NCBI RefSeq assembly: GCF_037042905.1 | Contig: NC_087251.1 | Coordinates: forward strand, 31,684,001-31,748,000 | Direction: 5' to 3' | Length of the DNA stretch: 64,000 nucleotides | Source: Lytechinus pictus | Taxonomy: Eukaryota | In this document: in pieces, positions 1-64,000 of the stretch | Layout of the letters: the number at the start of each line of letters is the position of its first letter | Position numbering within the stretch: position 1 is the stretch's first letter | Translations under genes and position numbers: made by a program | Notes under the pieces: model-generated | Database searches by the model: none | Seen by the model: the letters and a program-made list of their open reading frames with translations, nothing else | What the model was told of the DNA's origin: nothing

Positions 1-319
1 CCCCCTATTGGCGAAGGCTGGATCCGCCCCTGAAGGAGATATGATTCCGGTGTCCACACTATGGTTTTATGATTGAAATAATACGTTTGGACTGGTTACA
101 TTGATATGCAGTTGTCCAGTTTGCCTGAAATTCCAAGAGGGTTTTCAAAAATGGCATCTTATCAAATCACTCAATAGTGGTCAGAGTTCTACAATATCTA
201 TCTGGTTAGTATTCCATTTTGTCAACAAATCCACGGTGGATTCTAATTTTTTATCAAAATGGGTGCTGTTACCAACTCATTAAACAATATGATAACTTAT
301 CCCCATGCATTTAAGTGTA

Positions 320-1700
320 GGCACCAAGATTATTTCTCACATGTGGATATTGTATGAACTATGTCAATTTTCAAGTAACAGCTGTCACTTTAGAACCCAT
401 TTTTAAAAGCCAACTTGGATTTTAAGGCAAAATGGATAACTGCATATCATGGTAACCAGTCCCAAAGTATTTTTATTACCATTGAAACCCTAGTGCAGAC
501 ACAAAATTAATATCCCCAAGGTGTATTTGTAATGTTCTATATCCACTTTTAAGTAACAACAGTCATTTAAGACCCCCATTTTTAATGCCATCTTCGATTT
601 TTTGACACACCTGACACCTGACTGTCCTTTCAACTTAACCCAATTTATTACTTGACCCTTTAAACTCTAGCGTAGACACCAAAATCATACCCCCAAGGTG
701 TATTTCTAATAAACTAGGTATACTTTTAAGTATCAACAGTCAATTTACACCCCATTTTTTTTTAGTCATATTGGATTTTTTAACATACAGACAACTGACT
801 GGTCTTGTAACTTACCCTTGTGTAAGACACCAAACTCATATTTCCCAGACAGATATTGAACAAATGTTACTTATAAAGGACATAGTATGTCCTTTATAAG
901 TAACATCAGAACTTTTTTACTCCATTTTTTGGAAGCCAAGACTGTCATTGTAACTTGTCCTAATATATAATTTGACCCTTGAAACCATAGTTGAGACGCC
1001 GAAATCATATCTCACAGGCGGATATAAAATGAGCTATGCCACTTTTACGTATCAGCAGTTAAGTTAGAATCATTTTTTGGAAGCCAATTAACTTAGATTT
1101 TTTGACATACCAAGCCACTGACTGTCCTTGTAACTTGCCCAATGTATTAATTTACCCTGAAACCAGTGGTTTAGATACCAAAATCACATCTCACATGCCG
1201 TTATGAAATGAGCTATGTCCGCTTTAAGTATCAGCTGCCTATTTTTAAGATCAATTTTTTTAATCCATCGCGGATTTTTACACATAATACCAGATCACTG
1301 ACTTTCCTGGTAACTTGTCCCAATGTATTATTTGACCCATTTTACCATGCTATAGACACAAAAATCATATTTCTGGATATTAAGCAAACTATGTCGGTTT
1401 TTTTTTAAGTAGCAACAGCAATTTTAGACTCCATTTTTTGGAAGCCATCTTGGATATTTCACATAATGGACCACTGACTGTCCTTGTAACTTGTCCCAAT
1501 GTCTTATTTAACCATTGAGAACATGGTCTAGACACCAAAATGTCCCAGGCGGATATGAAATGAACTATGTCCATTTTAATTGTCAACAGCCATTTTAAAC
1601 TCCATTTTTAGAATCCATCTTGGATTTTTGGACACACCAGACCACTGGCTGTCCTTTTAACTTGTTCCATATACTACTCCACCCTTAAAACCATTGAATG
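320..1700. repeat. Diverged ~178-bp tandem repeat (about 7-8 units)
   Basis: Recurring tagacaccaaaatcat, ccatttttt..gccatcttggatttt and actgactgtccttgtaactt motifs at roughly 178-bp spacing. Confidence 0.8.
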
Positions 1701-2156
1701 AAAAAAAATTAAAGCCACTTAGATGAATATTGTAGATTTTCAGCCTACGGCAGCCATTTTGGGCACCATCTTGGATTTGCCAGGTACACTGGATGGCTTA
1801 CAATTCACTCTAGCCTGTATCAACAATTTTTGTTTTACCCCCTAGACCATGAAATATGAATCGAAATAGGATTCTAGGGTGGATAATTAGTCAGTTGGAT
1901 CCATTTTCAGTGATGGCGGCCATCTTGGACGCCATCTTAAAAATAACCACTTTCCCGGATGCAGATTTTGGTAGATTTTTAGTATGTTATTCCTGAGGTC
2001 AAATAGTACAAAAACCGTTGAAAAATCAATTATTGCAATTTGTTCCGGGTAAGGGTATTTTAGGTCGTATATTGACCCGTCTTTAAGTCCGGGGTTGGTT
2101 TCCCGGCACAGCCCTTGGCCAAGGCATTTTTATCCGTCTACATTGTTCATCAATAA

Positions 2157-2955
2157 GGCCCCCATTCCACAGAACGGAGACCGTTGAAAGACCACTGAAA
2201 GACTTAAAATTGATGAGGTCTTACAGCGGTCTTCAAGATCACTGAAATTTGTCATCTCTGTGGAATGGCTCAGAAAGACCCCTCAAAGAACTCTGAAAGA
2301 CTGATGGATATTTCTTGTCTTACTGGTCTTAGAGTAGTCTTACACACTCTTAAAAATGTTGGGCAACATACGGTCCACACAACAATTGGTTAAAACTTTA
2401 TCCAATTCTGGGTAGTTTTACACCAATACTGTGTAGTTTTCACCCAAAGCACACATTATTGGTGTAAAACTACCCAGAATTGGATAAAGTTTTAACCAAT
2501 TGTTGTGTGGACCGTATGTTGCCCAACATTTTTAAGAGTGCAGAGATCTTTCAATGGTCTTTCAGAGATCTTTTATGCAACAAGTGATCTTTCAGAATTC
2601 TTTCCATGGACTTTGCCTGGTCTTTCAATGGTCTTTCAATGATCTCTCAGGAGTCTTACAGTGATCTCCGCAAAAATCTTGAGAGACTGCCGAAAGATCA
2701 TTGAAAGACTGCTGAAAGACCGCTGAAAGACCACTGAAAGACCATTTTCTTGTAAGACCGTTGTAAGACTGTTTTAACCGTTTCAAAAAGTTTTGGAGCC
2801 CATGAAGACCACGAAGACCGCTGAAAGATTGGCCAGGACTCGTGTAAGACCTCAAAGACCATTGTAGGTTCATTGAGAGACCTCTGTAAGATCGACCAAA
2901 ATTCATGGTCTTTGAAAGGTCTTTCAGCGGTCTTGCTCTCTGTGGAATGGCCCCT
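2157..2955. mobile_element. MITE with internal gaaagacc/ggtcttt sub-repeats
   Basis: Inverted termini ccattccacaga...gaccgttgaaagacc and ggtctttcagcggtc...tctgtggaatggcccc. Confidence 0.7.
2345..2540. mobile_element. Nested hairpin MITE with CACT termini (EnSpm/CACTA-like)
   Basis: About 84-bp perfect inverted arms CACTCTTAAAAATGTTGGGC.../...GCCCAACATTTTTAAGAGTG; CA on both flanks. Confidence 0.8.
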
Positions 2956-3676
2956 TAAATGAAAATGTTTTACGCATTATTGATACAACGTATGCAAGTC
3001 TTTTTTTTTAAATTCATTTATTATAGAAATTGATCATGTTTGAGTGCGCGTTTGTGTGAGGAGGGAGGGAGGGTGTGTATGTGTGTGTAATAAGGAGGCT
3101 ACACACAGAAAAGGCGCGCTTTAAAATGCACTTTTTGTAGTTCTCACACAGGATATATCATCCGAGTCTATCTTTGTTTTAAGAATTAGGTTTATTCTTA
3201 TATACAAAGACATTTCTATTTTATGTGATAAAGTGTATCGACAGACCTTACAGGTTTCATGAAATTCAAATATTTATAAAATGACATAAAATATATTTTA
3301 TCTAAATTACATATTTTAGAACTATTACTCTACTACTCTTTCAGGCAGAGCAAACTAACTTAGGTCTTCGGTCACTCTTAAGCTCATGATTGAACTCAAA
3401 TATTTATCTTATGGTATCCGAGGAGTAGATAAAGAGTTCATAAATTACATTAAACCTCATGGCAAGGTTGAAACTCGTAAACAAATCTCCTTATCCCCCA
3501 AACCCTATAAACCAACTCAGAGAGCAAACTTGTGTGCTTGCTCATAATCCACGCAACATCTTTGCTATATGCTCACTCTTGACATGAATCCGACGCGGGA
3601 CGGTCAGACCGTCAGAAGGGAAGGCACATACTTTGTCAGAATTTAGTCGATGTCGTCTTGATGAAACTCTCCAACC

Positions 3677-3973
3677 ATGGCAGTTGATCGACTGTACTAC
3701 CTCGCTCTGATCGTCGTCGTCGTCATATCGTCGTCAAACGCCTTCGACGTTAGATCCAACTCAACTCATTTTGGTGTTTCTCTAAATGGAGTTGAACTCA
3801 TACGCCATTCTCCAGAGGACACATTCCTTTATGTTGGGTCTGGACTACCAACATTTGAAGGCCAATTTGGCAATTATGATGTCGATGATTACATTGAAGA
3901 ACGTATCGCTCTAGTCGACTTCGTTGCTGATGGTTTAAACGTTTTCACGTTTAGTCGACAAAATATGTTACAG
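3677..3973 (+). CDS. SQase-like gene exon 1 (signal peptide plus N-terminal domain)
   Basis: MAVDRLYYLALIVVVVISSSNAF...YVGSG...GNYDVDDYIEERIAL resembles the YihQ N-terminus; donor CAG|GTCAGT at 3974. Confidence 0.85.
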
Positions 3974-6900
3974 GTCAGTTAATACAATAACATATTTCCT
4001 TCCTATTTAATTTATTAAAAGTGAGCATTTTAAAGAATGATATATAATAATTATTTCATAACGGATTTTTTTTCTTCTGAGAATGACGACGTTGAAATAA
4101 AGCTTATGTAAACTATAGTCATAATATATCTCAGAGGGAAACCTCAATGGCCCGTATTCTGAAGTTATAGGTTTAACTACAGTGTCAAAGTGTCAAAACT
4201 TTTATTAAGTTTTATAATGTTTTTTATGTTACTGTACTCTTTTCTGATTCATCGATAGTGAAGACAATCATCTATTTATACTGACAATTATGAATGATTT
4301 GAGAGCCAAATGAGCTGAAATATGATGTCTCTACCGTTAGTGATTTATGTAACAAATGGCAATCCATGCATACTTAAACCACAACTTTAAACCTGAGTTT
4401 AAGTTAAACCCGACTTCAGAATATACGGGCCAATGTATGCATTATTTTCTTTTTTATTTCAAAATCATATTGCAAAATTAACGGCACTCTACTTCACTGT
4501 GTATAATGTATATACAGTGCGTCCCAGAAAAAAACGAAACCGAGATTAAGCGATGATTTATCATAACTTAATCACAAATACAATAGACAAATGACCTACC
4601 AATGTAAAGCTTAGAATCTCCTCTTTCATCTGATATTACTTAGATTATTCCTCATTCACGCATAAGTGAGCAAAAACAATTTGAAGAAAGGATACCAAAA
4701 ACTCATTTGGCGGGGGGTATCTGAATTTCAAAAAGAAAATCACATGCCTAAAAAGTTCAATATCTGCTCTTTTATTTGATACATTAATCACAAAAAATGG
4801 TCAAGAAGTAAAAAAGTTATGTTCCCTCGAAACAATGCTTGTATTTCCATAATTTCATGAAATAAACGTGTTTTCACCGGTTTCCCACAGGAGCTATCGC
4901 ATGGTTAACAAAAGACTTAACTTCACAAAAGGGTGATAATTTTTCGTTCTAATGTGTCTGTTTAATTGATTTAGTTGTTAAATGGTCTGTAATAGTTTCC
5001 ATTAATGCATGGCTGATCGTCAACAAAACGGAGTGTCTAGTGAGTTTGAACGCTAGCCTGTAGAACTTCTTCATTTTATGAAATTATTGAAATTCAAGCC
5101 TTATTTCAAATAACCAGAACTTTGTTATTTCTTGACCATTTTCTGTAATTGAGGTATCAAATTAAAGAGCAGATATTGAACTTTTTAGCAATGTGGTTTT
5201 CTTTTTGAAACCCAGATACAGCCCGCCAAATTACTTTTTGGTATCCCCTCTTCAAATTGTTTTTGCTCACTCATGCGTGAATGAGAAATAATCTAAGTAA
5301 TATCAGATGAAAGAGGAGATTCTAAGCTTTACAATGGTAGGTCATTTGTCTATTGTATTTGTGATTAGGTTATGATAAATCATCGCTTAATCTCGGTTTC
5401 GTTTTTTCTGGGACGCACTGTATAGTGACAGATCATGTTTAACTCGATATCTTTGAATACCGAAATGAGGGGAAATGCCGGATCGTTTTGAACATATTTC
5501 TCTTTTCATGCTTTAAACTACATGAAAATATACACTTCGATGATAATGGATCATTAATAGAAGATTTGATAGTAATTTGCTTGATATTTTAATCATATTT
5601 CCATATAGAAATAGATAAATCCAATTTATCGGTCTACAAACGAAACTATGTCTTCCAAATCAAAATGTCTTCTTCATCTGATTCTTCTTTCTTTCTCTCC
5701 CCTTTTCTTCTTGTTTTCCTTCTATTTCTTCCTCTAACGTGTGTGTGTGTGTGGGGGGGGGGGAATAAGTCTGGGATGCAACGATGAATTATGATGTAAT
5801 TTAAAAAGGAAATTACAGAGGTATTGGCAAAAGCCCTTGTTCAAATAACAGTGATGCACGTAATCAAATCATGATTAATTAAAATAAATAAATTAATTAA
5901 TATTTACTTATTTATTTATTAATTTACTTATTTATCTATCTATCTATCTATTTATCTATCATTCATAATATATTTCAGTGTCATAAGTCTCTCCCTCTAA
6001 AATCTATGAACGGGGTCGCCCATTTCACTTTCAAAAATAAAAGTCGGCCTACACTACAATAGATGACCAATGTACCCAACGGAAAAAGAGGATCCTGCTT
6101 AACATTGCCCCATGCACGTATAGCACATTAAATCGCTGAAAGTTATAAATGAAGTTTGATCTTTTAACCTCTGCCCAATTCTCAATCATTGAGTGTTGCT
6201 TAGGCCTTGACCCTTTAAAGGTAAATCGCTGGTATTATTTGGGTTGCGGATATTACTGTTTGTTTCAGAAAGTTCTTGGCCATTATATTTCTCATGCCTC
6301 GACCTTAATAATTGTGTGAATTACTGCAGCAGGACGGCCAATATTTCTCTGATGTGAAAAATAAGAAATGATTAAAATTAGAAAAAAATTGACCTTCATC
6401 GATGATAAGTTTTTATATATAGCCACGATGTGACTTTATGGAGATATATATATATATATATATATAAAATCCCACTTCTGCAAAGGAACCATATAATGTA
6501 TTCGCACCAATGTTTATTTCTTTTCGTGAAACAGTTGCCAAAGTATATGAGATATTATGATGACTGATATTCGGATGCAATGTTTATGTATATTTTGTAG
6601 CTATATAACCATTTAATATTTCGGTGAGAGAGTGGTCACCATAACTATTAAAAACTCAGAAGATGTATGTGGCCACGTTGTTCAAAATAATATTTTCAAC
6701 TTTCTTTGGCAGTTTGGGGGAATAATATAATTTCGAGATGACTGAAAGGATTATACATGTATTGATGATAGAGGGTACGTTGCAGCATAATACTACACAG
6801 CTTCATCCCATGCAATCATTATTTTATTTCGAAAATATACAGAGAATATGCAGCATGAAATCTATCTTCTTATACGGAGGATAAACATGATAAACATACC

Positions 6901-9900
6901 CATTCACAAAACATTATACAATTATCAATGTACACTGTTAGAAAAAACAGAGGATTTTACAGAAGCAAAATTAAAAAACAGATTTTACAGAAAGAAGTAA
7001 CCAAATCATTCTGTAAATTGTTAAAACAGGAAAGATTTTATACAATTTTTATAGAATTTTACAGAACAGGTCTGCTTTAAAAAGGGGGAAAACAGCTATA
7101 TTTACAATAAATTTGTAAGGTTACATACACCAAATATCTATTTTCTGTAATTTTACACAAATGCATGTAATATTACACAGTGCAGTGAGATTACAGGTGT
7201 TCTCGAGACTCTGCTGCATGAATTTTTTTTTAAGGAAGAAATTTTCTAACAGTGTATAGGGGAGATTGGGGTTAGTTGGAACATTTTTGACAAAAATAGC
7301 TGTAAAGTCCAAATAGATTTTATACAAGAAACAATCAATATGTCAGCTTAAAGTATGTATCTAAGGGCTTCAAATGTACCCATAAAATTCTTTAAATGAT
7401 GCTTCGGGCTGAAAATATTTATATCTAAATAAATAGAGTAAAGTTCACAGAGCAAAATGCTGAAAATTTAATCAAAATCTGATTACAAATAGCGAAGTTA
7501 TTGAAATTCTAATATTTTGTGAAAACAGTGATATGCACATCGTCAGGAATATTCATTAGGTGGGCTGATGATGTCATATCCACACCTTCCCTTTTCTTAT
7601 GTTATTACATGAAATCATAAAATTGTTTTATCATTTCATCATGTGTGAATGATATATCCCCCTTATAATGAAATAAGTTGCAGCAATGAATATCTAATGC
7701 ACTTCATCAGTTTTCAATCCGATGTTTTCAGTTTTTAAGGAAACAATTTGAATAAACATAATTTCATATAATAAAATACAAAATTACAAGAGGGGATATG
7801 ACATCATCAATTTGATCATTGAATATTCATAAAGACAAGCCTAAAACTATTTCACCGGATAATGCAAAACTTTAAAATGTCATAGCTTTGTTATTCCTTG
7901 TCCGATTTTGATCAAATTTTCAGTGTTTTGTTTGTCTGTTCAAATCATATTAACCTCAGCCTGGAGTATCCCTTTAACTCTATGATGGTTACTGAAAAAA
8001 TCCACCTTGAACAAGACCCATCTAGTGTGTTCCAACTTACCCCATATACGGGGTAAGTTGGAACATGGTATGGGGTAAGTCGGAACACTCCATGGTTAAT
8101 TCAGAATTATACTAAAACTTCTACATGGTTCTGGCTTATTTGCTTATTTTTTCAAGTTCAAGATATTAAAGGTGTGTATTCTGATTTTTAAAATTTATGT
8201 TTTCTATTACACATGACATAGGCTACAGCCACTCACGCAAGCCGACTGTGTAGTAGAATTCTGTATATTACTTTATGTGCGTTTGATTTTACAAGCAATA
8301 TCATGTACTTCTGCACCAAATTTACATGGCATTAATCAGATAATTATTTAAACAGTGTAGTTTTTTAACTGTAACTCAGTAATAAAATGGATATGACGGA
8401 TGACACTGTACATATGAAATACAAATAGTGGCTTTCATGACAAATGTATGATGCCAAAATCTTATGACTCATTAGGTAGGGGCAAAGTTTGGGGATGATT
8501 ATAGGAAAACACACCTTAACTGTACTTTGAACTATTTATCTATACCATACAATAACAATTTAAGGTCAGAACTGAATGAAGGAAAAGGTTAATTATACTA
8601 AGAAATAATGAACATAGTTGTCAAACATGAGATGAAATGCACCTAGCATGTAAAACAAAAATACATTGGGTAATTAATTTGGCAACTAATTACTAAACAA
8701 TCATATTGCAGTTAAAATTTTAAACCAAAACATTTGCTGTTCCAAATAGCCCCTTCAATTTTGTTCTAACTAACCCCAGAGGCCCATGTGACATTTAAAA
8801 GTTTACAGCACAAAAAAGGGACTTCACCATGGCATATTAATAACCTTATTTTGTAGCTTGGTACAAGTATAAATTTTACCCCAAACTGGCCTACTTGATC
8901 TATAAACTGCTCCAAGATAATAATACATTTCTGAAAGAAAAAAAATACTCGGAAGGTGAAAAAAAAAAATCCTTTCTAACTTCACCAGGCTTGTTGCACA
9001 TGTGTTGTCTGTAATATGGTGGATGGTTGTTGATAATGGCATTAAATTGAGGGCAGTATTATGGGTGTTATAGAAAATTACAATGTTTCAACTTACCCCG
9101 CGTTCCAACTAACCCCAATCTCCTCTATGGTAGCCTATAATCTAGGCGGAGGATGTAGTTATTGTCTTTGCTGTTAAGCTGAACACAAGCGATACGTCTG
9201 ATCTGGCAAAGACTACGCAATGTGGCTGCGTAGTCTTCGCCAGATCAGACGTATCGCTTACGTTCAGCATAACAGCAAAGACAATAACTGCAGCCTCCGC
9301 CTACATTATAGGCTACCCCTATGTAGGCCTATATTGAAAGGTTGGCCGAGTAAAGAAATCAAACTTGCGAAAGATAATAATAATGATAATACTAATAGCT
9401 CGCATTGTTTCTCTGTCAAATAAACACGATCTCATCACTCCTGTTTTGAAAGACCTCCATTGGTTGCCCGAAAGGATCGCATATAGTTTTCAAAATTTTA
9501 CTGTTGGTTTATCATTATCATCAATGGATCCGCACCCGATTACAACAAATCTCTTATTACCCCACTATCAACCTAGTCTGCTGGGCAAACCCTTCACTCG
9601 AGTTAAGGGTCTGAATGTGCAGCCTACTCATGCCTTGTGTACTGAAGGCTCTCTCGATTGGAAGAGCAAGTTTCGTATGTGCTAGTCTTTGCGTGGAGGC
9701 ACACTTGTTAATCAAAGTTCCAATCAGGGTCTGTGCCTGCAGACTACTATCAACCTGCTATCATCCCAATCTAGTCTCTTACATATTCCACTATCTAAAA
9801 AATCCTGGGGCGATCGAGCCTTTGCTCATGCCGGACCAGCCCTGTGGAATTATACCACAGGAGCTGAAGAACTCAAACTCTGCATCATCCTTTAAGGGCA

Positions 9901-12900
9901 ACCTAAAATTGCATTTGTTCACCAGCAGGTACTATGTTTGAATACAGACATTTTTCCTCATTTGTAATTTATCCTTTTTGTACTTCTTAGTTCTCTTTAC
10001 TTTTATGTTTTGCTCTCTTCTAAGCGCCTTGAGCATTTAATCAAAATGGAAAAGACGCTATATAAATCATATATATGTATCTAATTATTATATAGCGCCA
10101 TCTATCTAGGAATATTCTATTCCGATGGTGCCATGAGCCTAATTACATCAGGAGGGCTAAAGATATTTGTTCGACCCAACCCATTCGAAATTTTTCAATT
10201 TGATATTGCTGATTGACAAAAATGTATGAATATGATTCAAAATCTAACACTGATTCTAGAAATGGTAACTACTGAACTTCCTTTGCCCAAATTGGGAAGA
10301 TATATCAATGATTTGGCACTATTTTTTGACTGGCGGAAGAATTGGGGCTATTTTACTGTTTCAGTTGATGAATTTGATCCTATCATAGTTATCTTCATAA
10401 ATGACGATTTATTTTTAAAATGAGCTGGCTACGATACCCTTCTCTGGTCAGATATGGAATGTCAGATATATATCCTATCCAAAGGTAGTAAACATTTGAC
10501 CCTCTAATTTCACATTTATTTTTTATGAATTTTTGTTAAGTGCCATTTTAACACACAAGTCTATGGGGAATGTTTTACGCGCGTGAGACCTATAAGTAAT
10601 ACAGGCGAATTCCCTATAGTGGATGGAATACCTGCCAAAACTCCTCAGAAGCAAACAATTTCTAACTGATATCAATATGTTTAGTCATCAAGTGGTGCAA
10701 AAAATGGATTTAATGGCTTAGCAAGGCTATATCAGGTAAAGTTAGTAGGTATGTGTATGTAAGCCTAGGAATGCATATAGACTGGTCAATGAGAGTCTAG
10801 GCCTCTTTATGTTCTGATTCATCATTGGTTTGTGCTAGTGTATGATCACCTACTTAATGTTAGAAAGACCTTTACAAATTGCTCATGTTAAAATTGTTCT
10901 TTGGAATGGGGTAGAGAGCTAGAGATAGAAATTTCTGAACTTTACTGAAGAGAACTAGAGTGGAAGCTTCAAGAAGGTATTTAGAAAAAGGCACAGAGTA
11001 AGGTAAGGTATATAATAGTGCTCAACTAAGGAGGGAGGGGGGTGGCTGTGTGATCCAATCTTAGTCTAGCCCCCCCCCCCTCTTTATAAGCCATGACATC
11101 TATAAAATTATCTTTCTTTCTCTCTCCTCTTTCTATCTATTTATGTATCTCTTTCTTCTTACATCTGATAGGCAATAGCCCTAGGAAGATTTTGATATAA
11201 TAGTTCAAATGCAAATGTACTAAAGTAATATAATATGTTATTGTTTCCTCATTCAATCTCATGTACTTCTAGTAATTATGTTTGAGGCAGTTCTGGTATC
11301 CTGATATCTACACCAAATTTACATACACCTTTATATTACAAGGAGAATAGGGGCCTATATTGTCATTGCATTCACTGTTGGGCTATATGCAGGAAGGATA
11401 TGTATACATCCATATAGTGAATATAGCATGTATGAGTAGCACATTAAAATGGGTCATTGCATAGAAAATTCATTTTCAATGCATTTCTTTGTGCTAGTGT
11501 AAGTGTACAGATATAAAAGAATAGCAAAGTAGCTATTAAAAAAAATAAAATTCATAGGTCATATAATATAGGTGCCATGAGCCTAATTACATCAGGAGGG
11601 CTAAAGATATTTGTTCGACCCAACCCATTCGAAATTTTTCAATTTGATATTGCTGATTGACAAAAATGTATGAATATGATTCAAAATCTAACACTGATTC
11701 TAGAAATGGTAACTACTGAACTTCCTTTGCCCAAATTGGGAAGATATATCAATGATTTGGCACTATTTTTTGACTGGCGGAAGAATTGGGGCTATTTTAC
11801 TGTTTCAGTTGATGAATTTGATCCTATCATAGTTATCTTCATAAATGACGATTTATTTTTAAAATGAGCTGGCTACGATACCCTTCTCTGGTCAGATATG
11901 GAATGTCAGATATATATCCTATCCAAAGGTAGTAAACATTTGACCCTCTAATTTCACATTTATTTTTTATGAATTTTTGTTAAGTGCCATTTTAACACAC
12001 AAGTCTATGGGGAATGTTTTACGCGCGTGAGACCTATAAGTAATACAGGCGAATTCCCTATAGTGGATGGAATACCTGCCAAAACTCCTCAGAAGCAAAC
12101 AATTTCTAACTGATATCAATATGTTTAGTCATCAAGTGGTGCAAAAAATGGATTTAATGGCTTAGCAAGGCTATATCAGGTAAAGTTAGTAGGTATGTGT
12201 ATGTAAGCCTAGGAATGCATATAGACTGGTCAATGAGAGTCTAGGCCTCTTTATGTTCTGATTCATCATTGGTTTGTGCTAGTGTATGATCACCTACTTA
12301 ATGTTAGAAAGACCTTTACAAATTGCTCATGTTAAAATTGTTCTTTGGAATGGGGTAGAGAGCTAGAGATAGAAATTTCTGAACTTTACTGAAGAGAACT
12401 AGAGTGGAAGCTTCAAGAAGGTATTTAGAAAAAGGCACAGAGTAAGGTAAGGTATATAATAGTGCTCAACTAAGGAGGGAGGGGGGTGGCTGTGTGATCC
12501 AATCTTAGTCTAGCCCCCCCCCCCTCTTTATAAGCCATGACATCTATAAAATTATCTTTCTTTCTCTCTCCTCTTTCTATCTATTTATGTATCTCTTTCT
12601 TCTTACATCTGATAGGCAATAGCCCTAGGAAGATTTTGATATAATAGTTCAAATGCAAATGTACTAAAGTAATATAATATGTTATTGTTTCCTCATTCAA
12701 TCTCATGTACTTCTAGTAATTATGTTTGAGGCAGTTCTGGTATCCTGATATCTACACCAAATTTACATACACCTTTATATTACAAGGAGAATAGGGGCCT
12801 ATATTGTCATTGCATTCACTGTTGGGCTATATGCAGGAAGGATATGTATACATCCATATAGTGAATATAGCATGTATGAGTAGCACATTAAAATGGGTCA

Positions 12901-15900
12901 TTGCATAGAAAATTCATTTTCAATGCATTTCTTTGTGCTAGTGTAAGTGTACAGATATAAAAGAATAGCAAAGTAGCTATTAAAAAAAATAAAATTCATA
13001 GGTCATATAATATAGGTGCCATGAGCCTAATTACATCAGGAGGGCTAAAGATATTTGTTCGACCCAACCCATTCGAAATTTTTCAATTTGATATTGCTGA
13101 TTGACAAAAATGTATGAATATGATTCAAAATCTAACACTGATTCTAGAAATGGTAACTACTGAACTTCCTTTGCCCAAATTGGGAAGATATATCAATGAT
13201 TTGGCACTATTTTTTGACTGGCGGAAGAATTGGGGCTATTTTACTGTTTCAGTTGATGAATTTGATCCTATCATAGTTATCTTCATAAATGACGATTTAT
13301 TTTTAAAATGAGCTGGCTACGATACCCTTCTCTGGTCAGATATGGAATGTCAGATATATATCCTATCCAAAGGTAGTAAACATTTGACCCTCTAATTTCA
13401 CATTTATTTTTTATGAATTTTTGTTAAGTGCCATTTTAACACACAAGTCTATGGGGAATGTTTTACGCGCGTGAGACCTATAAGTAATACAGGCGAATTC
13501 CCTATAGTGGATGGAATACCTGCCAAAACTCCTCAGAAGCAAACAATTTCTAACTGATATCAATATGTTTAGTCATCAAGTGGTGCAAAAAATGGATTTA
13601 ATGGCTTAGCAAGGCTATATCAGGTAAAGTTAGTAGGTATGTGTATGTAAGCCTAGGAATGCATATAGACTGGTCAATGAGAGTCTAGGCCTCTTTATGT
13701 TCTGATTCATCATTGGTTTGTGCTAGTGTATGATCACCTACTTAATGTTAGAAAGACCTTTACAAATTGCTCATGTTAAAATTGTTCTTTGGAATGGGGT
13801 AGAGAGCTAGAGATAGAAATTTCTGAACTTTACTGAAGAGAACTAGAGTGGAAGCTTCAAGAAGGTATTTAGAAAAAGGCACAGAGTAAGGTAAGGTATA
13901 TAATAGTGCTCAACTAAGGAGGGAGGGGGGTGGCTGTGTGATCCAATCTTAGTCTAGCCCCCCCCCCCTCTTTATAAGCCATGACATCTATAAAATTATC
14001 TTTCTTTCTCTCTCCTCTTTCTATCTATTTATGTATCTCTTTCTTCTTACATCTGATAGGCAATAGCCCTAGGAAGATTTTGATATAATAGTTCAAATGC
14101 AAATGTACTAAAGTAATATAATATGTTATTGTTTCCTCATTCAATCTCATGTACTTCTAGTAATTATGTTTGAGGCAGTTCTGGTATCCTGATATCTACA
14201 CCAAATTTACATACACCTTTATATTACAAGGAGAATAGGGGCCTATATTGTCATTGCATTCACTGTTGGGCTATATGCAGGAAGGATATGTATACATCCA
14301 TATAGTGAATATAGCATGTATGAGTAGCACATTAAAATGGGTCATTGCATAGAAAATTCATTTTCAATGCATTTCTTTGTGCTAGTGTAAGTGTACAGAT
14401 ATAAAAGAATAGCAAAGTAGCTATTAAAAAAAATAAAATTCATAGGTCATATAATATAGGTGCCATGAGCCTAATTACATCAGGAGGGCTAAAGATATTT
14501 GTTCGACCCAACCCATTCGAAATTTTTCAATTTGATATTGCTGATTGACAAAAATGTATGAATATGATTCAAAATCTAACACTGATTCTAGAAATGGTAA
14601 CTACTGAACTTCCTTTGCCCAAATTGGGAAGATATATCAATGATTTGGCACTATTTTTTGACTGGCGGAAGAATTGGGGCTATTTTACTGTTTCAGTTGA
14701 TGAATTTGATCCTATCATAGTTATCTTCATAAATGACGATTTATTTTTAAAATGAGCTGGCTACGATACCCTTCTCTGGTCAGATATGGAATGTCAGATA
14801 TATATCCTATCCAAAGGTAGTAAACATTTGACCCTCTAATTTCACATTTATTTTTTATGAATTTTTGTTAAGTGCCATTTTAACACACAAGTCTATGGGG
14901 AATGTTTTACGCGCGTGAGACCTATAAGTAATACAGGCGAATTCCCTATAGTGGATGGAATACCTGCCAAAACTCCTCAGAAGCAAACAATTTCTAACTG
15001 ATATCAATATGTTTAGTCATCAAGTGGTGCAAAAAATGGATTTAATGGCTTAGCAAGGCTATATCAGGTAAAGTTAGTAGGTATGTGTATGTAAGCCTAG
15101 GAATGCATATAGACTGGTCAATGAGAGTCTAGGCCTCTTTATGTTCTGATTCATCATTGGTTTGTGCTAGTGTATGATCACCTACTTAATGTTAGAAAGA
15201 CCTTTACAAATTGCTCATGTTAAAATTGTTCTTTGGAATGGGGTAGAGAGCTAGAGATAGAAATTTCTGAACTTTACTGAAGAGAACTAGAGTGGAAGCT
15301 TCAAGAAGGTATTTAGAAAAAGGCACAGAGTAAGGTAAGGTATATAATAGTGCTCAACTAAGGAGGGAGGGGGGTGGCTGTGTGATCCAATCTTAGTCTA
15401 GCCCCCCCCCCCCCTCTTTATAAGCCATGACATCTATAAAATTATCTTTCTTTCTCTCTCCTCTTTCTATCTATTTATGTATCTCTTTCTTCTTACATCT
15501 GATAGGCAATAGCCCTAGGAAGATTTTGATATAATAGTTCAAATGCAAATGTACTAAAGTAATATAATATGTTATTGTTTCCTCATTCAATCTCATGTAC
15601 TTCTAGTAATTATGTTTGAGGCAGTTCTGGTATCCTGATATCTACACCAAATTTACATACACCTTTATATTACAAGGAGAATAGGGGCCTATATTGTCAT
15701 TGCATTCACTGTTGGGCTATATGCAGGAAGGATATGTATACATCCATATAGTGAATATAGCATGTATGAGTAGCACATTAAAATGGGTCATTGCATAGAA
15801 AATTCATTTTCAATGCATTTCTTTGTGCTAGTGTAAGTGTACAGATATAAAAGAATAGCAAAGTAGCTATTAAAAAAAATAAAATTCATAGGTCATATAA

Positions 15901-18900
15901 TATAAGTAATACAGGCGAATTCCCTATAGTGGATGGAATACCTGCCAAAACTCCTCAGAAGCAAACAATTTCTAACTGATATCAATATGTTTAGTCATCA
16001 AGTGGTGCAAAAAATGGATTTAATGGCTTAGCAAGGCTATATCAGGTAAAGTTAGTAGGTATGTGTATGTAAGCCTAGGAATGCATATAGACTGGTCAAT
16101 GAGAGTCTAGGCCTCTTTATGTTCTGATTCATCATTGGTTTGTGCTAGTGTATGATCACCTACTTAATGTTAGAAAGACCTTTACAAATTGCTCATGTTA
16201 AAATTGTTCTTTGGAATGGGGTAGAGAGCTAGAGATAGAAATTTCTGAACTTTACTGAAGAGAACTAGAGTGGAAGCTTCAAGAAGGTATTTAGAAAAAG
16301 GCACAGAGTAAGGTAAGGTATATAATAGTGCTCAACTAAGGAGGGAGGGGGGTGGCTGTGTGATCCAATCTTAGTCTAGCCCCCCCCCCCCCCTCTTTAT
16401 AAGCCATGACATCTATAAAATTATCTTTCTTTCTCTCTCCTCTTTCTATCTATTTATGTATCTCTTTCTTCTTACATCTGATAGGCAATAGCCCTAGGAA
16501 GATTTTGATATAATAGTTCAAATGCAAATGTACTAAAGTAATATAATATGTTATTGTTTCCTCATTCAATCTCATGTACTTCTAGTAATTATGTTTGAGG
16601 CAGTTCTGGTATCCTGATATCTACACCAAATTTACATACACCTTTATATTACAAGGAGAATAGGGGCCTATATTGTCATTGCATTCACTGTTGGGCTATA
16701 TGCAGGAAGGATATGTATACATCCATATAGTGAATATAGCATGTATGAGTAGCACATTAAAATGGGTCATTGCATAGAAAATTCATTTTCAATGCATTTC
16801 TTTGTGCTAGTGTAAGTGTACAGATATAAAAGAATAGCAAAGTAGCTATTAAAAAAAATAAAATTCATAGGTCATATAATATAGGTGCCATGAGCCTAAT
16901 TACATCAGGAGGGCTAAAGATATTTGTTCGACCCAACCCATTCGAAATTTTTCAATTTGATATTGCTGATTGACAAAAATGTATGAATATGATTCAAAAT
17001 CTAACACTGATTCTAGAAATGGTAACTACTGAACTTCCTTTGCCCAAATTGGGAAGATATATCAATGATTTGGCACTATTTTTTGACTGGCGGAAGAATT
17101 GGGGCTATTTTACTGTTTCAGTTGATGAATTTGATCCTATCATAGTTATCTTCATAAATGACGATTTATTTTTAAAATGAGCTGGCTACGATACCCTTCT
17201 CTGGTCAGATATGGAATGTCAGATATATATCCTATCCAAAGGTAGTAAACATTTGACCCTCTAATTTCACATTTATTTTTTATGAATTTTTGTTAAGTGC
17301 CATTTTAACACACAAGTCTATGGGGAATGTTTTACGCGCGTGAGACCTATAAGTAATACAGGCGAATTCCCTATAGTGGATGGAATACCTGCCAAAACTC
17401 CTCAGAAGCAAACAATTTCTAACTGATATCAATATGTTTAGTCATCAAGTGGTGCAAAAAATGGATTTAATGGCTTAGCAAGGCTATATCAGGTAAAGTT
17501 AGTAGGTATGTGTATGTAAGCCTAGGAATGCATATAGACTGGTCAATGAGAGTCTAGGCCTCTTTATGTTCTGATTCATCATTGGTTTGTGCTAGTGTAT
17601 GATCACCTACTTAATGTTAGAAAGACCTTTACAAATTGCTCATGTTAAAATTGTTCTTTGGAATGGGGTAGAGAGCTAGAGATAGAAATTTCTGAACTTT
17701 ACTGAAGAGAACTAGAGTGGAAGCTTCAAGAAGGTATTTAGAAAAAGGCACAGAGTAAGGTAAGGTATATAATAGTGCTCAACTAAGGAGGGAGGGGGGT
17801 GGCTGTGTGATCCAATCTTAGTCTAGCCCCCCCCCCCCTCTTTATAAGCCATGACATCTATAAAATTATCTTTCTTTCTCTCTCCTCTTTCTATCTATTT
17901 ATGTATCTCTTTCTTCTTACATCTGATAGGCAATAGCCCTAGGAAGATTTTGATATAATAGTTCAAATGCAAATGTACTAAAGTAATATAATATGTTATT
18001 GTTTCCTCATTCAATCTCATGTACTTCTAGTAATTATGTTTGAGGCAGTTCTGGTATCCTGATATCTACACCAAATTTACATACACCTTTATATTACAAG
18101 GAGAATAGGGGCCTATATTGTCATTGCATTCACTGTTGGGCTATATGCAGGAAGGATATGTATACATCCATATAGTGAATATAGCATGTATGAGTAGCAC
18201 ATTAAAATGGGTCATTGCATAGAAAATTCATTTTCAATGCATTTCTTTGTGCTAGTGTAAGTGTACAGATATAAAAGAATAGCAAAGTAGCTATTAAAAA
18301 AAATAAAATTCATAGGTCATATAATATAGGTGCCATGAGCCTAATTACATCAGGAGGGCTAAAGATATTTGTTCGACCCAACCCATTCGAAATTTTTCAA
18401 TTTGATATTGCTGATTGACAAAAATGTATGAATATGATTCAAAATCTAACACTGATTCTAGAAATGGTAACTACTGAACTTCCTTTGCCCAAATTGGGAA
18501 GATATATCAATGATTTGGCACTATTTTTTGACTGGCGGAAGAATTGGGGCTATTTTACTGTTTCAGTTGATGAATTTGATCCTATCATAGTTATCTTCAT
18601 AAATGACGATTTATTTTTAAAATGAGCTGGCTACGATACCCTTCTCTGGTCAGATATGGAATGTCAGATATATATCCTATCCAAAGGTAGTAAACATTTG
18701 ACCCTCTAATTTCACATTTATTTTTTATGAATTTTTGTTAAGTGCCATTTTAACACACAAGTCTATGGGGAATGTTTTACGCGCGTGAGACCTATAAGTA
18801 ATACAGGCGAATTCCCTATAGTGGATGGAATACCTGCCAAAACTCCTCAGAAGCAAACAATTTCTAACTGATATCAATATGTTTAGTCATCAAGTGGTGC

Positions 18901-21900
18901 AAAAAATGGATTTAATGGCTTAGCAAGGCTATATCAGGTAAAGTTAGTAGGTATGTGTATGTAAGCCTAGGAATGCATATAGACTGGTCAATGAGAGTCT
19001 AGGCCTCTTTATGTTCTGATTCATCATTGGTTTGTGCTAGTGTATGATCACCTACTTAATGTTAGAAAGACCTTTACAAATTGCTCATGTTAAAATTGTT
19101 CTTTGGAATGGGGTAGAGAGCTAGAGATAGAAATTTCTGAACTTTACTGAAGAGAACTAGAGTGGAAGCTTCAAGAAGGTATTTAGAAAAAGGCACAGAG
19201 TAAGGTAAGGTATATAATAGTGCTCAACTAAGGAGGGAGGGGGGTGGCTGTGTGATCCAATCTTAGTCTAGCCCCCCCCCCCCTCTTTATAAGCCATGAC
19301 ATCTATAAAATTATCTTTCTTTCTCTCTCCTCTTTCTATCTATTTATGTATCTCTTTCTTCTTACATCTGATAGGCAATAGCCCTAGGAAGATTTTGATA
19401 TAATAGTTCAAATGCAAATGTACTAAAGTAATATAATATGTTATTGTTTCCTCATTCAATCTCATGTACTTCTAGTAATTATGTTTGAGGCAGTTCTGGT
19501 ATCCTGATATCTACACCAAATTTACATACACCTTTATATTACAAGGAGAATAGGGGCCTATATTGTCATTGCATTCACTGTTGGGCTATATGCAGGAAGG
19601 ATATGTATACATCCATATAGTGAATATAGCATGTATGAGTAGCACATTAAAATGGGTCATTGCATAGAAAATTCATTTTCAATGCATTTCTTTGTGCTAG
19701 TGTAAGTGTACAGATATAAAAGAATAGCAAAGTAGCTATTAAAAAAAATAAAATTCATAGGTCATATAATATAGGTGCCATGAGCCTAATTACATCAGGA
19801 GGGCTAAAGATATTTGTTCGACCCAACCCATTCGAAATTTTTCAATTTGATATTGCTGATTGACAAAAATGTATGAATATGATTCAAAATCTAACACTGA
19901 TTCTAGAAATGGTAACTACTGAACTTCCTTTGCCCAAATTGGGAAGATATATCAATGATTTGGCACTATTTTTTGACTGGCGGAAGAATTGGGGCTATTT
20001 TACTGTTTCAGTTGATGAATTTGATCCTATCATAGTTATCTTCATAAATGACGATTTATTTTTAAAATGAGCTGGCTACGATACCCTTCTCTGGTCAGAT
20101 ATGGAATGTCAGATATATATCCTATCCAAAGGTAGTAAACATTTGACCCTCTAATTTCACATTTATTTTTTATGAATTTTTGTTAAGTGCCATTTTAACA
20201 CACAAGTCTATGGGGAATGTTTTACGCGCGTGAGACCTATAAGTAATACAGGCGAATTCCCTATAGTGGATGGAATACCTGCCAAAACTCCTCAGAAGCA
20301 AACAATTTCTAACTGATATCAATATGTTTAGTCATCAAGTGGTGCAAAAAATGGATTTAATGGCTTAGCAAGGCTATATCAGGTAAAGTTAGTAGGTATG
20401 TGTATGTAAGCCTAGGAATGCATATAGACTGGTCAATGAGAGTCTAGGCCTCTTTATGTTCTGATTCATCATTGGTTTGTGCTAGTGTATGATCACCTAC
20501 TTAATGTTAGAAAGACCTTTACAAATTGCTCATGTTAAAATTGTTCTTTGGAATGGGGTAGAGAGCTAGAGATAGAAATTTCTGAACTTTACTGAAGAGA
20601 ACTAGAGTGGAAGCTTCAAGAAGGTATTTAGAAAAAGGCACAGAGTAAGGTAAGGTATATAATAGTGCTCAACTAAGGAGGGAGGGGGGTGGCTGTGTGA
20701 TCCAATCTTAGTCTAGCCCCCCCCCCCTCTTTATAAGCCATGACATCTATAAAATTATCTTTCTTTCTCTCTCCTCTTTCTATCTATTTATGTATCTCTT
20801 TCTTCTTACATCTGATAGGCAATAGCCCTAGGAAGATTTTGATATAATAGTTCAAATGCAAATGTACTAAAGTAATATAATATGTTATTGTTTCCTCATT
20901 CAATCTCATGTACTTCTAGTAATTATGTTTGAGGCAGTTCTGGTATCCTGATATCTACACCAAATTTACATACACCTTTATATTACAAGGAGAATAGGGG
21001 CCTATATTGTCATTGCATTCACTGTTGGGCTATATGCAGGAAGGATATGTATACATCCATATAGTGAATATAGCATGTATGAGTAGCACATTAAAATGGG
21101 TCATTGCATAGAAAATTCATTTTCAATGCATTTCTTTGTGCTAGTGTAAGTGTACAGATATAAAAGAATAGCAAAGTAGCTATTAAAAAAAATAAAATTC
21201 ATAGGTCATATAATATAGGTGCCATGAGCCTAATTACATCAGGAGGGCTAAAGATATTTGTTCGACCCAACCCATTCGAAATTTTTCAATTTGATATTGC
21301 TGATTGACAAAAATGTATGAATATGATTCAAAATCTAACACTGATTCTAGAAATGGTAACTACTGAACTTCCTTTGCCCAAATTGGGAAGATATATCAAT
21401 GATTTGGCACTATTTTTTGACTGGCGGAAGAATTGGGGCTATTTTACTGTTTCAGTTGATGAATTTGATCCTATCATAGTTATCTTCATAAATGACGATT
21501 TATTTTTAAAATGAGCTGGCTACGATACCCTTCTCTGGTCAGATATGGAATGTCAGATATATATCCTATCCAAAGGTAGTAAACATTTGACCCTCTAATT
21601 TCACATTTATTTTTTATGAATTTTTGTTAAGTGCCATTTTAACACACAAGTCTATGGGGAATGTTTTACGCGCGTGAGACCTATAAGTAATACAGGCGAA
21701 TTCCCTATAGTGGATGGAATACCTGCCAAAACTCCTCAGAAGCAAACAATTTCTAACTGATATCAATATGTTTAGTCATCAAGTGGTGCAAAAAATGGAT
21801 TTAATGGCTTAGCAAGGCTATATCAGGTAAAGTTAGTAGGTATGTGTATGTAAGCCTAGGAATGCATATAGACTGGTCAATGAGAGTCTAGGCCTCTTTA

Positions 21901-24900
21901 TGTTCTGATTCATCATTGGTTTGTGCTAGTGTATGATCACCTACTTAATGTTAGAAAGACCTTTACAAATTGCTCATGTTAAAATTGTTCTTTGGAATGG
22001 GGTAGAGAGCTAGAGATAGAAATTTCTGAACTTTACTGAAGAGAACTAGAGTGGAAGCTTCAAGAAGGTATTTAGAAAAAGGCACAGAGTAAGGTAAGGT
22101 ATATAATAGTGCTCAACTAAGGAGGGAGGGGGGTGGCTGTGTGATCCAATCTTAGTCTAGCCCCCCCCCCCCCTCTTTATAAGCCATGACATCTATAAAA
22201 TTATCTTTCTTTCTCTCTCCTCTTTCTATCTATTTATGTATCTCTTTCTTCTTACATCTGATAGGCAATAGCCCTAGGAAGATTTTGATATAATAGTTCA
22301 AATGCAAATGTACTAAAGTAATATAATATGTTATTGTTTCCTCATTCAATCTCATGTACTTCTAGTAATTATGTTTGAGGCAGTTCTGGTATCCTGATAT
22401 CTACACCAAATTTACATACACCTTTATATTACAAGGAGAATAGGGGCCTATATTGTCATTGCATTCACTGTTGGGCTATATGCAGGAAGGATATGTATAC
22501 ATCCATATAGTGAATATAGCATGTATGAGTAGCACATTAAAATGGGTCATTGCATAGAAAATTCATTTTCAATGCATTTCTTTGTGCTAGTGTAAGTGTA
22601 CAGATATAAAAGAATAGCAAAGTAGCTATTAAAAAAAATAAAATTCATAGGTCATATAATATAAGTAATACAGGCGAATTCCCTATAGTGGATGGAATAC
22701 CTGCCAAAACTCCTCAGAAGCAAACAATTTCTAACTGATATCAATATGTTTAGTCATCAAGTGGTGCAAAAAATGGATTTAATGGCTTAGCAAGGCTATA
22801 TCAGGTAAAGTTAGTAGGTATGTGTATGTAAGCCTAGGAATGCATATAGACTGGTCAATGAGAGTCTAGGCCTCTTTATGTTCTGATTCATCATTGGTTT
22901 GTGCTAGTGTATGATCACCTACTTAATGTTAGAAAGACCTTTACAAATTGCTCATGTTAAAATTGTTCTTTGGAATGGGGTAGAGAGCTAGAGATAGAAA
23001 TTTCTGAACTTTACTGAAGAGAACTAGAGTGGAAGCTTCAAGAAGGTATTTAGAAAAAGGCACAGAGTAAGGTAAGGTATATAATAGTGCTCAACTAAGG
23101 AGGGAGGGGGGTGGCTGTGTGATCCAATCTTAGTCTAGCCCCCCCCCCCTCTTTATAAGCCATGACATCTATAAAATTATCTTTCTTTCTCTCTCCTCTT
23201 TCTATCTATTTATGTATCTCTTTCTTCTTACATCTGATAGGCAATAGCCCTAGGAAGATTTTGATATAATAGTTCAAATGCAAATGTACTAAAGTAATAT
23301 AATATGTTATTGTTTCCTCATTCAATCTCATGTACTTCTAGTAATTATGTTTGAGGCAGTTCTGGTATCCTGATATCTACACCAAATTTACATACACCTT
23401 TATATTACAAGGAGAATAGGGGCCTATATTGTCATTGCATTCACTGTTGGGCTATATGCAGGAAGGATATGTATACATCCATATAGTGAATATAGCATGT
23501 ATGAGTAGCACATTAAAATGGGTCATTGCATAGAAAATTCATTTTCAATGCATTTCTTTGTGCTAGTGTAAGTGTACAGATATAAAAGAATAGCAAAGTA
23601 GCTATTAAAAAAAATAAAATTCATAGGTCATATAATATAGGTGCCATGAGCCTAATTACATCAGGAGGGCTAAAGATATTTGTTCGACCCAACCCATTCG
23701 AAATTTTTCAATTTGATATTGCTGATTGACAAAAATGTATGAATATGATTCAAAATCTAACACTGATTCTAGAAATGGTAACTACTGAACTTCCTTTGCC
23801 CAAATTGGGAAGATATATCAATGATTTGGCACTATTTTTTGACTGGCGGAAGAATTGGGGCTATTTTACTGTTTCAGTTGATGAATTTGATCCTATCATA
23901 GTTATCTTCATAAATGACGACGATTTATTTTTAAAATGAGCTGGCTACGATACCCTTCTCTGGTCAGATATGGAATGTCAGATATATATCCTATCCAAAG
24001 GTAGTAAACATTTGACCCTCTAATTTCACATTTATTTTTTATGAATTTTTGTTAAGTGCCATTTTAACACACAAGTCTATGGGGAATGTTTTACGCGCGT
24101 GAGACCTATAAGTAATACAGGCGAATTCCCTATAGTGGATGGAATACCTGCCAAAACTCCTCAGAAGCAAACAATTTCTAACTGATATCAATATGTTTAG
24201 TCATCAAGTGGTGCAAAAAATGGATTTAATGGCTTAGCAAGGCTATATCAGGTAAAGTTAGTAGGTATGTGTATGTAAGCCTAGGAATGCATATAGACTG
24301 GTCAATGAGAGTCTAGGCCTCTTTATGTTCTGATTCATCATTGGTTTGTGCTAGTGTATGATCACCTACTTAATGTTAGAAAGACCTTTACAAATTGCTC
24401 ATGTTAAAATTGTTCTTTGGAATGGGGTAGAGAGCTAGAGATAGAAATTTCTGAACTTTACTGAAGAGAACTAGAGTGGAAGCTTCAAGAAGGTATTTAG
24501 AAAAAGGCACAGAGTAAGGTAAGGTATATAATAGTGCTCAACTAAGGAGGGAGGGGGGTGGCTGTGTGATCCAATCTTAGTCTAGCCCCCCCCCCCCTCT
24601 TTATAAGCCATGACATCTATAAAATTATCTTTCTTTCTCTCTCCTCTTTCTATCTATTTATGTATCTCTTTCTTCTTACATCTGATAGGCAATAGCCCTA
24701 GGAAGATTTTGATATAATAGTTCAAATGCAAATGTACTAAAGTAATATAATATGTTATTGTTTCCTCATTCAATCTCATGTACTTCTAGTAATTATGTTT
24801 GAGGCAGTTCTGGTATCCTGATATCTACACCAAATTTACATACACCTTTATATTACAAGGAGAATAGGGGCCTATATTGTCATTGCATTCACTGTTGGGC

Positions 24901-27900
24901 TATATGCAGGAAGGATATGTATACATCCATATAGTGAATATAGCATGTATGAGTAGCACATTAAAATGGGTCATTGCATAGAAAATTCATTTTCAATGCA
25001 TTTCTTTGTGCTAGTGTAAGTGTACAGATATAAAAGAATAGCAAAGTAGCTATTAAAAAAAATAAAATTCATAGGTCATATAATATAGGTGCCATGAGCC
25101 TAATTACATCAGGAGGGCTAAAGATATTTGTTCGACCCAACCCATTCGAAATTTTTCAATTTGATATTGCTGATTGACAAAAATGTATGAATATGATTCA
25201 AAATCTAACACTGATTCTAGAAATGGTAACTACTGAACTTCCTTTGCCCAAATTGGGAAGATATATCAATGATTTGGCACTATTTTTTGACTGGCGGAAG
25301 AATTGGGGCTATTTTACTGTTTCAGTTGATGAATTTGATCCTATCATAGTTATCTTCATAAATGACGATTTATTTTTAAAATGAGCTGGCTACGATACCC
25401 TTCTCTGGTCAGATATGGAATGTCAGATATATATCCTATCCAAAGGTAGTAAACATTTGACCCTCTAATTTCACATTTATTTTTTATGAATTTTTGTTAA
25501 GTGCCATTTTAACACACAAGTCTATGGGGAATGTTTTACGCGCGTGAGACCTATAAGTAATACAGGCGAATTCCCTATAGTGGATGGAATACCTGCCAAA
25601 ACTCCTCAGAAGCAAACAATTTCTAACTGATATCAATATGTTTAGTCATCAAGTGGTGCAAAAAATGGATTTAATGGCTTAGCAAGGCTATATCAGGTAA
25701 AGTTAGTAGGTATGTGTATGTAAGCCTAGGAATGCATATAGACTGGTCAATGAGAGTCTAGGCCTCTTTATGTTCTGATTCATCATTGGTTTGTGCTAGT
25801 GTATGATCACCTACTTAATGTTAGAAAGACCTTTACAAATTGCTCATGTTAAAATTGTTCTTTGGAATGGGGTAGAGAGCTAGAGATAGAAATTTCTGAA
25901 CTTTACTGAAGAGAACTAGAGTGGAAGCTTCAAGAAGGTATTTAGAAAAAGGCACAGAGTAAGGTAAGGTATATAATAGTGCTCAACTAAGGAGGGAGGG
26001 GGGTGGCTGTGTGATCCAATCTTAGTCTAGCCCCCCCCCCCCTCTTTATAAGCCATGACATCTATAAAATTATCTTTCTTTCTCTCTCCTCTTTCTATCT
26101 ATTTATGTATCTCTTTCTTCTTACATCTGATAGGCAATAGCCCTAGGAAGATTTTGATATAATAGTTCAAATGCAAATGTACTAAAGTAATATAATATGT
26201 TATTGTTTCCTCATTCAATCTCATGTACTTCTAGTAATTATGTTTGAGGCAGTTCTGGTATCCTGATATCTACACCAAATTTACATACACCTTTATATTA
26301 CAAGGAGAATAGGGGCCTATATTGTCATTGCATTCACTGTTGGGCTATATGCAGGAAGGATATGTATACATCCATATAGTGAATATAGCATGTATGAGTA
26401 GCACATTAAAATGGGTCATTGCATAGAAAATTCATTTTCAATGCATTTCTTTGTGCTAGTGTAAGTGTACAGATATAAAAGAATAGCAAAGTAGCTATTA
26501 AAAAAAATAAAATTCATAGGTCATATAATATAGGTGCCATGAGCCTAATTACATCAGGAGGGCTAAAGATATTTGTTCGACCCAACCCATTCGAAATTTT
26601 TCAATTTGATATTGCTGATTGACAAAAATGTATGAATATGATTCAAAATCTAACACTGATTCTAGAAATGGTAACTACTGAACTTCCTTTGCCCAAATTG
26701 GGAAGATATATCAATGATTTGGCACTATTTTTTGACTGGCGGAAGAATTGGGGCTATTTTACTGTTTCAGTTGATGAATTTGATCCTATCATAGTTATCT
26801 TCATAAATGACGATTTATTTTTAAAATGAGCTGGCTACGATACCCTTCTCTGGTCAGATATGGAATGTCAGATATATATCCTATCCAAAGGTAGTAAACA
26901 TTTGACCCTCTAATTTCACATTTATTTTTTATGAATTTTTGTTAAGTGCCATTTTAACACACAAGTCTATGGGGAATGTTTTACGCGCGTGAGACCTATA
27001 AGTAATACAGGCGAATTCCCTATAGTGGATGGAATACCTGCCAAAACTCCTCAGAAGCAAACAATTTCTAACTGATATCAATATGTTTAGTCATCAAGTG
27101 GTGCAAAAAATGGATTTAATGGCTTAGCAAGGCTATATCAGGTAAAGTTAGTAGGTATGTGTATGTAAGCCTAGGAATGCATATAGACTGGTCAATGAGA
27201 GTCTAGGCCTCTTTATGTTCTGATTCATCATTGGTTTGTGCTAGTGTATGATCACCTACTTAATGTTAGAAAGACCTTTACAAATTGCTCATGTTAAAAT
27301 TGTTCTTTGGAATGGGGTAGAGAGCTAGAGATAGAAATTTCTGAACTTTACTGAAGAGAACTAGAGTGGAAGCTTCAAGAAGGTATTTAGAAAAAGGCAC
27401 AGAGTAAGGTAAGGTATATAATAGTGCTCAACTAAGGAGGGAGGGGGGTGGCTGTGTGATCCAATCTTAGTCTAGCCCCCCCCCCCTCTTTATAAGCCAT
27501 GACATCTATAAAATTATCTTTCTTTCTCTCTCCTCTTTCTATCTATTTATGTATCTCTTTCTTCTTACATCTGATAGGCAATAGCCCTAGGAAGATTTTG
27601 ATATAATAGTTCAAATGCAAATGTACTAAAGTAATATAATATGTTATTGTTTCCTCATTCAATCTCATGTACTTCTAGTAATTATGTTTGAGGCAGTTCT
27701 GGTATCCTGATATCTACACCAAATTTACATACACCTTTATATTACAAGGAGAATAGGGGCCTATATTGTCATTGCATTCACTGTTGGGCTATATGCAGGA
27801 AGGATATGTATACATCCATATAGTGAATATAGCATGTATGAGTAGCACATTAAAATGGGTCATTGCATAGAAAATTCATTTTCAATGCATTTCTTTGTGC

Positions 27901-30900
27901 TAGTGTAAGTGTACAGATATAAAAGAATAGCAAAGTAGCTATTAAAAAAAATAAAATTCATAGGTCATATAATATAGGTGCCATGAGCCTAATTACATCA
28001 GGAGGGCTAAAGATATTTGTTCGACCCAACCCATTCGAAATTTTTCAATTTGATATTGCTGATTGACAAAAATGTATGAATATGATTCAAAATCTAACAC
28101 TGATTCTAGAAATGGTAACTACTGAACTTCCTTTGCCCAAATTGGGAAGATATATCAATGATTTGGCACTATTTTTTGACTGGCGGAAGAATTGGGGCTA
28201 TTTTACTGTTTCAGTTGATGAATTTGATCCTATCATAGTTATCTTCATAAATGACGATTTATTTTTAAAATGAGCTGGCTACGATACCCTTCTCTGGTCA
28301 GATATGGAATGTCAGATATATATCCTATCCAAAGGTAGTAAACATTTGACCCTCTAATTTCACATTTATTTTTTATGAATTTTTGTTAAGTGCCATTTTA
28401 ACACACAAGTCTATGGGGAATGTTTTACGCGCGTGAGACCTATAAGTAATACAGGCGAATTCCCTATAGTGGATGGAATACCTGCCAAAACTCCTCAGAA
28501 GCAAACAATTTCTAACTGATATCAATATGTTTAGTCATCAAGTGGTGCAAAAAATGGATTTAATGGCTTAGCAAGGCTATATCAGGTAAAGTTAGTAGGT
28601 ATGTGTATGTAAGCCTAGGAATGCATATAGACTGGTCAATGAGAGTCTAGGCCTCTTTATGTTCTGATTCATCATTGGTTTGTGCTAGTGTATGATCACC
28701 TACTTAATGTTAGAAAGACCTTTACAAATTGCTCATGTTAAAATTGTTCTTTGGAATGGGGTAGAGAGCTAGAGATAGAAATTTCTGAACTTTACTGAAG
28801 AGAACTAGAGTGGAAGCTTCAAGAAGGTATTTAGAAAAAGGCACAGAGTAAGGTAAGGTATATAATAGTGCTCAACTAAGGAGGGAGGGGGGTGGCTGTG
28901 TGATCCAATCTTAGTCTAGCCCCCCCCCCCCCTCTTTATAAGCCATGACATCTATAAAATTATCTTTCTTTCTCTCTCCTCTTTCTATCTATTTATGTAT
29001 CTCTTTCTTCTTACATCTGATAGGCAATAGCCCTAGGAAGATTTTGATATAATAGTTCAAATGCAAATGTACTAAAGTAATATAATATGTTATTGTTTCC
29101 TCATTCAATCTCATGTACTTCTAGTAATTATGTTTGAGGCAGTTCTGGTATCCTGATATCTACACCAAATTTACATACACCTTTATATTACAAGGAGAAT
29201 AGGGGCCTATATTGTCATTGCATTCACTGTTGGGCTATATGCAGGAAGGATATGTATACATCCATATAGTGAATATAGCATGTATGAGTAGCACATTAAA
29301 ATGGGTCATTGCATAGAAAATTCATTTTCAATGCATTTCTTTGTGCTAGTGTAAGTGTACAGATATAAAAGAATAGCAAAGTAGCTATTAAAAAAAATAA
29401 AATTCATAGGTCATATAATATAAGTAATACAGGCGAATTCCCTATAGTGGATGGAATACCTGCCAAAACTCCTCAGAAGCAAACAATTTCTAACTGATAT
29501 CAATATGTTTAGTCATCAAGTGGTGCAAAAAATGGATTTAATGGCTTAGCAAGGCTATATCAGGTAAAGTTAGTAGGTATGTGTATGTAAGCCTAGGAAT
29601 GCATATAGACTGGTCAATGAGAGTCTAGGCCTCTTTATGTTCTGATTCATCATTGGTTTGTGCTAGTGTATGATCACCTACTTAATGTTAGAAAGACCTT
29701 TACAAATTGCTCATGTTAAAATTGTTCTTTGGAATGGGGTAGAGAGCTAGAGATAGAAATTTCTGAACTTTACTGAAGAGAACTAGAGTGGAAGCTTCAA
29801 GAAGGTATTTAGAAAAAGGCACAGAGTAAGGTAAGGTATATAATAGTGCTCAACTAAGGAGGGAGGGGGGTGGCTGTGTGATCCAATCTTAGTCTAGCCC
29901 CCCCCCCCTCTTTATAAGCCATGACATCTATAAAATTATCTTTCTTTCTCTCTCCTCTTTCTATCTATTTATGTATCTCTTTCTTCTTACATCTGATAGG
30001 CAATAGCCCTAGGAAGATTTTGATATAATAGTTCAAATGCAAATGTACTAAAGTAATATAATATGTTATTGTTTCCTCATTCAATCTCATGTACTTCTAG
30101 TAATTATGTTTGAGGCAGTTCTGGTATCCTGATATCTACACCAAATTTACATACACCTTTATATTACAAGGAGAATAGGGGCCTATATTGTCATTGCATT
30201 CACTGTTGGGCTATATGCAGGAAGGATATGTATACATCCATATAGTGAATATAGCATGTATGAGTAGCACATTAAAATGGGTCATTGCATAGAAAATTCA
30301 TTTTCAATGCATTTCTTTGTGCTAGTGTAAGTGTACAGATATAAAAGAATAGCAAAGTAGCTATTAAAAAAAATAAAATTCATAGGTCATATAATATAGG
30401 TGCCATGAGCCTAATTACATCAGGAGGGCTAAAGATATTTGTTCGACCCAACCCATTCGAAATTTTTCAATTTGATATTGCTGATTGACAAAAATGTATG
30501 AATATGATTCAAAATCTAACACTGATTCTAGAAATGGTAACTACTGAACTTCCTTTGCCCAAATTGGGAAGATATATCAATGATTTGGCACTATTTTTTG
30601 ACTGGCGGAAGAATTGGGGCTATTTTACTGTTTCAGTTGATGAATTTGATCCTATCATAGTTATCTTCATAAATGACGATTTATTTTTAAAATGAGCTGG
30701 CTACGATACCCTTCTCTGGTCAGATATGGAATGTCAGATATATATCCTATCCAAAGGTAGTAAACATTTGACCCTCTAATTTCACATTTATTTTTTATGA
30801 ATTTTTGTTAAGTGCCATTTTAACACACAAGTCTATGGGGAATGTTTTACGCGCGTGAGACCTATAAGTAATACAGGCGAATTCCCTATAGTGGATGGAA

Positions 30901-33900
30901 TACCTGCCAAAACTCCTCAGAAGCAAACAATTTCTAACTGATATCAATATGTTTAGTCATCAAGTGGTGCAAAAAATGGATTTAATGGCTTAGCAAGGCT
31001 ATATCAGGTAAAGTTAGTAGGTATGTGTATGTAAGCCTAGGAATGCATATAGACTGGTCAATGAGAGTCTAGGCCTCTTTATGTTCTGATTCATCATTGG
31101 TTTGTGCTAGTGTATGATCACCTACTTAATGTTAGAAAGACCTTTACAAATTGCTCATGTTAAAATTGTTCTTTGGAATGGGGTAGAGAGCTAGAGATAG
31201 AAATTTCTGAACTTTACTGAAGAGAACTAGAGTGGAAGCTTCAAGAAGGTATTTAGAAAAAGGCACAGAGTAAGGTAAGGTATATAATAGTGCTCAACTA
31301 AGGAGGGAGGGGGGTGGCTGTGTGATCCAATCTTAGTCTAGCCCCCCCCCCCCTCTTTATAAGCCATGACATCTATAAAATTATCTTTCTTTCTCTCTCC
31401 TCTTTCTATCTATTTATGTATCTCTTTCTTCTTACATCTGATAGGCAATAGCCCTAGGAAGATTTTGATATAATAGTTCAAATGCAAATGTACTAAAGTA
31501 ATATAATATGTTATTGTTTCCTCATTCAATCTCATGTACTTCTAGTAATTATGTTTGAGGCAGTTCTGGTATCCTGATATCTACACCAAATTTACATACA
31601 CCTTTATATTACAAGGAGAATAGGGGCCTATATTGTCATTGCATTCACTGTTGGGCTATATGCAGGAAGGATATGTATACATCCATATAGTGAATATAGC
31701 ATGTATGAGTAGCACATTAAAATGGGTCATTGCATAGAAAATTCATTTTCAATGCATTTCTTTGTGCTAGTGTAAGTGTACAGATATAAAAGAATAGCAA
31801 AGTAGCTATTAAAAAAAATAAAATTCATAGGTCATATAATATAGGTGCCATGAGCCTAATTACATCAGGAGGGCTAAAGATATTTGTTCGACCCAACCCA
31901 TTCGAAATTTTTCAATTTGATATTGCTGATTGACAAAAATGTATGAATATGATTCAAAATCTAACACTGATTCTAGAAATGGTAACTACTGAACTTCCTT
32001 TGCCCAAATTGGGAAGATATATCAATGATTTGGCACTATTTTTTGACTGGCGGAAGAATTGGGGCTATTTTACTGTTTCAGTTGATGAATTTGATCCTAT
32101 CATAGTTATCTTCATAAATGACGATTTATTTTTAAAATGAGCTGGCTACGATACCCTTCTCTGGTCAGATATGGAATGTCAGATATATATCCTATCCAAA
32201 GGTAGTAAACATTTGACCCTCTAATTTCACATTTATTTTTTATGAATTTTTGTTAAGTGCCATTTTAACACACAAGTCTATGGGGAATGTTTTACGCGCG
32301 TGAGACCCGATGCGCGTTATTATTATTACCCCGGCTTTATCTCGAGCTGCCTCTCCGCGCTAATGCATTCAATGAATTAATCCAGCTAGGTACCCATTCA
32401 CCTCACCTGGTTTGAGATAAGATAAACCCTGTACAGTAATTCTTACGAAAAATCCACTTTAGATCATTTTATGATAGTTTGTTGGGAACGGAAATTCTTA
32501 TATTGGCTGTACATGCAGGCGTGGATCCATGGGGCCGACGCCCCCCCCCCTTAAAAAGGGAGAGGGGGAAAGAAAGATTGGAAAGAAAAAGAAGGGGATG
32601 GGAGGAAAGAAAAGGGAAGGAAAGTGAGAGGGGGAAAGAAGGGGAAAGTGAAAGAGAAGGGAAGAAATGAGGGAGAGGAAGAAAGGAAACAGAGAAAGAA
32701 AATGAAAAGAAGGGAAATGAAGGGGGAAAGAAAGGGAAGAAAGAGAGATAGAAAGCAAAGGGAAAAGGGGAGGAAAAAGAAAAGAAAGGAGAATAGAGAT
32801 AGAGAAGGAAAAGAAGGGAGAGTGCGAGAGGAAAGGTGAGGCAGACAAAAGAGGAGGAAAAGAATGGGAAAGGAGAGACGAATCAAACAAAGGAAATAGA
32901 GAGGAAAAAGGAGAGAGAAGAGAATGGATAAGGGAGAGAGGAAAGAAAGGGCAGAGAAACAAAATGAAGGTCAAGACTGAGGGAGGGGGCTATAAACATT
33001 CATGGAAGAGAGGATGATTATAGAAGAAAAAGATAACACGGAATGAGAAAGAAAAAAAAGAGGATGAAAAAGAAATTTTAAAAAGGGATACCCTCTCTTA
33101 GCTTAGGTATAAACGGCAGGGCTCGCTGAGTTTGCCGGAGGCAAGGGGACCGTACCCCCCCTCCCCCCCATAAAAAAGGGGGAGAGAAAAAAAAGGCATT
33201 TGATGGGAAGGGAAATGAAAATAAAAGGAAAATTGAAAGGGGACTAATGGAGAAGGGGAGAAAGAGATCTTGCCGAAACGGTTCTGTTCCCCCTCCTCCA
33301 TGTAGTAGCAAAGGACAAGGTGGGGCAAAGATGCGTTTAAAAAATGAAGACGTCCGGGGCCGTACGGCCTAGTCATCATGCTGCTTGCTCACCCCTCCGA
33401 ATAATTAAAAGATAAGCACTTAGTCTAAAAAAAATAGGATAAAACGAAGGAGATGGAGGCGGAAATGAAGAGAAATAAATAAAGAAAAGAAAAATATAAA
33501 AATTAGACAGAAAAAAAGGAAAAGCGTTTGCGAAATGTGGTGTTAATTTCCCCCCACAAAATTGTGAACTTCGAGCCTGTTGTTCCGAATAAATGGCTGT
33601 GGGAAAGTCTCCATAAGATGTAGGCGGTCCGATGAGAGAAAAATAAAAAGAATAAAAGAAGAGGACAAAAATAAATAAAAAGATGAAGAATGAAGAAAAT
33701 CAGAGGAGGGGGATTTGCAAATTGCCTAAAAGGAACAAAATGAATATCTCGCGTACTACGCGGTTGAATTGTCCGTTTAATGAGATACACATTTAATATG
33801 TTTAGAGGATAAGACGGCTATAAAAATATAAAAGAACTTACGTTTCTGGTCGCGCTTCAAGCATTCATTATTTTGAACAAAATGAGATACCCATCCTGTT

Positions 33901-36900
33901 CACGATTACAAAAAGTAATTAAATTTCCCGTTTTCACGAACGATTTAACTTCTGCTCCCTCTCTGACTTTTATACAGGGGCGCATTTGAAAGGAATAAAA
34001 TATATGAAAGCATATTCATCCCATCTCTCGGTAAAATAAGACATAATTAATGATCATTGAAGCATTGCGAGTTACGCTTCTGTGACCACAAAAAAGTCTG
34101 AAAATATATAATTATCGACTGCACTTAATGAATTATAATCATTCATGCTAAACTGATCACAATTTGCAAGTATATATGTTTAAAACAAAGGCTATTCTTT
34201 TCTCTTTCGTAAGATAATGTGTATAATTTATTAGATTTCATGAAAGTCGGGTTAGGAGTTCAGACTTCGAGGCCAGCATCGTACATCCACTCATTTTTCA
34301 ATGTTGTAATTGAATTGAATTGAATAACTTAATTGTCCAGAAAGGAAATTCTTTCACAGGTAAAAATGTAGATACAAAACAAAAATGTGTATACAGTATC
34401 CCATTATATTGCATTATATATGATAATTCGATTTTGATGTCATCAACTGAGAGCAGAAAACTCTTCACTTTTGCCTGTGAGTACATACAATAAAACTGTA
34501 CACTGTTTTGATGAATTGTTACATATTTTTCTGTATATATTTGCCATTTTATATTGCATTATCTATGATAATTCGATTTTGATGTCATCTCCGAGCAGAA
34601 AACTCTTCACTTTGCTTGTGTGTACATACAATAAAACTGTACACTGTTTTGAATGAATTGTTACATATTCTTCTGTATATTTTTTTTTGCATGACTATCT
34701 ATAAGCTTTATCAACTTTTGAATTCAGGTTCAAATCCGCTTGGTGAGTGATGCTTCTGAATCCCCATACGTTGAGTTCACAAGTATAGCTGAAGGCATCA
34801 ATCGAATCTGGTTACGTCTGGTAGCAGAGAAAGATGAACATGTATTTGGTGGAGGCTCCCAGTTCTCTCATTTCAATATGAGAGGGTATAAATTCCCAAT
34901 CTGGATTCAAGAACAAGTAAGATTTTATATACCTTTCCTTGCTTAATTGGTACATGTTTCGTGTCCATGTTTCATTGCTTGCCATGTTGGTGATTTTAAA
35001 TTATTTCCTGATAAACAAAATGCAAAACTTTATTGCAAGCAAAATAGAGATGTAGATCTGGGGCCCGTTTCATAAAGGACTTGCAACTGTTGTAATTTTG
35101 CCATTGTGGCAACTACCATGGTAACCTTGATTCTGATTGGCTGATGAGCCCTGTTACCATGGTAGTTGCCATAATGGCAAAGTTACAACAGTTGAAAGTC
35201 CTTTATGAAACGGGCCCCCTCTCCTGTATTTTTTCCTGCTGTTGAGAGAGAGAGAGAGAGAAGGGGGGGGGGGGGGCTCTACCGTGTGACAAAAAAAAAA
35301 CTTGACACCTCACAAATCTCCAATTTAAGGAAAAATATATGTCATGAACGCATAATCATTATATATGGCTGGAAAATAATATCTTCTCTCAAATAATTCG
35401 ATACCATATTCATGTGGTATGTCTTAATAATCAGGAGGTATTCTTTGCAGCGATATAAATTTTGGTTTGCGCCAAAGTGGGGCATGACTGCAATGAATGA
35501 ATCCAGATGTCAATGATGTCATAATGCTACATGAGTTAGTAAACATATTTGGAAATCCCATTTCGATTAAATTAATTTGAGAATTGATACTAAAAAGTGT
35601 TTATTAAAAAATTAGTATGTAAATTATTGAAAAGAAAAGGTGTTTTGAAATTTGTTTTAATGCAACCCTTGTAGGATTATGACATCATTGATATCGGGAT
35701 ACATTCATTGCAGTCATGCCTTACTTTAGCACAAATCAAAATTTACATCACTGCAAAGAATACCTCCTGATCATCCAAGCATTAACACATAAAATATGGT
35801 ATCAAATTATTGGGAGAACATACTCTTTCAGACCATATATATTAATTATGTGTTCATGACACATTTTTTCCTTAAATCGGGGATTTGTGAGGTACAAAGT
35901 TTATTTTTACTCACACAGTATATCTGGTGTTAAAACAAGATGGAAGCAATGTCATTCTTCCTTGTTCGTTTGATGAGATAGATTCCCTTGACTCTTAAGA
36001 AGCAGGATGTTTGATATGTTTCACAAGATTACAAGAAGTACTTTGATCTGCAAGATAGATTTCCACATTTATTGCTGTAATATAACATTACCATGGAAAT
36101 GCAGTTTCCAACACATGAAAATTATGACGAGATACCAAACATGACTCACAAAGTGCTTTTTGTTTTCTGATGATGTTTTCATCAATTTGACAATCATCAT
36201 AATCAAATGCAATCTAGGTTTCCCAGTTCCTATAATGGAGAGAACTGACCACCTTTATTACGTCATGATTAGCTTATTTTTGAAGTTTCGACATAGTTTA
36301 AGCTGACAAAACATGCTACTTCATTTTCAACAGGGAGTTGGACGAGACAAGAACTACGAGATCACATTCAAAGCCGATCAGAGGGACGGTGGAGGTGGTG
36401 ACTACTATACAACCTATTGGGCTCAACCAACCTTTGTTTCCTCTCGTCTCTACTATGCTCACTTTGACATCACCACCTACTCTGAACTGGACTTTCGAGC
36501 CGATCACTTCCATGAGATCCACATCTGGGGAAATACTCTCAGCAAGTTCCATTTCTTCACTGGAAGTAATTACACCGATCTTCTCGGGGAGTTAACTGGG
36601 TACCTTGGAAGACAACCGATGCCTCCTGAATGGATCTATAATGGCACTATCTTAGGAGTCCAAGGGGGTACTGATATCATGCTTCAATACATAGACATGG
36701 CTGAAGTGAGTAAAGAATAATCTTAACCAACTGTAGGCCTACATAAAATGTCATAAATTTGACCTATATTGATTCTCAGGACTTCTTAACATTTAAATGC
36801 ATGTTATATTTTATAATTACAAAAGAAGTCAACGAGGAATTATATTTCTTCAAGCAACAGTTATAACAGTTATAACTTGACAAGCATGAAAAGGATGCCT

Positions 36901-38863
36901 GTCATTTATCCAGTATCAATGTGGCATAATCCTATAAGAGATGACTGATATTAATGACCAGAAATTATGCCTATTGAGTACCAGTACTATCATTTGCTTT
37001 TTTAATGTTGTCTAGCTATTGGAACTACTTTAAATTCCTTCTACTTGATACAGGAACATGGAATCAAAGTGAGTGGAGTCTGGATCCAGGATTGGGTTGG
37101 CCGTATCACCACGTCTTTTGGAAGACGTCTGTTCTGGAACTGGGAGTGGAACCCTGAGCAGTACCCCAACCTTGACACAGTGATACCGCAACTCAAACAG
37201 CGAGGTATCAGGGTGCTTGTCTATGCCAATCCAAACCTCAACAGATTAGGGAGTTTGTATGAGGAAGCAGCAGCAGGAGACTACCTCATCAAGAACATTT
37301 CTGGGGATCCATACATAGTTGACTATGGTGAGTTCTTCTGCGGAATCGTGGACTTCACAAACCCTGCGGCTGCTCAGTGGTACAAGGACCGTATCATTAA
37401 AAAAAATATGCTGGACCTGGGTGTCAGTGGTTGGATGGCTGATTTTGGAGAGTACCTCCCTATAGATGCGGTGTTTCATAGTGGAGCTAAGGGTACAGAT
37501 ATCCATAATCAATGGCCTGCCATCTGGGCTCAGGTGAACAGAGAAGGGGTGGAGGAGGGTGGCAAGATGGGTGATATCCTATTTTGGATGCGTGCCGGCT
37601 ATACAGGATCCCAGAGGTACAGTGTCATGACGTGGGCTGGTGATCAGTTTGTTGACTATGGCCTTGCTGATGGCATAGCATCCGTGATCCCCGGTACCCT
37701 ATCTTTGGGTATGTCAGGGTACGGAATGAACCATTTCGACATTGGAGGGTACACATCTCTCTTTGGAGTCACCAGGACTGAGGAACTCTTTCTCCGTTAT
37801 GCCGAGATGGCGGCCTTTACTACCATGATGCGCACTCATGAGGGTAACAGACCTGATGAGAACTGGCAGTTCTACTCAAGCTCACACACCATGTACGAGT
37901 TCGCCCGCCATACCAAGATATACGTGGCCCTCAATGACTACGTCAACACCACCCTGCGTGAGAACCATGAACACGGCATTCCCGTTCAACGTCCACTCTT
38001 CCTGCATTATGAGGACGACGAGCGCACCTATGACATCCAATACCAGTATATGTTCGGACCGGATCTTCTGGTCGCTCCAGTGATAGAGCAGGGTCAAGAA
38101 AACTGGGATGTTTATCTTCCTGTAGATGACTGGATATTCCTTTGGGATGAAGACATCACCTCAGATGGTGGAGAGACCATAACAGTTCCTTCTCCAATGG
38201 GTTACATACCAGTCTTCTTTAGGTCCCAATCTCCATGGGCTGACACTTTTAGACAGCTGAGAGATATCGAGGCAGGCAAGTACTATATTTCTCTTAAAAT
38301 GATCTGATACACTCCCCAAAATAAGTAAATTCACTAAAATTATATGGATCAGTAAATTCTTTGTAAGTTACAATTCTTTGTGATAGAGACATAAGATCTG
38401 GAATTTTCATGTAGACACAATTTACATGAAAGAGGTACGAGTATGGTTGACACACACACACACAAAATAAATGAAAGGCAGATGCGTTTTCTGGAGAGCA
38501 TGAAACACGATGGTAACGAGGTGTTTGTCAAACCTCAAAACATCTTTGAATGTTTCAGTTAAATATGAGAAAATATTCAGGTTTCATGTACATCAGAAAA
38601 TGAACTTTAAGAATGCAATGATTGTAATGTGCTTTTGATGCCCTATTATCCAGTCTGGGGACCAATTCTCCCTATTCACATGTGTTGTAATGAGCATGAT
38701 TGAAAATGTTATCTCATCTTTTTACATTTGCCTCTACATTTTTTCTGTTTATGCAGTAACGGTAACTCCGACCGAACAGATGACGACTGCTGGATGTCCC
38801 ACTATAATGGCATCATATTTACTTCTCGCTTTGTGTTGGACCCTAATGACATTATTGTGGTAG
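3677..38863 (+). CDS. GH31 sulfoquinovosidase-like (YihQ-like) alpha-glycosidase, secreted and probably GPI-anchored; join(3677..3973,34728..34916,36334..36705,37054..38275,38757..38863), about 728 aa
   Basis: Exons splice in frame (phases 0,0,0,1). Translation is colinear with E. coli YihQ as recalled: NRIWLRL, EQGVGR, GGDYY, LGRQP, LGVQGGT, WIQDW..TSFGRRLFWNW, GWMADFGEYLP (nucleophile), WAGDQ (acid/base), DIGGYT, MRTHEGNRP, RPLFLHYEDD. Hydrophobic N-terminal signal peptide. Confidence 0.92.
4149..4431. mobile_element. MITE with 3-bp TSD (Harbinger-like)
   Basis: GGCCCGTATTCTGAAGT ... ACTTCAGAATATACGGGCC, with AAT on both sides. Confidence 0.7.
4515..5420. mobile_element. Tc1/mariner-type MITE with long TIRs
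   Basis: TA|CAGTGCGTCCCAGAAAAAAACGAAACCGAG ... CTCGGTTTCGTTTTTTCTGGGACGCACTG|TA; inverted arms of about 300 bp. Confidence 0.88.
6933..7254. mobile_element. MITE with CACTGTTAGAAAA termini
   Basis: TA|CACTGTTAGAAAA ... TTTTCTAACAGTG|TA. Confidence 0.7.
7259..9125. mobile_element. Non-autonomous DNA transposon (~1.9 kb) with a nested insertion
   Basis: TA|GGGGAGATTGGGGTTAGTTGGAAC ... GTTCCAACTAACCCCAATCTCCTC|TA. The internal ~7405-7975 segment belongs to a family also seen at ~39697-40260 and ~59790-60310. Confidence 0.75.
9131..9315. mobile_element. Hairpin MITE with TAG...CTA termini
   Basis: About 88-bp near-perfect inverted arms TAGCCTATAAT.../...ATTATAGGCTA. Confidence 0.75.
9395..10070 (+). 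mobile_element. 5'-truncated L2-like LINE 3' fragment (degenerate)
   Basis: Frameshifted remnants ARIV..KHDLITPVLKDLHWLP, WGDRAFAHAGPALWN and SFKGNLKLHLF; 3' end taagcgccttgagc...gacgctatataaat. Confidence 0.8.
9574..9746. mobile_element. 173-bp MITE with 9-bp TSD inserted in the L2 fragment
   Basis: CTATCAACC|TAGTCTGCTGGGCAAACCCT ... AGGGTCTGTGCCTGCAGACTA|CTATCAACC. Confidence 0.8.
10127..10590. repeat. First 464-bp terminal direct-repeat module, with imperfect TIRs
   Basis: 5' end GGTGCCATGAGCCTAA versus reverse complement of the 3' end GGTCTCACGCGCGTAA (11/16 match); internal copies are flanked by TATA on both sides. Confidence 0.85.
10127..32307. mobile_element. 22.2-kb tandem array of a composite element: 14 x 464-bp terminal module and 16 x ~980-bp spacer, flanked by CGAT TSD
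   Basis: Starts and ends with a full module (GGTGCC...GAGACC); flanks read ttcCGAT|GG and CC|CGATgcg. Basic period 1444-1445 bp; higher-order period about 6757 bp. Confidence 0.9.
32560..33075. repeat. Purine-rich (GA) low-complexity tract
   Basis: Almost only G and A on the + strand; produces the spurious K/R/E-rich and F/L/S-rich ORFs. Confidence 0.9.
34400..34682. repeat. Direct tandem duplication of about 143 bp just upstream of SQase-like exon 2
   Basis: tatattgcattat..atgataattcgattttgatgtcatc...gttacatatt occurs twice. Confidence 0.8.
34728..34916 (+). CDS. SQase-like gene exon 2
   Basis: Acceptor ttcag|GTT; encodes NRIWLRLVAEKDEHVFGGGSQFSHFNMRG...IQEQ; donor CAA|GTAAGA. Confidence 0.9.
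35080..35217. mobile_element. Hairpin MITE
   Basis: GGGCCCGTTTCATAAAGGACTT ... AAGTCCTTTATGAAACGGGCCC; arms of about 60 bp. Confidence 0.8.
35280..35920. mobile_element. Tc1/mariner-like MITE with long diverged TIRs
   Basis: TACCGTGTGAC..CCTCACAAATCTCC versus GGGGATTTGTGAGG..TCACACAGTA; inverted similarity extends about 240 bp. Confidence 0.75.
36334..36705 (+). CDS. SQase-like gene exon 3
   Basis: Acceptor caacag|GGA; encodes GVGRDK...GGDYY...LGRQPMPPEWIYNGTILGVQGGT; donor GAA|GTGAGT. Confidence 0.92.
37054..38275 (+). CDS. SQase-like gene exon 4 (most of the catalytic TIM barrel and the C-terminal beta domain)
   Basis: Acceptor atacag|GAA; 1222-nt exon containing WMADFGE and WAGDQ; ends at the GC donor CAG|GCAAGT. 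Confidence 0.93.
38757..38863 (+). CDS. SQase-like gene exon 5 (Thr-rich stalk plus GPI-signal-like hydrophobic tail)
   Basis: Polypyrimidine tract then atgcag|TA; the phase-1 join gives VTVTPTEQMTTAGCPTIMASYLLLALCWTLMTLLW*. Confidence 0.75.
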
Positions 38864-39696
38864 CTATCCACATTTCTTTGTCAAGAAAGTCTACCCTACG
38901 CAAGACTATAAATATGCTTTTTTGTAGAATCATCTGCTCAGCGATCACCTGGCATAATGATGATAATGTGCACAAATTGAGCACACACTGTCCATGAATG
39001 CTCATGGCACTAGAATCCAGATTCAACCCGTTACTCCCAACATGACTTGTAAAAAATTGACTCTTGTAATCTAAAAGTTAACATAGTATGTAACACTATA
39101 ATCAGTAGCTTTCAAATACTGATCATTATATAGGCTATATTCAGTAGCTGTAGTTGGATAGAAGATCTGAACAAAACTAGCATGTTGGTGCCATGGTGAT
39201 GACAAATTTGATAGCCCATACTTTTTTTTTCAATGGACATCAAACCCTCATCTCTGGTAAGTCATTCCTTGCAATCATAAAAGATTATGTGTTTTCACAG
39301 AGTCAACACATGCAGGAGAAGCAAAACTATTCATTAAAATTTACATATAATGACCGATCTTGGTTCCTGAAATACGTCTTGCTTGAAAGTAGAGAACATC
39401 TCTTCACATGTACTTCAAGGAAATGAAGAAATCTGTGTTAAAGATCAACACATTCATAATCATTGTATAAGTTTGGTACATATTCTTCAAATAAATCTTT
39501 GTAATAAAACCTTATGACATGAGATGTTGGGTTGGTTCTGTCATAATAAAAACTCTAAACAATGTTTTAAGTGTTTCCCTGCAATAATCAAGACATGAGA
39601 CCCCATTGAGAATGTGGTTCTGAAAACCAGTTCAGGAGATGGTGATGAGAACTTTAATAAAGCAATTTTCTAAGCTGGTTTTGCAAAGTGGTTTAA

Positions 39697-40260
39697 AGGG
39701 ATGGGTCTAGGCTGGAGATATTTATATCTCAATTAATGGAGTAAAATTAACAAAGCAAAATGCTGAAAATTAGATCAAAATCGGATAACAAATAAAAAAA
39801 GTTATTGAAATTTAATGATTTGCATTATTTGGTGAAACAGTTCTAGGCATGTCTTTATGAATATTCATTAGGTGGGCTGATGTCATATCCCTACTTGTTC
39901 TTTTGTATTTTATTATATGAAATTAGGTTTATCCAAAAAATTTCTACCAAAAACAATTGGATTGACAACTGATTAAGAGCATTATTTATTGCTGCAACTT
40001 ATTTCATCATAATGGAGACACATCATCTAAATGAAACATTTATGATTTCATGTAATAACATAAGAAAAAGGAAAGTGGGGATGTGACATCATCAGCCCAC
40101 CTCATGAATATTTATGACGATGTGCATATAACTGTTTTCACAAAATATTGATAACATTTAGAATTCAATAACTTTGTTATCCAATTTTGATGAAATTTCC
40201 AGCATTTTGCTCTGTGAATTTTACTCTATTTATTTTTATATAAACATTTTCAGCCCGGGT
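39697..40260. mobile_element. Non-autonomous DNA transposon (same family as ~7405-7975)
   Basis: Shared gaatattcattaggtgggctgatg and gcaaaatgctgaaaatt motifs, with internal inverted arms. Confidence 0.65.
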
Positions 40261-43200
40261 CCCGTAAAGTTACAATTTATTGTACGCTTGATTTTCACGA
40301 TTGATTTGTACATTGTAGTCAATGCAATCAATAGTTTAAAAATGTCCTACGTTCATTGCTAAGCTTTGTGTTACTGCCCCAGTTTAGCAAAGATGGGGGG
40401 GGGGGGGGTGGTAAAGAAGGCTTTGATTAGATACTGTACATCTATTGTACTCCCTGTCAACTTTATTGCAGTTTCTGTGAACTTTGATCCATCATGGTGC
40501 AAGGGGCAAATATATGCATTATTAAGATTTCATCATAAAACCGGTATTTATAACATTTTTATAACTACTTTGCTTGTTCTATCATAAATACACGTATCAT
40601 CAACTACAAAATAAACATTGGTATTCTTCGTTTGTAAATAATTACCTCCAGTGGATAATGGTGACAATGGAATGTGTGATATGTTTCTAATGAAGCCTCT
40701 ATTCTAGTGTTATATTAATTATGAGATTTGAAAAAAGTTATTGGACTCATCAATAAAGGAAGTGTCAAAGCAACTGATCTGTTAATATTGTTAATGTGTA
40801 ACTTAGGGCAAGTATATTTGACAGGAAGGGAAGCATGAAATATTTTGAAATATGAATAAACTGTATGTTCTATATGCCCGTTTTTTTCCTCAAAGGTCAG
40901 CTACAGTCAACCAATTCATGATTCAATCATCAGCTGTGAGTGAATTATATAACAATGTTAGATTCTATTCTAAACACCCCAAATAAATAAATATATTAAT
41001 TAATCAATACAAAGATAATACTACTAAATAAAAAAGAAATAGTAAATAATAACAATAATAATAGCAGCATATTTACCCAGGGTAGCCACTTCAGTTCCGA
41101 AAACTGTTCTCCCAGCGGGTCCTGCTATTATTACCCCGGGGTAATATAATATTAGGGGTTGCGAGAAAGTCACAACTTTTTGGTGTTGGAAGAGAAGTTT
41201 ATTTCACAAATTTGTGCTTGATGGTATGAGTAGGCTTATTTAGCATGTAGTTGAAGGCATAAAAGTATATAATGAAAAAAAATAAGGAAAATAATAATTA
41301 TAATAGATAAATAATTGGAATATAAAATTAAATAAATAAATGGATAAAAACGAATTCAACAAAAAATAGAAAAAAAATAGAAATTAAGATTTTCATATAA
41401 TTTTTTTTTAATGGAATGCAATTCACTTCTAAAAATTAACCATATCTGGTATTTTGGGGCAAAAATTACTGTCTTTGTTTTTCCCGATTCTGAACCCACT
41501 CATCTTTAATATTGGCAATCATTTGTCATTGTCTTATCAATCAGAATAGATTATTGAAATGCAATTTTTAAAATCTGAAAACCATAAAGGCTACAGATAA
41601 TTTGCTATTTTGTGACTAATAGGGTGCCAATTCTGTCCACAAACTTCTCTCCATATTAAGTGTTTTACACATACTTAGACATTACTTCATTAATAATGTT
41701 TTTGTCTATATGATTACATGTTTGCAACAAACTTTAAATATTGACTTTGAACATATCTACTCATTTTTCAGACAACAGTCCTCTTTAAAAAAATCAAGCA
41801 GTAGAAAGCACATACAGCACAATTAATTGTTTTGAACCACTGTACAAAAAAATATATGGGTAATCTCATGCTCCAAAATATTTAAGAAACTTCCATTTCA
41901 CATCTTTACAATGCACACAGAAACATCAAGGAAAACAAAACAACTGTTTCTTACTTTAGGCTAATGAGACATTAAAACCCATATATTAAAGGATAAAGGG
42001 CAAGAATAATGGCAGTAAAAGAGTCATTAAAGCAGAAAAGGGGAGGCCCCCCAAAAAGACATATAAGTTAGTATTAAGTATCACTATACATGCATTTGTG
42101 ATGAATATCCTAAGAAACAATCACACCTTTCACCCCTTTCCAAATAATACATTATAAATCATATCATGCTAATATCATGCACTAACACATTACACCAGAA
42201 ATAATTTGTATGTTTCATTATACACCGGTTTGTGGCATTTATTGATAATTTTTTTATTTCATTATCATCATAAAAATATATATATATTTACAAAATTGGC
42301 ATAATTGACAAAGAAATGAACACATAATAGTTAGAATGATACTTCAATCATTTAGTACAGTGTATTCTATATTTCTTTCCATTTCCTCAATTAAAGTTCA
42401 CTTTATAAATGCTTTCAGCTTTTGAATGAACTATAAAATAAAAAAATTCAAAGAGTTATGACTCCATGATAAAACTATCAAAAGTCACAATAATATGCAA
42501 GCTATCAAATATATCTCATAATAGAATTATATAGTTTCCCTTTTGGGGGGAAGTAATGAACAAAACTTGACTGTCTACATGAACTCAGACTTGAGATTCA
42601 GGTAACTTTGCCTAAGTTGTATCTTTTTTAACCACAGAAATCTGTTTGGTTTAGGAGAAATTGAACTTACAATGGGTAAACAGGTCTTAACATTTCTTCG
42701 CATTGGGAGTGTATTTGACTTCTGAAAGGTCAACTTATGCAAGTAATAACTCATGAAATGGTCTTTTCCATCAGAAGCCAAATAAACAAATACATAGACC
42801 TACTACTGATATTGCTAAACTAGTGTTCAACTAATTAGAGTTGAATTTCATTCTCCTTTAATGTTAATACCAAGACAGAGTACACCTTTATTAATTGTGC
42901 AGCTTTATTCTAAGCATCCTGGGGTGCCAAGAGAAAAAAAAAGTGAATGAAGTTACAGTTAAATTCATTACATATATCTAAATGGTGTAAACAATATACC
43001 CCAATACCACTCTCACTGCTAATGAAATTAGGGCAATGTCATTTCGTCAACTGCCAAAGCAGATGTCTGATAGAGATATCATGTAGTAGGACAAAATAGA
43101 CCAGTTCGTAGTTACTTCTGGACAATTATGGTCAAATGACCTTTCATTTCTTTCATTATGATAGGCAGATTTCAAAGCAAGATATTACGTAAGCTTGCAT

Positions 43201-45129
43201 TACATAGCAGGATGAAGAAATTGAATAGACCAGGTGACTAAAATAGCACACAAATGAACACTTTATGAAGGTATTTGTTGCATTCCTACTTTGAATGCAA
43301 ATCATAGCATGTTGCACAATGTACTTGGCAAACTGTGAAATACCAGTCGTTCGTGGACGCATTGTTGTTTTTCATGGATGTAAATGAAAACCACAATTCA
43401 AAAGAATATATGAATAATCAAGACATCAAAGTTGGTGCTTATCTCATTAGATTTTAAACCACCATGTCACTTCAGTACAAATGACCTTCCTCTGATCATG
43501 CATAGAATCTTTTGATCATGCGCAGAAAGGAACTACGAACTGGCTTATTGCAATATGTCATGAGTTGGTCCAGTGATAAATTGGTTATTGAAATGGTCAT
43601 GAACTTCCACAAAATGAAACTTCTCATTTTGATGTGTTCATACTGTGTCCTCACAGTAGTCCAAATTAAAATACTAGAACTTTTAACTTTAGCTGAATTG
43701 AATGAATTAAAATGAAATGAGCAAGGTGAGTGTGACACATGGTTCTCACATCAGATCAACACTCACATTTTGCACACTCAAGTTATACAGTTTGAAATAT
43801 ATAATGCTGCTTAATGAAATAATACAAAACATTTGAATTTATCAAATTGGCTTGGTCTTGAATGTTCAAACACTGCTTCACTGTATATCAATTTTCATTA
43901 AAATTGATTTGCACTGAGGTTTGAGTATTATCAACATCAACCAAACCTCACCAAGGACAACCTTTTTAAATGGAATACCATACCATGATAGAAACCATCT
44001 GCAGTTTTCATTAACATTGAAGAAATAATTTCTTTCAAGATTCCTGCCGGAAATGTTAATATTTAACAAACTTCATAAATGGGTTAAGCAAACAGAAATA
44101 CATAGAATTTTTATATTTGCAGGATGTTACTTGCAACTAGATAAACAAGATGGCATGTCTTTTGCATAAAGGAAATAAACCAACTGAATGATGAGGGTAT
44201 ATAGACATAAAAAATGATATGAATACATATTCAAAATCAAATATAAAAAAATCCGTAAACAAAGACTTTTTTACAGTTATTTTATTTATTTGATTTTGAT
44301 CATTTTTATTTCACTGGCTGTAAGCAGGACATTTACCACTTTGTTTGTATATAAATAGGCATTGTCCACATGATACACAAAAATCTTTTCAATCTTGAAT
44401 GAATACCATATCTGCAGACATACATTGTAATATACCGGATAGACCAATATTGATTCTGTTCCAAGTACCGAAAGGTAAATACTCATTTAAACTTTCATCT
44501 ACTTGCTGCTGTATTTTCAAACACCTTTGTTGCTATATGATTTCTTCAAAACAGAGATGTACTACTCTCGGGCTCCATGATAAAAAGGTTCAATCAAGAA
44601 TTCAAGATCAATATTACATATACATTTTGTTCAAACACTGACCAGGAACCACACGGAAGTGTTCTTTCACATTTGTTGTCCATCGCAAGCATTTGTGTCA
44701 CAGGGCCCAGTATGAAAATGTATGATGCAGTGCACAACTGTCCATCCATTTCTGTTAAAGTATTTCATTTTTGTGACTCTGCTCCAATGTTGAATCAATG
44801 ATAATTGTAAGGCCAATACTGTTCATTTATCCCTCCATTTTTTTTCCAAATGACTTTTTGGATTGCTTCTGTTGGTATACTTCATTTTATTTAAAACAAT
44901 ATCAGCAGGTGATGCTAAGCTACCCTCATGAATAACATTAAGCTGATCAAATCTTTTCAACTTACCATACAGATGAATGGGAAGGAATTACTTTACACTG
45001 ATGTGACACTGCTCAAAAATTAAGTAAGAGAGTGCTCCAAGGCAAGTCCTCCCTTAATGCACCCGTTGTCTAATTTCTTCTTGATTCTCGATTACATCTG
45101 CTGCTTTGTACAGGAAATGAAAGTAATAT

Positions 45130-45305
45130 ATAGCATTTATGAGGCGCTGATTATCTAGTTGCCTATTCAATAGCATACTATATATTACCCCGGCTTTAGC
45201 TCCAGCTGCTGAAAGTGCTTGGTGCATTCAAGGAATTAATCCTGCCGGGTACCCCTTTATCTAACCTGGGTTGAGTGCGGCACAACATGGATCAATTTCT
45301 TGCAG
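45130..45305 (-). mobile_element. SINE fragment in the CRLS1 3' UTR region
   Basis: ttaccccggctttagct..gcattcaaggaattaatcctgccgggtacc shared with the copies at 49310-49400 and 32325-32415. Confidence 0.65.
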
Positions 45306-45367
45306 AAGAAACCTACCTCTCACAATCCTATTCAGGGGATGTACTCAAAGGTACTGCACAGGGTTCA

Positions 45368-48300
45368 TCATCTATTCCTGTTTAAGTATTTGAAGACATC
45401 TCGAGAGAAGCAATAACTCAGACCAGATAATACTGTAGTAGAGGCCGTCACATACCTAGAAATGAACATATTGAAATACGTATCACACAAATCACACAAC
45501 CATGTCCTACTCTGTATTAATTCAAGGCAATTCTGTCAAAGCTGAATTGATATGATCTACAAAAATAACTTTGGATTTAAATACATTGCGGTGATGTGAT
45601 TAAGGCTAGAGCCAAAACCAGTGACTCCACAAACACATAAATAAATTGATCCAATTGATATTTGTAAAGGGACTAGTAAAGTTAACAAGTGGAACACCTC
45701 TGGCAGTCTCGCCTGCATTACGCGATTTAATATAGCAGCAGTGCTAACTTTGAAAACTACTATAAAATAATCATTCACAAAAACACCATTCATATAATGA
45801 CATAATACCACATGGGCATTTTCACGGTAACTGACATTACACGGCACAATGTTTTCACACCTTTCATTGTGTATATCTCTAAAACAACAAATGATGGGAG
45901 TTTGCTTTTGATAGAGTTAATAAAGTGAACCTTGCTGTATACTCTGATACTAAGTTTTCCTATGTAACCACATTTTTTTACGCATCAGCAAGCAAAAATG
46001 TGTCGGTAACTGACATTACGCAAAAGGACATGCAATTTCAGGGTGTTCATTAAAATTGAAATATCTCATGTCCCTGAGTAGATAGAGTAATAATTTGAAT
46101 ATGTAAACATACCTCCGTTACTAGGTTAAGATGTGTCAAAATATTAAACAATTCGTATTTGTCTTTTGGGGGCTATGATAATTTTTCCACAACCATGCTG
46201 GTAACTGACATTACGGTAACTGACATTACACTTAATTTGCCATAGAGATAACACATGGAAGTCAAATGTGTGGAATCATTGCATTGTATCTTCTGTGCAG
46301 GGCTTCACATGAAAGTGAGCTTGATGTGGAAGTATACCCGAGTTTCTAGGAACATTTCAATGAAAAACTATTTTTTTTTTCTTAATTCCTTTCTTTGATT
46401 TGAACATTTTTATCATTAGGGTACTTGTCGGTAACTGACAATACACATTAACATTTACCAGTGCTATATGATTTTCAAAGGCATAATTTTTTTGGTACTT
46501 ATATGTAAGGCTTTTTAAAATCATAAAAGTTTCATAATACTTCACATTTTTAATTGTCAAAAGATAAGAAATGTATGTTTACTTACTGGGGGGGGGGGTG
46601 GGGTCATAGCAGCTACATGTTTTCCTATAGTAATTTAATATTGCATTGACTGTACACATGGATTTTTCTGACTATACACTCATAATATATTCATCAGTTT
46701 TATATTGACTTTTTAAACCTTTTCCTTCTCCAACCTCCCCCTCCCCTCAAAAAAGGCAAAATGAATAAGGGTCTCCTCCCTAGGCTACACGTACCCCTCC
46801 CCCGAATCTCATGCAGCCATGTAGTTTTATTGATTTCTATTCTGGTCAGTGCAAGCAATGCTTATCTGTCGAATTTCAATTCTCTTCATAATTTGTTTAA
46901 TCATTTTCTTTGCTAATTTCTTTTTTAAGCTGTCAACAAAAAATAAACTCCAGCTTCTAAACTGAAACTAAACTATTTGTAAATTAGAGAAAAAAAAAAG
47001 TTTTAGTAGATCCATGCAACATTGATAAGAACTGTCAAATTTAATTTTTCATCTATACTTGTAAGTTGTAAACCAAAAACAAAATTGTATCACACATCCA
47101 CACTACCAACAGGTATAAAAACCAGGAATTTACTTTTAGCGAGGCAATGCTCAAAAGAATCCTAGAAACTAAAAAAGGGACCCTGGAAATCCCCTTCATC
47201 ACAATGTTCAGCTTAAAAAATGTTGCAGATTTAGGCAATAGGTTGGGAAAAGTACCCCCTACCCCCCAAAAAAAAAACCAAACAAAAAATTGTCTGATAC
47301 AAACAATTAGGTACTTGGTAAGTGCATGTACAAAACAATTTCATAGTAATTTTTTTTTTGCACGATGGGAATGCAACTTCCTTCATAATTTCATATTGTA
47401 TTCCTTGTGAACTATACCTTTTAAAAGTCAATAGCAAGCTCCTTCTGGTGTGACTTTTAAAGTGAAAGACTTAAATAACAAGTATACAATATTTCTTCAC
47501 CATAAAATTGACCACATATTTGCATTTCAATATTGATAAACAACGTTTTATCATGGTAACTGACATTACATCTCGGTAACTGACATTACATTTTCCACTT
47601 GGTAACTAACATTACATATATTTAATGGTACCCTATGGCTTCATTGTGAATTGGTAATCTTTAATTTTGGTGTAGAAGGGAGGGGTGTTACCTAGAGAGG
47701 AAATCTACCAAGTTTCATATAATATATCCTCTTTTCCAGGAAATGAGAAAAAAAAGTTCATGTTTTCGGTAACTGACATTACATATCATATCACATACTT
47801 CATCAATGTTTTTTTATCAGATGAATGAATTACTGGTGTTTCTTTCTGTAGGATTTTAAAAAGTGTTATAATAGCAAGCTAAATCACAGGTGAAAACATC
47901 ATGTTCAAACCTGTTCTTTAAAAATCTGTCAAAACAAAATATGTATCAATATACTATTTTCAACACTAATTTGTATCCATACTTTGGCAGCCATTTTGAA
48001 ATAAAAAATGGCTGCCAGAGTCGGAAAAAAAAAATTCTCAGAAACTTCAGGTCTTGTTTTATTGAAAAACATAAAGCATTTGACATGAATATCAACTTGA
48101 TTTTTTTGCCTCTGTGTCCATCTGTGGTGAAAATGCCCACATTCATTGACCATAAATGACATTTGAACGGTGACTTAAGACTTGTCAACTACACCCATGT
48201 CCACATTTCATTCACTCTATCCATAAACTTTGATGGCAATTCAACAATTACCCCAACATGGCCTAAGTTTATTGACCTTAACTGACCTTTGACCTTGGTT

Positions 48301-51300
48301 TTGTGACCTGAAACTCACAGGGGATGTTCAGTGATACTTGATTACTCTTGTATCCCAAGTTTTATGAACTAGATCCATAAACTTTCATAGTTAGGATGGT
48401 AATTTAACAAATACCCCCAACACGGCCAAAGTTCATTGACCTTAAATGACCATTGACTATGGTCATGTGACCTGAAACTCGCACAGGATATTCAGTGGTA
48501 CTTGATTAACCTAATGTCCAAGTTTCATGAACTAGATCCATAAATTTTCAAAGTTATGATAGTAATTTAACAAATACCCCCATTTTGACTAAAGTTCATT
48601 GACCCTAAATGACCTTTGACCTTGGTCATGTGACCTGAAACTCAAGCAGGATGTTTAGTAATACTTGATAAACCTTATGCCCAAGTTTCATGAACTAGGT
48701 CCATATACTTTCTAAGTTATGATGTCATTTCAAAAACTTAACCTTAGGTTAAGATTTGATGTTGACGCCGCCGTCGGAAAAGCGGCGCCTATAGTCTCGC
48801 TCTGCTATGCAGGCGAGACAAAAACCAGACTTGATTTGTGCCAAATAATTGTCACTCATTACAACCCTGATCTTAATCTGGAAGATGGGTCTTGATATTG
48901 CTGTTGACTAGGCCTGGGACGAATATCTTTTTTGCTGTTCAATTGTTCACCAGTGTTAACAATCAAATAATTTGAACTATGGATAATCAGATATCACAAG
49001 AAATTGTTTGACTCGTTTTACTCCCAAGAGTACTGTTGACCCCAGTTGAAAGAACTACCGATTTCTAGTCTGAAATTCAGACTGCTATAGTGTGTCTTAC
49101 CATAAACCATGAAGAAATGGATGATCTGTGAGGGCAAAGACAGGGGCAACAAGAGTGAATCCAACAAGAGATAACTGGACTGCAGTATTAACCTATAAAT
49201 GAAAGATTAAAAGAAAGCATTACTCAATTCTTGAAGTAATAATAACAATAGTAATAAAAGCTGGATTTATAAAGTGCTTTTTGCCTAGGGAAACAAAGCG
49301 CTGCTATTATTACATCAGCTTTAGCTCGAGCTACCATCACCGGCGCTTAGTGCATTCAAGGAATTAATCCTGCCGGGTACCCATTCACCTCACCTGGATC
49401 GAGTGCAGCACAGTTTGGATAAATTTCTTGCTGAAAGAAAAACACGCCATGGGTAGGATTCAAACCCACGACCCTCTGTTTGAAAGGCAAGAGTCAGAAC
49501 CACTAGACCACGACATGCCCTTGTACAATAATTTTACCCACTGGTGCTAGTTTATATGGTTATTATCATATTAATTCTGACAATATAAGAAACAGAGGGG
49601 GGGGGGGGGTCATGAAGAATTGCCAATCCCCCTCCCCCCATATCATGCAATGCAAATATATATGTTAATGAAAGCACTATAAAACAAGGCATGAAAAATA
49701 CCCCTAAACATACAAAATTGCAATTTTTTGGGTGCGCTTAGAGCAAATTTCTGTATTATTATTTGGCATGCAGAGTGCACTAAAAATATTGGACATTTTT
49801 ATCAGTCCCCCCCCCCCCCTCTAAATCATAGATTGATAACCCCAATATTAGATGTTATGAACCAATTTCCTTATCATGATTTATTTAAATGAGACAAAGA
49901 TTGATTGTAAGTTCAGTAATGGTGCTGTAATTGGAAGCATATTTACAAAAACAATTATAACAATAATGTAGTGAGATTTGTCCCAGGACCACCTTCATTA
50001 AAAGTATATTGTAGCGCAGATAATAACATGCAACATTTATATAGGGCTTAATACAAAGTTTATAAGCGCTGCAAACTTTTAGCACAGCTACCCTGGTCAG
50101 GCGCTCAATCATGCAAGAAATCCCCTACTGGGTAACCCTTTACTACACCAGGGTGGAGAGTGGCAAATGTAGATAAATGCCTTGCCAAAGGACAAGAGTG
50201 CAATGGTAGGCTTTGAACCTCGGACCTTGTGGTTCAAAGTCCCAGACTTATTAACTGAGCCACAGCAACTCTACAGATGTCAAAAAGTGGTCCAAACACC
50301 TATACCAAACTTGGAATCATTCAATTTCCAATGACAATAATACGTTCTTACCTTACTTATAAATGTAGGCTTCATCTGTACAGTGGCATGTGTGAGATCA
50401 AAGTATCTTCTTAACGTGATTGGCGGTGGTAAGGATTGATAGCGTAGGTAGAAGGCAGCAGACATGAGACCTATATCCCTCAGAATAATTAGAGCCGTCA
50501 GGGGTACTGGTCAGGAAAATAGAAAATCACAAAGAGAACTTGGATTTGACTTAGTATTTCTGTCTTTGGATGCTATGATGATTAAAGTGGTGCTCCAGTG
50601 GGGGTTGAATCTACCACCCCCTTGAGATCTCGCCCGCCGACTGCATGAACATCATGAAAATTGGCATGATAATTGTGTGGGATGTGATCTATAAGGCTGT
50701 ATGGTTAATTTTTCCGAAAAAGATTTTTTTCATATGAATTATTTATGCTAATTTATGCATAAATCATACTTTTTGCTCTAATTCACAAAAAAAGCTCCAA
50801 GAATGCTAATTTTGGTACTAATATTCTGTATACCATTGCTAACAATTACAAATTTAAAAAAATCTGGTTTGAAAATGAATTTCTTATGTATTTTATTGTT
50901 TTATGAATTTCTTTTGTATTTCTTTGTTTTTATACGTTTTTTTGCAATTTTTGGTCTGACATGCACTTATGTAATGTTGCAACCACATAACCGGGCATCA
51001 TAAATTTGGTCTAAAAGATGCACAAGACTTAAAAAAGTAAAGTCAGTGAATGACTTGGTCGAAAATTTCGCGGAGCGGAATGGTCGTGGGAAAGCTCGAA
51101 GGGCGAGTTGATTCAAACCCCCCCCCCCCAGCGGCTTTAGGGTTAAAATTCAATAACTTTTTTATTTGTTATTAAATTTTAATTTTTAATAATTTCAGCC
51201 CAGAGTACCCCTCTAAACGGTAATAAAAAAAAATATTTGATACAGACCCTCACTTTGTGAACTAGCAGACATAGAGCATAAGCATAAAACAAAGCATTTG

Positions 51301-54300
51301 ATGGGCCTACAGTTCTACTATCCTACCTTTATTTCCCTGTCTGTGATATTACCATGCTATCTCCATTAAATGAAACTTATCACTTGGAATTTGATTTCTA
51401 TTTTGTTAGAAAATCAGGAGTCAATGGATTATCTGGAAGGACATCACAGAACACACATACATGTGCTATCAATCTTTGGAGCAAACTAGGTGAAGCGGCA
51501 GCAAATAAAGGAACCAAAACTTGAGTCTTGAACAAAAACCTATGTCTTGAACTTATTTCAAGTAGCGGAGAGCACATAATTTCTCAACTTCAATTGCTAT
51601 CAGAAAAGAAATCAAACTTTTTTTTTCATATATTGTATTAAAAAAAATATTCATTCAGGAGATAAAATTGAAGATCTTTAAGAACCGCGGATTAAAAGAC
51701 AGATATTCCTGATGTGCAGAAAATGAATAGCTTTCAAAAACAAAACCCTACATCAAAGATGCTGATTACAGAGCAATTTCATCAAATAAGCCTGTTCACG
51801 GTTGGAAACTGCGCACGAGCAGAAAAAGGTCATTTGAGATCAACCATGAAGGTGGCTTTCAAATTCACTGACATAGGCATTTGTGATTTGATGATTATTC
51901 ATGTATTCCTTTCAAAATATTCATTTTATCACATCCAAGCTTAAGAGTAATAAATAGAGCATTTATAATCACTGGTATTTGACAGTAGCCTAAAAACTTC
52001 CAAACTTTATCCCTGATGTACTATTCTAGTCACCTGGTCTATACAATGCCTTTTGTTCTTAGAATACTCTACCGGTAAAGCTTACGCAACATCTACATTT
52101 GAAAATTATAGTGCTTATCCTAATGAAAAATCACAAAAGTCATTTGAGAAAAATTGATCATGAGCTAACAACCGTGAACTGGCTTATTGAGAATCACCTA
52201 CAAGCGTTTTTTTTATAAAACAGAAAGTTTTCCTACCCAAAAAAATCTACAGAAAATAAGTTGATATTCAATAGAGGAACCCTATGGAAGTGTAAAAAGA
52301 AAAAAACCTTTTAGTACACTAAAATTTGTCTCCTATGAAGCATGTCCATTAATTAATATGTTGAATACATATGTCAATGATAATATTACGTTTTGGCCCC
52401 TACCACAAACCACGGCCTTAAAGGGTAGCCTACCATTTTGTTTGATGCTTGATGTAGTATACTATATTGTATTTTATGGTTGAAATAATAATAATCCGCT
52501 TTTATATAGCGCTTAAGACATCGTGTCTAAGCGCTTTACAGATACATTATAACCCCGGTCATCGGATTCAATCAGTCATTCCCGCACACAATGTGTGCAC
52601 ATCCTCCACTCCCTGGGGAGTATTCCAGTCAGTCGCCGGTGAGGCGCATACAGTACTGGACAAGCTACAATGACTTTCACATCCTACCAGGTACCCATTT
52701 AGCACCTGGGTCGAGAGTGGCAAAGTGTGGATTAACGCCTTGCCAAAGGATGCCAGACCGCGGTGGGATTCGAACACACGACCCTCTGTTTACAAGGCGA
52801 GAGTCAGAACCACTACACCATGGCTCCTCCACAAAAAAAAAAAAAGGAACTTGAGATGAGGGCGCCGGTCAAGAAGACTACCGGTATACTCACATGGAAT
52901 AAGCTCACTGTAGGTCAAGCTGACGGTGAGAATACTGATGAGACATTTATCAGCCAGAGGATCAATTATTGAACCAAGTACGGATTGCTGATTTTCAAAA
53001 TTCCTTGCTATCCATCCATCTAGCTGTGAAATAAAAAGAGAAAAGAAAAGTTTGATGCAAGAAAAGTGAAAACTGCAAGCATAATAAAATTTCTTTAATA
53101 CTATTTCATAAAGAGTCAGTAAAACTGATTGATGTTCAAAAGGGGAGTTTTCAAATATGAATGTCACAAGACTGACAAGAGTAAAAAAAAAATTTGCAAT
53201 CTACACAAGTCAATATTCAAAGATTATAAAATGGTTTTTGCACACAAAGAATGTTGTTTACCTATGTGAATTGCATGCTTTGTATCTTTGTTTCTTGCCT
53301 TGCTAAATAAAAAAAACATTAATGGCATTGGGTTTTGTAAACACGTGTTAAGAAATCAAGAAATGCTGATGAATTGCAGCAAGAAAAAAAAGCCTACAGA
53401 ATAATGTTCATGACAATGATAAAACATTCAAATATTATGTTATATTGTGCAGCCTGATGTTACAATGTGGGAAAAAAGACAATGTGCCAATTACCAGATC
53501 AGATAGCCCAGCGAGAAGAAAGAGTGAAGAACCGAGTAAATACTGCTCATTGATCACAAGGTAACCAATGTACGGAGACAGAGCTAGCCGCATTGTCGTC
53601 AGCAAGTTTGGGATCGTGAAAATGTTCTCTCTCTGAAAATGTACAAAAAAGGAGATTGATTTATGTAAAATATAAACAAGAGATCAAAATTCACAAAGGT
53701 TAGTTGCATCAAAACATGTCATTAACACATCATTTCACATCACATCATGCTATTTGATGTGTGACTTTCACCCATTTTGGGGAAATGCAAATTAAACATG
53801 CCCAGATGTTGAATTTATCTCATGGGTTAAGGTTAACCCACTTTTGTGATATTGGATTGTAAATACATGAATAGGCTGTGAAATATGAAATTTGTGTCCA
53901 CATTAATAGCAAAGTTATTGATCACTTTTTTTCTAATTTAACTCAAATACTTCAATTACAATCATCCCACCATCTGAAAGTTGTAGTATCAAGACACTGA
54001 TAAAATTCATATGAATATCCCAACTTACCAATTCCTTTACTTTAATCTTGCTCTTTTCAACCTGCTCTTGAACTTTTTTCTTTGTCTCTTCGAAATCATT
54101 GGCCCCCTTCTTCTTGGCCTGTCGCAGTAGATTTACTCCACCCTGCTTGAGTAATGCATAGCCAAGCTTCACTTGAAATGCTTCTTCTCGCTGCCTACGA
54201 CATTTTGTCTTTGGCTTATCATTGCTAGGATGAGTTGTGTTTGAGAAGAAACAAAGACATGGTCTGGCTGATACAAGGTAACTTTGTCTCTGAAGTTGAT

Positions 54301-54379
54301 CCCAGTCGGTCACTGCAACCAAAGGAGTGACTCGCTGCAGTGGTAATCGCTTAAATGACAGTAGTCTCATGAAAGACAT
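45368..54379 (-). CDS. CRLS1: Cardiolipin synthase (CDP-alcohol phosphatidyltransferase); complement join(54379..54029,53632..53495,53023..52894,50506..50352,49192..49101,45455..45368), about 317 aa
   Basis: All introns are GT-AG with consistent phase. Motifs [39 protein letters not shown] (CDP-alcohol motif), LIILRD, RYFD, PTFISKVNTAVQ. The basic N-terminus resembles a mitochondrial targeting peptide. Confidence 0.93.
45684..48824. mobile_element. Helentron/DINE-like non-autonomous element with internal ~125-bp tgaccttt tandem repeats, split by a nested transposon
   Basis: Subterminal inverted repeats GTCTCGCCTGCA (near 45705) and TGCAGGCGAGAC (near 48809); terminal hairpin gtctcgc..gcgagac; tandem units at ~48200-48720. 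Confidence 0.6.
45814..48138. mobile_element. 2.3-kb non-autonomous DNA transposon with 4-bp TSD
   Basis: ACAT|GGGCATTTTCAC ... GTGAAAATGCCC|ACAT; about 9 internal copies of GGTAACTGACATTAC. Confidence 0.8.
49260..49520 (-). mobile_element. tRNA-derived SINE
   Basis: Minus-strand A/B-box-like head (gtggtctagtggttctgactc...gggtttgaatcc) and a core shared with other copies. Confidence 0.75.
50040..50270 (-). mobile_element. tRNA-derived SINE (diverged)
   Basis: Shared core (ccagggtggagagtggcaaatgt..gccttgccaaagga) and B-box-like ggttcaaagcc on the minus strand. Confidence 0.6.
52490..52830 (-). mobile_element. tRNA-derived SINE
   Basis: Minus strand GGAGCCATGGTGTAGTGG (A box) ... GTTCGAATCCC (B box); tail with taagcgctatataaaa. 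Confidence 0.82.
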
Positions 54380-56658
54380 GATCTTCTGCTATTTCCATCT
54401 GAGTGAGAGAAGGGAGGGAAAAGAAGATAGAGAGAGAACATGAGACAGAGAGACAGAGGAAGGTAGGGAGGATATAAAAGATATTTAAAAAATTGAGATA
54501 CAATTTGAATGTACATGTCTTAAAAGATATGAATGGCACTAGTTTTACTTTGTCTAAACATGTTGAATTTTAAGGTAAGATTCATGATATTTATCGGCTG
54601 ATGCAATTATTTTTTAAGTTAGCACTGCTCATGATATTGTCGCCCTCTATACGGGTCTTGTAGCTAGGCTACGATAACAAAGATGGCGACAATAACAGAC
54701 AGTGAGTAAACACTCCTCTACTTTTAATATTTTCAAGTTTTTTTTGTTCAATATTATTTTAAAATATGACCCTTTAGTGCCAAAAGGGTCCAAAAATATT
54801 GTAGCCCATTTACATATTTGCTCCGGCTCAAAACCCTAAAGAAAACAATTATTTTGGAGCAACATTATCGTTGCCAAAATACTTGGTGCATGTAGAGCAA
54901 TGGCATCCTGTCCCTGGCTCCGCTCCGTGGAGATTAAGCACGTCAGTGATATGACATTAATCTCCAGGAGCCTCCTGAGTGAGTCCTGGCTAGGTCTAGG
55001 AAGAAAAATACTTTAGTTGAATTATGTTATTATATTAAGGTTTAACGCTAATTAACCCAGGGAGTTCTGGGCCGGAGCCCAGGACTCGTCCGTGTAATAT
55101 TAGGCAGATCAATACTCTCCAAAATGGGGTAGAATGGGGTTGCAATAGCACTTCAAATAAAAGGGGAAAAAATAAATTATGCACTTACATGTACCTCGAT
55201 TATATGGATGAAGGTCTATCGTGACACAGAATCCTGACACCAAGGCACAAACTGTACCCTTTAAAAAAAGGAAAAGTTCTGTCTCGTTCGTTCTCCTTTC
55301 AAAATTGAAAACAAAATGGCCGATCACTACCGAGAAAGAACGTGACATAGAGGTCTAACTTTTCCTTTTTTAGAGGGTCCAGTTTGAACAAAGAAAGCCG
55401 CTCCAAAGCATAGCATTTTCTTCTTATCGTGAAAAAAGAAAGAAATCTGCTCCAAAGCTTCGCATATTTTCCGTTACGCCGTTCCGGCCGCATTGATCTG
55501 CTACAATGAGCCGCAATTTTGGTGAAAAGCGGCCGCAGAGCGCTATCCGACTATCGCCTCTGCGCTAGCGCACCCGGGCTAGCGGCATACACATATGCCC
55601 GTTCCATAGGGATGCAAACGCACTCACACGCAGGCGACCCGTTCCAAGGACCCCCGTTTTTACAAACATTTGTAGTTCCGAAGCCCGTTCCGAGGACCCA
55701 GACCCTCCTTTTTACAATAAGCCCGCTCCAAGGCCCCCGTTTTTTGCCTCGCCCGCGGCACATACCTACTACTTTTTTGGTCGAGTATCCCCCCCCCCCC
55801 CGGATTTGGAGTGCTGTTTCGACCCCATTCTACCCCATTTTGGAGAGTATTGATCTGCCTAATATTACACGGACAAGTCCCGGGCTCCGACCCACTTCGC
55901 GGGCCGGAGCTCCCTGGGTTAATTGCTAATCAGAACCGCAATACATTATGGGATCGAAAAGGGGGCAATCAAGCAAGCTCAGCTCTGCGCACTACAAACA
56001 GTCCTACAAACAGTAGAGCTAGCCTAGCTAATTAACAGTAGAGGCACAGGTCAGAAAATTGGGATCGTCCCAGTTTATAGGGACTGTCTCAGTTTTTTAA
56101 GATTTCTTCACACAAGAAATCTAGTAAAGTTCATTCACCTGTCAAGTGCCGACACCAATCAAGTGCGCTAATCAATGTAAAGATATCGGGTTTCATAACA
56201 AGATTATTGGAAGACAGTTAGACGGTAAGTCATGAAAAATAGGCGGTGAACTTCAACTGGGGCCTGGGGGGAATTGAGGTCACTGAATCTATTTTTAGCA
56301 CTCTCAATTCCCGTAATTGATGTCTGCTTTGTCCCGTAGGGGGTAGTGAAAAAAAATCGTCCCCATAAACAAGGACAGTCTCAATTTATCAAGTCATCGA
56401 ATTCAAGACATGATTTGTCTAGTCTTGAGGACGCAATGATGACTTTTAAAATCCTGTCATAATATACTTCTTCATCATTGGTTTATGAGGATATCCTCGT
56501 TTTCTGGGACAATCCCAATTTTTAGACCAGCGGCTGTACTGAATAACATTAAAAATAGCCCCCTTTTCGATTCCCACGTCCACGATGCATTGCCTACGGT
56601 TCTGATAAAATATAAACCTATATAGGCCTATATCTTTATATTGATTATTGGGCGTCAT

Positions 56659-57164
56659 CAGTAGAGGCGCACGGCCAATATGGGAGACTCTCTGAGTCTC
56701 TCCAATAGGGGAGACAATCTCCCACATTGGAGACTTGCTTTGCAAAAGGACAAAAGAAATAACACCAACAAAAGCATGATTTTTCCTACCAAAATTTTGT
56801 CTCACTGAGGTCAGAAGCCCATTTGTTTTGTGTGTGATTGACATTTGACAACAAAAATCCTTATCAAAACAAAAGTAGACGGTGAATTTTTAAAGTAGAC
56901 GGTGAAAGGGGGTAATTTTTCATGAGGAGTCTGCTTATATCACATTTTTATTTGCCGCCAAGGTAATCCTTTTGCAGCAAATGTAAACAAAGGAAATTGG
57001 TCTCCAAAACTGGAGACTGTCTCTGAAATAGGATACCCAAATTTTTTTTTTTTTAAAGTCTCTGAGTCTGATATTGGATTTGGACTCTTTGGAGATAATC
57101 TCCCACATTGGACTATTTATTTGGAGACAGTCTCCAATTCCAAATTGGCCGTGCGCCTCTACTG
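56659..57164. mobile_element. MITE (a second diverged copy lies at ~58530-59275)
   Basis: CAGTAGAGGCGCACGGCCAA ... TTGGCCGTGCGCCTCTACTG. Confidence 0.75.
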
Positions 57165-57823
57165 CTGGTCATGTGAGTCAAAATGTGTAGTTAGAAAATT
57201 GTGCTCCAATTGGCTCTCCATGGCATAGTTAAAAACTTTAATTAAACCACGGTTTAATTAAAACCAGAGTTCAGAATACGGGCAAGTGGCTATGCAGTCG
57301 ACTCACCGGAGCTGAGCAGGACCCAAGGCTGGAGATCGATCGGGATGGTCCGGAGCCGGGCGGCGAAGTCTGCCGTGGGCCGCGGCACGTGCCTCACTCA
57401 CTCTCTTGCGGCAGAGCCAGCCAGACAGAGCATGCAGCTGTCCTAAGAAAGAGCCTATTCTCGCTAATCAGGATTTGTTTTCAATTCAAATATTGGAGGT
57501 AAATAAAAACCCGAATAAAGATTTTATCTGTTTTAAAAACAATTAATACATGAAGAAAGAATGGTACGATCTATCGCACGGATGGGCAAGCTGCCATGTT
57601 ATTGTTGGATGGAATAGACAGAACCTCGTTCGTTATATTAATTGCTGGGTAAGATCATTACTTTTATTTTTTAGGAAATAAAATGATTTTGAACCATTTA
57701 AAAACTTTTATTAACGTATTAAATAATCTTTATTTAAAATATTTTCATTTTTTGTATAATATTTTTTGTTGATTTCCAAAAAAAATACTACCTAAAATTC
57801 CAAGTTGCCCACGTCAACAAGAA

Positions 57824-58140
57824 ATGGGGCCGATTGTACGAAAGGGTCTTTCCAAGGACCGTCTTTCGTGTCGCCCATCTCTTATGATGCGCTATAAGCG
57901 GGGTGTTTCTGAAATTTATGATAAGCAAATAAAATTCGTAAGCTTGCTTTTAAATCAAATTTTATACAATTTCATGAGATATCACATCATTTTATAAACA
58001 AATATTTTGTTTATTTTAACGGACAAATAAAATATATTTGCAGATAATTTATTTGAAATGCGTTTCACATGGCGTATCATAAAAGATGGGCGACACGAAA
58101 GACTGTCCTTGGAAAGACCCTTTCGTGCAATCGGCCCCAT
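57824..58140. mobile_element. MITE just upstream of the putative GNPNAT1 start
   Basis: ATGGGGCCGATTGTACGAAAGGGTCTTTCCAAGGAC ... GTCCTTGGAAAGACCCTTTCGTGCAATCGGCCCCAT; arms of about 60 bp or more. Confidence 0.8.
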
Positions 58141-58232
58141 GTCAGCTAGCTAGCTCAGAAAGGCTGCAAGCAGAAAAGAAAGAAAGAAACCTTAATTTTA
58201 TTTGCCTTAAAAGCCGATAAGTCTCGTCTATC

Positions 58233-59649
58233 ATGGAGGTAATTACAGCGTCATTTTATTTTTATCTATATTTGTGAGTGTTTATGTAAGTTCTGATTTT
58301 TTTATAATAGAAAGTCTGACATGACAGCGGTCACCTGCTACACCGCCATTGCCATTGGGAAACGCAGAGTCTACTCCGCCGGAACTTCGGCGTAGCTAGG
58401 CCCTACTCTCTAGCATTAGTCTGGGCATGAGTCCCATCCCATTGATTCAGTGGAAACAACTCAACGTCGACAATAAAGACTTGCCGTCTTGTATTTTATG
58501 TTAATGCCCACATTACTATGGTCATAATGAGTAGAGGTGCATGGCCAATATATTGAAGAAAGGCCTTATCATTAAATTGTGTAAAAGTCAGTGTGCGCTC
58601 GTTGCTATCATACAATGGAAGTGGAAAGAAGTTGTCCCCGCCGCTGACAAAATAAACGGCAGTTAGTGGAGTGGTGACTTAAAGTTAATGTTAAAGCATG
58701 ATAATGCCTGAAGAAACTCTCTTTGTATATATTTGTAGATATTTTTGTATTTTGCAATTTTTGTAGATAATTTTGCATTTTGACTTGTTTTGAATTCTGA
58801 TCTAGTTAATGACTTAAACTTAGTAGATATAAACTAAAATAAAAGTGGAGGAAGAACAAGAACTGAAGAAAGAGAAGGTATATAAAAAAAAATCAGACAA
58901 TGCAGTCTCCAGTTTGTGAGAACAACAGGACCAATTTTTTTTTTATACATTTGCGTGCGAAATTAATTAGGACTGTGTCAAACAGAAATGTGATATATCA
59001 AGTGATATAAAAATTCCTTGTGAAAAATTATTCCATGATCCACTTCACCAGTCCATATTTTTTACATGTACTAAATTCACTGTCTACTTACATTTTATGT
59101 TGAATGTTATCTTCCACACACAAAACAAATAGGCTTTTGACCTCAGCAAGACAAAATTTTGGCAGAGAATTACTGCCTTGTTGGTGTTGTTTCTTTTATC
59201 CTTTTGCAAAGCAAGTCTCCAATATTAGAGATTGTCTCCCTTATTGGAGTCTCAATATCTGCTGTGCACCTACTGAAGATGATTGATGTCTCATCCCTGC
59301 TATGAATCAATTTATGTTAACTTATTCATCCTACAGGCAACAAAGAAAACTTTTTTTTTTTTTTAGCAGAATGGTAGGGAGGAGATACCAGTGTTCGATC
59401 CATCTGTATTAGAGAAACTCAAAGAAGATTTTGAAAGTATTTCAAAAGTATCCTTCAAGCCACCCATTAGTCCTGCGAATCCTGGAACAGATTTATTAAT
59501 GAGACCACTTCATATAGGAGATTATGACAAAGGTAAAGTACAGATTAATTCATCTATCAATAATTATATTAATTTGTATGATTAGATCTCCTAATTCAAA
59601 TATTAATTATTATATTATACCTAGGATTAATTCAAACATGACTATTAAG

Positions 59650-59734
<85 letters not shown>

Positions 59735-62540
59735 TCTATATTGTTTGAAGTATGGGTTATTTCTGAAACTGCTATTTAAATTTTTAAGTGCAAATCCACT
59801 CCAATCAAAAGTGGATTTGAATAAAATGAGAAAAAAAAACATAATGCTGAAGATTTAATTGAAATCAGATGTAAAGTAGGAATGATTTATCTAAGCATTT
59901 TAAAGTTGTTTTTTTACTCAACAGTTAAATGAAAATATATATGCAAATAAAAACTAGATATTAAATAAAAACAATTTTAGAACTAATGGTGTTGACCACT
60001 CATTATTTCTTTTGTATTTTTTGCATGTGTGGAATATAGAGTATTTCCATATTTGCAGATTTGACGAGGAAACGTCTTAAGAGATTGGAACAATGGCAAT
60101 CCCACGTTTTCAGGGGATATTGAAATCTTGTTACACATTTATAATGAGGAAATGAATGAAGAATGAAATACAATTTAAGAAGTAGTGAGTGTGTGACATC
60201 TGTTCCCTCGTAAATGAATAGGCCTACTTATTTCTGATTTTAATGAAATTTTCAGGGTTATGTTAGTTTGATTTTTTTTCTTGATCTAAATCACCTTTTT
60301 GCTGGAGTGGACTTGCCCCAAAGCCCCCCCCCCCCCCACAATCTGGAAGCCAGCGATTTATTTCACATAAGAACATGTATTGATATGCTTTTTTCACATT
60401 ACTATCTAGGAATACCTAGGGAAAAATCTGAACGCAGGCAGGTTATGTCTGCATTATTCTGATCTATTTCTCTTTGTGTTTCAAAGAAGAAACATGCATT
60501 GAAATGCTTATATATTCACATTTCTCCAATCCATAAAATATTTTAATGTGTTTGGAGTAATGGATTATTCCAATTATGGTCTAATCCACAACTGGTCATA
60601 TTCCATTAATTATCTAAGTGGCTGTTTTGAGAAAATGCATTTAATATTTCCCCATTCAAAAGTTGAGAATATTATACAGTATGTTACTGTAATACATGGC
60701 AGTTAAGTCAGTGAGTTGATTTATGAATAGGGGTTGGTGTTCATTGTGTTTGTTTTCTATTTCTCAGGGTACCTGCAACTGCTGTCACAGCTTACAACGG
60801 TTGGCAATGTGTCAAGGGAACTCTTTGAAGGTATCTTGAACTCAATTTCAAAAGGATACTGGTTAAGCAAAACTAATGGATAACAAACATTTCCTTGTTG
60901 TTGGTTATTATTATTATTATTATTATCATTATCTTCAACATTAATTAATTTATTTAAAATGTTTTGTTAGGGTTTTTTCGGTGGAGGTCTCTTTTCATTG
61001 TTTCAGGCTTAGTTTTAAAACATTCTGTTGTTCAAATTGCCTGATATAGCTTGGAATATTATTATTCCATTAAGTAAATGTAACTCAATTATGCTATTTT
61101 CATTAAATCTACTGGATTTTTATATGAAATAAAAGATAATTAAGTAAATCATCTTTTATTCCTATTTCATTGCGATTAGCAATTAAATATGATTCCTTCA
61201 ATAGCCTACAGTAATTCATTTTCTTTCTCTTTGTTCCCTTTTTTTAGAACAATTCCTTGCCTACAAAGCTTGTCCAAACTCTTATTACATCATCGTTATA
61301 GAAGACACAAGCACTGGTCAGGTGGTGGCCTCGGGAACATTAGGAATAGATTTCAAATTTATTCATATGTGCTCAAAGGTAAAGATTGCTTTATAAATCA
61401 AATGCTTTGGTAAATGAATTATGAAGGAATTGGGATTGGGGTAATGAGATGTTGTAACATTGAAATAAATTACATTGCTTTTAAGATAAACATAATATCA
61501 CCTCTCATTATGCAGTGGGAGTTATTCAGACCTGGCTCAAATTCATCAATGAAAAAAAAGCCTTAAAGCCATATATTTCATCAGTCAGGGAAGGGAAGCT
61601 GCAGATGCTACTCAATTTTCTTTTCATTACACCTTGCATGGCACGGCAGGTTGGCAGCATCAGAGTATTTGATTGGGGGACACATGTTTTCCTCTCTTTT
61701 CAAGGCAATGTTTACCTACTTTTTTTCTCTTACTTTGTTATTCTTAAAGATTTACTTGGAAAAACATAGGGCATGTGTTTGTCTCCCCTAAATTTCAGGA
61801 CTCTTGAGTCATACATGTGGACACAATTAACTCCCAAAATGAAGACAATATGATAAAAAGTGCAGAGCTTATATTAGTCGAAGACCACTGAAAGCTATAG
61901 CCTTGGCTGCCCCATTGATTGGTCTTGGAGATTATATATTTTTCCCCATCTGTAATATATCTTAGATATGTGCCTTTTGGGAAATTGAACCCTCCCTAAA
62001 AATATTCTAGTTTAAGCCCTGAAAGTGAAAATTGCCACTTAAGGAAATGCTAGATAGGCCCCATGATTTTGAGTTATTCTGCAACTAACTTGTTGGGGTG
62101 CACCCTTTGCTTTATAGATGTGTGTACATACATAGCCAATACCAGTTGCCATTAATGTATATACATGTAATATTTACTGATACATGTTTTTTAAGAGTTG
62201 TCACTGGAGTTGCCGGTGTCAAGAACAACCTTCCATGTACAATTTCTGACCGGCATCTATTTTCACTGATAAATAATATGATATGAAAAGTATATTTTGA
62301 ATGTTTTAACCCTAAAAATCAATTAGTCTTCGACCCCACAAAGCCATGGCAATGTTTCGGGCACTAGAGTTTCCATCACTATAGTCCTTGGTTTCAACCC
62401 TGATTATGTCTGTTTTTGTTCAGGATTCTATTTTGCATTTTTGTAAATTTTTATTCTTCCTTTTCCTTTTTATTTCAGAAAGGAAACTTGGATGAAATAG
62501 TGGTGAAAGAAGAGTACAGGGGAAGACAGTTAGGAAAGTT
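58233..62540 (+). CDS. GNPNAT1: Glucosamine-6-phosphate N-acetyltransferase, partial; join(58233..58238?,59367/59370..59532,60768..60830,61248..61378,62479..62540); last exon not found in the window
   Basis: Translation: FDPS...FKPPISPANPG..LLMRPL..GDYDKGYLQLLSQLTTVGNVS..F...YYIIVIED..TGQVVASGTL...KFIH.CSK.G....VV..EYRGRQLGKL (GNAT acetyl-CoA motif). The ATG GAG|GT micro-exon at 58233 is tentative. Confidence 0.88.
59657..59730. repeat. (TA)n microsatellite
   Basis: Directly visible TA run. Confidence 0.95.
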
Positions 62541-63423
62541 GTAAGTAGAGAATATTGTGGCTTTATATAAAACAATATGGTTTTGCTGATTTAGAGCTCT
62601 TTCTCTGACCTCTGGGAAGTTGCTTAAACATACAATTTTTTTATCGTTACTGGGCCATTGAACCTTTACAATGTACCAGCAGAAATGTAATATTCCATGA
62701 AGTTTGTATTACAAAAGAAATATCAAATTATATTGTTGCTAAATTGAGGTCAGATGTCACTGCAGGCTAATTGACCTGAAGATAAAAGAAAGTTGTCAGA
62801 GCTTTCAAATTCTTTCTGTGATACTCAGAGTAATGAAAAAATATGTCACCTGCAAAGTATCACTCTTTAAATACCCCCACAAACCAATTATAACTCTTTA
62901 AATGCCCCACAAACATTCTAATAAGAGCTGAAACTGTAAGGTAGAGTGTGGGATTAGCCCCTTACAGTCCAATTGTACTGGCAAAAAAATTATTGCCGCC
63001 TCTTTTCATGCTTTGTTTTCATGTCCACAATATGGATTTTGCTTTTATCGATATACTTAATCTTGTTATTTGCCCACCTTTATGGAGTATCGTTATTTTT
63101 CATCATTTGCATTTTTTATTATATCGATTTTTCTTTGGGCATCTCTCTCTCCAGTAATTATCTTTGATGTATTTTTACTGTCTTTGCTCTCTGACGCGTT
63201 CGTCCGCTCTGCCTACGAAGATTTCTGCTAAATGCTGCCCTCTCTCGAACCTTTATGAATTCGTTATTTGTTTTTATGTGTTTTTGTTTCTCTGTATCAC
63301 TGTTACTTATTTGTTCCCACACAGGACCTTTTATTTTGATTACTCTTCTGTTACTAACTCAATGCCGAAAGTAGTAGTGAATGTTGAGACGCTAACCGTA
63401 CTTCCGTGAATACTTTAACTAAT

Positions 63424-64000
63424 ATGCCGTTTTATTCTTTGAGTAATGATGACCTCTCCATTAGTTTAAATACACATAATTCAAATGGCAACCCTCAGGT
63501 TAATTTGGCGTACAACCACTTTGTAGCCAACAACATTAACGCATCATCAGAACTTCTTGATTTTCACTCTGATCATGACTTAATTCGCAATCCATCATCA
63601 GAATACATCACTGAACTTCAATTCAAAAACACTAGTAAACAATTCTCCAAAGATATTTTTTCTTTATTACATTTAAACATAAGAAGCATAAATAAACATT
63701 TCGAAGAGTTCCAACTGCTATTAGACAATAATTCATCTAGACATTCGTTTTCCATTATTGGACTTACAGAAACTTGGTTAACTGACGAATCCAATATTCC
63801 ATTTGCATTAGATCAATATGATTTTGTTTTCAATAATAGGAAAGATAGGCATGGCGGTGGTGTTGCGTTATATGTTTCCCACAATTACGAATACAAAATT
63901 CACGACGAAATCACTAATATGAATGAATATATAGAGTCACTTTTTATCGAAATCAATGTCCCAAATTCCAAAAATATAATTGTAGGTGTTATATATAGAC
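63424..64000 (+). mobile_element. Non-LTR retrotransposon (CR1/L2/Crack-like) ORF2 5' part with APE endonuclease domain; runs off the window
   Basis: Frame is open from ATG 63424: ...FSLLHLNIRSINKHF...IIGLTETWL...NRKDRHGGGVALYV...IESLFIEI...NIIVGVIYR. Confidence 0.9.

Follow-up and report, generated by a model that had tools for sequence, protein, structure and literature searches.

Few organic sulfur compounds are more abundant than the sulfoquinovose lipids, whose breakdown has been attributed to bacteria and, lately, to algae as well. The 64,000-nucleotide stretch of the Lytechinus pictus genome analysed here (the window) raises the question of whether a sea urchin encodes its own enzyme for releasing the sulfolipid head group, as had been predicted from the DNA. 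Such a host-encoded hydrolase remains the best reading of the locus, which carries an animal, spliced, YihQ-type gene with the full residue set. It is likely that the locus is a functional urchin YihQ-type GH31 sulfoquinovosidase (SQase) gene and an orthologue of the bilaterian 'animal SQase', whose product would be secreted, probably GPI-tethered, and most likely used for sulfolipid digestion in the gut.

The idea is not new. The original prediction allowed for eukaryotic homologues already being in databases, and they are, since the name 'sulfoquinovosidase-like' is in use at NCBI; the family is also the subject of a 2026 preprint (Uchida et al., bioRxiv 10.64898/2026.02.11.705467, February 2026). 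In the text of that preprint, 'animal SQase' is described from 65 species including echinoderms, the dietary-sulfolipid hypothesis is already proposed for animals or aquatic invertebrates, and Speciale et al. (2016) are credited with having noted earlier that some animal proteins resemble bacterial SQase. The urchin gene resembles the 'animal SQase' as described there in its monophyletic animal clade, single PF01055 domain, seven key residues, predicted signal peptide, and GPI/TM tail (in some echinoderms). The main text of the preprint never uses the words 'urchin', 'Lytechinus', 'intron', or 'recombinant'; its supplements may list the gene. What the present analysis adds to that main text is the exact gene model with its exons, the splice evidence from urchin, and an ancient head-to-head (tandem, inverted) paralogue with a Tyr508 to Phe change, together with the echinoid-wide age of the duplication. 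No publication pairing 'sulfoquinovosidase' with 'sea urchin', and no enzyme assay of any animal SQase, was found in the literature searched. The algal SqgA enzymes are likewise eukaryote-encoded GH31 sulfoquinovosidases, reported to be functionally validated and bacterially derived (Ma et al., Nat Commun 2025, PMC12780224), but they are algal and are said there to cluster with gammaproteobacterial homologues.

The gene has five exons and encodes a protein of 728 aa (Table 1). The length and both ends that had been predicted agree with the exon model, which translates exactly to P0001, and the protein is letter-for-letter identical to P0001 and to the NCBI record 'sulfoquinovosidase-like [Lytechinus pictus]'. 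The donor of exon 1 reads CAG/GTCAGT, and residues 23-105 form beta strands in the AlphaFold2 model (pLDDT 82-96). Exon 2 has a weak Gal_mutarotas_2 match (1.2e-05) at 26.1 bits, slightly below the cut-off of 27. Exon 5 encodes a linker rich in Thr, the small residues A-G-C, and, at the very end, 15 hydrophobic residues, a combination resembling a GPI-attachment signal, and the 3' UTR extends past 39400, which contigs reach with 244-271 additional letters. A hidden gene within intron 1 was considered and rejected, as the ORFs there are only short or low-complexity; the sole long ORF checked (9338-9685) contains no Pfam domain. In intron 2, read depth in the thousands and many loose ends at 35068-35234 identify a repeat. 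If intron 4 were retained, translation would end at the stop codon 38305-38307, yielding a form without the tail.

Table 1. Features of the sulfoquinovosidase-like gene, in window coordinates
Feature	Position	Strand	Description
Coding sequence	3677-38863	+	five exons
Exon 1	3677..3973	+	residues 1-99; start codon, signal-peptide-like N-terminus, start of N-terminal beta-sandwich
Signal-peptide-like stretch	3677-3742	+	residues 1-22; in exon 1
Intron 1	3974..34727	+	30,754 bases, GT..AG; repeat debris
Purine-rich low-complexity block	about 32400-33800	+	in intron 1
Exon 2	34728..34916	+	residues 100-162; part of N-terminal galactose-mutarotase-like domain
Intron 2	34917..36333	+	1,417 bases, GT..AG; high-copy dispersed repeat at about 35068-35900
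Exon 3	36334..36705	+	residues 163-286; Q272 (= EcYihQ Q262) in LGVQGG
LGVQGG	36652-36669	+	exon 3
Intron 3	36706..37053	+	348 bases, GT..AG
Exon 4	37054..38275	+	residues 287-693; GH31 (beta/alpha)8 catalytic barrel and C-terminal beta domain
WIQDW	37081-37095	+	exon 4
FGRRLFW	37117-37137	+	exon 4
WMADFGE	37432-37452	+	exon 4; nucleophile
WAGDQ	37633-37647	+	exon 4; acid/base
DIGGYT	37738-37755	+	exon 4
RTHEGN	37831-37848	+	exon 4
Intron 4	38276..38756	+	481 bases, GC..AG, donor G/GCAAGT
Exon 5, coding part	38757..38863	+	residues 694-728 and stop

The gene is real, spliced (seen for introns 2-4), and expressed in sea urchin, which bears out the prediction of an animal, intron-containing gene. 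Reads were aligned over 34400-39400, a stretch that does not include the joint between exons 1 and 2; they came from three runs of organism A that are guessed to be RNA (X1, X2, and X15) and from X23, which belongs to another species (organism B) and is the only run recorded as RNA. Spliced contigs were found in 3/3 of the organism-A runs aligned, and these transcript-like contigs and the RNA reads skip introns 2-4 exactly. The joint across intron 2 (34916 to 36334) is carried by one contig each in X1, X2, and X15 and by 26 raw X23 RNA reads, and that across intron 3 (36705 to 37054) by contigs of the same three runs and 22 raw X23 RNA reads, with a depth of 0 in the bin 36738-36904 of intron 3 in all four runs. 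The joint across intron 4 is listed as 38271 to 38753, which, with four ambiguous letters, equals 38275 to 38757; it is present in contigs of the three runs and in 12 raw RNA reads, and read depth within this intron is about 0-0.6. The joining of exon 1 to exon 2 is deduced from the identical NCBI model, the colinearity with YihQ, and 397 letters upstream of exon 2 in X15 record 6. The gene is under purifying selection, and 24 of the 27 exonic differences to organism B that were listed and scored are synonymous (181 further differences exist). A pseudogene is ruled out by the intact gene model, the RNA splices, and the mostly synonymous differences.

All seven predicted motifs were recovered on the + strand in a single frame. 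When aligned with E. coli YihQ (taken from NC_000913), the urchin protein is 47% identical and colinear over the full length. Its identity to the other GH31 genes of the urchin is no more than 23-30%. The predicted likeness to YihQ over the usual animal GH31s stands. The eight key YihQ residues are all kept, namely (urchin equivalents in brackets) Q262 (Q272), Q288 (Q298), R301 (R311), W304 (W314), the nucleophile D405 (D416), the acid/base D472 (D483), Y508 (Y519), and H537 (H548). They comprise the full Q-Q-R-W-Y set that had been predicted, with both catalytic Asp and His537; neither D416 nor D483 varies in alignments A1 and A2, the sulfonate-binding triad Arg301/Trp304/Tyr508 is present, and so are Gln262, His537, and Gln288 (for which Glu is the accepted variant, with Lys at 262). 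The R-W-Y sulfonate motif is defined in PMC12780224 and in the Fig. 4 legend of preprint 10.64898/2026.02.11.705467; in the available portions of PMC12780224 it is written 'Q/E-RWY', and the label 'QQRWY' was not found there. Searched by itself, exon 4 reaches E 1e-154 to 1e-133 with solved sulfoquinovosidases, compared with 1e-42 for the next GH31 class, a similarity far beyond chance.

The predicted fold leads to the same family. The AlphaFold2 model (pLDDT 89.7, pTM 0.88) and Pfam (PF01055, 3.7e-44; PF21365, 3e-23) together give a complete GH31 architecture of N-terminal beta-sandwich, (beta/alpha)8 barrel, and C-terminal beta domain. The best 23 PDB matches of the predicted fold are all characterised sulfoquinovosidases, i.e., BmSQase (8r56), EcYihQ (5aed/5oht), and the enzymes of E. 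rectale (6pnr) and A. tumefaciens (5ohs/5ohy/7ofx), with a TM of 0.88-0.90 when normalised to the query and 0.96-0.98 when normalised to the target; the superposition on YihQ and other solved SQases gave an rmsd of 1.4-2.0 A. The next structural class (YicI-type) reaches a TM of about 0.67. With the NCBIfam YihQ equivalog NF007746 the protein reaches 884.3 bits, above the cut-off of 553. By PDB ranking, NF007746, and tree, the protein thus groups with SQases and not with other GH31 subfamilies. The bacterial enzymes (E. coli YihQ, BmSQase 8r56, E. rectale 6pnr, and A. tumefaciens SmoI 5ohs/5ohy) share with it the three-domain fold, the catalytic Asp pair, the Q-Q and R-W-Y residues, and the His, but the urchin gene is eukaryotic and has four introns.

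Given this full conservation with solved bacterial enzymes, the protein is predicted to act as a retaining alpha-glycosidase. D416 would attack the anomeric carbon of an alpha-sulfoquinovoside with D483 as acid/base, while the C6 sulfonate would be gripped by R311, W314, and Y519 and the sugar hydroxyls held by Q298, Q272, and H548. The expected products would be sulfoquinovose and either glycerol (from SQGro) or diacylglycerol (from SQDG). The enzyme very probably cleaves sulfoquinovose off algal membrane lipids, and its most likely role would be the digestion of sulfolipid from an algal diet at the gut epithelium.

The protein differs from the cytoplasmic YihQ in its ends. Hydrophobicity over 15-mers peaks within residues 1-23, a stretch followed by S-N-A/F, which by hydropathy and the -3/-1 rule resembles a signal peptide; there are five N-X-S/T sequons; and the C-terminus, inspected for a GPI signal, has a hydropathy of 1.9-2.0 at residues 710-728 and no charged tail. 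The hydrophobic N-terminus, the sequons, and the hydrophobic tail are absent in 4/4 bacterial sequences compared. The protein would therefore enter the secretory pathway and is probably N-glycosylated and probably GPI-tethered to the outer membrane face, and the signal-like stretch, sequons, and GPI-type tail together suggest an ectoenzyme that is anchored in the membrane and most likely serves digestion. In this it is probably similar to MGAM and SI, which have an N-terminal anchor, but unlike them it is single-domain with a predicted C-terminal anchor. In preprint 10.64898/2026.02.11.705467, GPI or TM predictions are mentioned 'in some echinoderms'.

Downstream steps appear to be missing from the host. 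A search of the 812-Mb genome, exon by exon, with the sulfo-EMP enzymes YihS and YihT of E. coli as single-protein queries found nothing at E <= 0.001, by which absence is not proven; YihV, YihU, YihR, and YihO, broad families matching generic animal genes, and the sulfo-ED, -TAL, -TK, and -SMO routes were left out. In contrast to the yih operon, where the SQase comes with an SQ isomerase, SF kinase, SFP aldolase, SLA reductase, and transporters, no sulfoglycolysis or transporter genes adjoin the gene, and its neighbours in the window are unrelated. Together these results indicate a lone SQase outside a yih sulfo-EMP-type system. As no sulfo-EMP enzyme was found with the two queries, the released sulfoquinovose may go to gut microbes or excretion, and the host would gain no more than the glycerol or lipid part, or would profit indirectly.

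A paralogue lies head-to-head, in inverted orientation, about 29 kb upstream of the gene and shares three intron positions with it. In L. pictus this copy has Phe in place of Tyr508 and lacks the anchor exon and the hydrophobic tail. The duplication is ancient and echinoid-wide. Phe is also found at the Tyr508 position in several orthologues, so that the sulfonate pocket may be less constrained in animals. The tails vary as well: the Diadema setosum paralogue, the orthologue of this upstream copy, ends in KDEL, which fits poorly with a purely digestive role for the entire family, and the Antedon protein ends in HEEL. It is conceivable, if doubtful, that echinoids possess two sulfoquinovosidases from an ancient duplication, which came to differ in location and perhaps also in substrate, i.e., a surface-anchored copy with the full R-W-Y, here the one in the window, and an intracellular (ER/lysosomal) Phe508 copy. 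If so, the intracellular paralogue might process absorbed sulfolipid or another 6-substituted glucoside rather than take part in luminal digestion.

The origin of the gene was assessed in a FastTree phylogeny of 153 tips (midpoint-rooted, SH-like supports). The urchin protein groups with echinoderm, hemichordate, amphioxus, mollusc, and arthropod proteins in a monophyletic, bilaterian animal clade of 23 tips (support 1.0), in which 7 protostome tips (0.997) are separated from 16 deuterostome tips (0.755). This clade sits nested among bacterial sequences, and bacterial homologues are 54-59% identical across exon 4, as would be expected if the assembly were contaminated or the gene had been transferred very recently. 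The chance of this is practically nil: the branching order follows the bilaterian species tree, which speaks for neither contamination nor recent transfer; the gene has four spliceosomal introns, one of 30.7 kb, with the splices of introns 2-4 confirmed in RNA; and it lies on a 49.7-Mb contig amid repeats and an exon of an animal CDP-alcohol phosphatidyltransferase. Contamination is ruled out by the intron-bearing gene model, the RNA splices, the gene tree, and the introns shared with the paralogue. The nesting among bacteria, as seen with midpoint rooting and SH-like supports, may hint at an ancient transfer.

With the gene thus an animal one, its substrate and site of action have to be weighed. 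The family is still labelled 'alpha-glucosidase' by NCBIfam and many other sources, and the protein might be a general GH31 alpha-glucosidase or alpha-xylosidase that only resembles YihQ and has no specificity for sulfoquinovose. This is very improbable, as every sulfonate-binding residue is retained, the scores for the alpha-xylosidase model (219, cut-off 606) and the MalA model (143, cut-off 800) fall far short, TM is 0.9 to SQases against 0.67 to YicI-type enzymes, and the other, distant GH31 genes in the genome could serve starch-type substrates. MGAM, SI, GAA, and GANAB belong to the same CAZy family and share the retaining mechanism, but they are distant matches (E 1e-18 to 1e-27) without the sulfonate pocket. 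For YihQ, kcat/KM is higher for pNP-SQ than for pNP-Glc by orders of magnitude. An enzyme of the same fold could also act internally, in lysosomes, phagocytes, or the ER, with sulfonated or sulfated alpha-glucosides, either absorbed or endogenous, as its substrates. The differing family tails are in line with such a role, SQDG has been detected in edible sea urchins, i.e., in urchin tissue eaten as food (PMC12248970), and a lysosomal location is left open in the text of preprint 10.64898/2026.02.11.705467. We consider it unlikely, however, because the hydrophobic, uncharged GPI-type tail of the urchin protein suggests a place on the cell surface, its sulfonate pocket does not differ from that of enzymes acting on SQ glycosides, and, in the same preprint, SQase expression in molluscs and amphioxus is described as highest in digestive organs.

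A tethered sulfoquinovosidase for gut digestion accordingly remains the preferred reading. If grazers such as sea urchins themselves cleave the head group at the gut surface, sulfolipid turnover in kelp and seagrass food webs would start under the control of hosts rather than of microbes, and the hosts would feed sulfoquinovose to their gut bacteria. The window offers a pair of urchin genes amenable to experiment, in a species used as a laboratory model, with exact exons, a predicted anchor, and a natural Tyr-to-Phe paralogue.

The five exons in the table below, set by script from stop-to-stop open reading frames and the public protein record P0001, join to give exactly that 728-residue record, 'sulfoquinovosidase-like [Lytechinus pictus]', so that the coordinates, protein length and peptide motifs of the original prediction were all right. 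Each of the seven named motifs was found once by motif search, on the plus strand and in a single frame, within window 36652-37848. Introns 1-3 are GT-AG, with intron 1 spanning 30.75 kb, and intron 4 (window 38276-38756) is GC-AG with the donor G/GCAAGT. Read-through of intron 4 leads to a stop ten codons on, without the hydrophobic tail encoded by the last exon; judged from this reading frame, a soluble isoform arising via intron retention is conceivable. RNA depth inside this intron is near zero, i.e., there is little sign of retention in the reads.

Coordinates of the sulfoquinovosidase gene, neighbouring open reading frames and the paralogue (C7 is the 49.7-Mb L. pictus contig carrying both copies)
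Feature	Coordinates	Strand	Basis
Exon 1	window 3677-3973	+	translation match to P0001
Exon 2	window 34728-34916	+	translation match to P0001
Exon 3	window 36334-36705	+	translation match to P0001
Exon 4	window 37054-38275	+	translation match to P0001
Exon 5	window 38757-38863	+	translation match to P0001
CDP-alcohol phosphatidyltransferase ORF	window 52790-53200	-	Pfam, 1.5e-10
Endonuclease/exonuclease/phosphatase-like open frame	window 63388-63999, runs off end	+	4e-4, under Pfam cut-off
Paralogue	C7:31658634 down to 31653796	-	script mapping; loci L002, L005, L010

Splicing, without which the original prediction would not hold, is seen at the joints of introns 2-4 in both contigs and raw RNA reads. 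Exon 4 sequence is present in 18 listed runs, none of them recorded as RNA. Three L. pictus contig sets (X1, X2, and X15, whose RNA nature is a guess) and a raw RNA-seq run from a sister species (X23) were mapped on window 34400-39400. One long record in each contig set skips 34916->36334, 36705->37054, and 38271->38753, the last being equivalent to 38275->38757 given four ambiguous letters, and the X23 reads cross the same joints (26, 22, and 12 reads for introns 2, 3, and 4, respectively). Depth is zero or nearly so in the intron bins 36738-36904 and 38408-38741. The contigs extend to 39400 and past as 3' UTR, and the X15 record carries 397 extra letters 5' of exon 2, which by size alone fit exon 1 plus a leader of ~100 nt. 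The sulfoquinovosidase gene is under purifying selection: among the 27 listed exonic differences from the sister-species reads that were scored (181 more lie beyond these), 24 are synonymous and three are conservative replacements.

The enzyme class was assessed at the level of sequence, residues, and fold. Exon 4 encodes both the GH31 barrel and the C-terminal domain (Pfam), and in a solved-structure sequence search it matches the sulfoquinovosidases (SQases) BmSQase (8r56), E. coli YihQ (5aed), E. rectale SQase (6pnr), and A. tumefaciens SQase (5ohs/5ohy) at E 1e-154 to 1e-133, versus no better than 1e-42 for the next GH31 class. Aligned with YihQ (K-12 record), the urchin protein is 47% identical over its full length; YihQ residues Q262, Q288, R301, W304, D405, D472, and H537 (urchin Q272, Q298, R311, W314, D416, D483, and H548) are invariant and Y508 (Y519) is present. 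The protein scores 884 bits with the NCBI YihQ equivalog model NF007746 (cut-off 553), and is far under the cut-offs of the alpha-xylosidase and MalA models. An AlphaFold2 model from 35 aligned sequences (pLDDT 89.7, pTM 0.88) superposes best on solved SQases including YihQ: its top 23 PDB matches are all characterised SQases (target TM 0.96-0.98, rmsd 1.4-2.0 A), followed by YicI-type and other GH31 enzymes at TM ~0.67. The full YihQ-type sulfonate-binding set read from the DNA is upheld by the alignment, and membership of the YihQ class by profile model and fold. Of the 270 family members aligned, 56 carry the set QQQWDDYH, with Gln at the sulfonate-binding Arg301, and other Gln301 variants occur too; these sequences, which fall among representatives P0121-P0269 and are bacterial where named (Athalassotoga, Caldisericum, Sphaerochaeta), have no bearing on the animal gene.

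A word-indexed search with exon 4 ranked proteins of echinoderms, hemichordates, amphioxus, and molluscs (59-99% identity) ahead of bacterial ones (54-59%), and when 1.84 billion representatives were searched exhaustively, 1,559 proteins matched at E <= 1e-30. From the 270 aligned sequences, 153 of 560-830 aa were retained, with the 102 near-redundant proteins P0019-P0120 thinned to 14, for a midpoint-rooted FastTree phylogeny (LG+gamma, 634 columns). All named animals and five unnamed representatives, identified as limpet, scallop, springtail, spiny lobster, and barnacle, form one 23-tip clade (support 1.0), comprising a protostome group of 7 tips (0.997) and a deuterostome group of 16 tips (0.755), the latter branching in the order hemichordates, amphioxus, crinoid, asteroids, holothuroids, and echinoids. 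The shape of this clade does not match contamination or recent transfer. Its sister, with weak support (0.72), is a bacterial group including E. coli YihQ. Under midpoint rooting, the pattern would fit either one ancient acquisition or vertical inheritance within Bilateria.

Contig C7 also carries, on its minus strand and ~25-30 kb upstream of where the window begins, a second copy with 67% identity across the exon-4 region; the two genes are head to head, with starts ~29 kb apart. This copy has four exons, with three introns at the aligned positions of introns 1-3, and lacks the putative anchor exon (exon 5); its intron 1 is only ~0.6 kb versus 30.7 kb. The two L. pictus copies each group with a Diadema protein (support 1.0 per pair, 0.998 for both pairs together), so the duplication is older than the split of those urchin lineages. 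The paralogue has Phe in place of Tyr508 (DIGAFT), as do proteins of Asterias, Branchiostoma, Nucella, and Batillaria and two unnamed fragments.

Elsewhere in the window, the CDP-alcohol phosphatidyltransferase ORF probably belongs, as one exon, to a neighbouring gene for phospholipid synthesis, the terminal open frame probably marks where a non-LTR retrotransposon begins, and repeats are also present. Intron 2 contains a high-copy dispersed repeat (35068-35900; summed contig depth in the tens of thousands, raw RNA ~600 per strand, many loose ends and strand-switch joints). In intron 1, the stretch 32400-33800 is of low complexity and rich in purines (GA); its GC and AT skews are strong, it yields long spurious ORFs on either strand, and it includes a tandem unit of 75 bp at 32650-32790.

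The N-terminus, hydrophobic after a single Arg and ending S-N-A/F, is signal-peptide-like, and N-X-S/T sequons occur five times in the protein. In the part encoded by the last exon, a Thr-rich linker and small residues precede a hydrophobic end of 15 residues without charged tail, and by inspection this arrangement resembles a GPI-attachment signal of classical shape. All three features are absent from the four bacterial sequences compared. In other echinoderms, the C-terminus is KDEL in Diadema setosum P0003, which falls on the paralogue's branch, and HEEL in the crinoid Antedon mediterranea P0010, ER-retention-type signals at odds with a secreted digestive enzyme. Single queries with E. coli YihS (SQ isomerase) and YihT (SFP aldolase), exon by exon, gave no match in the 812-Mb genome; by these queries the gene is a lone SQase that belongs to no sulfoglycolysis system. 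The urchin protein probably acts as a retaining alpha-sulfoquinovosidase on the outer membrane face, most likely in the gut epithelium, where it would free sulfoquinovose from dietary algal SQGro or SQDG, leaving the glycerol or lipid part to the host and the sulfosugar to microbes. SQDG has been reported in edible urchins (PMC12248970).

An animal-encoded YihQ-type enzyme, as originally proposed, is supported by gene model, splicing, residues, fold, and tree, and the accompanying caveat that eukaryotic homologues might already be in databases proved justified: NCBI and UniProt already name these proteins 'sulfoquinovosidase(-like)'. The preprint of Uchida et al. (bioRxiv 10.64898/2026.02.11.705467, Feb 2026) reports SQase homologues across nine animal phyla, Echinodermata included (65 species in all), with the same seven residues conserved, signal peptides, GPI or TM tails predicted 'in some echinoderms', expression in digestive organs of molluscs and amphioxus, and a giant clam without the downstream pathway; it proposes the dietary-sulfolipid hypothesis for animals and credits Speciale et al. 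2016 with noting animal homologues earlier. Its main text makes no mention of urchins, introns, or an enzyme assay, and a literature search pairing 'sulfoquinovosidase' with 'sea urchin' found no paper. Functional SQases are described in eukaryotic algae (Ma et al. 2025, PMC12780224). The original observation is borne out, but the finding was known before; the additions are modest, namely an exact gene model, proof of splicing in urchins, a putative anchor exon, and an ancient inverted duplication in which one copy has Phe for Tyr.

Follow-up and report, generated by a model that had tools for sequence, protein, structure and literature searches.

Results

Genomic setting of the array

The window, a 64,000-nucleotide stretch of the Lytechinus pictus genome, carries a sulfoquinovosidase-like GH31 gene on its plus strand. 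Exon 1 (3677-3973) is followed by GT; its best match is the L. pictus protein entry, identical at 100 of 100 residues, whereas the L. variegatus entry reaches 88%. Using tblastn, we placed exon 2 at ~34728-34915, exon 3 at ~36333-36705, exon 4 at ~37054-38276 and exon 5 at ~38756-38860, all on the same strand. Pfam recognizes GH31 in the host protein, and the large downstream reading frame is closest to a sulfoquinovosidase-like GH31 protein listed under L. pictus itself. Intron 1 (3974-34727, plus strand) has GT and AG borders and measures 30,754 bp. Most of this length is a tandem array lying between exons 1 and 2, an intronic position that the original prediction had already proposed from the letters. 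With the array and one copy of its target-site duplication (TSD) removed, the intron would be 8,569 bp long; the array has more than tripled it.

Anatomy of the array

The array runs from 10127 to 32307 (22,181 bp) and consists of 14 modules, which are long terminal direct repeats (LTDRs), and 16 spacers (INTs). With the published KolobokP-N1_LyPi consensus as reference, the array occupies the minus strand and is antisense to the host gene. Writing M for module and S for spacer, the units are ordered (M S M S M S M S S) three times, followed by M S M. A complete module stands at the array start and another at its end, and the closing LTDR-INT-LTDR (30399-32307, minus strand) is one complete 1.9-kb monomer. 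Across all 14 LTDRs and 16 INTs we counted no substitutions.

The first LTDR (10127-10590, minus strand) is 464 bp long, with GG...CC ends and an imperfect 16-bp TIR. Further LTDRs start at 11571, 13015, 14459, 16884, 18329, 19774, 21218, 23640, 25088, 26533, 27977, 30399 and 31844. Thirteen of the 14 are identical 464-bp modules, and the remaining one (23640-24106) has three extra bases. The terminal bases are complementary at 8 of 12 and 11 of 16 positions, and the latter figure is reached by 0.10% of 200,000 random 464-mers drawn from the flanks. Every internal module border is TATA. Module length, GG...CC ends, imperfect TIRs and TATA borders are thus all as first described.

The first INT (10591-11570, minus strand) is a non-coding segment of 980 bp that begins and ends with TATA. 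The 16 spacers range from 980 to 983 bp, and their sole difference is the length of one poly-C run (11-14). Twelve of the 15 steps from spacer to spacer share an LTDR; the other three have no module and share a single TATA, at 15901-15904, 22660-22663 and 29419-29422. These three INT-INT joints are letter-identical. The idea of an array alternating between module and spacer consequently stands for its two ends, each a complete module, and gives way inside, where 3 of the 15 steps break the alternation.

Coding capacity is absent, as anticipated for both transposase and RT: in six frames of module-spacer-module, stop-free stretches reach at most 68 codons, and the six-frame stop-free stretches of the array encode neither a DDD/E transposase nor a His-Me nuclease. 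We therefore filed the array as non-autonomous, and for an N family this absence is expected. Scanning 9900-12100 against Rfam returned one chance match only (E 0.88). The rest of the window holds no further module or spacer copy, the best match being 48 low-complexity bases at E 0.001. Tandem Repeats Finder left the array unreported because its period limit was 500.

Target site and flanks

The array is bracketed by CGAT at 10123-10126 on the left and at 32308-32311 on the right (plus strand), which bears out the 4-bp flanking duplication noted originally. Two random 4-mers agree in 0.6% of draws. The insertion lies at the edge of an old repeat that has other copies at 45183 and 49305; continuity of this repeat across the left flank is weak, with p 0.02 for one of the two other copies and p 0.39 for the other.

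We looked for an empty site using contigs from 4 of 24 listed public runs, aligned over 8600-11570. Among the pieces and loose ends listed for these four runs, none crosses 10126 into the right flank. Exactly at 10590, where the module ends, one aligned contig breaks away from the stretch. None of the 24 listed runs contained half of the unit's words.

Family assignment

Comparison with published families supports reading the array as a multimer of the non-autonomous family KolobokP-N1_LyPi. KolobokP elements have LTDRs measuring ~450 or 660 bp, termini of the form RR...YY and TSDs of 3-5 bp, features by which the group was defined (Kojima and Bao 2022, PMC9587614); their LTDRs carry short TIRs of 11-18 bp, perfect or imperfect, and autonomous members have genes for a DDD/E transposase and for a His-Me nuclease in the INT (PMC9587614). 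Multimers of the form (LTDR-INT)n-LTDR with outer TSDs are a published state of these elements, as are INT-INT joints with one TATA (PMC9587614). The module has the LTDR length, the RR...YY termini and the short imperfect TIR of this group, CGAT lies outside both outermost LTDRs within the 3-5 bp range, neighbouring units share LTDRs, and the INT-INT joints share one TATA, in line with the loss of 3-4 bp described for such multimers.

Four KolobokP families are given for L. pictus (PMC9587614). In Table S1 of that description, KolobokP-N1_LyPi has an LTDR of 464/465 bp, a TSD of 4 and 400 LTDR copies; KolobokP-N2_LyPi measures 1,904 bp and has 313 LTDR and 156 INT copies; and the autonomous KolobokP-1_LyPi measures 4,984 bp and has 44 LTDR and 10 INT copies. 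Counted by eye, the module (minus strand) differs from the equally long KolobokP-N1_LyPi-LTDR at 8 of 464 positions (456/464, ~98%), and the spacer is ~95% alike, again by eye, to the second unit of KolobokP-N1_LyPi-I. TATA INT ends, a 4-bp TSD and the one-TATA INT-INT joint are further likenesses to this family. Its internal consensus (~2.56 kb) can be read as two INT units, the first with an insert of ~590 bp; unlike this insert-bearing consensus, the INT of the array is the plain 980-bp unit. KolobokP-N2_LyPi has a related sequence and a monomer of the size found in the array (1,908 bp), but to the eye its LTDR and its INT both resemble the array less closely than those of N1. The LTDR of KolobokP-1_LyPi is ~92% alike to the module by eye, and the ends of its autonomous INT resemble the spacer ends; it differs from the array in having the transposase and the His-Me nuclease. 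The KolobokP reading offered at the outset was hence right, down to the level of the family, and the autonomous partner that it foresaw is listed for L. pictus (PMC9587614, Table S1).

The few differences from the published LTDR also speak to the history of the units. At four of the eight differing positions (10168, 10190, 10317 and 10497), contigs of all four runs agree with the published LTDR at close to full depth, and at a fifth, 10381, the run contigs show the letter of the sister families (among the 40 of 215 table rows listed); the contigs thereby bear out the count by eye. All 14 modules carry the other letter at these positions, which were found by eye. Because the same non-published letters recur in 14 of 14 modules, the array descends from one founder copy.

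Block structure

The module-less joints are five INTs apart and recur every 6.76 kb, dividing most of the array into three higher-order blocks of four LTDRs and five INTs: 10127-16883 (6,757 bp), 16884-23639 (6,756 bp) and 23640-30398 (6,759 bp). There are no substitutions between blocks, and block 3 differs from block 2 solely by the three extra bases in its first LTDR. Equal spacing of the joints alone is not significant (p 0.11), with 49 of 455 placements showing it. A second landmark comes from the poly-C lengths: they match at a lag of five spacers in 8 of 11 pairs (p 0.0015, or 0.004 allowing lags 1-7), and a run of 13 occurs only in the three INTs that precede joints (p 0.0017). These landmark statistics rest on homopolymer lengths, which are error-prone. 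Since the joints recur together with the same poly-C lengths (p ~0.002), we read the pattern as one module lost once, in a block that was then copied twice.

Origin of the array and competing explanations

We propose that a copy of KolobokP-N1_LyPi, either a single LTDR-INT-LTDR of ~1.9 kb or a short multimer, entered intron 1 and duplicated CGAT. The transposase would have been supplied in trans, most likely by KolobokP-1_LyPi. Identical LTDRs may then have let sister chromatids mispair, with unequal exchange adding LTDR-INT units and leaving the outer TSD as it was; this follows a published model, which we infer to apply here. One internal LTDR would subsequently have been lost, leaving INT-TATA-INT, and the 6.76-kb block bearing this scar (4 LTDRs and 5 INTs) would have been copied two further times, perhaps through unequal exchange with a five-unit shift in register, or through reinsertion from a circle. 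We assign a probability of roughly 0.93 to this combined account of insertion, unit-wise growth, one LTDR loss and two block copies, with transposase provided in trans. It agrees with the prediction of a transposon with long terminal direct repeats that was amplified in tandem, as do the family match and the shared LTDRs.

The most serious challenge accepts the family and questions the assembly: a shorter multimer with one joint could have been over-expanded in assembly, which would account for the threefold periodicity of 6.76 kb and for some of the 22 kb. The array exceeds the length of typical accurate long reads, and among the pieces listed none spans even the 3-kb stretch that was aligned. 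Blocks with no substitutions between them, two of which differ by 3 bases, speak for such an error, and the repetition of poly-C lengths could stem from an assembler reusing one block. Against this, an artefact needs two mis-joins at an identical offset, and the blocks are not in fact identical, differing in poly-C lengths and in the three extra bases. On balance we regard over-expansion as rather unlikely, though clearly worth keeping in view. A regular multimer of 17 LTDRs that lost three modules in independent excisions is an appreciably weaker proposition. LTDR excision is strongly suggested for KolobokP (PMC9587614), the joints are as clean as each such event predicts, and their equal spacing by itself reaches only p 0.11. 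Independent events, however, sit badly with the identical poly-C pattern beside each joint (p ~0.002) and with joints that agree to the letter, whereas published footprints vary by 1-5 bp (PMC9587614); we judge this history improbable.

Two further proposals concern the nature of the units rather than their arrangement. Repeated independent insertion at one hot spot, the double-insertion route of Drosophila, is given as the chief origin of TE dimers, and a hobo array of ~16 copies grew from such a dimer (PMC5932611). Here, though, adjoining units share one LTDR with no target motif between them, and letters rare in the family are common to all units, which makes this route highly improbable. 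The original prediction had kept a tandem array of a TRIM-like LTR retrotransposon as its alternative, and direct repeats common to neighbouring units are indeed the layout of a TRIM array too. That alternative fails: the termini are GG...CC instead of TG...CA, and the spacer, read directly from its letters, has TATA at both ends on both strands, so there is neither a TGG primer site nor a purine tract beside the repeat. The units also match a family of DNA transposons, the autonomous member of which was identified by its DDD/E transposase. We accordingly rejected the TRIM reading and give it next to no credence.

Discussion

The family, its multimer state and its LTDR-less joints are already known, and much of what we describe is ordinary for such an element. 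Mollusc KolobokP multimers take the forms (LTDR-INT)n-LTDR and LTDR-(INT)n-LTDR, and the longest among the multimers of Figure S3 that we compared has 5 INTs, compared with 16 INTs and a five-unit higher-order period here (PMC9587614). In the available portion of that description we found neither this insertion nor a length of 16 units, and a search of the open-licence literature brought up no study of this locus or of higher-order KolobokP arrays. A close parallel outside the family is the hobo array of Drosophila (McGurk and Barbash 2018, PMC5932611), also a DNA transposon, which has reached ~16 copies in tandem at a single locus close to a gene, all of one origin. The two differ in how they began: a double insertion, with a target motif separating the units, gave rise to the hobo array, whereas the present one has direct repeats built in (PMC5932611).

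The array is selfish DNA, shows no sign of function and is very young. Satellite DNA is recognized as long, abundant, often heterochromatic and kept across individuals; here there is one 22-kb array in one assembly. The original prediction's view of an element turning into satellite DNA is therefore an overstatement, multimers being a normal condition of these elements (PMC9587614). Given the publication record of the family, the result is chiefly the annotation of a locus. Its contribution is a long, mutation-free multimer whose internal landmarks order events.

In the models put forward by the authors of the KolobokP description, each step gains a single LTDR-INT and subsequent changes are attributed to unequal crossover (PMC9587614), and nuclease-induced unequal crossover in KolobokP is itself a proposed model (PMC13565253). 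Provided that the assembly is correct, the array probably records its own growth, and KolobokP multimers would expand in multi-unit jumps, a conclusion that we hold with some, but not strong, confidence. If true, this would be growth beyond the one LTDR-INT per step of the nuclease-induced model, and a higher-order repeat of a 1.9-kb transposon would have arisen within a few generations inside a gene. The locus would then be a ready assay for that model in a laboratory sea urchin with an autonomous partner, a place where the proposed endonuclease-induced unequal crossover could be watched.

Sequence surroundings of the array

Directly to the left of the array, the KolobokP-N1_LyPi-type multimer, lies what its translation suggests to be the degraded 3′ end of an L2/CR1-like LINE (window positions 9338-10065); a Pfam search with it returned no match. 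The insertion point of the array coincides with the edge of one copy of a dispersed repeat, presumably SINE-like, whose pieces (32321-32416, 45183-45275, 49305-49510, 52681-52820 and 50124-50192) are 76-84% alike. To the right of the array lies a low-complexity purine-rich tract (32540-33380) with short borders, rich in G and in C, on its two sides.

Elsewhere in the window, several palindromes resembling MITEs, together with inverted copies, occupy 2345-2540, 9129-9317, 35060-35218, 35280-35920, 39710-40255 and 57821-58143, and inverted pairs join 4511-4866 with 5070-5424 and 7405-7935 with 39750-40257. The tandem repeats at 315-1689, 34404-34684 and 48197-48736, whose periods measure 176, 142 and 163 bp, are older and diverged. 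A minus-strand gene, which we assume to be cardiolipin synthase-like, has CDP-alcohol phosphatidyltransferase exons (Pfam PF01066) at 52790-54390.

Composition of the published internal consensus

We compared by eye the KolobokP-N1_LyPi internal consensus, as given in supplement 3 of PMC9587614, with the internal unit (INT) at 30863-31843. The ~2.56-kb published sequence reads as two INT units sharing one TATA at their joint, the first carrying a palindromic-looking insert of ~590 bp. Judged from these sequences, a plain monomer would be ~1.9 kb rather than 3,486 bp. The paper counts only 3 INT copies versus 400 of the long terminal direct repeat, perhaps because its consensus represents two INTs plus an insert and not the ~1.9-kb plain monomer.

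Follow-up and report, generated by a model that had tools for sequence, protein, structure and literature searches.

The window analysed here, a stretch of 64,000 nt of Lytechinus pictus DNA, carries on its plus strand a five-exon gene whose 728-residue translation matches the RefSeq protein XP_054758413.2, called ‘sulfoquinovosidase-like’ in the same species, with zero differences. The splice that adds the C-terminal tail is already annotated through this record, which holds the same 728 residues including the spliced tail; it is an automatic annotation, and its name is silent on anchoring. Ten other long frames of the 64-kb window had no Pfam match.

Reads were mapped over 34700-39700 from four runs, one in the form of contigs (X15) and three as raw reads (X19, X21 and X22), of which X22 derives from a close relative belonging to another species. 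None of the listed sequencing runs containing the stretch is recorded as RNA; X15 is treated as RNA since all three introns of the mapped stretch are skipped in it. Read joints were found for all three of these introns, and the gene is laid out as follows.

3677..3973, +: exon 1, with the start codon, a signal-peptide-like segment and the start of the N-terminal beta-domain; identical to the RefSeq N-terminus
3974..34727, +: intron 1, 30,754 nt, GT-AG, placed by identity with the RefSeq protein
34728..34916, +: exon 2; the joint 34916 to 36334 is supported by 26 reads of X22 and one X15 contig
36334..36705, +: exon 3, containing Q272 (YihQ Q262); the joint 36705 to 37054 with exon 4 is present in 22 X22 reads
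37054..38275, +: exon 4, GH31 TIM barrel and C-terminal domain (Pfam PF01055 and PF21365; alignment to PDB 5AED)
37441-37443, +: putative nucleophile D416, from the residue map
37642-37644, +: putative acid/base D483, from the residue map
in 37054..38275, +: other active-site residues of exon 4 (Q298, R311, W314, Y519 and H548), from the residue map
38276..38756, +: intron 4, 481 nt, GC-AG, phase 1, from the sequence, read joints and RefSeq identity
38276..38307, +: hypothetical read-through frame of 10 residues and a stop, unsupported as a real isoform
38757..38863, +: coding part of exon 5, with a Thr/Pro-rich stalk (694-704), candidate omega residue A705, an 8-residue spacer, hydrophobic end Y714-W728 and stop
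38789-38791, +: candidate omega site A705, from the GPI-signal pattern
38864..39647, +: 3′ UTR, reaching at least to 39647 (X15 contig 38762-39647, 0 differences)
39490, 39503, 39545 and 39656, +: AATAAA hexamers in or near the 3′ UTR, from a motif scan

The enzyme domain

Residues 25-691 of the product align with Escherichia coli YihQ up to the last residue of the bacterial protein (phmmer E 1.7e-217), and the score against NCBIfam PRK10426 is 884 bits, where the cut-off is 553. A preliminary description of this DNA had the similarity ending exactly at the intron 4 donor, which is nearly correct: the precise end is I691, two residues before the intron, which falls in codon 694. An AlphaFold2 model (mean pLDDT 92.5) matches solved sulfoquinovosidases (SQases) in Foldseek with TM 0.88-0.90 and rmsd 1.2-2.0 Å over about 670 columns, whereas the next family, or other GH31 enzymes, reach a TM of about 0.66. 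All eight mapped substrate and catalytic residues of YihQ are identical (Q272, Q298, R311, W314, D416, D483, Y519 and H548, equivalent to Q262, Q288, R301, W304, D405, D472, Y508 and H537 in E. coli); the list of substrate residues was taken from the Fig. 4 legend of a preprint on animal SQases (Uchida et al., February 2026, bioRxiv 10.64898/2026.02.11.705467).

These comparisons of sequence and modelled structure argue strongly that the gene product would cleave sulfoquinovose (SQ) glycosides. An enzyme with this signature might instead act on another substrate or carry out transglycosylation, for example on the animal's own glycolipids, a role that would suit relatives whose KDEL-like ends should hold them in the ER, away from food. 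The literature examined contains no assay of an animal member, and no downstream SQ pathway was reported in a clam (Uchida et al., 2026). However, all eight mapped residues are as in YihQ, and the accessible text of the same preprint describes SQase expression in the digestive organs of clams, Aplysia and amphioxus, and we consider a different substrate very improbable.

Splicing of the GC-AG intron

Intron 4 starts at 38276 with the donor CAG/GCAAGT and finishes with an AG ending at 38756, preceded by a pyrimidine tract. The window contains a single copy of the donor 9-mer, where 0.29 would be expected, and 26 of 100 shuffles contain at least one; the motif alone is therefore weak proof, and the case rests on where it lies and on the reads. 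The joint was reported as 38271 to 38753, a skip of 481 with four letters that fit either side, and we place it at 38275 to 38757 because only this placement has canonical GC..AG ends. It is present in 12 raw reads of X22 from six start places, X22 being the sole raw-read run of the three to show it, and in two X15 contigs with a summed depth of 840. About 6% of each of X19 and X21 was read, and these portions gave almost no exon depth and no joints, a lack that we do not take as evidence on location. Splicing of intron 4 is seen in RNA-derived data of two organisms, and with the product equal to the RefSeq protein, the GC-AG intron proposed in the preliminary description is in use, through the very junction of 38275 with 38757.

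According to the accessible text of two studies, GC donors are intrinsically weaker and are compensated by consensus at the remaining positions (PMC3167603), while GC-AG introns account for about 0.8% of the introns in human and mouse coding genes and are present in about 10% of the human ones (PMC7242645). The donor of intron 4 fits the 9-nt consensus at eight of nine places, and the three GT donors of the gene fit at eight, seven and six. With its +2 mismatch and the other eight positions at consensus it is like U2-type GC-AG introns, from which we found no difference. The end of exon 4 was looked for in metagenome contigs by two pattern scans, with 0 matches, and comparisons of read-through peptides are blind to GC versus GT donors, GGT and GGC, like AGT and AGC, encoding the same residue. 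A scan of 38300-50000 for alternative last exons found three strong acceptor-like sites, among which only 38756 yields a hydrophobic end and none a KDEL-like end. The GC donor looks incidental, and intron 4 is an ordinary GC-AG intron. That splicing adds the tail is upheld, but to make the GC donor its cause was an overstatement, since a tail exon lies at the same position in sea stars and sea cucumbers.

Read-through of the donor does reach a stop at 38307, as had been pointed out, and a soluble isoform had been suggested on this basis. In X15 the depth is 2 in the inner bins of intron 4 and about 730-840 at the joint and in the UTR, although the depth of contigs reflects expression poorly. 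In X22 the value is 0.34 against about 11 on the flanking exon (0.15 for the GT-AG intron 3), although intron reads of this other species may fail to map, so that retention is underestimated there. Inner intron 4 thus lies at about 3% of exon depth or less, and most transcripts by far have lost the intron. The two expressing runs, X15 and X22, showed no appreciable level of unspliced or intron-terminated transcripts, a result compatible with a rare or tissue-limited form.

The weak GC donor could nevertheless be a regulated switch: in certain tissues or conditions, retaining the intron or polyadenylating within it would produce a secreted isoform. Variant poly(A) hexamers at 38324-38351, an AATAAA at 38466, the intrinsic weakness of GC donors (PMC3167603) and the alternative C-termini annotated in relatives (Ptychodera isoforms X1-X3; hydrophilic ends in Mytilus) would all accord with this, as would a high X15 bin at 38207-38373, with a summed depth of 929. 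However, that bin amounts to 2124 per exon base and the acceptor side to 1970, and because the two sides match, the depth is explained by overlapping contigs, an output with which a minor short form is compatible. The X22 bin that includes the read-through region shows no surplus, at 4.38 against 4.5-5.0 predicted from the exon alone. Among 13 cluster members, none of the six named urchin records is a read-through form; the seven unnamed ones (Logan proteins) are unspliced at both ends, and for that reason we regard them as genomic. Beyond its first two residues the read-through peptide diverges among urchins (the seven Logan proteins compared with the window), and urchins have a distinct tail-less paralogue. 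Taken together, low intron depth, an unconserved peptide and the separate paralogue speak against the soluble read-through isoform, and a regulated switch at this donor is most unlikely. The soluble urchin form is best explained as the product of the second gene.

Probable entry into the secretory pathway and membrane anchoring

The signal-peptide-like segment covers residues 1-22 (3677-3742), with a putative cleavage after A22 placed by eye. Its best 12-residue hydropathy, 3.03 at residues 6-17, precedes the YihQ-like part, which begins at residue 25, and on hydropathy the proposal of a signal peptide stands. The five N-glycosylation sequons listed earlier are present, at N28, N241, N265, N367 and N584. 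Five is within chance for this protein (shuffle mean 3.2; 21% of 2000 shuffles reach it), and the count alone was rejected as evidence. The median is 5 sequons in 45 animal proteins versus 1 in 28 bacterial ones, and the N367 sequon is common to 24 of the 45, related rows not being independent; this pattern fits passage of the animal enzymes through the secretory pathway.

The translation of exon 5 has the tail that was first described: a stalk, the residues TAG and a terminal hydrophobic stretch without basic cytosolic residues. The stalk comprises 11 residues, six of them Thr or Pro, and is followed by A705-G706-C707, the spacer and the 15-residue end Y714-W728, after which there is no Lys or Arg. 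The best 19-mer hydropathy is 1.89, and no internal hydrophobic 19-mer lies above 1.07. According to the accessible text of one source, a GPI signal consists of an omega residue that is small (A, C, D, G, N or S), a second small residue at omega+2, 8-12 spacer residues and 15-20 hydrophobic ones at the tail (PMC9098846); that of another offered no usable omega rule (PMC9876418). The TAG had been given as the small-residue site, and its place is sustained; Thr is absent from the omega list, so the Ala rather than the Thr is the candidate. An omega site at A705 leaves a spacer of 8 and a hydrophobic part of 15, at the low end of both published ranges. It is the sole omega candidate under the loose rule that we used, which allows the Cys at omega+2 (a Pro follows) and also fires on tail-less proteins, for example those of Lingula, Bradysia and Procambarus.

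At 23 from the end, each of the three closest orthologues keeps a small residue, and none has Lys or Arg after the hydrophobic stretch; a second L. pictus record has Gly in place of Ala705, which is still omega-permissive. From this pattern match, the tail is probably a GPI signal, with Ala705 as the likely omega residue. An uncleaved tail acting as a single C-terminal transmembrane anchor, whether in the plasma membrane or in the membrane of lysosomes or food vacuoles, is the chief alternative for this segment. In the AlphaFold2 model, confidence is low at 702-711 and residues 708-727 form one 20-residue helix, which, together with its 19-mer hydropathy and the Cys at omega+2, would be in keeping with such an anchor. 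Diadema orthologues of the same clade have three Lys or Arg after the hydrophobic stretch and for that reason look transmembrane; basic residues also follow the helix in the Acanthaster and Patiria proteins, and transmembrane helices are predicted in some echinoderms (Uchida et al., 2026). However, nothing follows the helix in Lytechinus and Strongylocentrotus, and the conserved small residue and the permissive Gly also weigh against an uncleaved tail here, which we judge to be rather unlikely.

The protein would enter the ER by its N-terminal signal and become N-glycosylated, and GPI transamidase would most likely cut after Ala705, exchanging the last 23 residues for a GPI anchor and leaving the enzyme facing outward on a short Thr/Pro stalk. 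There it would cleave SQ from algal sulfolipid or its deacylated form by a retaining mechanism in which D416 would serve as nucleophile and D483 as acid/base, as the conserved residues and fold suggest. A role in gut digestion may be proposed by analogy with other animals, and the brush-border-like gut location put forward earlier stays hypothetical. The locus is likely to be the anchored copy of a sea-urchin SQase, and we give this explanation as a whole, that of an anchored surface enzyme, good odds of being correct.

Relatives, origin and comparison with known systems

An equivalent tail is present in the gene models of L. variegatus and Strongylocentrotus purpuratus. In a sea star and a sea cucumber, unspliced genomic proteins part from spliced ones at the same place, and the tail exon is thus older than the urchins. 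The second urchin gene, located outside the window, lacks the hydrophobic tail and is sister to this one in the tree. Across 45 animal proteins, 33 have a hydrophobic tail, three a KDEL-like end and nine neither, in a sample biased to tailed proteins because most of it came from a search for proteins longer than 713 residues; the Chionoecetes protein was moved out of the hydrophobic class, its best window lying inside the enzyme domain. The notion of a retooled bacterial-type enzyme is right about the YihQ type, but the retooling is not special to this gene, a hydrophobic tail occurring in 33 of the 45.

In a FastTree analysis of 74 proteins, all 45 animal proteins fall to one side of a branch whose support is 100 and form groups that broadly follow animal groups, and a Paramecium protein falls among the bacteria. 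The midpoint root is arbitrary, a long-branch warning applies and the set comprises no non-bilaterian or fungal sequences. The tree, which names no donor or date, points to an old origin or acquisition shared by the animal SQases. Recent horizontal transfer into urchins was rejected because the gene has four introns and the tree follows animal groups. The design itself is old: the animal enzymes sampled group together and have signal-like starts, and in other echinoderms the exon for the tail occupies the same place.

Different C-termini follow the same junction in different relatives: GPI-type ends in Lytechinus and Strongylocentrotus, transmembrane-like ends in Diadema and sea stars, a soluble end in the urchin paralogue and ER-retrieval-like ends in Diadema (KDEL), Ptychodera (ADEL) and Antedon (HEEL). 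In Ptychodera, isoforms X1-X3 part at this point: one has a transmembrane-like tail, one an end of three residues and one the ADEL end. In Mytilus, five of the 13 records listed, from four species, have a hydrophilic end; three of these species also have an anchored form, and the divergence comes later in the stalk. KDEL-like ends, by a motif pattern, occur in five of 275 collected proteins, from three lineages that do not group together, and these alternative and KDEL-like C-termini are automatic gene models. The end-of-domain junction might be an old exchange point that sends animal SQases to different places. Urchins would make the change through a duplicated gene and Ptychodera through alternative ends, as would Mytilus at a point further along the stalk; the weak GC donor here could then be the remnant or the working form of a switch. 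We offer this only tentatively and regard it as doubtful. If true, an SQase held in the ER away from food would have a non-digestive job, such as remodelling or making SQ lipids in animal cells.

The accessible text of the preprint describes SQases in 65 animal species, with signal peptides in most and NetGPI anchors predicted in many molluscs and some echinoderms and chordates (Uchida et al., 2026), and a signal peptide and a GPI anchor for animal SQases are already in print as a prediction. Its main text, as far as accessible, makes no mention of sea urchins, introns or KDEL; the species may be in its Fig. 3. We found no literature joining yihQ with urchins and only this preprint joining sulfoquinovosidase with GPI; none was found joining sulfoquinovosidase with KDEL in a collection poor in subscription papers, and swapping of the C-terminus at or near the junction in relatives, in some to KDEL-like ends, was not found in print. 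Among the matches listed, the sea-urchin literature on sulfoquinovose concerns lipids and drugs.

The feature is real and is an ordinary member of a recently described kind, and the GC-AG intron by itself contributes little. Breakdown of SQ has long been regarded as bacterial. If grazing urchins have a surface SQase that releases SQ from algal lipid, the animal does the first step and may hand the sugar on to gut bacteria and retain the lipid, an idea already put forward from predictions alone (Uchida et al., 2026). This gene would be a clean, RNA-supported test case in a laboratory species with both anchored and soluble paralogues.

The arrangement can be set beside three known systems. Alkaline phosphatase and trehalase are GPI-anchored digestive ectoenzymes with the same signal peptide, hydrolase domain, short stalk and GPI-type end; here the anchor and the gut location are predictions. 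The bacterial GH31 SQases, namely E. coli YihQ (5AED, 5OHT), BmSQase (8R56) and the enzymes of E. rectale (6PNR) and Agrobacterium (5OHS), share 46-49% identity and the same active-site residues with the urchin protein. They differ in being cytosolic (Uchida et al., 2026), in lacking a hydrophobic N-terminus (24 of 28 bacterial proteins sampled) and in ending no more than six residues from the YihQ end (25 of 28). There is also a likeness in design to the animal SQases of the same preprint, which, in its accessible text, share with the urchin protein a signal peptide, one GH31 barrel, the conserved key residues and, for part of them, a predicted GPI anchor.

Surroundings of the sulfoquinovosidase gene

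Intron 1 of the sulfoquinovosidase gene (3974-34727) spans 30.7 kb, as against 0.3-1.4 kb for the other three introns, and two long frames tested inside it gave no Pfam match. Further features of the window are as follows.

52790-54388 (minus): CDP-alcohol phosphatidyltransferase gene, exons matching PF01066
35060-35218: inverted-repeat element, MITE type
35280-35920: inverted-repeat element, MITE type
39710-40255: inverted-repeat element, MITE type

The phosphatidyltransferase gene, which we take to be probably a cardiolipin synthase gene, is convergent with the sulfoquinovosidase gene. Hundreds of reads from other places in the genome map onto the element at 35060-35218.

C-termini of the animal relatives

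The second urchin paralogue (proteins P0124/P0259, P0260 and P0261), encoded outside the window, lacks the hydrophobic tail. In each species its contig has the same length as that of the first paralogue, and the two genes therefore probably lie near each other. The position of Y508 in E. coli YihQ is occupied by Phe in P0259 and P0261 in the residue map.

Tails also vary among annotated isoforms of single genes, in Ptychodera (P0276, P0277 and P0131) and in Mytilus (P0290-P0303 and P0139), where the C-terminal tail, anchored versus soluble, is the sole difference.

A KDEL, ADEL or HEEL terminus is annotated on sulfoquinovosidase-like proteins of Diadema (P0123, P0257 and P0258), Ptychodera (P0131) and Antedon (P0127), none of them from the window. 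These proteins fall into three lineages rather than a single clade in the FastTree phylogeny of 74 proteins. All five have hydrophobic N-termini, which together with such ends suggests retention in the ER.

Bacterial and protist relatives

The Paramecium protein P0135 clusters with bacterial rather than animal sequences in the same tree, a placement that suggests separate acquisition of its gene. In some bacterial relatives (P0221, P0228 and P0232, from Leptospira and Anaerolineaceae) the sulfonate-binding Arg is replaced by Gln and the N-terminus is hydrophobic, and on these sequence features they may be exported enzymes with a different specificity.
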